This document shows positions 1 through 64,000 of a stretch of DNA of 64,000 nt, piece after piece. The notes beneath the pieces were generated by a model. The model was not told the origin of the DNA. It saw only the letters and a list, made by a program, of their open reading frames with translations, and ran no database searches. Where the stretch lies: NCBI GenBank assembly GCA_965644265.1, contig OZ286470.1, positions 37,696,001-37,760,000 on the forward strand. Reading direction: 5' to 3'. This DNA comes from Glycera tridactyla (lineage: Eukaryota). The first letter of the stretch is position 1. Each line of letters starts with the position of its first letter. Made by a program: the position numbers and the translations under genes.

Positions 1-384
1 AATACTGGCTTTTTGACCCTCAAGAAAATATGAAACTGTCATTGTCTCTAACCTCAAGATCTTGATTAGAATTTCTTGATTGTCTGTCGTTGATAGCAAA
101 CGAGACAGGAAGAATCGAGACAAGCCAAAGCTAGAATGGACGTTCCTGACATTATGTGCCTGTTATTCCGCGGAGAGGTTCGTGAAGTTATGTTGATTGA
201 ACAGAAGTTTTATGTCGTATATTAGCATGTAAGGAAATCTTTTTGGATTCAGGTAGTGGATCCTTGACAGATTGTGAAAATCTGTGAATGTCATATATAC
301 TTAAGAATTTACAGTTGTCTCTCTGACGGTTGGTTGTTTTCCTTCCCTGAGCAGACTCTGGGCAATATTGAATACCTACATGCA

Positions 385-612
385 CATCCACCCAACCACC
401 CCAGTGCATGCCGACTGGGATATCAAAGGCCGGCCATGTATTCAGGAGCCTTTTCCTATACGCATGTTAAAGATCCACTGCTGCCTTTCGCAAAGAGTAA
501 GGACGGCCCCAAGCAGGCAGTGACTCTTTTCTTAAGCATTTTCAGTTATTTCAGACCAATATAACCCAAGCGGGTTCAAGTGACGTTAAACTCAAACAAA
601 CAAACAAACAAA
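385..612 (+). mobile_element. 5'-truncated SINE-like element with (CAAA)n tail
   Basis: Ends in GTGACGTTAAACTC(AAAC)n, like the other SINE copies in the window. Internal TAAAGATCCACTGCTGCCTTTCGCAAAGAGT is reminiscent of the conserved cores of Deu/Nin/Meta-type SINEs (from memory, not aligned). The left boundary is uncertain. Confidence 0.5.
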
Positions 613-734
613 CCATCCGACAGCTGCATAGCAATGAGGGGTGGTTTGAAATCTGTGAGTATGCAGATGGGATCAATGTTGGAGTCATCCCTCCTCTCAT
701 TTTCCATAATTTGTGTCAGTGAGGCGTCCGACAT
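612..734 (-). pseudogene. Gr-like subfamily B gene B0, 5' fragment of exon 1, cut by a SINE
   Basis: Minus-strand ATG at 734 reads MSDASLTQIMENERRDDSNIDPICILTDFKPPLIAMQLSDG, matching B3 (MSKVASMTQVNGMEKMDDSDSDPICILKDFEPLFIAMQWFGG). Homology stops at the SINE tail. The upstream 1.0-1.7 kb resembles the B3 upstream region (22.5-23.1 kb). Confidence 0.75.
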
Positions 735-1536
735 CTCGTAAGAGCATAGATACACTGTGAATCAGCCGCGACAAGGAGTTCAATGCTCTTGAGTTTTTGA
801 TGACTGTGTTGGAGGAAACTCTCTAGGAAGCTTGTCTTGCATTCATCATATCAACCTGTGTAGATAAGAGCAAGGAATTTACTCAACAAGGAGAAACTTC
901 TCCAGCTTCACTCACTTATCCTGGATATTAATACCTATATATTCTGAAGCAGAATTTGAGGACCGACATGGATGGTGATGGATATCATGTTTTTTTTTCA
1001 CGTGTAAAGATCCATCTAGTATGTAAACTGTTCACTGTTGTTGTTGTTGAGGTAGGTGATGAAGTATTTGAAGAGACTGGGACTGTATCGATAAATATGC
1101 AAAATAGAGATGGATATCAGACCATGCACATTATCCATGGTACAATAATCTTTCCAATCCAGGATGAGTGAAAGAGTAGGGATATAGAACTTGATTGCAC
1201 ACAATCTGTGCTATACAAAGTGTAATGGGCATAGGTGGGATCATTCAAGACTCTTTTTCTGGGTCCTCTGGGAAAGGTGAAAATTTATGAATTCAAGATG
1301 CTCAATGTGTCATTTCTCCTCCAGACTGGGTCACACACCTAAGCTCATGTTGTGCCTGACATCATCAATGAAGTTGAGAACAGAATGAGAGCGATTGCAC
1401 CTAACTAATTCAGTGCCATCATCACCTGGAAAGATAACGATCAAGATTCTCCTTTCTCAGGGATGCCTCCCAGTAGATGTGTGAGGGGGGGGGGGGTAGG
1501 GGAAAGTAGCGGTCATGGTGGTAATGGGTTGTTCTT

Positions 1537-1985
1537 ATGCCATCGTCAATGTTGACCAACACAGAATAAATAACAGGTCACAATGTACATATGTCACCTT
1601 CCTGAATATTATGCTATCAGTTTACTCAACCAACTAACATGAACTTACATATTGCATGAACATAGGTTCCTTTCTTTCATAGTCTGGAATCTTTATTGAA
1701 GAAACTGATGATTAAGAAAAGTCATCATTTGTTTAGATGTAGTATTAGGTCGTTCATTATGCCCTTACCAATCTTGACCGATACAGAATAAATAACAGGT
1801 CGCAATGTGCATGTGTCACCTTCTTGAATATTGTCAGTATACTCGACCAACCAACATAAACTTACATATAACATCAACATGGATACCTTGCCTTCATGGT
1901 CTGGAACCTTTTTTTGAAAGAACTATCAATTCCGAAAAAATACTCATTTGTTCAGATATTACAGAATTAGGTCAGGACATTCCAA
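1537..1985. repeat. Diverged tandem duplication, unit about 222 bp
   Basis: ATGCC...CAATnTTGACC..ACAGAATAAATAACAGGTC.CAATGT.CAT.TGTCACCTTC begins at about 1537 and again at about 1759. A single copy is present upstream of B3 (about 22960-23140). Confidence 0.7.
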
Positions 1986-4127
1986 GAAATGTGCAAGTCT
2001 TTTCAGCAACGATTTGGCAAAAGCATGACAACAAGCTAAACCTTGGTATTTTTCCAATTCAGTGGATCAATCTATTGAAGCAGCAGCTCCTTTGCGTCCC
2101 CCTCCCAAGCAGAGGCGGATACTATTGGGGGAAGGCTCGAGGAACAGCACTGTATTCTGTGTCAGATCGTACCTGTCTGACAGAACACAAGTGGCCATCT
2201 TTGATCATGTCACATGTCAGTGGATACTGAGAAGACCCTCACAGGAGCTTCAGAATACACCTCTGATATTCCATAACCGGCAAATTAATCCTATATTTGT
2301 TTTTTGACAAGAAAGCTACGAGAAACGCCCTCATGGAGGTGGCCAATGAGCACCTGCAAGCCGAGTATGTAACACTCGTCAATTGATGAGGCAGTCTCGT
2401 CCATACCATGTCCTTTGTTATCACTCGTCAACTCCTCAAGGAGGTTGCATCAAAGGAGAAACCAACCAATTTTTTGTATGTTTTGCAATAAATATTATAT
2501 CATGGTTTGAATTTCCAGATATGACCACATGATCCAATGGCAAAATTTGGCAATGTGAGATTCGTTCTCTTTTCACAAATCTCTGTATTTTTGACATTTT
2601 TGTCCCAGTTTCCTATTGAACAACTAGGTGATGGTTGCTATGGCTTATTCCCTGGACATGGTGATCAATGGACAGATGATTTTTTTTTTCCAAGTGAAAA
2701 TCCAAACCACCATCGATAAATCACACAATTTTCATGCATGTATCTCTGTATATTATCTAGAAAAATACAACTCTAAGAGTTCAAATGTGCATGGTAGTTT
2801 TGCTATGAAGTTATCTTTCCGAAAAAATAAGAAGAAAAAGGGGTCATGGCTTAAATGAATTGTCCACAAGACATTTTATTCCAGGTTATCCAACTCCAGG
2901 TGTTATCCATCAGTGGGGGCGTTTGATGGATACCCAATGAGTTCTATGGCATATCAGCTACGTTTCAGACCTCGGCAATACAAATGGCCACGAATTCCTT
3001 CAAAATGAATTTCTAATGGGCATATTCACAGAATATCGGTAGTCCTGTGGTATCCTCGACAACGCCTGAAGCTTGTGGGCATACGATATGTGATACACGC
3101 TCACCACTACACACACTCACACGGCACTAATGTCATGGACAAGGGATGAGTCTATGTCCTTCAACCATCACTCGATCGATTAAGAATGCTGTGTACAAAT
3201 ATCTTCATTTTCATAACAACAAAAACAATGAAGATGAGTGATCAAAAGTTCGGCAAAGTCAGCATGTGCTGACAACTTCTTTGATTAATTACGTCAAAAG
3301 CAAGAACACAAAAGACTGCAGTTCGTAAGTGAATCTGGTAGGTGCTCAACAGAGAATAAGTATTCTCAAAAAGCTATATGATGATCGCATCAGATATTTC
3401 TGAACAGTCTGAGCAGGTTCCTGTTGAAGTGTAGTGGCAGCTGTGAAATAGGCAACCACACATCATCAGTGCTCTCACTTCACTCTGTTGCATTCAAGTG
3501 TGTGCGTTGGCTATCTTACGAATTCAAACTGACCCACAGCACACCAGATCACTAACTGCGACTTACCTGGACCAGTACACATATTAGAAAAGAGTTCCTA
3601 TGTCAGCAATGTAATCTTTTCAATCAATTCGCTGAGAAAACACGAGAAATGCTCTAAAGGCTTTGTGCAATGACTCATACGGTGCGTCCCTGTTAGTACA
3701 CTTCAGACCAAAACCTTGCTATACCAGTGGTGGAGATAGCTGAGTTGATTGTTATAGGAACCGAACTGAGAAGGATGCAGATTAGTTAGACCAGAACAAA
3801 AATGCGATTCAATGGCACTGATTCCAGAATAATGCCGGTTTGCCATAGATGGTTCAGTTGTCACGTAGCAAAGATTAGGAAAATCCAACATTGTACGTGG
3901 AACATTCTATATATACCTAATTCGAGGTACCATGAACAGCTTTTTTATACAGCTAAGTAACCTCCTATGGATGCTTCGAAGTCCAGGCAAATTTATTTCG
4001 AAAGCTGATCACCAAAGTGTCCATAAAATTCAGTCACATTGTCCATCAATGGTCTCGGTTATCGTACCTACATTGGACAGTGGGACAAATCTACAAGTCA
4101 ATGGTAACATTCAGCATGTGACCAACG

Positions 4128-5376
4128 TTACTGAGGCCCCGGTCCAGTGAGAGAAATGTTGTGGGTCATGTTTGAGTGAGTAGCAGGGCCTTGATTCAGA
4201 GATGCCACTTGGAAAACGAGGACAACATATGTCAGCAACGTGCCGATAATCTGAAAATGCAACAATGGCAACATTTCAATCCAATGTGTGGAAATGTGTG
4301 AAAACAAGAATCAATCTGTATTGCTCTGTGAACGCATTCATTCGATCAGTGCATATAAAGCTGACATATTCTGTCAGAACGGTACTGGCAATTTGTGTGT
4401 GCATCTGGTTCTGTCTTAGATGAGATCTCAGTTTACCAATGGTCCACACATTATCTATACATTGCTAATTGTGTATCCCAGGTTTGTATGGACAATTGTA
4501 TAAATGAACATGAAACTGAATCAAGTGAAGAGATTGCCTTTTGTATTTATGATAAATTTCTGCCAGTCTGTATTGATTTCTATAGCAGATGTTATCCATG
4601 ATCATGATCACAATTACTTGATAAAAACTTCAAGTCTTTAGTGAAAGTGAAAGTGTGAAGGGGAAAGTGAGAAAACATACGGTCACCAGGGCTGGTTTAT
4701 CGAGATGAAATAGTCCAAGTACTGTATAGGCAATCTGGGGCTCTTTCAGCTGGTGAACGAACATCAACACCTTGAAAAAGATGTTAGTATATTTACTCAT
4801 AGAACATCCTGTAGGGTGACACCCCGATTCAGTAATAGTGGAGTTCATTTTATGTGATCTCCATAATTTGGAAACTTCACAAGGATTGAAGCACCATTAG
4901 GTGCAATTCGCACATTACTTCCTATAAAACTAGCATTTACAACCATCATCTGGAATATAAGTGATAGGAGTGTTCAATCAAATTCCTGATGTGTCACACT
5001 CGGTACGTTATTTAGTGATGGCATGATACCACCACACACCAGCAGTGTCTTCAACTTTCACACTGAGAAATGGCACCTCGAGTCTCTGTGACTGTCATAA
5101 ATTTCCGCCTTCCGTTAGGGGTCTAGAAGGAGGATTCTTCAACTTTATACCACAGAAGTGACAAAATGAGTGGAATATAGGGGTGTGGGATATAACTTGC
5201 ATATTCCACAGGCAGGGGGGCGTGGCACATGGCTACGTCACAATGGACAGTCACGTGACTCGCTATTGTCTTTTACAGCACTCTCCCGCGTTCCAGCTCT
5301 AGCAAGTGGCAGGTAAACAAACTATGTGTCTGTCTGCTGGCGCTCTTCTAGGCTCCTTTCCCTCTCCCGGTACACA

Positions 5377-5449
<73 letters not shown>

Positions 5450-8400
5450 CGACAGCGACGATGACAGAATAATCGGGAAGGGGAGCACGGGTACACGACA
5501 GTCGGCAGATAAACAAACCACGTGTGTTTGTCTGGTGACGCTCCTCTCGACGCAGGTTCCCTGTCCCTCCACTGAACACGCACTCATGCACACATATTCA
5601 TGCATGCTCACACAAACAATCTGTGGTATAAAAGTAAGAAACAACGCCCGTGGAATATGCAAGTTATATTCAACGAGGTGGGAGTCACGGCGGGAGTTCA
5701 CGAGGCCGAAGGATTCTTTAACTATCCCTCCATGCCCATTGCATGGGCGTCACAATATAGCACAGACGGAACTGACATTACATCAAACCCCCAACAAAAC
5801 AAACATACCGAAAAACTTTCATATCATGTTGCTTTCAGTTTGGTACCCAAAGGTTTTTTTTATGAACACGCCACAAATGTGATTCATTCCAACGATAGTT
5901 AATATCTGAAATTCAGATCAATTGAGTCATTCACAATAGGTGATTGCCAGTGTACAAATAGACAAACACACATCCAGGCTGATAGCAACCTGCAACTCCC
6001 TAACTGTTCGTTTATTGACTTAATAACAGATCGACATATGCACGATGAACAGAGCGTGCATTTGTAATATTATATCTTAAAAAAGAATGCATTTGTAATA
6101 TCATATTCAGACAGAAAGTGCATTTGTGATGTTCTATTCAGACGGAAAGTGAATTTATGATGTAATATTTGCACAATTCTGTCTCCTCCTGCATTTTTTG
6201 CCGGGCTAAAACAGACAAAACCTAAATATACGATAGTCGAGCAATACACCAATAATATTTCTTCACATATTCTAGGTGATGCCCAGACAATAGTTTGAAT
6301 ACTAACACATTCCTTCACTCCCATACAGTTCTGCCTTATTTGAGGAAATATTAGGCATAACCCAACCAATTGATTTATCCACACCCTAAAAAAAGAGGAA
6401 ATACTTATCTGCCAATAAAATGCATTATTCGAAGAACACCAACATATTTCTCAAATGTTTTTCGAAGCCCATCACAATCTTTCACAGATAGGTACAATCT
6501 ATAGGATATAGAATGCATTTCTCAAGTTTTGTTATCACTCACTTCATTGCTTTCGAAGGCTGACTGTGATGCCCCTGGAGTTGACATCCCCATGCGATAC
6601 ATAATAGTGAGAGGGGCCTGGGCCTGGAAATCGAAATGGTAGACTCAGGTTGGGTGACACATCTCTCTATTTGTTACATTCAGATGCAGATATTGTGACT
6701 CAAGTTGGTTTTATATCAGGGAATGCAAACAAGGAATCAATGTCCAATTCATGCACACTGACATCCACTATCATCATCACCTATTCACCCTGCAAAGCAA
6801 ATGACCTGTTGGATTTCATATATATTTCATTGCATCATGAGAGACACGACCTCATCACATCCTCTATATCCAATCTCTAGAAGTGGCTTCTTGGAGATAT
6901 TCCAATCAGAATACCACACCATCCACGAATGCATCAAAAACAATCCATGATGGCTTGCCCATATCATTTCTCTGCTGATGCACATTTGGCTCCATTCATG
7001 AAATCTACTTGGGCATGTACTCCATCCCACTCTTCATATACTACTTTGTCATCACATTGATGCAATCGCACCCTCCCAAATGCATGGGCATTCTCGGTGA
7101 TGAGTTTTCATGTGATCAGGTTCTTCAACTACCATCAAAATTTCATGATTGAACTCCTGATATTGAAGTCGCAGCGAGTGTTTCAGTATACAATTCTCAG
7201 TAATTTATAACAAGCTATCTCGCACTGAATTTCAGGATTTATGTCCAAAATATGAATTCAATCAGTAATTCAGCATGGCCAATGTTTTTTGTCATTAAGT
7301 CCCTTGTGTTTCACCAAAGGTCTTATATCACAAGTCTCGCGTCAAAGAACCTGTAGATATTTTCGTGTACAACAGTAATAACATCCTAAAATTTGCATAT
7401 GCATCAAATGGTTGACAATTGAGACTCGAGTTCATTGGGTGACCTTACATATTGACATGCCAATATATGCAGAGCAATACATGGAGTCCAATTCTGTGTA
7501 TATGAATTGAAACGTGGGTATATAGGAAGACAGACAGACATATAGACAGATGAAGCAAAAGAGAGAGGCAGTGGATAGAGAAAGAGTGAGAGAGACAGAC
7601 AGACAGGCAGTCAGAGTAACAGAAAGACATGAAGGTAGACATGAAAGCAGACTTTAGAGAAAGACAGAATGATGTATGGATGTATGGATGTATAGATGGA
7701 TGGATAAATGGATAGATAGATGGGCGGATAGGTGGGAAAGATGGGGAAAAGTGCCGGCAGCCAGACACATAAGTTGGCAGACAGAAGGGCAGGGAGATGA
7801 TATGAGAGAAAGTGATTGATTGATAGATAGATGAAGAGAGAGAGCATCTAGCTACTGTTGCTATCATTCACGATGACATTTTGAGATTGTTTCTTGCAAT
7901 GGTCACGTTGAGATGTTGTAATGGAGAAACTCACCCACTTTTGGATAGTGACTGATGCAGCAAACATAAGAAGGAAGCAGGTGGATGTAAACAGTATTCC
8001 ATAGATGTGGATGAGCTGGGTTGCTGTGTCTAGAGTTGATATTGACATGGCATAAGTTGAAAGACAGATGACTGCCATGAACAAGACTGCCTGGATACCA
8101 ATCACACACAAACTCATCTCATCGACCTTAACAACCAAATCAGATAACTGTAGATGCTTCCATCTCAGCAACTTGATATCCTCTTTTCTAACTACTCCAT
8201 TTTGTAGTATCTTCTCCAAACGGATCGTCACATCCTTGAATTCTTGTACTAGTATAAATGATGCTATAAGTGTAAATACATTTGATATCAGATAATGGAC
8301 GGAAATTATGTGAAAAACGACAAGAGAAACTCCAACAGAGATGCGGAAAGCATTCACAGGCTCCAACCAAGGGTAAGCAATCAGTGATAAGATGTCACCC

Positions 8401-8861
8401 ATTCCAATGTTGCAATATAATGCCAATATGCCCCACACAGAAGATAATATTGGAGTGAGAGTGGCAATGATGATGATTATCATAACAAAACACTTGATTT
8501 TTCTTCTATATTTTGGATAGCTGGAGTCAGAGACACTAGAAAGTTCTTCAATGAAGGGGATGATCTTCTGCCAGGCATGGTGATTGTAAAAGTTGGTCAA
8601 TACATTGTGTGTGAGTATGAGTGCAAAAGGAAGTCGAGATAGGAGATTGTCTAGCTCCATGGGACCAAAGATGATCGACAACAGGCAGCGTATCATGAAC
8701 ATCAAGGTCAGAACCAAATGCAAGCGACAGCAACCAAAATAGTGTAGGCGTTGTAACATGGTGTACTTTTGGCCTGGTCTGTAAACCACTCCAGCAAATA
8801 TACGCATGTAAATTATTAATGGATGGAAATCCTCGTACGATGGTGAATTGTTGCTCTCCAT
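4128..8861 (-). CDS. Gustatory receptor-like 7TM chemoreceptor/ion channel, subfamily A (A1), 406 aa
   Basis: Exons 8861-7935 (MESNNS...SVTIQKW|gtgagt), 6623-6543 (AQAPLTIMYRMGMSTPGASQSAFESNE), 4770-4681 (VLMFVHQLKEPQIAYTVLGLFHLDKPALVT) and 4250-4128 (IIGTLLTYVVLVFQV...GPQ*). All introns are GT-AG and phase 0; the frame is open (1221 nt). It carries the Gr TM7 TYhhhhhQ motif and an LRxKHxxLxxxVxxVD motif before TM5. Confidence 0.92.
5131..5723. mobile_element. About 565-bp insertion with direct-repeat ends and non-nested inverted repeats, nested in a SINE in A1 intron 2
   Basis: Flanked by AGGATTCTT(C/T)AACT at 5131-5144 and 5710-5723. Inverted pairs at 5144-5155/5621-5632 and 5190-5212/5647-5669. 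Absent at the paralogous A5 site (about 36570-36600). Confidence 0.55.
5372..5448. repeat. (CA)n microsatellite
   Basis: Near-perfect CA run, seen directly. Confidence 0.97.
6056..6175. repeat. About 31-bp tandem repeat, about 4 units
   Basis: Repeated GTGCATTTGT(A/G)AT.T.ATATT...AC.GAAA units; also present in the paralogous A5 intron (about 36895-37015). Confidence 0.65.
7510..7847. repeat. Purine-rich GACA/GATA/GGAT low-complexity tract in A1 intron 1
   Basis: Mixed tetranucleotide repeats; paralogous tracts at about 38320-38700 and 56170-56340. Confidence 0.75.
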
Positions 8862-11800
8862 GATTCAGCCTGCCTCCAAGCTTATGGTAAAAGTATGGCA
8901 GGGGCAGTTTTCATCTGCAAGCAGCTCTAACGTCGGTCTACTGAGAATGGCAAGCGTTATCCACACATCAGAATGTGCGTCACATGCATCAGGAAACTGT
9001 ACCATTAGGCAATGTGTGTACACAAATGACTGTGCGTCTCCCACATGCTCTCAATGCTCACTCACCGTCATGCCAAATGTGATAGTGGCATTGCAGCCAG
9101 CTTTCTCACATGATTTTTGATTAGGAATGATTCTCAGAAACCGTTTTTCCTAAATCTAACGTGGTGGAGTACCGAGAAGCAAGTACATAAATGGACGCAG
9201 GGTCATTTTATCTATTTGGAGTGGGCGTATAACCACATCGAGGCCAGACCAACGATCCATTGTCCAATGATGGCAGCAGACGGTGTCAATGACACCTCGA
9301 GTGTCTGTGAGCGTCTTTGAATTTTCAACTTCTGTTAGAGACCCAGGAGAAGTCTTAAATGATCCAACACGTGCCCATTGTGGCATCCCAACACAGCAGA
9401 TTGGATGCTGATGTCACATCAAACCAGAACAAACCAACTAACCAACCTCTCTCTAACCCCTCTTCCCTGCCTCTCCTACTGTTCTCTGTATTTGCGATTC
9501 TCATCAGCTGTTACGTACTAACATGATAAAAACACTGTATTTTCTGGTTCAAGGAAGTCCAATATTGTTGCACTTATGTCAGGCGGGGCATGTACACAAC
9601 TCGAAACTAGGCCTGTGTGCCAAAAGGTAGGATACCCGGTGATTTTTTTTTGATTGATTGATCACCTGGTTTCTTCCACTTCCATGGCATCGTTAAGTTG
9701 CCTACTGGTTTTCTTTTCCAGTTGCCTACGAGCTTTATTGTCCAGTGAGAAGGCATCTTCATCAGCTGACCCCATGATATTCAAATTAATACCTCTCTAC
9801 TGTGAATCGATGACCAGTGTTCTTCTTGGATAATGTTTTGTTTGCCTTCTCCACCACTTTTCCCTCCTCCATTTCATCTTCTTTTCTTGTTGCGTTCCAA
9901 TTTCCTGTTATTGTCTTCTTTCTCCTTGGTTTTCATGCTATCAGAAGTGTGGTGTGGCAGTTAAAAATCAGCATGTCACGAGATAACAGCATGGAGGAGC
10001 CTTTTTGATGAAAATGCATCTGAAATCATAGGAGACAGGATTGCCAGTTTCCATCTCATTCTTCTTTTCAATTTATCTGCTTTATATGTGATCTCAATGA
10101 AGTGGATACTCTCTCCGATAGGCCCGAAGTGAAGTCATAATTTGGACTAATGGGATACCATGAAATTTATTGTCCCAATATGATATTGATAATGTTCTGT
10201 CACAAACTGTCAGTCACGTTTCCTTCCCAGCCCCCTAGTTCCTGTCATTGCCCATTCCATCCATTATGTTATCACTCTCTGAATCGAAATCAGGTTTTCA
10301 AATCAAAATCAAATCCTAATACCGGATCAAATTTTACCTCAAATTAGAAATTTCTGACAGATAGAGAATATCCTCATGCTATTCATATACCAATGAATGA
10401 ACTGCTGCAAAAACAGTCACGCAGGATCTGTGAATTTCGGAAAATATGAAAAGACATTCATCCTCAAATTCAGTGTCGAAACATCATCTATTCAGGGCGA
10501 ATGTGGATTTCTCACCAAAGATAACATTTTCATATAAATTAGGAAATTTTACTCAGTTGTTTGTTAGCAGCTGATCATGAATGATTTCAACAACAAATAG
10601 ATTCAGTGACTGCCAACCAAAACATTCTTGAATGACGTCTTTATTTCTAGAGATCAGGATCCAGTGGTGAGGTGTGATCCCTGGCAAAATTTGCTGAATT
10701 ATCCTATCCACCTTTCACTCAATTATGATCTGCTGCATTGGGCAATGAGTGGAATGACAAATCAAAATGTTCATGAATGGGTCTGAATGCTTCTGTCTCT
10801 GAATTTATATTTGGCTGAAAGTGTTTTCCTGCCAGTGTAATGGCAAATCGCGTTGAGTCGTAGGGTGTCATGTGCAGGCAGTGCATATTGCTCTTTATTT
10901 CCGGCTCTCTCCGTAATGACTCTCTACACAGGCGGCCCCACCTGCCTCATTTTACTGCTTCATCGTAGCATGGATACTGTGATCATTTATGTCTACATTT
11001 CTGGCACCTGCTCTCACACTATGTCTCAAATCGAAAGTTTACGATCGTGTAATCATTCACATATGCTTGAACCAAGGGCAGCTGGCGATTCCAATGAGAC
11101 AAATGCTAGAATTGTGTTCTTCAGCACTGTGATCCTCAATGTATATTCATGAATAACATGGACCATAATGAAAAAGAAATTGGCTGTATGTGTTCACGTA
11201 CAGTCAAGTTCATTTTTCTTCTAGCTTCTTTCGAGGCCTTTTCCACTTCTCCACAACGAAAGTAATTGATCGACATTTCTTCAGCAATGTGCTCAACTCA
11301 GTATGCAGAGAAATCATTCATGTGTCAAGCATTCTGCATATTGAGTGTATCCAAAAGACCTGAAATCTCGTTGCGTGTAGAATCAATCTGGTCAAATCGA
11401 AATATAGCTCTCAAATTTTATTCAGGACTTTATTCTATTAAACATTGAACCTAGTGAATCAAGTTCAATCTGTTTCTAATTTTTGAGTAGTCACATCAAG
11501 CCAATCCTGAAGTGATGTGGCAATACTGTGTCACCCGTGACACCTACAGTGCCTGCGACTTCACACCTCGTCAGACTTCATTAGTTTCCAAGTTATGTGT
11601 CAAATGTTGGTAACAGTCTTTGATCAACAAGTCACGATTATTATTCAGGGATTCACAGAATAAAAACAATACCCTCATGATGTTGTATTCGCAAAATTCT
11701 GTGATCCCCAGCATCATCCACTGAAGAAGCAGCTAGATAAAATTAATCCTTCATTTACTTTCTCCACTTCCTGATAAATCGAGAAGCGGCGTATCTACAG

Positions 11801-11915
11801 ATGAGATGCAATAGATTAGCAATGCATTTCGCAAATGTCTTTGAAGTATATCAGAATTCGGTCAAAAATCTATACGGAGCCTAATTTGCATATACTGAGT
11901 TTTGGTATCACTCAC

Positions 11916-11996
11916 CTCATTGCTGTAACATTCTGACTGTGATGCCCCTGGATTTGACATTCTCATTTGATACATCAAACTGAGAGGGGCGTGAGC
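11916..11996 (-). pseudogene. Orphan exon 2 of Gr-like gene A2 (exons 3-4 missing; exon 1 probably in the N-gap)
   Basis: ttctgatttcag|AHAPLSLMYQMRMSNPGASQSECYSNE|gtgagt, 81 nt, open; 6 nt differences from A6 exon 2. Both flanks align to the A6 locus, but no exon 3 or exon 4 homolog lies between here and A1. Confidence 0.8.
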
Positions 11997-12884
11997 CTGA
12001 AATCAGAAGAGGTAGATACAGTTCAAGTCACACATCCCTCAATGTGTTGCATTCAGAAGCATGTATCGTGACTCAAGTGGGCTTTCAATCAGGAAATGCA
12101 AACCAGGAATCAATGTCGGTTCCATACAGACTGACATCCATTATCACACATGTGAGCCACTAGATATATGACTCACCAAGCAAGATTTGATACATGATTC
12201 ATTGATTCATGAATGACAGAGTCTTATAGCATCTTCCCTACAGAATCACCTGCCTGTCTCCTCTCTCTGCCAACACACATTCGGTTTCATCCTAATTGAC
12301 ATGGACACATTCTTCATCCATTTGTTCCACGTGCAATTTTTCCGATATCAATGCATTTCCACCCTCCATTCATAACGAAAATACAATTTGGCTCAGGAGC
12401 TCTCATTAAGATGTCTTTCTTTGGGGAAATCCATCAAGACTACCCAAATTTCAAGACCAAGCTAATGACAGTAATGGTACAGCGAGTGTTGAAGTATAAA
12501 ATTTTTCATGGAATCATAGCAAGATATCTCTCACTGATCTTTCAGCTGCTCAAAATGCAGATTCATTTAGTGATTTAACTATGTCAATATTTTGCTTTGG
12601 ATCCTCTCATGTTTGTCCTGAGTTTCATGTCACATGGGACTCTGATATCAGAGGCGCACTAGATATCAATAACTCCGTGTACATATTCCATAACATCATA
12701 ACCAACGTGCACATCTTTTCATGGTTGCAACCCAATATCCCCACAAGATCATATACGCTTGGTGTTGGATGGACAGATATATGAATGGATGGATATAGGG
12801 CAGAAGAAAAGTAAGTCACAGGCAGACAGAGTGATATAGAGTCAGGCTGAGAGACAGACTGAAAAAGGCGATGAGATAAGAGAA

Positions 12885-13559
12885 NNNNNNNNNNNNNNNN
12901 NNNNNNNNNNNNNNNNNNNNNNNNNNNNNNNNNNNNNNNNNNNNNNNNNNNNNNNNNNNNNNNNNNNNNNNNNNNNNNNNNNNNNNNNNNNNNNNNNNNN
13001 NNNNNNNNNNNNNNNNNNNNNNNNNNNNNNNNNNNNNNNNNNNNNNNNNNNNNNNNNNNNNNNNNNNNNNNNNNNNNNNNNNNNNNNNNNNNNNNNNNNN
13101 NNNNNNNNNNNNNNNNNNNNNNNNNNNNNNNNNNNNNNNNNNNNNNNNNNNNNNNNNNNNNNNNNNNNNNNNNNNNNNNNNNNNNNNNNNNNNNNNNNNN
13201 NNNNNNNNNNNNNNNNNNNNNNNNNNNNNNNNNNNNNNNNNNNNNNNNNNNNNNNNNNNNNNNNNNNNNNNNNNNNNNNNNNNNNNNNNNNNNNNNNNNN
13301 NNNNNNNNNNNNNNNNNNNNNNNNNNNNNNNNNNNNNNNNNNNNNNNNNNNNNNNNNNNNNNNNNNNNNNNNNNNNNNNNNNNNNNNNNNNNNNNNNNNN
13401 NNNNNNNNNNNNNNNNNNNNNNNNNNNNNNNNNNNNNNNNNNNNNNNNNNNNNNNNNNNNNNNNNNNNNNNNNNNNNNNNNNNNNNNNNNNNNNNNNNNN
13501 NNNNNNNNNNNNNNNNNNNNNNNNNNNNNNNNNNNNNNNNNNNNNNNNNNNNNNNNNNN
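12885..13559. other. Assembly gap (675 N)
   Basis: N run. Flanks match 56288 and 57591, a 1.3-kb interval that contains A6 exon 1. Confidence 0.99.
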
Positions 13560-16132
13560 AGATACAATATAGGTATTCACAAGATAGACACCCTTGCTCA
13601 CTGATCCATCCAAAATGATTCATGAAGAAACTGTCAGAGGTCTGCATCGATATTATCAGAAGATGGTTGAATCGGGGATATGGGAGGACTGGACAATGGC
13701 TCATCCAATTTTGAGACTTCCGGGTAATGAAATGAAGGAAATCACTCAATCACGACCTTTCTGGGAGAGAGAGGGAGGGAGAAGAGCAATCGAGAGAGAG
13801 GAAGAGCGAGCAGAGAGTAAGAGAAAGAATAAACAAGAGAGCAAGGAAGGGAGAGAGGGTTGCACTTGGTTCAATGAGATAAATTTTGATCCAAGCAGCT
13901 GATGGTAGATACACAATGCATGATCAGTTGAGCTTATCAGACTCAGCCCAGGATCTCTCACACCAGGCCTTCCATTTTCTAATCATAATCAGGCAAGTAG
14001 GGGTGCCTTTCCAAGCTACGTGAGGTCAGTCCTAACCTTAGTCCATATGCATCCTTAATGGTTCTCAGCCTGGACCAATATGACAAGATCATTTTCCTCA
14101 GGAAAATTCCAGTTTTGAGAGCTCATTTCCATTCCCTTTTCATCACCAGTCACTTGAATATCACATGCGATGCAGACCATTCCTCACCATTGACCACACT
14201 CACTACACAATGGCAGATTCAACCTGATGTTCACTGCTCGTCAAACTTTCTGTGACCCAAACCTGCATGCAATCAGTCCATTGAGCACTGCACTGCATAG
14301 CATGGATGTTTGTTTCGGAGTCTTTACAAGTGAATTAGACCCAGATCAAGGCGTACACACTTGGGAGCCAATGAGATGAAGTAATACATATGTATAATCT
14401 GAGGACACATCATTGCACAGACGTAAGTTATTCAGATCTCAAATGTAGGGGTTGAATCATTCACTTTGCCAACTAAATAATTCAATCAATTATCGATCAA
14501 TATATTGGCATTGACAATAAATCAAACGAGCTGAACTTGGAACTCAATTGAGTCATGGATACGCATGTCTACTTCAGAGATTGTAATTTTGAAGAAATCA
14601 GATGTGAATCTCAAGAACCAGTGTGTATAAGCAGCATCGTTAATTTCTGATCGACATCTAATGTTCCTAGTGTCGATTGTGATCGGATACTTATCGTACA
14701 ACAGTAGGTATTCATTCAGATTCAATAAATCAAGATCTCAGACTCTGATTAGTTGGTTGGTTGTGTTTTTTTTGTTATATTGTGATGCCTGTGCGATAGG
14801 CATGGGTAAGAACTTTCAAGAATCCCTCTCCTGCATACCAAACAGAAAGTGAGATTACATATGAAATTCACAGATGCTCAAGTGTCATTTCTGCTTAGAC
14901 TCTGAACCACAATACATCAATCATTATTTCTTTAGCTGGCTGAGAGTTCCTCAGTAGCTCACCAGTGGCCAGTGGCCACTGATTCCCAACCTGAATTCAC
15001 GCCCCTCCAAACAGATAACACTCTCTATCACATCCATATTCACATAATTGCAATTTCTGAAATGGAACATAATTCGTTTTCAGGAAGTAAACAAGATTGC
15101 AAAATTAGAATTCAGGATCATTTGGTCATGAGATGGGAAGGGGTCTCATTATATGGTTGATGTTATATAACTCATAAAGCATGGGTTCTCATTCCATCGA
15201 TATCACTGTTGACCATGTATACGATGGACTGGTCAAGGATATTACCTGGGCGAACTGAGGTACTTCCTGTCACCTCAATATTGGCATATTCGTTAACCTT
15301 ATCTTTGTGGTATATTTGATTCATTTGTTCAGTTTAGATCAGAATTTCCTTTTTCGGACTAGTCTTTCATGACTGACAGTCATGGGCCTGATGAGACCTG
15401 ATGGACTTCATGATTGTGTATCTCATGCATCGATTATACATTTGCGTTGTGCAACAGACCTCAATTGCCTCATGTTGTGGGCTCATTTGAGATTCTAACA
15501 TTCATATATCTCGAAGTGCCGAGTGGGATAGAGGGAGTAGAGTGGGTCGGGGGGGGGGGGGAGGGGGTCACTCTTGCCATTGGAAACTGATGCAAACCCA
15601 TGTGGGCCCATATCATGCCAGATAGAGAGCATCCAGGACTATAATCGAAATTGATATGATTGGATGATGGTTCAGAGGTGTATCAGTTTCAACATCGGTA
15701 TCCCTATGTTAATTCTCTGCAAAACAAGAAGAGGGAGGGGCAAAAGCGAGCTGCCTGAGCATATGAGATGACAATGAGGGAGTGATGCAGAGGTAGCCAT
15801 CAATAGTTGGTTCTGTTTTGACATCACATCAGCACAATATGTTGAGACACCATGCAATGGGCACGAGTGGGCCCTACTTCTAGGTACCCGACAGGGGGTG
15901 CAATTTTATACGATTTACAGACACTCAGAGTCATTTCTGATTATGTAAATGGTCCAACATCATACTGGTGTTGAGAAACAATGATGTAGAAAGAGATCTG
16001 TGCTGATTCATGATAAATCATTCGATATTGATTTGCATGGGGTCTATATCATTTCTAATGCCTGGGTTCTTGAAGGAACATCATACGCTTGATCCTGTCT
16101 GTACAGATACTTCATCATTAATAAGGACAGTG

Positions 16133-16280
16133 AATTTCATAAATTTTCGCCTTCTGTTAGGGATCCAGAAGAAGGAGTCTTAAATGATCCCACCAATGCC
16201 CATTGCATGGGCGTCTCAATATAGCCCAGATGGAGCTGAAGTGACGTTAAAAGCCCAAACAAACAAACAAACAAAACAAA
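16133..16280 (+). mobile_element. Dispersed SINE-like 3' fragment (family ending GTGACGTTAAA..(CAAA/CCAA)n)
   Basis: TCTGTTAGGGATCCAGAAGAAGGAGTCTTAAATGATCCCACCAATGCCCATTGCATGGGCGTC..GTGACGTTAAAAGCCC(AAAC)n. Related copies at about 1220-1290(-), 5098-5800(+, interrupted), 9320-9445(+), 18205-18305(-), 36570-36640(+), 49015-49120(+), 58865-58988(-), 61675-61790(-) and 62140-62260(-). This copy is absent from the duplicated block at about 60290. Confidence 0.75.
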
Positions 16281-17562
16281 TCTCCCAGTAAGATCTTCAT
16301 CATGAAACGTGACTGAGAATGTCGTCCCGACTATCTGGAACCATCAAGTGCTTCACATTATAAACCATTGTTGGATAATGGGTTGCTAGCATTTTCAAAG
16401 TCGCACGTACACCATCTGAGCTATAACGAGACTCCTTTCCATGGGATTATTCAACACCTCCCGGGTAACCAACACGAAGTGAAAATGTATTGAATTCATA
16501 GAATTCATCTAATAATGAACCAGAGTCATAGTCAGTGCAGCACCAGTATGTTGCCGATTATTCCTGAAAATCGGCTCTGAATTCACTGATATAAGCACAG
16601 ATACTCATCATAAATATTGTTGCACATATTTCTCCAAATCGAAATCATCCTAGGTCTGGAGCATGAGTGACATCCAACTGATCAGGAGCAAGTTTGGGTC
16701 TGTTTGTCGACATGATGCAGCAGTCGAAGGCACAATGCTGCTAGGTGGCTTTTGACATCTATTATGGCACCATGTCACGATTCCATGTGTCAGCAACGAC
16801 ATGAAGGTATCATAGAATCAAACAACAATGAACTGATGTCCCCATGCTGAATTCGACAATTCTTCTTGGTAAAAATAGGTATAGTCTGTTGAATTCTATT
16901 TTGGTCATTACCAACATCAAATAATTTTCCTCGAATAAAGATCAGCATTGTTGCTACAGAAGAATGATTCATTAGATACAGGTGCCACAAAAGATGGCAA
17001 ACCAACTTTAGCTTGATTGGTGACTTTTGATATTGTTTGGGGAGCATATATGAATACAGAGTAGTCAGGATGCAGATACATGATCATTTGACAACCACAA
17101 CTCATAGTTTGGGGAAATGCATTTATTGTCATTTATCACATTTTCACAGAATATGACATATTACAGCATAGATATTCTTCGAAAACTTGTGAACCTACTC
17201 AGAATGGATGTGCTGGCGAACAACATCTCCCTCCTGGTGGAGTTGATTCAAACTCAAATACACAACATGAAATGAATGAAATCGGAGTTAGGGATCGTCA
17301 CACTACCAACTTGAACTGAAGAAGCTGTACCTTTCACATTGGACCAATATTGCAGACATCTGAGCGAAAGTTACTGAGGTTGAGGGCTCGCCAACCCAAG
17401 TTGGCTACACATATCATCAATTTTCGATTACTCAGTAAAATGGTTTAGTCTATTCAAGTCGCATCCCAACTTGCTTAATGATCACCATGCATTTGAGATT
17501 GACAAAGTTTTCTATTTCTTTCATCTAACATAATATTTTGATGTTCGGTTTCACATATGCAG

Positions 17563-17748
17563 TAAAAAACAGAAAACAACGGGGGAGACCACCAATAAGC
17601 TGGCTGAAGAGAATTGCAGAAGATCTGAAGATGTTGAATGTTGAGAATTCGGAGGAGCAGAAACACTAGCTAGTGACAGGAAAGCCTGGAGGGAGATGCT
17701 GGAGAGATTACGGAATGTCCAGAATGGAAACCGTCATTGATGATGATG
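17563..17748 (+). mobile_element. RTE-clade LINE 3' stub with (GAT)n tail and 8-bp TSD
   Basis: Translates RKQRGRPPISWLKRIAEDL... and, after a frameshift, LASDRKAWREML, the C-terminal RGRP..W...D / A.DR..WR pattern of RTE ORFs. ATATGCAG is duplicated at 17555-17562 and 17749-17756. The empty site is present at about 61555. Confidence 0.8.
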
Positions 17749-18378
17749 ATATGCAGCCCATTAAACCCAGATAGTTAAAAAAGCCTCGTCATATTTATTC
17801 CAATGTAACGAACAACATCTCACCATCTGTTATATCTCATCTTGGACAACCATTCAGACAACTTCGTTGAGACCATGTCCATGAAAAGTGGGAGGGTGTA
17901 GATTGATGAATTGGGATACATGGATTGTGTTCCATTTCCACAACATTGAACATGATAGATATGACAATATTGATAACAGGTATGGGAATGATAATGATCG
18001 TTGAGACGGATGATCATATCACCAATGATGATGATGATGATGATGATGATGATAGAAATCGTGATAACAACATTGATGACATTGATGACAATGAAGATTG
18101 CTACTACGATCTGAAGATTATGATGATAGGATATGGAAGGGAATGAGGAAGAGAAGGAGGAGAGGGGGCAGCAATGAGCAGCGGAGGGAGGAGGTCAGGA
18201 GGGCAGAGGATTGGTCGGTTGTTTGACGTCCCATGACCACCATCTCGGCTATGTTGGGATGTCCATGCAATGGACATAGGTGGGGTCATTCAAGATTTCT
18301 TCTTCTGGAGAGTAGGAGGAGGAATGGAAAAGAAGGAGGAGGACACAGGATTAGGCACTCCTCACAGGCCAGAACCCT

Positions 18379-21315
18379 TCAATGTTGTAGTGTAATATTC
18401 AGATGCAGGCATTCTTCAACTGTGCACATTGATACATAATCAGTCGAAGATTTCAGTTGAATGACCAGAACCACGTAGGACAACAGCGTGCTCGCAATCT
18501 GAAAATGTAAAATGTGAATACATTTGAAAACTTGACTTTGCTACGAGACATTTTCACAGAAACAGATAGGGAAGGAGCTACATGAGAAAACTGGGAGGAA
18601 ATGATAACATAGGCTGTCATTTGCAGGGAGAAAGATGAGTAGTCATGTAGCCCTCCTTGTCACTTGAAATGATTCATTGTCAAAAACAGATGTGATATCT
18701 TAAAGTTCAGTCAACAACATCCTCATCTTTGCCAGTGGCATCCTATCGTTCTCCATGAAAGATGTTGATGAAAATCATCATGGCTGCACCGATGTCTATC
18801 ACCGAGGACTCACCCATCACTGTTATATTCATCATTTCTGAACCTAAGCATGTATGATATCATCCATCGGTCATCACTTTGGGGAATTAGGATTTGGATG
18901 TACATGTAGACTACCCTAGACCACCAATCACTCAAACACTGACACAATACGCTTTCCCATGAGTGTCACCGTGCTTTCTCCGATAAGGAAAGGTGATGAG
19001 AATCACCATGGCTGCCCCTAATACCTATTTTACTCATCGTGACCAATCTGTATCATGTATCATCCCCTCAATGATAACAATTTAAATGTATGTAGTTGAC
19101 TTACTGAAATAAAGGCTGGCCTGTCCAAAGGCATTAGGTCGAGGATATGATAACCCACTTGTGACTCTCTCAGATGAGTTATGAATAGCATAACCTGTGG
19201 GCAGAAAACATCATAATCATGTATGAGGATGGTTGTATGATGTATGTTCTTGGAGATTCAACTATTGTATCCACAACAGGCTTCAAAACTCACGCACATT
19301 TCACAGATACTTTTATAAGATTATCCAACTCGATGGCTGGTTGGCTGGTTCATTATTTTACTTCTAGTCACCTGAAGATGAGCAAAAGTCGAAACGCCCA
19401 CGCTGAGGGCACGTATGGGATCCAATGAAAGATAAGAAAATATATGAAATTCACAGGAAGTCATCCCTGGTGTTCAGATAGGAGAAAGAGAGCAGACTTG
19501 TAGAGCTGTAACTGGCAGATGAGTCGGTAATCGAATGAGATAGTAGTATAATGCATGAAGTGGATTTCAGGTCATACTACCTCTAGATCGAGTGAACTTC
19601 GTTCTTCCGGTGAGAATCTCCATATTTTCATATTACATAGTAATTCCAAAGGATTTCCAGCCTGGAACATCGAAATGATATTTTCAAGTTATAGCATATG
19701 TATGATAGTACTTGTGATTCATGATTGATGGCGCATCTACCCATCTTGCAAATTTTTGAAACTGAATTTGAAAAGTGGCATGAGATAATGTCAGAAATAA
19801 GATTTCAACCTGCCTTGGACTCAATCAGTGAATTACTTTCTCCGGTCAATTGGTTACAATATTGATTGGTGGATAGCTTGGATGCTTCGTCAATCAATGA
19901 TGTCAACCTGTTGAAGGGTTGGTTTTCCAAAGAGACATATACAGGCAATACAGCCATTAACTGATAGTTCAAACTGCATTCAAGAAGATATCAAATCGAC
20001 ATTCATTTAGGCTACATAGAATTGATGGTTTCAATATTATACGACTGTTCTCACACAAAAACTGGGTATAGTGATATACTCATCCCACTGCAACAATCAC
20101 AGTGTTCAAAGCTTGCGTGAGGCCATTCTCTCTAAAAGTCGACTGTACAGTGACAGAGGAAGTATGATGAGGGCATGACTTGTTCTCAAGCATTCCCTAG
20201 TGATACCTAAGATCATTTCACAATAGCATAATCAAAATTGGGAGCGCTGGACACACGTTTCATTTGACAGCATGCTCCGCTAAGCTTCTTGAATGTATGT
20301 GTACGCTCTATGTTTTCATCAGGTACATACTCACCTCTCTATTGATGGCGATTGATGCTTTGTAAATACTCATAAAGAGGCATGTCTTGACGATGATCCA
20401 GAAGATCAATACCATCGCCTGGTTGACATCAGTTATGTTTTGAGAGAAAACATAGATGACCAGGCATACAAGGATCATCAAGGATATAGCTGAAAGTCCA
20501 ATACTGGAAAAACATGTCTTATTCACTCTCCTCACAATACTACAAAGATAGATATGCTTCTCCCTCAGTCGACCCAACTCTGGTGCAACTTGCTCATTTT
20601 CAGCCAAAATCTGACCAAGCTGAACTTTTATGTGTCTGAATTCTCTTGCAATTATCAAAGACACTGCCATCAAGTAAACATGCTCAAAAAGGCTGTTCAT
20701 TATCACAACACCATATATAATTGCAGTCAGGAAGATTAGGGTGGAGTAAGCAGAATCACCCTCATGGAATGGAAATGCCAGTAGTAATACTGAACTAGCG
20801 TGTACAGGATGAGATAATAATGAGTCAATGATGATTCCAAGAAGAAAGATAGTCAGCACCGATGCAACCCCAATGGTGGAGAATCGTATCAGCCAGAAAA
20901 TTATTTTCCTATAATTAAGATATTGTAGATTGCTGATCTTGATCATACTGATGAGAATCGGTTCCAGTGTCCTCCACATGAACAAGCCATATAGGAATGA
21001 CAGTATTGCTTGGAAGAAAATCAAAGAAGGAACAAAATAGATGAGCAGTGCTTCCAGTGTCCATTCACCCATGATCAATGCAATTAGTGTTTTTGCTGTT
21101 ACGGACAGGGCAAGAGCAGTCAGAATCGAACTATATACCACCTGGAATATACTTCTGAGATGGTGCTTTTCAGAATATCTATATGTGTATCCACCAAACC
21201 ACTGCATGGCAATGAAGAGTGGTTCGAAATCTTTGAGTATGCAGATAGGATCAGAGTCGGAGTCATCCATCTTCTCCATCCCATTAACTTGTGTCATTGA
21301 TGCTACCTTCGACAT
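18379..21315 (-). CDS. Gustatory receptor-like protein, subfamily B (B3), 423 aa
   Basis: Exons 21315-20335 (MSKVAS...ASIAINRE|gtgagt), 19661-19581 (AGNPLELLCNMKIWRFSPEERSSLDLE), 19194-19105 (VMLFITHLRESQVGYHILDLMPLDRPAFIS) and 18498-18379 (IASTLLSYVVLVIQLKSS...LNITLQH*). GT-AG, phase 0, open. The start Met is chosen by conservation with B4 and B0. Confidence 0.92.
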
Positions 21316-21796
21316 CTCTGAAAAGTATGAGAACACTGAATTGATCTTCTTGACGAGAGACAGGGATGAAATGTTCAGATTGTTGATGTGATTCTCAAAT
21401 GATGGATCCAGGCAGAAGGGATGGGTCCGAAATAGATGAGACTTTCTTTGACGTTTTATTGATATCATCATATGAACCTGTAATGATAGGAATAAAGAAT
21501 CCTCCAATCAATCGTCACTGATGATCATTTTCTATGGTCAATCAACTGTGTTCATTCAATGTAGAGTATAATGGGTGCGTTACCAACATATCTTCTTGTC
21601 AAGTTTCCTCGAGCTTGAACTTGTGTGAGGAATCACCCACAGAGTTTTCCATTCATCCTGGATATCAATATCTACATATTAAGATGCAGAAAAAGGGGGA
21701 GAGAGGGAGAGAGAGGGAGAAAAAGAGGAAAAGAGAGGGGAGAGATAGGGAAGGGAGAGGAAGAATGAGGGACAGAGGGAGAGAGAGAGGAGAGGG

Positions 21797-22029
21797 NNNN
21801 NNNNNNNNNNNNNNNNNNNNNNNNNNNNNNNNNNNNNNNNNNNNNNNNNNNNNNNNNNNNNNNNNNNNNNNNNNNNNNNNNNNNNNNNNNNNNNNNNNNN
21901 NNNNNNNNNNNNNNNNNNNNNNNNNNNNNNNNNNNNNNNNNNNNNNNNNNNNNNNNNNNNNNNNNNNNNNNNNNNNNNNNNNNNNNNNNNNNNNNNNNNN
22001 NNNNNNNNNNNNNNNNNNNNNNNNNNNNN
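21797..22029. other. Assembly gap (233 N) next to a GA-rich repeat
   Basis: N run preceded by a (GA)-rich tract at 21690-21796. Confidence 0.99.
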
Positions 22030-24395
22030 AGAAATTTGCTTAGCCAGACCAACAGTGCACTGTGGCGCCGACTCTAATATGGATACATGTCGCCAGAATT
22101 GCATTGTCTGACAATAACAGAACCTTGTGTTTTTGATATACTAATCTTATGTGTCCAGAGCAAGGACGATTGCTTCCAGCTCCAGAGTGCACCCGTAACA
22201 ACAGTGAAATACTGCTGCAATACCACCAGAGTCCAAGAACGTTGACTGCCTCATAACTATCGATAAAGTGTCCCTTGTTGGGGTAAAAAAATAAACACAC
22301 CCTGAATTAAGGCTGTCCAACTATTTCAGGTGTACATAATGCCAATGGAACACGAGGGCAATTCTACCTGTTGACCACTGACGATGGTCAAAACAAAGAA
22401 ATACCTACGTGTATGTAGGTATGCCAATACCACTGCAGTTACCATCAGGATGTTTATGTATTGGAGATGTGTGGAGATCCATCTAGTATGTAGATGGTTT
22501 AACACTATTACTGTGTGGGTTTAGATGTAGGTGCTTTAGAATAGGGTTGAAGAATCTAAGGGAGGCACAGGGACTGTATTGACTCCAAGGCGACATACAG
22601 AGTTCAGTATGGGATCATGCACATTATCTATGATACATTTTCTTCCTGGATCCTTAGCGAAAGGTAGAAATTCATGAAATTCAGACACTCAATGTATAAT
22701 CTCCCCTCCAGACTGGGTCACTTACCTGAGCTTATGTTGTGCTTAACATCAGACATCAACGAAAGCGAGCAAAGAATGAGAGTGATTGCATTCAATTAAC
22801 TCAGTGTCATCATTATATGGAACAGTGAATACTGGGAATCACCCCTGCTAAGAAAGCCCCTCAGTGCACTCTCCCAACTCGTGGCTGTGAAGTGAGAGTG
22901 TGTGATGACATGAGGTTTGGTGAGAGCGCTGGCTCTGGTGATGTGGTAATAGGCTCCCTATTATACCTTCGTCAATGTTGACCAACACAGAATAAATAAT
23001 TGGTCGCAATGTACATAAGTCACCTTCCGGAATATTATTCTGTATGGACTTACATATCACATAGACATAGATTTTTGCATTCTTAGTCTAGAATCCTAAT
23101 CCAAAAGAATTATTCTGGAAAAATTCTGAAATATGTCAGGAAATGCAAAGACATATGCAAATCCTTTACCACCATGATCTCACATAGTAGGACAACGAAC
23201 TACTCTTTCAGTCAGCTCGATAAAGCAGCATCCTCATGGGAATACACAGCCCCTCCCCCGAGCAGTGGTGGATACCATCGGCCCCATTTATGCTATATTG
23301 TGTCACCAATGCAATGGCAATGGGTGAGAACATTGGGGAATTTTTTTTCTGGGTGCCCAACGGAAGGAGAAAACTTATGAAATTCACAGACGCTCAAGAT
23401 GTCATCTCTCAACATCCTCTAGTGCCATACATGCTATATTGTGACGAGAAAGCAATTGTCCCAAATGGGACGTGAAAAGATATGGGAGGAATGAGTCCCT
23501 ACACATCTTGATGGGGAGGAGGAGAGGTGTGAGAAAGGGGATGGTTGATTGAAGCCTATCGCAGCATTTGAAAGCTGATGTCCACATTGTAGGTTTATTG
23601 GTACTCCAATTACTCAATGTCATATTTCAATAGTCGGTCGGTTGGAAGCGAGAAAAAAAGCAATGATGGAATAAACTGTGCTCAGATTCAGGAATTCAGG
23701 TGACTTATTCAAACAGCACATCACAAAAATCACCTCAGATATATTACCATATAATTATTTGCTCAATTGTAGTAGATGATTTTACACAGCTATATCTCAT
23801 ACCTCAGAAAAGTGTCATGATCATTCATGTCTAATGTCTCTTCAAATCCTTGAATGTACTGCATTTGAATGAACTCCAATCGAACACCTCACATCAGCAT
23901 TAATGTTGAAGGGCCGTCAGTCACATTTTGATATTGGAAGAGCCCATTCATGAAACATGGTTAACGGTGTTCGATATTTCCGTCATTGGGCATATCATAC
24001 AAGTTCCAGTCTTCATTATCAGCATTCAAAGTATGAGGTTGAGTTTGAAAACACTTTATTCGCAGAAGTATTGACCATGAATGTCATACAAAATGTTTGA
24101 GTGTACAAGTGTATCATTATAAACAGTAATCAGTGAACAGCATGAGAAATAACTGCAGAACATTATCGAAGCTGATTAGATATATAGTTGGTATATACAA
24201 ACGACGCTGTGCCGAACTCCATCAAATCGAGATGAGGCTGGTATGTGTTACATGATAAATTCACCATTATTTACCTGATCTAAGATCTGATGGCACAAAT
24301 GTATTGTATGGGTCTTCCGGCGATTATCAGACCTGGTTACAGTTATTCAACTTGCTTTCAAAGAGGTTGCGCCATCATTTCATCACATTTTTCTT

Positions 24396-24582
24396 GCCGC
24401 CTGCCTTGGTGGCTCATTGGTAGCGTACTGGGCCAGCATGCGATGGGTCTGGGGTTCAATCCCCGGTCCTACCATGCAGGAACGTTTCACCCTTCATCTT
24501 TGATCCTCCTTGGCAGGTGGTCTGATTTAGCCTACACAAGTGCAGAAAGTGGACCTAAAACCTCCCCATTTCCATTTCATTT
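24396..24582 (+). mobile_element. tRNA-derived SINE
   Basis: Pol III A box TGGCTCATTGG (24410-24420), B box GGTTCAATCC (24453-24462), a non-tRNA body and a (CATTT)n tail. Confidence 0.8.
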
Positions 24583-24833
24583 CTGGCAAATTCGCTGCAA
24601 TTATCCGAGAATATTTGTATGCGAAACAGTTGAGATATGGCAGCCGCACTTGCTGGGAATTGAGACAATTTTGGCGTTCTGAGGTGAAATAAACAATAGG
24701 GCTTTGCTGTGATCACAATCTCAGTCGTAGGAGATGTCAACAATGTCTGTATTTGAGTTTCATCTCGATCTGTATGCTTCTGATCTGTGAGTACAAAGAA
24801 GAGTGACAGTGATTATTGCCTCCACAAAAGTAA

Positions 24834-24970
24834 GATGAAATGAAATATTGAGGTTTTAGGTCCACTTTCTGCACTTGAGTAAGCTAAATCAGACCACCTG
24901 CCAAGGAGGAGCGAAGGTGAAGGGTGAAACATACCTGCATGTTAGGACCGGGGATTGAACCCCAGACCCA
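24834..24970 (-). mobile_element. Second, 5'-truncated copy of the same tRNA-derived SINE, inverted
   Basis: Its reverse complement matches 24444-24582 at roughly 88-90% by eye, including the B box and tail. Confidence 0.8.
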
Positions 24971-25342
24971 CAAAAGTGAACAAATGTCAGATGATGTCGA
25001 GGTCTCTCTGATCTTCTGTATCATTTCAGCTTCTAATTCATCACTGGCACTCAGTGCCGTGTAATCAGCATAGAATTGACAAGCACTTGATCAATCCGCC
25101 TACTTCATGAATAATAGTCTGTCCAGATATCAAAACGCAATCTTCTGTCTCTAAAGCCCACAGGCTCTTTATACCCTAGAACACCAAGACTGCAGGCGTC
25201 TCGCCTAGCTGTATCCTCTTTTTCCTCAGTGAAAGGTGATCCCACACATGGAGCAGAAACAGGATGGGGTCGTGAAGGGGGATGGAAAAAGCATAAGCAG
25301 GTGGGTGTCAACGATAAGACAATCTCAGGATGTCTGGAGCCC

Positions 25343-28300
25343 TCACTGATGTACAGTTTTGTTCAGGAACAGACAATCATCAACCGTGCACATTGTTTCG
25401 CAACTAGTGGATGACTTCAGTTGAATAGCAAGAACCACATAGGTCAAAAGTGTGCCTGCCATCTGCAATGAAAGGTTTCAACACATCATTCATCATGTCT
25501 TATCCCATTATTGAAAGTATGAGCAGAATCAAATAAACCAAGCCTTTTCTCATATTGTGGTGTTGGGATTCAAGGCCTACCTACGCCCCATGTAATATGT
25601 GGACAGAGATATGTAGATGAAACAGTTGAGAGTTCACAAAAAAGGCACCATCAGATAGAGAAAACAAGACGGCAGTGAGCTTCAATTGCGAAAATGTGAC
25701 AGATAGTTCCTACGATAGGGGCGGGTGAGTCAGTATGATACACTCTGTCAGCACTATTTGTATATGTACATTGAGTATCATGTCTGTGTTGTGATGCACT
25801 TTTCACCTCGCTAAAATTACTACAACTACCAAGCACAGTTACAAAAATAATCATAATGACAAACCAATATAATGACATGGACAATCAACCTTGACCAATC
25901 TATCCCTGATACATTCGTAAATCATGAGCTATANNNNNNNNNNNNNNNNNNNNNNNNNNNNNNNNNNNNNNNNNNNNNNNNNNNNNNNNNNNNNNNNNNN
26001 NNNNNNNNNNNNNNNNNNNNNNNNNNNNNNNNNNNNNNNNNNNNNNNNNNNNNNNNNNNNNNTACATATAGTCTCACACACACACGAATACAGACAAATA
26101 CACACTCACATACGCACACACACACACTCACTCAATCACTCGCACATACACACATACATATAGTCTCATCGTTCATCATTCTGAAAATTGAAGGGGTGTA
26201 CAGGCACGGTGACTGACTTACTGAAACAAGTGCATCTTTGTCCAAAGGCATAAGGTCCAGAATGAGATAAGCAACTTTTGTCTCCTTCAAATGAGTCATG
26301 AATAGCATCACCTGCGTGCAGGGAAAATAATAGTGAAGGAACATAATTATGATAATGCATGTGGATAGTTGCCACAGAGTCGTATATCGCATTTTACACT
26401 GAAGAGGGATTTATGGGAATAGATCAATTGGATTCTTGATAGGTGAACTCTAAAACTTCAAGATATTCACAAACACCGAGCATCATGTGACCAGTTGATG
26501 GATACACTCCTCCGATCAATATCCCTTTCCCTCTCATCTCATAAGTCTTTCTATCATGCCCCTAACTATCGATGAGACCAAGTGCGGGACAAACTTTCAT
26601 CTTTACTCCACCCTATCCCTCTTATCTCAAAGCACACCCTTTCCTGACAAGGAAACATGTCTAGAATAGAATATCATCTGTACTCCTCTCTAAACCTCTG
26701 ATCTCTGATCTCACTCTATATCTCGGCTCGGCCTTACTCTCAGAGAGGCCAAGTGTGGTAGGGAATCTCATAATTACTCCTCCTCATCCCTTCCATCTCA
26801 AAGCTCATTCCATATTAGTTTAGGTCTAGTGTCGGATGAGTCGATAGTTGTCCAGTGCTGGAATCTCATCTCCAACCTCATATATTGCTCTATTTCGTAA
26901 TATCAATCTATCCAGGATTGAATCCCATCATCACTTCTCTCCCTCTCACCTCAAAACTCATTTTATCTTGGCTTGGCCTCACTATCATAGAAGACCAGGA
27001 TAGAATCCCATCATCACTCATCTCCCTCTCATCCCTAACCTCCTTCTATCTTGGCTTGGCCTTACTATCGTAGAAGACCAGGATAAAATCCAATCATTTC
27101 TCATTTCCCTCTCATCCCAAACCTCCTTCTATCTTGGCTTGGCCTTACTATCGTGAAAGACCAGGATAGAATCCCATCATCACTCCTCTCCCTCTCACCC
27201 CAAAACTCATTTCATCTTGGCTTGGCCTTACTATCGTTGAAGGCCAGGATAGAATCCCATCATAACTCATTTCCCTCTCATTCCAAAGCTCATTTCATCT
27301 TGGCTTGGCCTCACTCTCAGAGAAGACCAGGATAGAATCCCATCATCACTCAGTTCCCTCTCACCCCGAAACTCATTTTATCTTGGCTTGGCCTTACCAT
27401 CGTAGAAGACCAGGATAGAATCCCGTCATCACTCATTCTCTTCTCACCCCAAACCTCCTTCTATCTTGGCTTGACCTTACCATCGTAGAAGGCCAGGATA
27501 GAATCCCATCATCACTCATTTCCCTCTTATCCCAAAACTCATTTTATCTTGGCTTGGCCTTACTATCGTTGAAGGCCAGGATAGAATCCCATCATAACTC
27601 ATTTCCCTCTCATTCCAAAGCTCATTTTATCTTGGCTTGGCCTTACTATCAGAGAAGACCAGGATAAATCCCATCATCACTTATTTGACCTCTCACCCCA
27701 AACCTCCTTCCATCTTGGCTTGGCCTTACTATCGTGAAAGACCAGGATAGAATCCCATCATTCCTCATTTTCTTCTCATCCCAAACCTCCTTCTATCTTG
27801 GCTCGGCCTTACTATCGTAGAAGGCCAGGATAGAATCCCATCATCACTCAGTTCCCTCTTATCCCAAAACTCATTTTATCTTGGCTTGGCCTTACTATCG
27901 TAGGAGGCCAGGATAGAATCCCGTCATCACTCATTCCCTTCTCACCCAAAACCTCCTTCTATCTTGGCTTGGCCTTACTATCGTAGAAGGCCAGGATAGA
28001 ATCCCATCATCACTCATTTCTCTCCCATCCCAAAGCTCATTTTATCTTGGCTTGGCTTTACTATCAGAGAAGACCAGGATAGAAACTCATCCTCACTCCT
28101 TTCCCTCTCATCCCAAAGTTAATTCTATCCAGGCTTGGCCTTACTATCAGAGAAGACCAGGATAGAATCTCATCTTCATGCAATTGTGGCGCAGCCTTCC
28201 TTCCAGAGAAGCCAAGTCCGGGATAAAGTTCCTGCCTTACTCCTCCCTATCCCTTATGAGTTGATACATGACTCATCTTGCACTCCCAAGCACTAACCCC

Positions 28301-30955
28301 TGCGAGCTGGGCGCAGTCACTCAATATCTGTTCTGAGGCTATGATACGAACATCTCTCTGGAAGCCAAGAGACTGTCGGCCACCAGCTTAGTACTGCATG
28401 AATTCTTGCTTTTCTCTCGCGACCATATCAAGATGATTATCAAAAAAAAAATTGATTGTGGATACTTCATTAGCATTCAGCTTGTATTCCGCATTTGAAT
28501 CAAAGGTTCTCGGCGCCTCTGCCTGCGATATGCAAGGTTACTTCCCCATAGCAATGTTTGTTTCGGTGCTTTGGTTGCAAGAGCGACGTGACATCACAAT
28601 GGGTTGACACACCCAAGCACGGCAGGGAATGTTCACTTCGAGCAGGGAATGATCTTAGTTGAGAGTTTCCTCATGATAGACCTGATTTCTAACATGATGT
28701 ATACACAAATTGTGAATATGTTGTACATGTTGTACCAGTAGTTTGATATCAAATTGCATATTGTATTTGATTTCTTTTTTTCATTGCCCTCATTTATGCA
28801 GGAGAAAATCTGTTCATGGTTAATTGCACAATTTGTGAAGTTCAGGATAAATGCCTCACTCCACCCTACTATAACCATCTCATCCTTTCTTCACCCGCTC
28901 TGCACTGTTGTCTTTATGTATGATGCATTTTGGAATACCTTTTTGACTCATTGTGCTGTCACCATGTGAATGAAAACCGATGGGTGGATAGAAGGGAAGG
29001 GTATCATTGCTAAAGCTATGGTATGGAAATTTGACTTTCAAATGATTCAGTGTTTGGTGATACATCCCATCGAAGAGGAAAATGATATCAGGCTATATTA
29101 CCTCTAGATCGAGTGTACCTCGCTTTTCTGGTGACATTTTCCAAGATTCTATTCCACACAGCAACTCCAGAGGGCTTCCAGCCTGAAACAAGAATTTCGA
29201 AATCATGAGGTATTCCCTCTGATATACAAATCAAGATGAATGTACGGTGGTGGTTGCATCGGATGATTCATGGAGCAAATACATTTTCTTTGCCATGAAG
29301 ATGAAGTTGAATAATTGGTACAGAACGAGCTCAAGAAAGATTCGAGCACACTGACTTCTATTGCTAATCATTTTCACATTTCTGATAAAGCAAACAGTGA
29401 ATTGTTATTTGATCAATCTATCATATGAATGGTGATGGATTGTTGAAGCAATTTTTTGATCGATAATATCCATCTATCAAACTCGTTGGTGTCCAGGAAC
29501 ATATAATAGTTGGTGTGATAAGTAATATGAACAAACATCTAATGAGTCGAACAATTGCCAAGTCATGATTCTAGGTGGTCGTGCCACCTGAATAAACATC
29601 TGCCATCTTTGAATGATATGCTGAAATTTTGGTTGATAAAACACATCGGTCAATCTTCCTCTTGAACTTCTCTATCTTATCTTATTTTCGAAATGAATCA
29701 CAGAAAGCTGAACTCAGGTAGGAGCTACTCTGCCTCGCCGAATTGTGCCGATTGAAAAAATGTCAGGGTTTGGTCAAATTGAACAATACTTTCCTTGTCC
29801 GCAAACCTATGCATAATGAGATGATCTCAAGTATTCTCTAGTGATCCTTATGACCGGGAATTTCAAAGAGAGAATCCTCTCAAGTGGTGTTTGGCTGCGT
29901 GTCTACTCATTCCATCCCAAGAATTCATACGGAGGTAAACATGTGCTGTAAGGATACACAACTTTGGAACTCACCTCTTCGATGATAGCGATTGATGCTC
30001 TGTATATACTTATGAAGACACATGTCTTGATGACGGTCCAGAGGATCACTACCATCCTTTGGTTGACGTTAGTTCTTCCATGAAAGAGGCTATAGATGAC
30101 CAGGCATATGAGGATCATCACTGATATAGCTGAGAGGCCAATAGCGGGGAAAAATGTCTTATTCACCCTTCTCACAAGACATGAGAGGTAGATATGCTTC
30201 TGCCGCAGTTGACCCATTTTGGATGCAACTGACTCACCTTGAGCCAATACCTGACCCAGCTCAACTTTGATGTGCCTGAATTCTCTCACAAATATCAAGG
30301 ATACTGCCATCAGGTATATGTGCTCAAGAAGACTGTTCATGACCATTATTCCATTTATGACTGCCGAAAGAACAAGGATGAATATGTAAGCAGGATCGCT
30401 CTCATGAAATGGGAATGCAAGCAGCAATGATGTATTTGAGGATGCATCCTTAGATGTGATTGTGTCAATGAGGACCCCAAGGAGAAAGCTAGTGAGAACC
30501 AGTATGACTATCATGATGGAGATTCGTACCAACCAGTAAATTGTTTTTCTATAAGAAGAATAATGTAGATGGCTGATCTTGATGGTACTCATAAGGATTG
30601 GCTCTAGTGTCTTCCACATGAAAGTGCCATAAACGAATGAAAACACAGCTTGAGACAGAATCATCCAAGGAACAAGATAGATGAGCAGTACTTCCAGTGA
30701 CCTTTCCCCCACGAACACTGCTATCAGTGTTTTGATTGCCACGGTCAGGGCAAGAAGAGTCAGTAGCACACTGTATACCAAATGGGAAGAAGTCCTGAAA
30801 TGGCGCTTATCTGGATGACCGCATGTGTATCCACCTAAGCACTTCATGGTGATGAAGAGTGGCTTGAAATCTTGAAGAATGCAGGTTTGATCGAACTCGA
30901 AGCCATTTCCCCCCTCTGCTCCAGGCACTCGACTCGCTGATATGACCTTTGACAT
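25343..30955 (-). CDS. Gustatory receptor-like protein, subfamily B (B4), 423 aa
   Basis: Exons 30955-29975 (MSKVIS...SIAIIEE|gtgagt), 29182-29102 (AGSPLELLCGIESWKMSPEKRGTLDLE), 26311-26222 (VMLFMTHLKETKVAYLILDLMPLDKDALVS) and 25462-25343 (MAGTLLTYVVLAIQLKSS...LNKTVHQ*). GT-AG, phase 0, open; exon sizes identical to B3. Confidence 0.92.
25934..26062. other. Assembly gap (129 N) next to a (CA)-rich repeat, in B4 intron 3
   Basis: N run followed by a CA-rich tract to about 26160. Confidence 0.99.
26912..28180. repeat. 83-bp minisatellite, about 15-16 units, in B4 intron 2
   Basis: Unit CCAGGATAGAATCCCATCATCACTCATTTCCCTCTCATCCCAAAACTCATTTTATCTTGGCTTGGCCTTACTATCGTAGAAGA. Period 83, measured from GACCAGG at 26993, 27076 and 27159. 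Degenerate flanking units at 26570-26900 and 28200-28260. Confidence 0.95.
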
Positions 30956-31092
30956 CTCGAGAAAGGTCAAAAAAGATTCGTCCTCTGGAAAAGGCTCCTG
31001 CTGGTAAATTGTGTACCACCACATTAGATCACCAACTATCGTCATGAAGAGATGGAGCAAGAGATGATATGAGGGTAGCTGAGAGTGGTTGC

Positions 31093-31103
31093 GATGATGA
31101 TGG

Positions 31104-31152
<49 letters not shown>
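31093..31152. repeat. (GAT)n microsatellite
   Basis: Seen directly, just upstream of the B4 start. Confidence 0.95.
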
Positions 31153-31154
<2 letters not shown>

Positions 31155-33071
31155 GGTAATAGATTTCTTGCTATGCCTCAGCATATGCCGGCCGATCAAG
31201 AATAAACAAATGGCCCCGGTGAAACATTATACCCCTCCAGGGACATGATGCTCTCAGCATACTCCACAACGATGAACGTCGATCTCATGCACGTGGAATA
31301 AGGGATGTTGCATTTCATGAATACTGATGAGTCTTCTGAAAGTTGGCAATCGGATTCAATGATCAGAAATGAAATACTCACCCATACCCGATTCAAGCTA
31401 AGACAATTCTTTGTATTTAGATATTTTGGGATTAGTCAAATATGTTACTCCAAACTTTGGGCCAAAAACATTTATCCATTGTAGTCTTTCACCCATTTGA
31501 AGAGATTGGCCTCATATCAACCGTCATGAAATAGATTGATTGGTTGACGTTCGATTGCATGAATCAACCAAATGAATTATGTTAGTCATGTGTTCCTGGT
31601 CAATGAAAGCTAGATGTTCTGTCCCCTGCTGGCTTCATTTACACAAACCCTGAACTCAAGATGATGGGTCACTCATGCCTGGTAGCAGAACCTCGTGTTC
31701 ACTTCAAGCAAGAACTCACTATGCCAAAAAACCGAGGTGAGAAAGTTAGGATTCATTGCTATAGCAACAAAATTGATCTGAGATATACACGAATAAACAA
31801 GGCCAGGACTACCAGCGTTTCGATATCAGTGACTCATGAATGAGGCACGTGTGCTGTAAATAGGTCAATTACTACAAAACAAGGATCAGAAAAATCCACC
31901 TTTGTGCACAGAACATACTATGTTTGAATCGAATTGAAAATCATTATATTGCTCTCATGGAGGAGTCTGGAGACCATATCGCATCCACTCGAGAAAAATA
32001 CATATGTACAATACAAGTGTAGACAGGTAACAATGGTAAAATACAAGAGAATAAACATCATTACAGATGATGGGGAGGTTACATGGTAATAAGTGGTATC
32101 AGCGTATGGAAGACAAAAACAGAGCGTGAGTTGCAGGATTGTAGAGGTATACGTGCCCTCAACGGAGCACCGCACTATAACATGTGGGAGACTCTGGAGA
32201 GAATGTATCAGTGGACAGCAAAGATGTCATGACAAAAATGACATAATGTGCTCGTTTTCAAGCGATTATAATAGCTCAGAATGTCAAGCCATAGATCTAT
32301 TAGATACAATATACATATCTATATGAAATATAGGTTGTATTGTCACAAGAGAAAGAGAAGTCTTGGAATAAATCACGATACATCTAAAGCACACAGTGGC
32401 AAATGCTGGGAAATTCCAGAGGTCCACGCTTGGGCGAGTCCCATAAATTGCTAAACATTCGGAAGAAAGAACGCACATCACACCGGAACATTGATTGAGC
32501 ATGTATGGGTACAAAAATAGAATTATTGGGTTTGATCATCAATGTAGACACGGGTAGGCTAAAATCGTATAGAGTTTGGCACAAGTAAAGGACAACGATG
32601 TTAAATAATAGACAACACGCAATTCATGAGACCGAATGTGTCCTGAAATGTGCCTTCAGTTGTCTTTTAAAGACCTATGGACAGTAAACATTTTTCCAGC
32701 AGAGAATGTTAGTACATGATGAGCTGATCACAGATCACCCGGTGTGGTGGTGAGATGACCAGGTATCATCATAAAATCGGTGATTTGGGGCAGCTGGCTG
32801 GCAGGGGTTGCACTGACCCCAGGCGGCGATGGAGTGACCTACTGCTGACGTCACACGCGGGAGTTGAGATGCCCAACTCTTGGAGGTGGATGGCCTGATT
32901 ATACTCATAGGTATGGGTGCTCTTATGAACATATTTTGTCTGTTATTGATCAAGATTGTGGGGATGATCTATATTTGAAAGAATGCCATCCAATGTAGCA
33001 CAGCATGATTGGCTTGCACCGGCGTAGACTACATCCGCGTAGGTGAGCAAGGGCGATATCAGGCTATTCAT

Positions 33072-35020
33072 TGATTACAGTGCTAAATTCCGGCCAATCA
33101 TAGGGCGGACTCTTCTGAATAATGCCAGTCGACTGCGTACCTTCTTACATATGTATTCAATATGTGCAGCAAAATTGAGATTAGAGTCCACTTTAATGCC
33201 CGAGTACAGATAAGACTCAATTCGGTCAAAGTCACATAATTTGGAACAGTTAGAGGTGGTCTGAAGCCTCTGTCGAGTGCCAAAAATCATGGACTTGCAT
33301 TTTTCACGATTTATGGTGAGTTTGTTATTACAGAACCAAGTGTCAAGAATTTTCATGTCACTAGTAAGGATCGAAATAAGATCTGCCTCGGATTTACTAC
33401 TGTGAAGGAGGGCAGTGTCGTCGGCATACATGAATAGCTCCTAAATACACCGGTGTTTACAATGTCGTTTATATAGAGTATGAAAAGTACTGGCCCCAGG
33501 ATGGAACCCTGGGGCACGCCACATGACACATTCAAGTAGGATGAACAAGCATTTCTAATTTTGGTACATTGATTCCTATCTGCTAAGTAAGACCTGAAAT
33601 AGGCAACTGTTGAACGACGAAAACCTAAGAGGGATAGTTTTTCCAGAAGGATGGCATGATCAACAGTATTGATAGCTTTGGCCAGATCCAGGAAGATCAC
33701 TCCAGTCAACATGCCAGCATCCATGGCTTCGAGAATCTTATTGTTAAATTCAAGAAGACATGTGACTGTGGAGTGATTCTTGCTGAATCTGGCCTGGGCA
33801 GGCGATAGAATATCATAATCTCTAATATATCTAGTACACTGCTTGTGAATAATGCGTTCTAGAAGCTTTCCTGCTGTAGGCAATACAGAAATAGGATGAT
33901 AGTTGGATGGATCTTCCTTGCGACCAGACTCAAAAAGAGGAGACACATTTGCTTTCTTTCAGGGGTCAGGGAAGGATCTCTCTGTGATGCTACAATTGAA
34001 AATTTGTATAATTATATTACCAAGAGGCTTATCTTCAAGACGAATGTAGTTGATTGTAATTTCATCTTCCACAGATGCACCAGTGTTATTCATCATGCTT
34101 AATGCCTCTTTGTAATCACCGGATGTCACTTCACAGAATTCAAAAACTGGGGGCTTACACGGGACAGACTGCACAGGCTGAGGATCATCAAATTTACTTG
34201 CCAATTTGGGACCTATTTCAGCAAAATGGGTGTTTAGGGTGGTAGCAATGCCCATGTCATCGGTGATCCCATGTATGTTCTCAGCTGCTATTGTTTCAGA
34301 CGATTTCTTCAGCCAAAATTCCCTAATAGTCTTCCGTAATTTCTTAGAATTTGACGCATGTAATTTCACCTTTTCGGATATATAAGAACATTTCAGTCTT
34401 TTACGAATGGAATTGCAACGTCAGACAGCCTCTCTCGGTCGACACTCATGCATGACGTCTCCACTACTGTGAAAGCGGGAAGCCCAGTATTCTCTAGCGT
34501 CAACTGCACTTGAGAATTCATGTGTCGCCCAAGGGGCATTGATGATCCTCTTTTTACCAGTTTTCAAGGGGAGATGACGGTCGAGAACCTTTTTGAACTC
34601 AAAATTGAAGAAAGAGGCCACAGTGTGTACACCAAGATGGTCCGTAGGTCAAACTCCATATTGGCAATGTCCTGCAGGTAAGCGTCTTTGTCAAAGTTTC
34701 GGAATGATCTAAAAGTAGTCTTTTCTTTCCGCCTAGAGATTTTTACCCACTGGCGAAAGGCGAAAACCATAGAGTGGTCACTCAGACCTGGATTTATACA
34801 ACCTGAATGGCTGAACTGCTGTTTATTATTCGTTAGAATATGATCAATGCAGGTATTAGTGACACATGTGACACGTGTTGGAGACGAGATTAGATTATCT
34901 AAGCTATGATCCCTTTGCAGGGTCTGGTACTTTCGAACATCACTATCATTTACTAAGGTGTCGATATTCCAGTAGCCTAAGATTAGCAGGTCGCAGCGTT
35001 GATTATCCACTAACACTGCT
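33072..35020 (-). mobile_element. Degenerate CR1/L2-type LINE ORF2 fragment (APE C-terminus + RT), truncated at both ends
   Basis: Frameshifted pieces: TCIDHILTN..GLSDHSMV (endonuclease), SNYHPISVLPTAGKLLERII, FLDLAKAINTVDHAILL, GVPQGSILGPVLFILYINDI and YADDTAL. It ends abruptly after ..RRVRPMIGRNLAL with no 3' UTR or tail. Confidence 0.9.
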
Positions 35021-38000
35021 GTAACACTGCTGCGATGAACAGCTTTTCTGTCCAGCTAAAGAAACTCTCGAAAAATCATTACAGGATAAGATATGCTCCA
35101 TTCATAGTATGGCAATGTGAATATTATACAAACATTTGTTCTTTGAAGAGTACACAGGTGGATCCAGAATCATATATGAATTACAATATTATTTAGTCAT
35201 TACTCACAACACCTTCTCAATGCCACATTGACTTTTATCAACCAGCCACATCTATATCTACATCTACATCTACATCCACACCGCACCTCATTATAAATTT
35301 ACAACTTGGAGGGTATTATTAGCACAGGTGACAGCTGTATGAAAATCGTCCCATGCATAATGATGAGGTGATACAATCAAGATATTTGTCATTTAGATAC
35401 AGTGAAATCCAGGCAAATTCATTTCGAAAGCATATATACTATCTAGTTTGCTGATCACCAAAAGGTCCACAAAATCCCATCTCCATGTCCATCGATGTTG
35501 TCTGTTATCATACCTCCAGCAGGCAGTGGGACAAGTGAATGGTGATATTCAGCATGTGATCAACATTACTGAGGCCCTAGTCCAGTGTGAGAAATGTTGT
35601 GGGTCATGTTTGAGTGAGTGGCAGGGCCTTGATTCAGAGATGCCACTTGGAAAACGAGGACAACATATGTCAGCAAGGTGCCGATAATCTGAAAATGAAA
35701 CAATTGCAACATTTCAATCCAATGTGTGGAAATGTGTGAAAACAATAATCAATCTGTATTGTTCACAAACGCATTCATTCGATCAGTGCATATAAAGCTG
35801 GTATAGTCTGTAAGAACAGTACTGGGGATTTGATTGTGCATCTGGTTCTGTCTTAAATGAGATCTAAGTTAATCAATGGTCCACACATTATCCATACATT
35901 GCTAATTGTGTATCCAAGGTTTGTATGGATCACTGTATAAACGAGCATGAAACTGGATCGAGTGAGCAGATTTCATCATGTATATATGATAATTTTCTGC
36001 CGGTCTCTATTGATATCTATAGCACTTGTCATCCAAGATCATGATTACAACAAAACACTGTCTTAATTGCACCCCAACTTGATAAAAATTAGAGCCTTCA
36101 ATTCTGTAGTGAAAGTGAAAGTGTGAAGGGGAAGGTGAGCATACTTACGGTCACCAGGGCTGGTTTATCGAGATGAAATAGTCCAAGCACTGTATAGGCA
36201 ATCTGGGGCTCTTTCAACTGGTGAACGAACATCAACACCTTGAAAAGATGTTAGTATATTTACTTATAGAACATCCTGTAGGGTGACACCCCGATCCAGT
36301 AATAGTGGAGTTCATTTTATGTGATCTCCATAATTTGGAAACTTCACAAGGATTGAAGCACCATTAGGCGCAATTCGCACATTACTTCCAATAAAATTAG
36401 CATTCACAACCATCATCTGGAATATAAGTGATAGGAGGGTTCAATCCATTCCAGATGTGTCACATCGGGCATGTTATTGAGTGATGGTGGGATACCACCA
36501 CACACCAGCAGTGTCTTCAACTTTCACACTGAGAAATGACACCTCTAGTGTATTTGTCTTTCATAGATAGGGATCATGAAAGAGGATTCTTGAATGATCC
36601 CACCCATGCTCCTTGCATGGGCGTCACAATATAGCACATATCATATTGCTTTCGTTTCAGTATCCACAGTTTTTTTTTATAAAAACATGCCAAAAATGTA
36701 ATTCATTCCAACCATAGTTGATATCTGAAACTCAGATCAATTGAGGGCATTCACAATAGGTGATTACTGGTGTACAAATGGACAGACAAATGTCAAGGCA
36801 AACAGCAATCTTGAACTCCCTGACTATTCGTTCATTGACAGATCCACATATGCAGGATACATAATCCATGCATTTAAAACATCATACTTGAACAAAAAAT
36901 GCATTTGTAATGTTATATTTGAACGGAAAGTGCTTTTGTAATGTCATATTTTAACAGAGAGTGCACTTGTGATGTTATATTTGAACAGAAAGTGCATTTA
37001 TAACGTCATATTTGCACAACTCTGTCTCGTCCTGCATTTTTCGTCTAAATAAATGATAGTCAAGCAATACACCAATAATATATCTTCACATAGTCTAGGT
37101 AATACCCAGACAATATGTTTGAGTACTGACACATTCCTTTACTCCCATACAATTCTGCCTGAGTCGAAGAAATATTCAGTATATCACAATCAATCAATCA
37201 ATCCACATCCTAAAAAAAATAGCAAATACTTATCTGCATCATCCAATCGACAACATATTTTCCTAATGTTTTCGAAGCCTATCACAATTTTTCACAGATA
37301 GATACAACGTGATGAAATATGGGATGCATTTCTCGAGTTTTGTTATCACTCACCTCATTGCTTTCAAAGGCCGACTGTGATGCCCCTGGAGTTAACATCC
37401 CCATGCGATACATGATACTGAGAGGGGCGTGAGCCTGGAAATCAAGATGGTAGACTCAGTTTGGATGACGCATCTCTTGCTATATGTTACATTAAGATGC
37501 ACATATCGGGACTCAAGTGGGCTTCCTATCACACATGCCAGGGATCAGTGTCAGATTCACGCACAATAGCATCTACTATCACCCATTCAGGCAGCGAACT
37601 GAATGACTCATCCAGTTGGATTTTATATATAATCCATTAGATCATGAGAGACACAACCTCATCTCATTCTCTATACAAATTCTCCAGTGGTGACTTCTTG
37701 GAGATATTCCATTCAGGAATACCACGAATGCAATCCATGATGATTAGCCTGTATCATTTCTCTGCTGATGCACATTCGACTCCATTAATGACATCTACTT
37801 GGGCATGTACTCCACCCCACTCTCTACATGATACTTTGTCGCCACATTGATGCAATTTCACCCTCCGAAATGCATGGGCATCCTTGATGATGAGTTTTCA
37901 TGTGATCCAGTTCGTCGACTACCATCAACATGTCATGATCGAACTCCTGATATTGAAGTCGCAGCGAGTGTTTCAGTATACAATTCTCAGTAATCTATAA

Positions 38001-38984
38001 CAAGCTATCTCTCACTGTATTTCTTGATTCATGTCCAAAATATGGATTCAATCAATAATTCAGCATGATCGATGTTTTTCGCCGATGAGTCCCTTGTGTT
38101 TTGACCAAGTCTCATGTCACAAGTCTCGTGTCAAAGAACCAGTAGATATTTTCGTGTACAACCGCAATAAAATCCTGAACTTTGCATATGCATCAAATGG
38201 TTGGCAACTGAGACTTGAGTTCATTGGGTGACCTTACATTTCGACATGCTGATATATGCAGGGCAATACATGGAGTCTGATTCTGTGTATATGAATTGAA
38301 ACGTGGGGATAGTCGGAGACATACAGACAGACAAAGCAAAAGAGAGAGGCGGTGGATAGATACAGACAAAGAGTGAGAGAGAGGTTGACCGATACAGACA
38401 GACTGACAGATAGATGGAGAGACAAATAGATGGACAAAAAGATGGACAGACAGACAGTCAGAGTAATAAAGAGACAAGAAGGTAGACAGGAAAGCACACT
38501 TTAGAGAAAGACAGAGTGATGAATGGATAGATGTATGGATGTATAGATGAATGGATTGATGGATAGGTAGATAGGCGGATAGGTGGATAGGTGGGAAAGA
38601 TTTGGAAAAGTGCAGGCAGCCAGACACATAAACTGACAGATAGAAGGGGAGGGGGATGAGATGAGAGAAATGGATAGATAGATGGATAGAGAGAGCATCT
38701 AGCTACTGTTCCTATTATTCACGATGACATTTTGAGATTGTTCCTTGCAATGGTCAAGTTGAGATGTTGTAATGGAGAAACTCACCCATTTTTGGATAGT
38801 AACTGATGCAGCAAACATTAGGAGGAAGCAGATGGATGCGAACAGCATCCCATAGATGTGGATGAGCAGGGTTGCTGTGTCCAAAGTTGATATTGACATA
38901 GCATAAGTTGAAAGACAGATGTCTGCCATGAACGAGACTGCCTGGATACCGATCACACACAAACTCATCTCATCCCAGGCAATG

Positions 38985-38995
38985 AAGATGGCGGC
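38985..38995 (+). promoter_or_regulatory. YY1-like site at the LINE 5' end (candidate internal promoter element)
   Basis: AAGATGGCGGC, about 10 nt inside the 5' junction, matches the YY1 consensus AAnATGGCGG. A YY1 site occupies a similar position in human L1. Confidence 0.5.
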
Positions 38996-39195
38996 AATAC
39001 TGAAGACACGCGTGTGACTAGCTCTGGGATAATTGAAGCCGAACACAGTCAAACTGGAGTATGAATGATATCTAACTGGATTGAGACATTGGATAGTATA
39101 GTATGTCAACGTATACACAACTGTGACTTAATTTAATAATCGCGGATTGACTTACTAGCTGAGTATACTTTCGGTCGTGAACTTTCTCATTGAAT

Positions 39196-41226
39196 ATGGC
39201 GGACACGTCGGTAATGACTCCTCGATGTCAAAGCGGTTGTGAACAGAAACAAGACGAGCGATCGCCCGACAGTGAGACAGAGTATAATGAGGACAAACTT
39301 ACTCGCCTGGAAAGGGGTCTTAGTATACCATCTATACCAAAAGAAATGGTCAGTAAGTGTGATGATACTAATGACTCAAGTACGATAGAACCTGATTTTA
39401 CATCGACTCAAATGTCCCAAGATACGATAAACACTAACAGCGAAACTATATTGGAATCAAGCCATTTTGATTCCCTAGCTGTGGGGAGTGAAAGCGACAC
39501 TGACTTCGAATCAGACGAGAATGCAGCAAACCATGACATGTTACCTGAGAAAGCGGTGAACCACACCTGTGAAACTGATTGTTTGACACCCTGTGTCAAA
39601 TACCCCACCCCGTCTGACCTGATTCAAGAATCAACAAACTATAATGTTGAATTACATGATGTGTCTGTGTATACTAACAATCAGGAACAAAAAGAAGATG
39701 ACACAAGTAAGATACCCGTCACAAAATCTGAGACGGATGCGGACCAAAAGTTGAGTGAACAAACTGACGTTCTGAAGGTTATAAACTCGGATATCTTTCA
39801 GAAAATTCTCAACGATAAAGTCAGCTTGGCCATATCTGATCACATCATGCCAGCGGGTATGGATAGACAGGAATTACATGATATAACAGAAAATCACCTC
39901 AAAAAATTTGCTAAGGGATACTGTGATGAGAACATGAAGGTGAGAATCATTGAACTTCACAGACGATTCCGTTGGGAAATGGAGGAATATGTTGAAAAAA
40001 CTGTGGAAGGAGATGTAAACAAGTACAGAGAAGAGATGCTGAATAAACATCAAGAAGTTGTAGGTGTTCTAAATGACCATCAACATCAAATTGAATGACT
40101 TCAAAACAAACTGGCTGACATGACAATGAAGGTTAAAGATGAGTTGGATGACCTACGCAAGAATATGACAACACCTGACCCTAAGGATGCAAAGAAAGAA
40201 GAGGAAATGATGGAAAAATCAGTCATAGATTTTTTCAAATGTGAACTGAGTGAGATCAAAACAATTATCTGTAATCATCATGCATTATTAGATAGTCATG
40301 ATGCACATTTAACCTATCATGATATAGATGTGGACACTTTGCAAAAGATTGAAAGATTGAGTGTGATTGTAATAGAAGGCATGCCTGTTAAGAAAAACAT
40401 TACCCTTCACGAACAAGCCATCGAACTTATAAATGGAAAAACACCGCTAAAATTGAACCAAAGTGATATTTGTCAATCCATACGATTTGGTCCTGTTCGA
40501 GAAGGTAAACCACGAGCAGGGCGTATTCGATTCTGTAACCCCGACACACGGAGACGAGTTCTCAAGCATAAATCATGTTTCAGAGGTACCGAATTTTACA
40601 GCAGGGAATATCTGACCCCTTGGAAAAATGATTTATTTAAACATGCTAAAGTAGCCAAAAATCAGGGAAAAGTTGCTATAGTTTGGACCCAGGATGGGAG
40701 AGTGTGTGTCTCGCATGGAATTGAAAAGCCGAAACTCTTTTTGAATAGCCATAGCTCACTTGCAGATGCCATTGCAAAAGGTGCTAACCAAATAAATCCT
40801 CCTGAACCCCTAGTTGATGAAACTTCCTCCCACACTGACAGCGTAGGTAAGAAAGCTCCTGTGAATGATGATGTGACATCTAAAGCACCCACCAGGACCA
40901 AAATACCCCAGCTTTCCCATGGAAATGTAGAAGATAAAAATAATTCAAATACACCACCTACCAACTCTAATCGAGATGAAGCTATCAGAGATATCTCAGA
41001 AGCCTTCAAGAATATAGGAGCTAAAATCATAACTACCACAAAATCACAAAATGAGAAGAAAAAACAACTTGGAACAGGAAAAGAAAGGGAATACATACCT
41101 AGCTTTGAAGACTTCCCCTCGTTGTCTGACTATAGACGAGAATCGGTTGGAGGGCGTGGTCCGTATAGGGGTAAACGCGGTTATCGATCGACTCGCGCTC
41201 GAACACAACGGGGATCCCGAAACTGA
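39196..41226 (+). pseudogene. LINE ORF1 (acidic N-terminus, coiled coil, L1-type RRM + CTD, basic RG-rich tail); one in-frame stop
   Basis: ORF-track pieces 39190-40098 and 40120-41226 are in the same frame, separated only by TGA at 40096-40098 (HQIE*LQNKLADM). The segment VIVIEGMP..DICQSIRFG..PRAGRIRF..RRRVL..FYSREYLTP..AIVWTQDGRVCV fits the L1/Transposase_22-type ORF1 pattern. Confidence 0.8.
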
Positions 41227-41591
41227 CTTCATCACTTGATCTCTATTTACGCGAGACAACACGTGCGATTCCGGCCAGTTCATAACGAAATCATGCTAAA
41301 ACTAGCCAATTTGGTAACTCAAATTCGTAAGAAGAATTGCTTGGAAAGTTGCAAGAACCAGGTAAGATACTGAGGATATTGGTATGATGAGAGTATACCG
41401 AGTATTTGCCGCGGTTTTGTTGTCGTATCCCATATCAGTCTGGGAAACCCCATCTGAGTCGGAGAAAGGACTAACTTGAGCGCCTGTCATGAACCATACA
41501 TCTTATATCACCGCGATTAATAAGTACTACAAGGAAATATACAAAAGCTGTTAAAGAAATTAAGGGCAGCCAATAGGGAAGTGTAATAGGA

Positions 41592-41719
41592 TGTATGGGT
41601 GTGTGTGTGTGTGTGTGTGTGTGGTTGTGTGTGAGTGTGTAGGAGAGTGAGGGTGTGTGTATGGGTGTGTGAGTATGGGTGTGTGTGCTGAGGGTGTATG
41701 TGTGTGTATGGCAGTGTGT
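41592..41719. repeat. (GT)-rich microsatellite inside the LINE between ORF1 and the esterase ORF
   Basis: Seen directly. Confidence 0.9.
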
Positions 41720-41809
41720 TTCAGATACTTCTCACAAGTACTGCAAAATAGAATTGATCATATAAACTAGTATTAAATTATTTTATAGCAATAGTTAATC
41801 CTGATATTC

Positions 41810-42775
41810 ATGAATTGTCTGTACCCCTTTGTTACACAGAAAATCCCAGAACTTGCTGAACTAGCTGCTGGAGAACGAGTATCTCTAAATAGAGATAGCT
41901 GCCCAATATTTCGGAGAAGACAACTTATCGAAGAACATGGTGTACCATCGGTTTTGATTGTGGGAAGTAGCCATGTATGGCGATTCAAGCGCTACATACA
42001 ACAAGATCTTCCAAGCCATGATATAAGGGAAGTCTTAATTCAATGGGATATATGGGGTATCAGTGGAGCGAAATGGCTGACATTTGCAAATGAAGTACAA
42101 GGCAACTTTTCCAATACCAAGGATGGATTCAAGAAAATGAAATTGTATGGAAACACCCTTGAAAAGATAAAATCCAGAAATATTTCACCAAACTATCTAG
42201 TTTTCATCCTGGGTTCAAATGATGTAGATAAGGCCAATCAGAAACTTAGAGGAATCAAAAATCGAGTTAGAGATCCCAGAGTAATGAGGTCTGAGTGTAA
42301 CAAGGTACTTCAATGCTCCTATACTTCCATACTGACACAAATTGACATGGTGATCAAACTGTTTATGGATCTATATCCTGAAGTAGTGTGTTGTCATGTG
42401 AAAATTGCTTGGAGACCTGGTTGGTATGATGAATCGAAGGCACTTGCTATCTGGATTGATAATTACCTCAGACGCAGATTCAATGCTCCTTTCTCAGGAT
42501 TGAATATGAAAACCATTGGCATACATCATATGTATGTTAGAAAGCGGAGAACCAATGAACAGAAATGGGGTTTCATACAGAAGAAGAAAGTCTACAAGAA
42601 ACCATGCAAATACGGGGAAATCATGTGTGGGATGTTTTGTGGAGACAAAGTTCATTTCAGCAAACATGGCAACATGGCATTAGGTATGTCTATTATTCCA
42701 CCAATACTAGAGGATTGGTATTCTCTCTGCAGGCCATGTAAAAATGGCTGTGACAAGGTAAACCACTCAAGCTGA
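41810..42775 (+). CDS. SGNH/GDSL-family esterase-like protein within the LINE, 321 aa, uninterrupted
   Basis: SGNH blocks in order: I LIVGSSH, II WGISGAKW, III VFILGSNDV, V GDKVHFSKHG (D-x-x-H). Confidence 0.82.
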   Translation: MNCLYPFVTQKIPELAELAAGERVSLNRDSCPIFRRRQLIEEHGVPSVLIVGSSHVWRFKRYIQQDLPSHDIREVLIQWDIWGISGAKWLTFANEVQGNFSNTKDGFKKMKLYGNTLEKIKSRNISPNYLVFILGSNDVDKANQKLRGIKNRVRDPRVMRSECNKVLQCSYTSILTQIDMVIKLFMDLYPEVVCCHVKIAWRPGWYDESKALAIWIDNYLRRRFNAPFSGLNMKTIGIHHMYVRKRRTNEQKWGFIQKKKVYKKPCKYGEIMCGMFCGDKVHFSKHGNMALGMSIIPPILEDWYSLCRPCKNGCDKVNHSS

Positions 42776-44033
42776 GTACAATATGTATCCAAACACATTA
42801 TGATGATATGCTTGTGAAGTTGCTTAAATTTTATAGAATTGTGATGATAATATGTATGATTGAATCTTTCACAGCTTACTCATGAAACTACTTATTTTTG
42901 CAGGATTATGATGATTACATGTACGAATGAACCCTGAGCTACCATGAGAAGGGTTTGTGTGGATGCAATGGATCAATGGACACTGGCCTATTGGGTTCCT
43001 ACACCTGTCGCAGAACACAAATAAAAACTGGTGAACTGTCGGTACATTGCATCTTTACAGATCTGTATCAAGTAGGTGATCCAGGAGATTGAACTGATTG
43101 GTTTGTGAAGAAAGCATTAATAAAATGCAGTCTCAAAGTGAGTCTGGTCATGAATAGCTACTGTGTAAATGTGGGGTTCCTACACCTGTCGCGGAACACT
43201 GCAGAACACATGTGGACCTATGAGTGTACTCACATCCACCATGGATTGAATAACCCATATTATAATTATATTATATTATATGGGCTCAATAACCAAATTA
43301 TTTGTATTTGAATTATTAAAACATTTGTATTTGACAAGGATATATGTAAAATGGAATACTCCAAATTTACCTTTTGTGTGTTGTTCAAAGAGGTACAACT
43401 CATGATATATTATGATATAACCTAAACTGAAATTATTGTTTTCTTGTCGGTCTGCTCTGTATGATGTCAGAATGGAAGAATCATTTTTCTCTAAAAATTC
43501 TTGTTGATTTGAAATATCCAGTTTTCAGTCTGATAGATTATTCACTGACTACACATACCAATCATATCTCTGTCCACTCGTTTGAGCAATGACTTAAAAT
43601 GAATCCAAATATACCCTCACTTTATTTCGGAATGAGAATTTAATTTTGATCATCATGTGATTTAGATCTTGTTTTTGATTTTGTAATTTTGAGTTAGAAT
43701 TTGATACTTGTTTTTTTTTTGTTTAGCAATGAGTATGACGGGGTAACTGGCTCAATTAATTCTAACAAATATGATGTTTAAAAAGACATACTAGTACAAA
43801 GTAAAATTTTGTTAAATCCAGATCTTTATCCGCAAATATTTAGATTGTCCTGTGGATCTCCAGTTATGAGTTTTGGCTTTCGTTTCCCATATGCCATATT
43901 GATCTAGTTTAAGTTATTACTGACCAATCTTGACAAATCGAGCTAAGTAAACTTAGCGATATATTTCATTTACCATTTATCATTTTTTTTCTTTTTTTTT
44001 TCTTTTTTTTCTTTTCATCCATTTTGAGTGACA

Positions 44034-46630
44034 ATGGCGAGCATCAATGAAAATAAATCAACTACCCAAAAATCAAGACCAGCAATGGAAATGAAGGGAT
44101 TGAAGGGAGTCAAGATTGGACATTTGAATATTCGAGGGTTACTTAAAAAACTTGGGGAAATTCGTATACTACTTCTACAAAGTGATATTGATGTCTTGAT
44201 ACTTGCTGAAACCTTTCTGTGTGAATCACATTCTAATGCAGAGCTAGCTATTCCTGGTTTTCATATTGTACGACTAGACCGAACTAAGGAAAGTGGCAAG
44301 ATAAGAGGAGGAGGATTGCTTATATATGTGAAAAACAAAAGGGTTTTGGAATTGCTTGATGATCGAATCATTTGTAGCCATGATATTGAAGCCATGTGGC
44401 TTAGATTGATATTACCTGATACCAGACCGATATATTTATGTGCAGTTTACAGACCTCCAAGTGGTAATCCTGATATTTATCTTGATTGGTTGGAAGAAAA
44501 TACAATAGATCTGAGCATGTCCTCAGTGAGTGACGTGTTAATTATTGGAGACACAAACTTAGATTATAGAAATAAAGCAATCTCAAAAAATTATAGAAAT
44601 ATGCTCAAAAATAACAATCTTAGTCAACTTATAGATTGTGATACCAGGATTACCACAACGAGCCTTACTATTATTGACCACATAATTGTAAACCATACTG
44701 ACCTCTATCATCAGCATGCAACACTAGATTGTGGTCTTTCGGATCATAGCCTCATAGTTGTGGCGAGGAAAAAGAAACCTGTTTCAAAGAATTTTGAATT
44801 TGTCTACTTTAAAGACTTTAAGAATGTAAATTATGAGGAGTTGTCATCAGATATTAGTCAAGTAGATTGGGGAAATTTGTACATTTGTGATGATGTGAAT
44901 AAATGAGGAAATTTTAAATCGACCTATACCATTAAAGAGACATGAAGTATACGAAAATTGGCCAAAATGGCTTAATGGTGAATACTTGGATCTTGTGAAA
45001 TCTCGCGAAGAAGCAAGTAGGAAATTCAGATTATCTGATACTGATGAAAACAGGGAAACAAAAAAATACCTAGAACATAAATGTAAAAATCTGAAACCAA
45101 CGCTTCAACGTGAATTTATAAACTCAAGCTTTGAACAATATCGTAATGAACCAAAAAAACTTTGGGCAACAATCAAAGAGTTTTGAGGGAATAATAAGGG
45201 GCAGACAGAAATTATAAAAATTGGAGATACAACGGATCCATTAGAAATAGCTGATAGGCTCATAACCCATTTTAGTAGTATTGGAGAAAAATTAAGCAAC
45301 AAAATTAACAATGATGGTGCTGATCCTTTATCTGACTTTCCATATGACTTAAAAAATAAACTTAATCTACATATATTACATCAAGAGCAAGTGGAATCTA
45401 TTATTCGGAAACTGTCTGCAAACAAGTCAGGTCAGGATGATGGTTTGTCTGTTAAAATAGTGAAAGGTTGTATGTCTGCCTTGGCTCCCCTATTGACACA
45501 AATTTTTAACATCAGCATCACCACTGGTATATTTCCCAATCAATGGAAACTGGCATCAATTGTTCCTTTATTCAAAGAGGGGTCACGATCTGATGAATCA
45601 AATTATAGGCCAATTAGTCTCCTTTCGACCCTAAGTAAAATATTAGAAAAGTTGGTTCATCACTAAGTATCTGCATTTTCTTAATGTCATGGTCTACTGT
45701 GTCGGGAGCAGTCAGGGTTCCGGGAGGGTTGCTCCACTGGTACTTGTTTACTTGAATTTCTTGACAAAATTTATCATAATATAGAAAAGGGTTGTACCAG
45801 TGGGGTAATTTTCCTGGACCTAAAGAAGGCTTTTGACACGGTGGACCATGGCATTCTCTTGAAAAAATTGAGTAGATATGGTGCAGATGAAATGTGTATA
45901 CAATGGTTTGAGAGTTACCTACGCAATCGATTATGTCACGTCAAGTGTAATGGCATGCGTTCTGGTGAGAGAGTTGTAAACTGTGGCGTCCCACAGGGAT
46001 CCACGCTGGGACCCTTATTATTTTGTATTTATGTGAATGATATTACCCATTTTATGAGAGGTCCCAGTGTGAATCTTTATGCTGACGACACAGCTATACT
46101 TGTTGCTGATACTAATCCTAAAATTGAAATTAGAAAGTTCATTGAATAAAATTAGCACTTGGTTAAAATGTAATAAATTGAGTTTGAATTTAAGAAAAAC
46201 TAAAATAATGATTTTGGGAACCAGAATGCAAGTCAAGAGAACAACAATAACAGTGACAATTGACTCTCACATGGTTGATATATTACCTGAATTTAAATAC
46301 CTTGGGGTGATTCTAGACAGTTGTTTGAATTTCTCCTCACATGCTGAGTATATAAGATCTAAAACTATTGGCAGGGTGGGGGTCCTGGGGAGACTCAGGG
46401 GAGTGATTAGTCAAAATACTGCCTTGATGCTCTACAGGTCCCTCATACTGCCGGTATTTGACTATTGTGACATCGTCTATGATGGTCTAGGAGTGGCAGA
46501 TGCTTCAAAACTCCAAAAGGTCCAAAATAAGGCTTTTAGAATAACAACCAATAGTGATTATAGAGTACGGACCAATGATATTCATAGTGCTTTAAAACTG
46601 CCATTTTTGGACCAACGTAGACGATGTCAC
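44034..46630 (+). pseudogene. LINE ORF2, apurinic endonuclease + reverse transcriptase, decayed
   Basis: KIGHLNIRGL, VLILAETFL, LCAVYRPP, IIGDTNLD, IIDHIIV and LSDHSLI (APE); NYRPISLL, FLDLKKAFDTVDH, GVPQGSTLGPLLF, LYADDTA and LPVFDYCDIVY (RT). Stops at 44906, 45186, 45666 and about 45684; frameshifts near 44910 and 46130. Confidence 0.92.
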
Positions 46631-49600
46631 CCATCATCTATCACCCATCATCTATCATTGTCACGTATCACCCTTTCCATCTTGTTTATATTCATAATTA
46701 TATTCATATCATACCACATTAACGGGTCATCAATGCATTCACCATGGTAAACTGATGAGACAAGGTAGATCTTTGTCACGTAGACAATAATATTGAAAAG
46801 GTATCGATTGCAATGCTCACACAACAATGCTGAAATGTTTGTGAGAAATTTGGTAAGACCAATGTTGATAATGGGCAAACCCCATATTTAAATATTTGTA
46901 TGTTTATGTTTATGTATGTTTATTTCCATATCAGTTCATACCTCATATATCAAATAATTATTTTTTTCATCCATATTTTTCATTTTTTCAATGGTATAAG
47001 ATTGGGAAAACATGAATTAGTAAGTTTGTCAACCTGGAGAAGCCCAATCAGGGCAATTGGGTCATATACAACATCCATTATGAAATATTGATTGAATGCT
47101 ATGTATTGTGCTGAATTTTATTGTATGTATATGTTGACGAAGTTAAATAAAGTAAAATCAATCAATCAATCAATCCACCTTAGCAACCAAATCAGATAAC
47201 TGTAGATGCTTCCAACTCAGCAACTTGATATCCTCTTTTCTAACTACTCCATCATGTAGCATCTTCTCCAAACGGATCATCACATCCTTGAATTCTTGAA
47301 CTAGTATAAATGATGCTAGAAGTGTGAATATGTTTGATATCAAGTAATGGACGGAAATGAAGTGGAAAACGACAAGAGAAACTCCAACAACGATGCGGAA
47401 AGCATTCAAAGGCTCCAACCAGGAGTAGGCAATCAGTGATGAGATGTCATCCATTCCAAGGTTGCAATATAATGCCCATATGCCCCACACAGAAGATGAT
47501 ATTGGAGTGAGAGTGGCAAGGATGATGATAATCATAACAAAACCCTTGATTTTTCTCCTATATTTTGGATAGCTGAAGTCAGAGACACTAGAAAGTTCTT
47601 CAATGAAGGGGATGATCATCTGCCAGGCATGGTGATTGTAAAAGTTGGTCAATACATTGTGTGTGAGTATGAGTGCGAAAGAAAGTCGAGATAGGAGATT
47701 GTCTAGTTCCATGGAACCAAAAATGATCGATAACCGGCAGCGTATCATGAACATCAGGGTCAGAATCAAATGCAACCAAAACAACAACCAAAATAGTGTA
47801 GGCGTTGTAACGTGGTGTACTTTTGGCCTGGTCTGTAAACCACTCCAGCGAATATTAGCATGTAGATTATTAATGGATGAAAATCCTCGTACAATGATGA
47901 ATCATTGGTTGTGAATACATTGCTCTCCATGATTCAGCTCAACTCCAGGCTTATGGTAGAAGTATGGCAGGAGCAATTTCCATTTGCAAGCAACTCTGAC
48001 TTGTCCTTCTACTGAGAATGGCGTCTATGTCATAAGCAACAGGAGATTGTGTTTACACACCATCATGCCGAATGCAAAAGTGGCATTCCAGCTAGTCTGT
48101 TTGGTATGGGCACATAACCACATCAAGGCCAGACCAACGATCCATTGTCCGATGATAGTTACAGAGAAGACATTGATGAAAAAAAAAACACTGAAAAAAA
48201 TATCCACAGGACTCGGTGATGAACTATTGACCGAGTATAAAGTACCGAAGGCATGATTGCATAGGACAAGTCGCAGTAGTGAACGAAATTGTTGATGATC
48301 TGAGAAGATGATCATCTGATCATATATCAGGATATTTCGAACACACAGCATTACATTTCTCACGAAATTCATCTACTAAACATCACTCAGGAGAATTTCC
48401 AAATTATGATTTACATTCGATGATAGGTAAGAATATGACCCGCTTCAGCTGTACCCGTATGACCATGGAGAAAATCGAGAATGAGGGATTGGATTGCTAC
48501 TTAGATTCTCTATTTGTTGACACTATACAAGAGTTGTTCCACGTGAGGCACACTTGACAACCTGAGTCTTGAGATATGCATTTGTGAAGTAGCAGCACTA
48601 GGTTACAGTTTTCATCGATATAGAGAAAGCCTATTCCTCCACCTGAAGACATTAATCCATCCAATATTAATATAAGGAGCAAAATACCAAATTCTCTCTT
48701 TTTTTTCAAGGAATCGATTATTCTTTGTCCGACTCGGGTTCATGAAAATACAACTCGCTGAGACGGTTATAGTACTGGGAGACAGATTTGATGTATGGAG
48801 GCCTATCCTTATATGAGCAGACTAGAACCACTGGTGTCCTTTGGAAAGAGTGATGGATTGCCACCAGTGTTGCTGACGCTTCTTTACAGCATTTTTAGTC
48901 TGAGCAAACATAATCTCTTCACAAGTCAGATCACATCTCTCCATAAACAACGTCATGGTACCACCCATTCCCCTGCTTTCATTTCTCCACCATCCCTACC
49001 CTAGAGTATCTATGAGTTTTCAACTTCTGTGAGAGACCCAGGAGTCTTCAATGATCCCACCGATGTGCATTGCACTAGCAGATTTGATACTGATGTGACG
49101 TTAAACCAAAACCAACCAATCTCTCTCTATTTCTCCTCCTCTCCTTTCCTCTCCCCTGGCCCCCTCATACCTATTTTCCTTCCCCTCCTTGTCTCCATAT
49201 TCCTCATATTTCTCCGCCTTTACTCCCCTCCTAGGATCCTCTTTTTTTTTGCATTGGCCACCTCGCCCTTGCCGTTGCCTTTCATCCTACCTGCTGCCCG
49301 CCTTTACTGCACTCATCCCTGATAATTTTCACCAATTGAGCCTTCTCCATTTCATCTTCCCCCTTGTTGTATCCCGGTTTCCTGCTGATTTCTTCAATCT
49401 TGATGGTTTTTATGCCACCACAAGTGTGATGTGGCAGTTGGAAATCAGCATCTCGAGAGCAGACGATGAACCCTCATGATGGAAATGGATTTGAAGGTGT
49501 AAGAGACAGGACTGATAGTTTTCGTCTCACTTTTCTGTATAACTTACCTGCTTCATATGTGATATCAATAAAGTGAATACTCTCCACAATGAGCCCGAAG

Positions 49601-51699
49601 CGATGTCAAGCTTCATAATTCGGTCCAATAACATACCATGTAATTTATTCTCCTCGTATGATATCGATAATGTTCTGTCGAAAAAACTGTAAGTCCTGTT
49701 TACTTACCAACCCCCTTCTTTCTTTCACCTGTATTGCCCATCTCATCAATTATGTTGTCATAGGATTGACCTGACCATTTGTGTCCACACTGGAAGGGCT
49801 CACTCTGAATGAATATGATTTTTTTCAAATCGAAATCGAATCCTGTTATCGGAAAAAATTCCTGACAGGTGGAGAATATCCTCATGCCATTCATATACCA
49901 ATGAACTGCTGCAAACTTATTCACTTAGAATCTGTGAATTCCTAAATATATGAAGAAACGTCCATCCTCGAATTTGGTGTGGAGATGTCATCTATTCACT
50001 GAATTCAAGGGTAGGGCAACTGTAGATTTCTCACCCATGATAGACTTTTATATGGAACATGAGAAATATTACTCAGTTGTTCGTTAACAGCAGATCATGA
50101 ATGATTTGAAAAATGGATAGATTAAGTGACCGCCAACCAAAACTTATTCAAATGATGTATGTATGTCTAGGGATCAGGATCCAGTGGTGCGGGGGGGGGG
50201 GGGGGGGGGTGGGGACTCAGACAAACTTTGCTGAATCAGCCTTTTCACATTTCACTCAATTGTGATCTGCTGAATTGGGCAATGAGCGAGTAGAATGACT
50301 GATCAACATTTTCATGAATGTGTCCGAATGTGTTTGTCTCTAAATTTATTTTCAGCTAAAAGTGCGTTTCTGTCAGTGGAATGACGAATCGTGATTCAAC
50401 AAATTTCAATTGTGCTCGGATTGGGTCATATGGTGTCATGTGCAGGCACTGGCGGGCAGTGCATATTGCCCTTTATTATGCATCCCGGCACTCTTTACAA
50501 TGGATTTCTCCCTGCCTCATTCAACTGCTTTATTCATAGGACCCGAGACCGCCGGATGCGGCCTTGGGTCCGTAGTTTGTTTTCACGATGTGACTGTGGG
50601 ACTGTCGTTTACAATGCCATCTTGGAACGCTGCCAACATGATGGAGAATCCTCATTGGCCATTATAGTTGCAAATTCTAACGAACAAACGTAAGCGCAAG
50701 TAAAACTCAGAGTGTCTGCAGCTAACTCGCCACTGCATATGATTTATTCAAGAGCCACTGACGATTCTAATGAAACCAATGCGAGAGTTGTGCTCTTCAA
50801 TATACTCATGAACAACACGGATAACAAGAAAAGAGGAATTGGCTGTATGTGCGTTATTTACAGTCAAGTTCATGCTTTCTTTTAGTTTCTTTCGAGGCCA
50901 ATTACACTTTTCCACCACAAGAATAATCGATCCAATCTCCTGAGGACTGTTCTCATCTCTGCATGCTGAGAAATCATTCATGTGTCAAGCATTCTGCATA
51001 TCGAGTTACTCCAAAATGGCCTGAAATCTCGTTGCTTATAGAGTAGATCTGCTCAAATCAAAATATAGCATGCACATTTAGCAAAGAAAGATATCTACCA
51101 ATGACTGTGATTTATGGATGTGCTCCTTAGCATCTAGAATTGATACAAGGTATTTTGCTCTACACTGATAACCTATACCATACTAGTACACTTCCAGAGT
51201 ATGCACATAGTGTCGAAAAATAAATAAAACATGTCCCAATATGACTTTAGATCATCTCAACCAGGAACTCATAAGAATCCGCTCTCTCATTTATCATACA
51301 TGTAAACTCAAGTCCACGGCAAGAATGTTGAAAGTTAGAGGACGTATACTGAAGACGACTACATTTGATTTCTGGACATTGAGGGCCCATCTCCTGGAAT
51401 TCAATGTTCAGAACATGCCATGTAACATCAGGAACATGATTGAATTTGTCAGGAAACGGCAATGAAGATAGGATGAGATGGGATGAGACGAGATTACTTC
51501 ATTCAAATTCACAAACATGCAGAAGTCACAGAGTCATATCTTTTACGACAAGAACACAGCAATCTGATAAAACATGATCAATAGAACAAAACATGAAACA
51601 TTGCGTTATTATGATGAAGAAATTCTGATAAAGTAACGTATCTTATTCACTGTCTAAACTCAAAGCCTCTTTCTTGATACACGATATTGCAATGCAGGA

Positions 51700-52650
51700 C
51701 CGATCATCCATGACAGACAAACATAGGAAACGTTGTTTTATTCATAAGCTTTGTATGAGATAAATCAAGTCAATTCAATCATGATAGTGGCGAATACAAT
51801 ATAGTATTTACTGTCTGAACCCCAAACTTAGTGAGAGTATGTTGTGGTCTACTATATCAGAAGTCCTTTTCAGATACAGGAAAAGAGCCTCTACCAATTT
51901 AAAGATATGATCTGATCAAATCAACGAGCAATTGATTTAGACCATGACAATTAAAATAATTAAATACCTGGTAGTGTACGAGACGTTCTCACACTTTTGC
52001 TGAAGTAAGCTGAATGGAAATCGGTTTCTACTTCTTGAGATAATTTCTGTCCCTCCTTTTATAGAGGACATTTCCGTTCACTTACTCCCAGTCGTCCGGA
52101 AAAGTGCTCAGAGAGATGGATAGATTGAAAATGAGAGGGGTGTGATCGAACATGACTTCTGGTATAATTCTCAATGTGACAGAAGATATCCATCAGGGCC
52201 TGCTCCCGTATAATGCTGACTGCCAGTTCCTCGATCCGCACACAGTGTCCAGCCATTCGGAGGCGGCCAGTCCCATTTTTCCAGGAGACTCGAGAGAGTC
52301 CACATTTTTAAGGATGCCTGCCTAGCGGGCATCCTTCTTCTTACCACTCTCGTTTGGGATTGCAGTTTAGATGACAAAAAAATTGAATAAATTTCAACAT
52401 TTTTCGGGGGTAGGAGATTGAAACTACTCCGATTTCCATGAAATATTGTATGGTTGTTGTGAAAGCCTGTCTGCTTCATATAGATCACTTGGATAGCTCT
52501 TTATGAGTTCATCTTGAATGAAAATGGCACCTACTTCCAGAACTTTCTTGTCAGCGCATGATCGATCTTGGCTCGCCATCAGGTTTGACACCGCTAATGA
52601 TATGAATACTCCATACCTTATTCTGTTGATTTCAAACTGATGTTTCATTG
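51700..52650 (-). mobile_element. Old, heavily decayed CR1/L2-type LINE RT fragment
   Basis: Minus-strand translation through stops gives PLIFNLSISLSTFPDDW...KPISIQLTSAKV*ERLVHYQ and DIVDHNIL, matching the N-terminal RT region. Boundaries approximate. Confidence 0.65.
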
Positions 52651-52984
52651 CATTATATGTGTATAAGTTTCAGCATTCTAATCATGGAAGCCATTTGAGC
52701 ATTTGATCGCACCATTTGTTCCTTCACAGGTGAAGTGTACATATTTCGGTTCAGGTTTGGAGAGTGAGACAGCTCTTATATCAACTGGTACTGGATAAAT
52801 GAGGCACCCACGTGTGGACGGAAATGGAAATGCAGACGACAGATATCAAACTAATGGTTGAACAGATTGCACGAATCAATTCCTCGGCAGCAATTTGTGT
52901 TATATCCAAGCATAAACCTCGAGAATCCATCGAATATTCGCCGAAAACCTTGGGTGGGTGGGTGTGTGGGTTGCTGGGAAGTGG

Positions 52985-53190
52985 AGGATGAGGAGGACGA
53001 CGACAAGGATGAGGACGACAACGACGACAACGACGACGACGATGACGAGGACTAGGACAACAATGACGACGACCAACCCACCTACCCAACCATCCATGTA
53101 CCTAAATGTCCCACCTACCTACCCACCCACCTACCTACCTACTTACCTACCCATCCACCAAAACAACCCACCTACCCACCCACCTACCTC
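52985..53190. repeat. (GAC/GAT)n and (CCTA/CCCA)n low-complexity tract
   Basis: Seen directly. Confidence 0.9.
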
Positions 53191-53236
53191 ATCTGGCATC
53201 CTTTTTTCGGCCTAAAGGCCTAGTTCCATGATAAAT

Positions 53237-53740
53237 TTAAGGCCATTCTGAGCATGTGTGTGTAGTAAGTGTCCAAGCTTCTGAGCCATAAAGCAGGATA
53301 GATTCAACTGTTGCGACGGATAACTCCCTCTTAACGCAATCAGTCATTCCAGACTGCCACATATTCCTAACATAATGGAGAGCCTGCCGAGCTTGGTTTT
53401 TCAGTATTGTGATGTCTCTCTCTGAAGTCTTGATCTTGACATATTCTTTTATGTTATATACTATCACCTCAGTCTTTTTTGAATTAAGCCTCAGTCCCAC
53501 TTTTCTGCATTCCTGTTCAACACTCCAGAGTAGCTGTTGTGCCTGCTCGATATGGTCGGATACCAGTGTACTACTGTCTGCAAAGCCTAGATCATTTTGT
53601 TTTAGGGGCCTGGCTCTTCCGCTCTTTCTGGGAGTCACTGTGGAGCCATATTGTTTCTCTTTATCTGAGCAGCGCCCGAGGTTTCTTCAACTCAGACCAG
53701 GAGAGATCAATGGTAGAGATCTGTGAGGCCTTGAGATTCA
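53237..53740 (-). mobile_element. RTE-clade LINE RT fragment, internally deleted
   Basis: TPRKSGR..DLGFAD...AQQLLWSVEQECRKVGLRLNSKKTEV and ATVESILLYGSEAWTLT are RTE-type RT motifs. Confidence 0.8.
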
Positions 53741-54123
53741 CCACCACCACCTGTTGAGTCAATTATTGTAGGTAAATCATAGGTAGAAAATTTTCTTTTG
53801 AAGATTTCAGGGATCCATGATTGGAGAAACATTCTAGATCAGAGGCCAGCTGGAGATTGATCAGGCTTCCTGAAGTTCTACCGATGTGAGTGGCAGATGC
53901 GATCAATTCATGAAACTGCAATAATTCACCATATTTTTGCAGTAGAACTGAGGTGAATCCATTACAAAAGCATGCAAACTATCTGGAATCAGGTTTGCTG
54001 AGTTCAAAGGTTCCCCACAATTCAATCTCCACGTCGACAGATGGTGTTTGGTATGGTACCTTCATCAAGTGGTAAGACTGTACAATGAGTCATTGGTAGC
54101 GTTCAGATGTAGCTGACACTACG

Positions 54124-57100
54124 TTACAGTCCTGTGTGAGAAATGTTGTTGCTCATGCTTGAGAAAGAGGCACGGCCTTGATTTGGATATGCTACTTGAA
54201 AGACGAGGACAACATATGTTAACAAAGTGCCGATGATCTGAAATGGAACAATCACAACATTACAATCAATATGATTCTATGTGGAAACAAGGATGAATTT
54301 ATATTGGGCTGTAAATGTGCCAGTTTGACAAAGGTCCATACAACAGCTATAGGTTGCCAGTGCAGCTTCTGTAAATGAGTTTACGCATTTTATTTTCTCC
54401 AATCTTGATGTTGATAATACATTCGCGAATCGATCACTATATGAGAGAGCAGGAGATGAATCAATCAGACAGATTACCCTCGGGATGTGGAAAATGGATT
54501 CTGGAACTGAACTCAGGTGTCATCCACATCCACCATTAACCCTTGCCATTATCATGAAAAAGATTGAACACTGACCGAATGCAAGAAAACAGATGCCATT
54601 ATGTCAAATTATGTATTGTGTGGGTGAATTGATGTAACCCTGATGGAAAAGAAAATGATCCAGATCGAGAAAAATTTGGAGCCTTGGAGTCTCTACTGAA
54701 AGTCAAAATGCTTAGTGAAATTCTGTGGATACATACCGTCACCAGGGCAGGTTTATCAAGATGAAATAGTCCAAGTACAGTATAGACGATCTGGGGCTCT
54801 TTCAACTGGTGAACAAACATCAACACCTGGAAAACATATCACTGTATTCATTCATAATATTTTCAGTGGGAAGACCCCCTGATCTGGTGAAAGCGAATAT
54901 CATTTTATGCGATCCCCTTCTTTGGAGAATCTCATAAAGCTAAAACCACCACGATGCACGATTCTCATATTGCTGCTAACAATGTTGGAATTCACCTTGG
55001 ACACATTTATCAAGCCTGGATTATGGGAATGTGAATCGAGTCCAACTGTTTCTAATCATTTCAGTGGTCACAGTGAGCAGAGCTTGAAGTAATGTAACGA
55101 GCAGTACTGTGTCTCTTGTGACACCTACAGTGTCTGAGATTTCATACGTTAGCAACAGACTTCGATCAGCAAGTCACGATTATCATTCAGGGATTCACAG
55201 AAAAAAACCAATGCCCTCATGATGTTGTATTCGCAAAATCTGTGACCCACTGCACCATCCTCTGAAGAAACAGCGAGATTAAATCTATTCTTCAATTACT
55301 CTCTCTACTTCCTAATAAATCGAGAAGTGACTCATCTACAGATGAGATGCATTGGATTAGCAATACATTTCTCAAATATCTTTGAAGTATATTAGAATTC
55401 TGTCAAAGATATATATGGAGCCTAATTTGCATATCCTGAGTGTTGGTATCACTCACCTCATTGCTATCACAGTCTGACTGTGATGCCCCTAGATTTGACA
55501 TTCTCATTCGATACATCAAACTGAGAGGCGCGTGAGCCTGAAATTAGAAGAGGTAGATGCAGTTCAAGTCACACATCCGTCTATGTGTTGCATTGAGAAG
55601 CATACTCCTTTACAATATCATGACTCAAGTGGGATTTCAATCAGGAAATGCAAACCAGGAATCAATGTCGGTTCCATGCAGATTGACATCCATTATCACA
55701 CATGTGAGCTGCTAAATATATGACTTACCAAGCAAGATTTGATTTTTTTCCATAGCGATGCATTTCCACCCTCCGGTCATAACAAAAATACAATTCAGCT
55801 CAGGAGCTCCTATTAAGATGTCTATCTTTGGTGAAATCCCTCAAGACTACCCAAAGTTCAAGACCGAACTAATAATATCAATGGTACCGTTAGTGTAAAG
55901 GTATATCATTCTCAGTGAATCATAGCAAGATGTCTCTCACTGATCTTTTAACTGTTCAAAACACAGATTCATTAAGTGATTTATCTATGTCAATATTTTG
56001 CTTCAGAGTCTCTCATATTTGTCCTGAGTTTTATGTCACATGGAACTCTGATATCAGAGGTGCACTAGATATCAATAACTCCGTGTACATATTCCATAAC
56101 ATCATAAACATCGTGCACATGTTTCCATGGTTGCAACCCAATATTCCCACAAGATCATATACGCTTTGCGTTGGATGGATAGATGGATGAATGGATGGAT
56201 ATAGGGCAGAAGAAAAGTGAGTCACATACAGACAGAGAGATAGAGAGTGAGACTGATAGACAGATTGAAAAGGCGATGAGATAAGAGAAATAGATAAATA
56301 TACATAGATAGATAGAGAAAGAGCAAGAGAGGGACAGAGAGCCCAAGCACAGGTGCCATTCCACACAGGTACAATATTGGGATCATTCTATGCAATGGTC
56401 CAGACAAGATATGATGCTGGAGGGTAACTCACCCATTTTTGGATAGTGACTGATGCGGTAAACATGAGGAAGAAGAAGGTGGACATAAACAACATCTCAA
56501 AGATGATGATGAACTTGGTTGCTGTATCCAAAATCAATATAGACATAGCATATATTGAGAGACAGGTGACTGTCATGAACAACACCACTTGGTTACCGAT
56601 CACACACAAACTGATCTCATCCACCTTAGCAACCAAATCTGATAACTGTAGATGCTTCAGTCTTGGCCGCTCAATATCCTGTTTTCTGGTTACTTCATCG
56701 TGTGGTATCTTTTTTAAATGGACCAGCACATCCTTGAACTCTTGCACTAGGATGAATGTTGCTAGAAGTGTGAATATATTGGATATCATGTAATGGGTGG
56801 ACATGAATACCAAAACAAGGAGAGACACTCCAACAGAGATGCGGAAGGCATTCTCTGGCTCCAACCAGGGGTAGGCCATCAATGATATTAGGTCGTCCAT
56901 TCCTATGTCATAATATAATGCCAAGATTACCCACGTAGAATATGTTATCGGGGCTAAAGATACCATTATTATGATGATGCTGACAGAACACTTGATTTTC
57001 CTTCTGTATTTGGCATAGCTGAAATCAGAGACATTAGAAAGTTCTTCAATGAAGGGGATGATCTTCTTCCATGCATAATAATTGTGTAGGGTGATCAATC

Positions 57101-57374
57101 CACAGTGCATGAATATGAGTGTGAGTGGAAGTCGAGGTAGTAGGTTTCCCAGATCCATCTGACCAAGGATGATTGAGAACAAACAGCGGGTCATGAATGC
57201 CAGAACAAGAAGCATCAGCACACAACAAGCAACACGATGCAGACGTTGTAGCATGGTATGATTTTGTCCTGATCTGTAAACTACTCCACCAAATATTCGC
57301 ATGAAAACGATCAGAGGATAAAGATCCTTATATAATAGTCCATCATCCACATCTGTGAACACATCGCGCTCCAT
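54124..57374 (-). CDS. Gustatory receptor-like protein, subfamily A (A6), 408 aa
   Basis: Exons 57374-56433 (MERDVF...SVTIQKW|gtgagt), 55537-55457 (AHAPLSLMYRMRMSNLGASQSDCDSNE), 54826-54737 (VLMFVHQLKEPQIVYTVLGLFHLDKPALVT) and 54237-54124 (IIGTLLTYVVLVFQV...NISHTGL*). GT-AG, phase 0, open (1227 nt). Confidence 0.92.
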
Positions 57375-60300
57375 GATACAGCTGTACTTCGGTCGTATTA
57401 ACAGAGGGGCATTCAAGCAATTCTCACTTATGCATCTGTACCGAGCATGGGAAGTGTCATAAACGCATGGGCATGTATGCCGTTAGGCAACTGGAAACAG
57501 TGTACACTCAAATCAATTTCCTGGCCCCATTAGTCGATGTGTACATTAGATGTCTCCCATCGCTCCCTGTGTTCCTCCACCATCATGTCAGATGCAATAT
57601 GGGCATTCATAGCATAGACACCCTTGCTCACTGAACCATCCAAAATGATTCATGAAAAAACTACCAGGGGTCTACATCGATATTATGAGAAGATGGTTGA
57701 ATCGGAGATATAGGAGGACTGGACAATGGCTTATCTAATTTTGACACTCAAATCCATAAGTCTTTAGGCGAATGAAATGATTAGAACAGATCACCAAGAC
57801 CTTCCTGGGAGAGAGGTAGGGGGAGAGAAAGAGAGCGCCAAGCAAGAGAGTGAGAGAAAAAATGGTTCAATTGGTTCGATTGGATCAGTTTTATCTAAGC
57901 ATCCAATGATAGATACAGATTGCATGATCAGTCAAATTTATCAGACTCAACCCTGAATGTCTCTCACCAGAATATACCATTGAAAGATCATGAGAATCAA
58001 CCTGAAGCACTGAAGCATATATGGGTGCCCCCCTCCAAGCTAGGTGAGGTCAGTCCTCACCTCAGTCCATATACATTATTACTGATCCCAAGCCTGGACT
58101 GATATTACAGGATCATTTATCTCACGAAAATCCCAGTTTTGCGAGCTCATTTCACTACCCTCCTCACTGCCAGTCACTTGAATGTCACATTCATGCCATG
58201 CAGACCGTTCCTCACCGTTGACCAAACTCACTCCAGAATGGCAGATTCAACCTAATGGTCGATGCTCATCGAACTTTCTATGACCCCAACTGCATACAAT
58301 CAGTCCAACGAGCACTGCACTGCGTCGCATGAGAGGGACTTTTTGTTTCGAAGTCCATACAGCTGAAGTTGACCCAGATCAAGAAGTACAAACCTGGGAG
58401 TCAATGAAGTGAAGGGATATGTACGTATAATTTGAAGATACTCATTGCAGAGATGTCAGGTTCTCAGAAAGTATCATCTTCGATGATCAATGGTAATCCA
58501 GGGACCTGCTCAGAATCCACCTAGAACTGCATATCTTAAAAGTAGCGCTTCAGTAGCACTTCAAAAACCAAATGATACAACCAATTATACATCAATATAT
58601 CGATATGCGCAATAAGTCAAATGAGCTGAAGTAGGAAAGCAATGCAGTTATGGATACACAGGTCTACTTCAGAGGTTGTAATTTCGAAGAAATTAGATGT
58701 CATTCTCAAGTACCAGTGTGAACAAGCAGCATCGTTATTTCCTGATTGACATTCAGTCAATTTTGGACATACTGATGTTCCACGTATCAATTGTGATCAG
58801 ATACTGATCGTAAAACGACAGGAATCTATCCTCATTCAATAAATCAAGATCTTAGACTCTTGATTGTTTGGTCGGTTGTGGTTTAACATCACGTCAGCTA
58901 CATTTTTGCTAGATTGTGACGCCCATGGATGAAATGGGCATGGGTTGATTATTGCAGACTCCTCTCTTCGCGTCACCAACAGAAGGCATAAGGAACTCAC
59001 AGACATATAGATCCCAGTTTTGTCCCAAAATGGAACGTTGGAATATACTATAAGTGACGGGCATCAATTGTTTACGAATGCCTGGTACTTTTTCATCAAA
59101 CAGATCCCCAACCCGACTTCCATCAGATACCACCCACCATCACTTCATTTTTCAACTGAAAGCAATCTTCACAAAGAAGCATCATCTGTGCGTAGGGAGC
59201 AAGTAGGATTGCAATCTCATTCATGACACATTCAAATTCAGGATCATACAGTCATGAGATGGAAAAGGGTCTCATTATATGGTTAATGTTATGTAACTCA
59301 AAAGGACCGGGTTCCCATTCCATCGATATCACTGTTGACTATGTATACGATGGACTGGTCCGGGATATTACATGGGCGAACTAAGGTACTTCCTGTCACC
59401 TCAATATTGGCATATTCGTTAACCTTATCTTTGTGGTACATTTGATTCGTTTCCTCATTTCTGATCAGAATTTCCTTTTTTGAAGCACTTACATAGTATT
59501 TAGACTAGTCTTTCATGACTGACAGTCATAGGCCTGATTAGACTTGATGGACCTCATGATTGTGTATCTCATGCATCGATTGTACATTTGCGTTGTGCAA
59601 CAGACCTTAATTGCCTTATGCTGTTGGGATCGCTTGAGATTCTAACATTCATATGTCTCGAAGCCCCAAGTGGGATAGATTGGGTAGAGTGAGTCAGGGG
59701 GGGCGGGGAACACTTTAGTCATTGAAAACTGATGCAAACCCAGCCACCCATCGCCCATGTGGCCCCATATCATGCCAGATAGAGGGCACCCAGGACTATA
59801 ATCGAAATTGATATGATTGGATGATGGTTCAGAGGTGTATCAGTTTCAACATCGGATCCCTATGCTAAAACTCTGCAAAACAAGAAGAGGGAGGGGGGCA
59901 AAAGCCAGCTGCCTGAGCATATGAGATGACAATGAGGAAGTGATGCAGAGGTAGCCATCAATAGTTGGTTCTGTTTTGACATCACATCAGCACAATATGT
60001 TGTGACACCATGCAATGGGCATGAGTGGGCCCTATTCCTAGGTCCCCGACAGGAGGTGAGATTTTATCGGATTCACAGACACTCAAAGATTTCTGGTTAT
60101 GTAAATGGTCCAAAATCATACTGGTGTTGAGTAGCAATAATGTAGAATGGAATCTGTGCTGATTTATGATGAATCATTCGATATTGATTTGCATGGTGTC
60201 CATGTCATTTCCAGTGCCTGGGTTCTTGAGGGAGCATCATATGCTTCATCTTGTCTTTACGGATTATTCATCATCGATGATGACAGTAGTTAATGTCTCA

Positions 60301-61674
60301 GTTGTAATTTCATCATGAGTGTGACTGAGAATGTCGTCTTCATGACTATGTGGAACAATAGAGTGCTTCACATAATAACCCATGGCTGACAACCCCCGTG
60401 ATTAATGGGATGTTTGCATGTTTAATCATGCTTGTACACCATCCGAGCTATACCGAGACTCCCTCGCATATGATTATTCAACTCCTCCTCCTGAGTACCC
60501 AACTAAAAGTGGAAATATGAAAAAGTCATACGACTCATTATGGAATGGTGAACCAAAGGTTGGTCTAAGCACAAATACTCACGATAAATATTGTTGCACA
60601 TATTTTTTTAAATTTCAATCAACCTTGGTCAAGAGCCTGGGTGAAATCCAAATCAGAGCAAGTTTGGGTCTGTTTATCGCCATGATGCAGTGGTCGAAGG
60701 CACGATGCTGCCAGCTGACCTTTGACATCAATCATGACATTATGCGGCGATTCCATGTGTCAGCGACGACATCAAGGCATCATAGAATCAAACAACAATG
60801 AACTGATCAAGTCTTCATGCTGGATTCAACTACTTATCTTTTCGGGTCATTACCAACTTCAAACAATGTTCTTTGAATAAACATTGGCATCGTTGCTACA
60901 GAAGAATGATCCATGAAAAACAGGTGGCACAAAAGATGTCAGGCCAGCCATAGTTTGATTGATGGCATCTGATATTGTTTGGGAAAGATGTCAGGCCAGC
61001 CATAGTTTGATTGATGGCATCTGATATTGTTTGGGAAGCATTTAAAGATACCGATTAGTGCGGATACAAGCACATGATCATTTGAAAACACGACTCATAG
61101 TTCATAATGATATATTCATCGTCATTTATTACATATTGACAGAATACTACATTTTATAGCATACAAAGCCTTCGAAAACTTGTATTCCTAATAAGAATGG
61201 ATGTGCTGAAAGACAACTCTTTCTCCACATGGAGTGGGTAGAAAACAAATACACTAGATGAATCAGAATCAGATTGGAGTTAGAAATCGTCATACAACAG
61301 ACTTAAACTGAAGAGGCAGTGCCTTTCACATTGAACTAATATTGCCGTCATTTGAGCAAAAATTGCAACTGGTTCCTAAAGTTGAGGGCCATGCCTACCC
61401 AAGAAAGTCACACATATTATCAATTTTCGAATGCTCACTAAGACAGTAAAGTCTTTTCAAGTACCATCCCAACTTGCTCTATGACCACCATGCATTTGAG
61501 ATCGACAAATATCACATATCTTGGAGCAATGATTTGATATTCGGTTTCACATATGCAGTCTGTTCACTCGGTTAGCTGAAAAAAAGTCGTCATATTTCTT
61601 CCAGTGTAATAAACTACATCCCAACATTAGTAATACTCCATTTCATCTTGGTCAAACATTCAGACAGACCACTT

Positions 61675-61790
61675 TGGTTGTTGGTTGGTTGGTTGGTTCT
61701 GGTTTAACGTCACGTCAGCACCGTCTGGGCTATATTGTGACGCCCATGCAATGGGCATGGGTGGGATCTTCCAACACTCCTCCTGCGAAA
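61675..61790 (-). mobile_element. SINE-like 3' fragment of the same family as 16133-16280
   Basis: Reverse complement reads ..GATCCCACCCATGCCCATTGCATGGGCGTCACAATATAGCCCAGACGGTGCTGACGTGACGTTAAACCAG(AACC)n. Confidence 0.75.
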
Positions 61791-62320
61791 GTGATCCAGG
61801 ACAATGTCTATGAGAAGTGAGAGGATGTAGATTGTTGAATTTGGATGCATTTTGATTACAGATAATTCATTTTCACAACATTGAACATGATGATTATGAC
61901 AATAATGATAATAGCTATGGAGATGATAATGACATCATAAGAACAAATGATCATATCACCAATGATAATGATGATTATCATAAAAAATGTGATGTTGACA
62001 ATACTGATTTGGATGACAGTGATGATTGCTGCTACTGCCTGAAGATTATGATGAAAGGAGATAGAGGAGACTAAGGAAGAAGAGGAGGAGAAGGGACAGG
62101 AAGGAGCAGCGAGGGTAGGAGGTGGGGAGGGGAGAGGATAGGTTGGTTGGTTGATATCTCATGATCACCTTCATGATCATGTTGGGACGCCCATGCAATG
62201 GACGTATGTGGGGTCATTCAAGATCCCTCCTACGGAGCAGAGCATTCATGAAATTTGCAGACTCGGATGACTAGAAGGAGGAGGACACAGGATGAGGTTC
62301 TCTTCACAGGCCAGAACCCT

Positions 62321-63546
62321 TCAATGTTGTAGTGTCATATTCAGGTGCAGGCATTCTTTAACTGTGCACAATGATGTATAATCAGTCGAGGATTTCAGTT
62401 GGATGACCAGAACCACGTAGGACAGCAGCGTGCTTGCAATCTGCAGAAAGATAGGTATATACATTTGAAAACTAGATTTTGATACGGGATATCTTCACAG
62501 AAACAGTTGGGCAAGAAACTATATAGAAAAACTAGGGGAGGGTGAGGACATAGGCTGCCATTTGCAGGGAAAAAATTTAGCACTCCTGGTCATTTGAAAT
62601 GATTCATCGTCAAAAACAAATGGGATATCTTGAAGTTCAGTCAACAACATCCTTATCGTCGCCAGTAGCATCATATTGTTCTCAATGAAGAATGTTGTCG
62701 ATCACCAAGGACTCACCCATCACTGTTATATTCATCATTACTGAGCCTAAGCTTGTATGATATCATCAGTTATCACTTTGAGGACTGAGGATTAGAATGT
62801 TGACTGACCAAGACCACCAATAACTCCAGCACTGACGCAATTCTCTCTCTCTTTCTCTTTTTCTTTCTCTTGTTTTTTTTTCTCTCTCTCTCCCTCTCTC
62901 CCTCCGCTGTCATTGTACTGCCTCCAATGAAGAAATGTGATGGAAATGTCCATGGCTGACTTTAAAACCTATTTTACACATCATGATCAATTGGTATTAT
63001 GTATTATCCCCTCAACCATAGCAATCTGGATGTATGTGGTCAACTTACTGAAATAAGTGCGGGTTTGTCCAAGGGCATGAGGTCGAGGATGTAATAAATC
63101 ACGTGTGACTCTCTCAGATGAGTTATGAATAGCGTTACCTATGTGCAGAGAACATCATATTCAAGTATGAGGATGATTGTATGATGTATGTTCTTGCAGA
63201 TTCCCCTAATGGATCCTTGACAGGCTTCAAAACTCTGCAAAATTCACAGATACTAATATAGGATTAACCAACTTGATGACTGGTTCGTTATTTCACTTCC
63301 TGTCACCAGAATATGAGCTGAGGTCGAGACGTCCATGCAAGGGGCATGTATGGGATCCAATGAGAGATGGACAAATATATGAAATTCGCAGCAATGTGGC
63401 AGATAAGTGTTGTAATCAAATGGGATAGTGATATAGTGCATGGAGTGGATTTCAGGTTATACTACCTCTAGATCGAGTGAACTTCCTTCATCGGGTGAGA
63501 ATCTCCATAATTTCATACTACACAGCAACTCCAAAGGATTTCCAGC
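62321..63546 (-). CDS. Gustatory receptor-like protein, subfamily B (B7), exons 2-4; exon 1 beyond the window end
   Basis: Exons 63546-63466 (AGNPLELLCSMKLWRFSPDEGSSLDLE), 63138-63049 (VTLFITHLRESHVIYYILDLMPLDKPALIS) and 62440-62321 (IASTLLSYVVLVIQLKSS...LNMTLQH*). Canonical sites and open; closest paralog of B3. Confidence 0.88.
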
Positions 63547-64000
63547 CTGGAACATCAAAATGATATTTTCAAGTTATGGTATATGTATGATAGTTCTCAT
63601 GATCTTTGATTGATGGCGCATCTACTAATCTTGCAAGATGAATTCGATTATTGGCATGAGTTAATGTCAGAAATTAGATCTCAACATGCCTGGAACTCAA
63701 TCAGTGAATTACTTTCTGTGGCCAATTGGTTACATTGTTGATTGGTGGATGGCTTGGATGCTTCATCAATCAATGATGTTAACCCGTTGAAGGGTTGGTT
63801 TTCCAAAGGGACATATACAGGCAATTGAGGATGTGGCAGCCGTTAGCTGATCGTTCAAGCTACACTCAAGGATATATCAAATCGATATTCATTCAGGCTA
63901 CATAGAATTGATGGTTTCAATATCATGCGACTGTTTTCACACAAATACTGGGTATAGTGATGTACTCATCTAACTGAGACAATGGCAGTGTTCAAAGCTT

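What the first reader, a model, noticed from the sequence alone, without database searches (positions are those of the whole stretch)
612..64000. Tandem array of at least eight gustatory-receptor-like channel genes in two deeply diverged subfamilies
Seen: eight same-strand loci (B0, A1, A2, B3, B4, A5, A6, B7), four of them complete and open. A and B exon 1 proteins are barely alignable by eye, yet both keep identical 81-nt and 90-nt phase-0 exons. Established: C-terminal phase-0 introns and the TM7 TYhhhhhQF motif are hallmarks of the Gr/Or/Grl 7TM ion-channel superfamily, and non-arthropod animals were generally described with few Grl genes. Inference: this is a lineage-specific chemoreceptor expansion undergoing birth-and-death evolution. 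The ORF track shows only exon 1, so automated annotation could easily truncate these genes.
Basis: partly seen in the sequence, partly recalled or inferred. Interest (0 to 1): 0.8.

Follow-up and report, generated by a model that had tools for sequence, protein, structure and literature searches.

The report
Annelid gustatory-receptor-like channel gene array
The window holds eight minus-strand copies (four complete, a fifth completed just outside it) of insect-taste-receptor-like ion-channel genes in a segmented worm, part of a family of about 78 loci, far more than the dozen or fewer reported for other annelids in the papers I could read.

Summary
A1, B3, B4 and A6 are complete four-exon genes of 406-423 codons. 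B7 is complete once its exon 1, 0.2-1.2 kb past the window end, is added. A5 is broken by a LINE and a 2-nt insertion. A2 shows only exon 2. B0 is a 43-codon relic.

Both subfamilies (25-28% identical) have an 81-nt exon 2, a 90-nt exon 3 and three phase-0 introns. The last intron sits six codons before the TM7 motif, TYVVLVFQV in A and (S/T)YVVL(V/A)IQL in B.

- B4 exon 1 passes Pfam 7tm_6.
- The best solved-structure sequence matches of the family profile are Orco.
- The AlphaFold model of B4 exon 1 matches only insect OR/Orco/GR structures (TM 0.54-0.72).
- A profile hit in an oyster carries a strong 7tm_7 domain.
- dN/dS is 0.20-0.53.

The mitochondrial gene order marks the genome as annelid. 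The window is part of a 28-locus, 406-kb array, and the genome holds about 78 loci.

This is a lineage-specific expansion of a known family. Expression, ligands and channel activity are untested. Spliced proteins were not sent to the search tools.

The parts
612..737 (-). B0: relic of the first ~43 codons of a B-type exon 1. Homology ends at 612 and a stop follows.
   Evidence: tblastn gives 58% identity to B3 aa 64-106. No B-type remainder was found downstream in the genome search.
7935..8861 (-). A1 exon 1 (309 codons, TM1-6), donor GTGAGT, phase 0.
6543..6623 (-). A1 exon 2 (81 nt, phase 0).
4681..4770 (-). A1 exon 3 (90 nt, phase 0).
4128..4250 (-). A1 exon 4 (TM7, IIGTLL-TYVVLVFQV, stop codon included).
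11916..11996 (-). A2 exon 2 (81 nt), the only A2 exon that can be read. Exon 1 falls in the gap. Exons 3-4 are missing through a ~4-kb deletion relative to A6.
12885..13559 (.). Assembly gap at the position where A2 exon 1 is expected from colinearity with A6. It was not filled.
   Evidence: 12884 matches 56289; 13560 matches 57590
20335..21315 (-). B3 exon 1 (327 codons).
19581..19661 (-). B3 exon 2 (81 nt).
19105..19194 (-). B3 exon 3 (90 nt).
18379..18498 (-). B3 exon 4 (TM7, IASTLL-SYVVLVIQL, stop codon included).
29975..30955 (-). B4 exon 1 (327 codons). This is the piece that passes Pfam 7tm_6 and was folded.
29102..29182 (-). B4 exon 2 (81 nt).
26222..26311 (-). B4 exon 3 (90 nt).
25343..25462 (-). 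B4 exon 4 (TM7, MAGTLL-TYVVLAIQL). Intron 3 upstream of it contains the gap 25934-26062.
47173..47930 (-). A5 exon 1, 5' part. ATG at 47930; a 2-nt insertion near 47781 shifts the frame.
38975..47172 (+). Full-length LINE inserted in antisense orientation into A5 exon 1. It ends in a 4-nt microsatellite tail at 47172, and 3 nt (GGA) are duplicated at the junction.
38786..38974 (-). A5 exon 1, 3' part, up to the GTGAGT donor.
37354..37434 (-). A5 exon 2 (81 nt).
36149..36238 (-). A5 exon 3 (90 nt).
35566..35688 (-). A5 exon 4 (TM7).
56433..57374 (-). A6 exon 1 (314 codons).
55457..55537 (-). A6 exon 2 (81 nt).
54737..54826 (-). A6 exon 3 (90 nt).
54124..54237 (-). A6 exon 4 (TM7).
63466..63546 (-). 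B7 exon 2 (81 nt). B7 exon 1 lies outside the window (L026:201-1181, minus strand) and is intact.
63049..63138 (-). B7 exon 3 (90 nt).
62321..62440 (-). B7 exon 4 (TM7).

Best explanation
The window is a 64-kb slice of a 406-kb, 28-locus tandem array of gustatory-receptor-like (GRL) genes in an annelid genome. These genes belong to the Gr/Or/GRL superfamily of seven-transmembrane ion channels.

Each gene has a long exon 1 that encodes helices 1-6 and the ligand-pocket region. Three phase-0 introns follow, then an 81-nt exon, a 90-nt exon and a last exon of about 120 nt. The last exon encodes the pore helix TM7b with a TYhhhhhQ(V/L) motif.

By analogy with BmGr9, Orco and MhOr5, the proteins should form tetrameric ligand-gated cation channels. 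The T and Y would shape the ion path, the Q would swing into the pore on opening, and the final aliphatic residue would form the hydrophobic plug. This step is inferred, not shown.

The array grew by segmental tandem duplication with exchange between paralogues. It loses copies through LINE insertion, deletion and truncation, which is birth-and-death evolution. The intact copies are under purifying selection. The most likely role is chemoreception, which is also inferred and not shown.
For: Gene models:
- Four complete GT-AG models of 406-423 aa have no internal stops.
- The 81-nt and 90-nt exon lengths are identical in both subfamilies, and all introns are phase 0.
- The 90-nt exon 3 is present in all five clades sampled.

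Family membership:
- B4 exon 1 scores 31.4-31.6 bits on Pfam 7tm_6 against a cut-off of 25.8. Of 24 paralogues, 6 hit 7tm_7 and 4 hit 7tm_6 at E <= 0.1.
- With the family profile, the five best matches among solved-structure sequences are Orco or Orco-type odorant receptor chains (E 0.011-0.028), colinear from the N-terminus.
- The AlphaFold model of B4 exon 1 has pLDDT 78.3 and pTM 0.77. The top 21 Foldseek hits in the PDB are all insect OR/Orco/GR chains (query-normalised TM-score 0.54-0.72 for the first 20, 0.45 for the 21st). The next hit scores 0.12.
- The profile finds oyster protein XP_062595237.1 at E 1.8e-20, and that protein scores 91.6 bits on 7tm_7.
- The TM7 exon starts exactly six codons before TY. 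This is the intron position described for Daphnia, insect and nematode Grs (PMC2680840).
- The gate position holds L in Orco and V in MhOr5 (PMC11100771), the same residues as in the B and A clades.

Selection and turnover:
- dN/dS is 0.20-0.53 in 15 paralogue pairs.
- Duplication blocks: 57590-64000 matches 13560-20114, 48096-56289 matches 9211-12884, and 35404-38690 matches 3978-7831.
- B7 exon 1 is a mosaic of two paralogues.

Host and family size:
- The mitochondrial gene order is annelid.
- The genome holds about 78 loci.
Against: - There is no expression or splice-junction evidence.
- Only exon 1 could be searched and folded by reference. The small exons alone give no Pfam hit, and full-length spliced proteins were not sent to any search or folding tool.
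- Most paralogues miss the Pfam gathering scores when scanned as exon 1 alone.
- The last motif residue is V or L in the A and B clades, not the canonical F.
- GRLs outside arthropods have documented non-chemosensory roles, including development in a cnidarian, as summarised in PMC6150509.
- Continuity across the gap in B4 intron 3 is not proven.
Confidence: 0.88

Rival explanations
1. The genes are real GRL-type 7TM channels, but they are not chemoreceptors. They would sense light, temperature or internal metabolites, or act in development, as some GRs and GRLs do elsewhere.
For: GR and GRL members with non-chemosensory roles are documented, including light and warmth sensing in Drosophila and developmental roles for ancestral GRLs (summarised in PMC6150509). 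There are no expression data here.
Against: The family has about 78 loci in tandem arrays with rapid turnover, pseudogenes and moderately relaxed constraint (dN/dS 0.2-0.5). This is the usual signature of environment-facing chemoreceptor repertoires. Single-function sensors usually stay at low copy number.
Confidence: 0.25
2. The array is mostly a decaying gene graveyard. The open frames are recent duplicates that have not yet picked up stops, and they are not expressed.
For: Three of the eight window loci are plainly defective (B0, A5 and, through its missing exons 3-4, A2). Several further loci in the array carry stops.
Against: dN/dS is well below 1 even for old pairs with dS of 0.6-0.7. 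Splice sites, exon lengths and the TM7 motif are kept across clades that are only 20-28% identical. Of the 28 array loci, 19 keep a full open exon 1.
Confidence: 0.05
3. They are 7TM G-protein-coupled chemoreceptors or another multipass family, and the resemblance to Gr/Or is superficial.
For: Sequence similarity to Pfam 7tm_6 and 7tm_7 is weak for most copies.
Against: The top 21 Foldseek hits are all insect OR/Orco/GR, and the first other fold scores TM 0.12-0.20, including a GPCR at 0.17. The best PDB sequence hits of the profile are Orco only. The diagnostic intron and motif are present.
Confidence: 0.02

Closest known systems
[quoted passage not shown]
   Same: Same phylum and the same superfamily. 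The TYhhhhhQF-type TM7 motif is shared.
   Different: This genome has about 78 loci, of which 28 lie in one array. The best database relative is only 43% identical and most are 25% or less. No orthology to the Capitella or spionid GRLs was tested, because their sequences were not at hand.
Daphnia pulex Gr expansions (58 Grs, PMC2680840)
   Same: Lineage-specific tandem subfamilies in an aquatic invertebrate. Three phase-0 C-terminal introns are present, the last one six codons before TYhhhhhQF, and degenerate pseudogene copies lie beside intact genes.
   Different: Daphnia is an arthropod and this genome is an annelid. There is no mid-gene intron here. In the A and B clades the final motif residue is V or L rather than F.
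Insect GR, Orco and OR channels with solved structures (BmGr9, DmGr43a, DmGr64a, AbOrco, MhOr5, AaegOR10, AgamOR28)
   Same: The fold of helices 1-6 matches (TM-score 0.54-0.72). The T, Y and Q of the pore-helix motif are present, and the gate residue is aliphatic as in Orco (L) and MhOr5 (V) (PMC11100771).
   Different: Sequence identity is 9-18%. Tetramer formation, ligands and gating are untested here.
Saccostrea cucullata uncharacterized protein XP_062595237.1 (7tm_7, 91.6 bits)
   Same: It is a lophotrochozoan GRL-type protein found by the family profile at E 1.8e-20.
   Different: It is 813 aa long. The profile matches it in two stretches and Pfam 7tm_7 also matches in two stretches, so it may be a fused two-gene model. 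Pairwise similarity to the annelid proteins is very low.

Membership tests
Gr/Or/GRL 7TM ion-channel superfamily (Pfam 7tm_7 PF08395 / 7tm_6 PF02949) | Sequence match to the family profiles | tested here: met
   B4 exon 1 scores 31.4-31.6 bits on 7tm_6 against a cut-off of 25.8. Six of 24 paralogues hit 7tm_7 (best E 1e-4) and four hit 7tm_6, mostly below the cut-offs, because only exon 1 could be scanned. The homology is also transitive: the profile hits an oyster protein at E 1.8e-20, and that protein scores 91.6 bits on 7tm_7.
Gr/Or/GRL 7TM ion-channel superfamily | OR/GR fold of the transmembrane bundle | tested here: met
   The AlphaFold2 model of B4 exon 1 has pLDDT 78.3 and pTM 0.77. 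The top 21 Foldseek hits in the PDB are all insect OR/Orco/GR chains (TMq 0.54-0.72 for the first 20, 0.45 for the 21st), and the next fold scores 0.12. The test covers helices 1-6 only, because TM7 lies in exon 4.
Gr/Or/GRL 7TM ion-channel superfamily | TM7 motif TYhhhhhQF near the C-terminus | tested here: met
   The A clade has TYVVLVFQV and the B clade has (S/T)YVVL(V/A)IQL. The exact form is found in the C7, C28, C39, C34 and C1 loci: TYTVIVFQF, TYAIIVFQF, TYMIVVFQF and TYFVLLLQF. T/S, Y and Q are kept throughout, while the last residue is V, L or I in some clades.
Gr/Or/GRL 7TM ion-channel superfamily | [quoted passage not shown] | tested here: met
   All three introns are phase 0 with GT-AG sites. 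The last exon starts with six codons (for example IIGTLL or IASTLL) before TY or SY. The criterion is as stated in PMC2680840 and PMC9998090.
Gr/Or/GRL 7TM ion-channel superfamily | Seven transmembrane helices with an intracellular N-terminus | tested here: inconclusive
   Hydropathy peaks and the model give six long helices in exon 1 plus one in exon 4. Membrane orientation was not tested.
Gr/Or/GRL 7TM ion-channel superfamily | Tetrameric ligand-gated cation channel | not testable with these tools
   Full-length spliced proteins have no reference, so they were not folded or modelled as complexes. This needs expression and electrophysiology.
Insect odorant receptors proper (Or/Orco clade) | Placement inside the insect Or clade, with Orco as partner | not tested
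   No phylogeny with insect Ors was built. The host is an annelid. The 7tm_6 hit of B4 therefore reflects superfamily-level similarity.
7TM GPCR chemoreceptors | GPCR fold | tested here: not met
   The only GPCR in the Foldseek list has TM 0.17 and probability 0.20.

The most novel reading that the evidence does not exclude
This annelid has independently built a large repertoire of about 78 GRL-type ionotropic receptor genes that serves as a main chemoreceptor family. This would parallel the arthropod GR/OR radiations. The regularly interleaved A and B genes might encode partners of heteromeric channels, in the way Or and Orco pair.
Probability: 0.3. Interest if true: 0.65.

Novelty: new member of a known kind. 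Interest (0 to 1): 0.45.

Why it matters
Little is known about the receptors behind chemical sensing in marine annelids. The papers I could read list 12 GRLs in the first annelid genomes and two or none in several others.

A family of about 78 loci in tandem arrays, with intact pore motifs and purifying selection, gives a concrete candidate receptor set. It could be tested in work on annelid taste and smell, larval settlement and reproduction. It also adds an independent radiation of the insect-type ionotropic chemoreceptor family in Lophotrochozoa.

There is a practical point as well. Gene callers that stop at exon 1 lose the pore helix. The database relatives of about 315 aa (for example P0001) are such exon-1-only calls.

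Tried and rejected
- The word-index protein search with B4 exon 1 found nothing at E <= 0.001.
- A single-sequence search of PDB sequences gave only a chance antibody hit. The profile search was needed.
- Pfam scans of the 27-40-aa exons 2-4 on their own gave no family hit, because the pieces are too short.
- I looked for the rest of B0 downstream and in the genome list and found none.
- I looked for A2 exons 1, 3 and 4. Exon 1 falls in the gap and was not filled. Exons 3-4 are absent through a deletion.
- I tried to name the species from mitochondrial proteins. TGA-coded Trp breaks every gene into pieces too short for the length window of the protein search, so I stopped at the phylum, taken from gene order.
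- The first regex screen for exon 3 in other clades failed on a poor pattern. A second pattern worked.
- Robertson 2015 (Chem Senses) is not in the held library, so its gene counts are not cited.
- The joined (spliced) proteins were built only inside scripts, to check frames, identity, hydropathy and dN/dS. They were not sent to Pfam, homology, structure or complex tools.
- No contig here looked human.
Full report
**Layout**

All receptor pieces lie on the minus strand. A six-frame ORF list shows five long ORFs of two kinds. tblastn with them finds every exon-1 copy in the window. Comparing the regions downstream of each exon 1 gives three short conserved blocks per gene. Alignments and a script fix their borders.

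| Locus | Coordinates | State |
|---|---|---|
| B0 | 612-737 | 43-codon relic |
| A1 | 4128-8861 | complete |
| A2 | 11916-11996 | exon 2 only |
| B3 | 18379-21315 | complete |
| B4 | 25343-30955 | complete |
| A5 | 35566-47930 | broken |
| A6 | 54124-57374 | complete |
| B7 | 62321-63546 | exons 2-4; exon 1 outside the window |

**Observation check**

Exon 2 is 81 nt and exon 3 is 90 nt in every copy of both subfamilies. All three introns are phase 0 with GT-AG sites. Joined inside a script only, A1, B3, B4 and A6 give open frames of 406, 423, 423 and 408 codons. A and B proteins are 25-28% identical, A1 and A6 are 69% identical, and B3 and B4 are 59% identical.

B7's exon 1 lies 0.2-1.2 kb beyond the window end and is intact (L026:201-1181). 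B7 is therefore a fifth complete gene.

B0 is only the first ~43 codons of a B gene followed by a stop. No remainder was found nearby.

A5 has an ATG at 47930 and a 2-nt insertion near 47781. An 8.2-kb antisense LINE at 38975-47172 splits its exon 1.

A2 shows only exon 2. Its exons 3 and 4 are removed by a ~4-kb deletion relative to A6.

**Assembly gaps**

The flanks of gap 12885-13559 are colinear with A6 positions 56289 and 57590. That interval is 1.3 kb and contains all of exon 1. A2's exon 1 is therefore unread and nothing can be said about its frame. I did not fill it.

Gap 21797-22029 is 482 nt upstream of the B3 start codon.

Gap 25934-26062 lies in B4 intron 3, which is 759 nt against 606-608 nt in B3 and B7. 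No exon is expected there, but continuity across it is not proven.

**What the genes are**

Spliced proteins have no reference, so every database step was done exon by exon and the joined step was left out.

- B4 exon 1 passes Pfam 7tm_6 with 31.4-31.6 bits against a cut-off of 25.8.
- I fetched 22 further exon-1 copies from the same genome. An alignment of 24 exon-1 proteins (A7: four from the window and twenty of these) has six members hitting 7tm_7 and four hitting 7tm_6 at E <= 0.1.
- A profile of that alignment has Orco or Orco-type odorant receptor chains as its five best matches among solved-structure sequences. E-values are 0.011-0.028 and the match is colinear from the N-terminus.
- An AlphaFold2 model of B4 exon 1 reaches pLDDT 78.3 and pTM 0.77. 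Its top 21 Foldseek matches in the PDB are all insect OR, Orco or GR chains. The query-normalised TM-score is 0.54-0.72 for the first 20 and 0.45 for the 21st. The next fold scores 0.12 and a GPCR scores 0.17.
- The exhaustive profile search finds 463 relatives at E <= 0.001 but only two at E <= 1e-30. One relative, oyster XP_062595237.1, scores 91.6 bits on 7tm_7.

The last exon carries the TM7 motif: TYVVLVFQV in A and (S/T)YVVL(V/A)IQL in B. The exact TYhhhhhQF form appears in other clades of the genome. The exon starts six codons before TY. This is the phase-0 intron position described for Daphnia, insect and nematode Grs, alongside the three ancestral C-terminal phase-0 introns (PMC2680840, PMC9998090). 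The small exons alone are too short for Pfam.

**Mechanism (inferred)**

In BmGr9 the motif's T forms a hydroxyl ring and the Y contacts pore lipids. The Q swings into the pore on opening and the F forms the closed-state plug. The plug position is L in Orco and V in MhOr5 (PMC11100771). The annelid A and B proteins keep T/S, Y and Q and carry V or L at the plug. They are therefore compatible with a tetrameric ligand-gated cation channel. Nothing here tests assembly, ligands or gating.

**Host**

The assembly is 2.04 Gb in 207 contigs, and the window is C31:37,696,001-37,760,000. Contig C207 is a 15,366-bp mitochondrial genome with all protein genes on one strand. Their order is cox1-N-cox2-D-atp8-Y-cox3-Q-nad6-cob-W-atp6-R-H-nad5-F-E-P-T-nad4L-nad4-C-M-rrnS-V-rrnL-...-nad1-I-K-nad3-S-nad2. 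From my own knowledge this is the conserved annelid arrangement, as in Lumbricus. Other agents' notes on this genome also call it annelid.

**Family size and evolution**

A profile search of the whole genome gives 87 matches, which collapse to about 78 loci, a lower bound.

| Location | Loci |
|---|---|
| C31 37.588-37.994 Mb (the array holding this window; 19 with an open full-length exon 1; all but one on the minus strand) | 28 |
| C31 89.6 Mb | 6 |
| C31 2.67 Mb | 1 |
| C7 | 11 |
| C28 | 4 |
| C39 | 25 |
| C34 | 1 |
| C1 | 2 |

Sampled C39, C34 and C1 loci have their own TM7 exon with the exact motif.

A maximum-likelihood tree of 24 exon-1 proteins gives five well-supported clades. A and B each have 100/100 support, and B sits on a long branch. 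The 90-nt exon 3 is found in all five clades.

dN/dS in 15 paralogue pairs is 0.20-0.53, including pairs with dS of 0.6-0.7. This indicates purifying selection with the moderate relaxation usual for chemoreceptor families.

Within the window, 57590-64000 matches 13560-20114 (B7 with B3), 48096-56289 matches 9211-12884 (A6 with A2), and 35404-38690 matches 3978-7831 (A5 with A1). A B-A-A block was therefore duplicated.

B7 exon 1 is a mosaic. Its first ~270 nt are 96-100% identical to B3. The remainder is 94-99% identical to a paralogue 117 kb away. This points to gene conversion or unequal crossing-over.

Together with the relic, the LINE-hit copy and the deleted copy, this is birth-and-death evolution.

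**Comparison with what is known**

In the library I could search, annelids are credited with 12 GRLs in the first published genomes (PMC6223215). The spionids have two each and three siboglinids have none (PMC11730519). GRLs are known across Protostomia, including Annelida (PMC7746228). I found no paper describing a large annelid GRL array. Robertson 2015 is not held.

The closest database relative is 43% identical.

**Verdict**

This is a lineage-specific expansion of a known family, so it counts as a new member of a known kind. Its interest is moderate. It supplies candidate chemoreceptors for a phylum where few are known, but it does not change how the family is understood. Expression, ligands and channel function remain to be shown.

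Noticed in passing
window 38975-47172 (+): A full-length LINE with three ORFs (39190-40098 plus 40120-41226, 41810-42775, and 44028-46750 in pieces) sits antisense inside A5 exon 1. It ends in a 4-nt microsatellite tail at 47172, and 3 nt (GGA) are duplicated at the junction.
   Followed up: partly
window 33353-35016 (-): Reverse-transcriptase-like and endonuclease-like ORF fragments lie between B4 and A5. They look like a second, degraded non-LTR element.
   Followed up: no
L026:201-1181 (window-equivalent 64201-65181): B7 exon 1 is a mosaic. Its first ~270 nt are 96-100% identical to B3, and the rest is 94-99% identical to the B paralogue at C31:37877733-37878770. This suggests gene conversion or unequal crossing-over.
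   Followed up: partly
window 9211-20114 versus 48096-64000, and 3978-7831 versus 35404-38690: Segmental duplication of a B-A-A block at 75-93% nucleotide identity, introns and intergenic DNA included.
   Followed up: partly
G000:C39:25.70-26.22 Mb (L028, L029): A second large array of about 25 more divergent GRL loci, each with a TM7 exon reading TYAIIVFQF. The profile matches only the C-terminal ~185 positions of their exon 1.
   Followed up: partly
G000:C207 (L022, L023): A mitochondrial genome of 15,366 bp and 35% GC, with all protein genes on one strand in the annelid gene order. ARAGORN places trnG after trnC and not between trnY and cox3.
   Followed up: partly
L024 / L025 (ENA ERZ23486739 scaffold_49738; GCA_013332675.1 JAAUYI010073130.1): A 315-aa exon-1-only ORF, 43% identical to the A clade, sits on ~2-kb contigs of a metagenome assembly. 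It is probably DNA of another annelid in that sample.
   Followed up: no
window 31100-31177 and 21534-21796: A His-codon (CAT/CAC) repeat lies just upstream of B4. A GA-rich microsatellite abuts the gap upstream of B3.
   Followed up: no
window 4128-4250, 18379-18498, 25343-25462, 54124-54237, 62321-62440: All C-terminal tails after TM7 carry N-x-S/T sequons. B tails also carry two conserved Cys residues (C..V..C), which fits an extracellular C-terminus.
   Followed up: no
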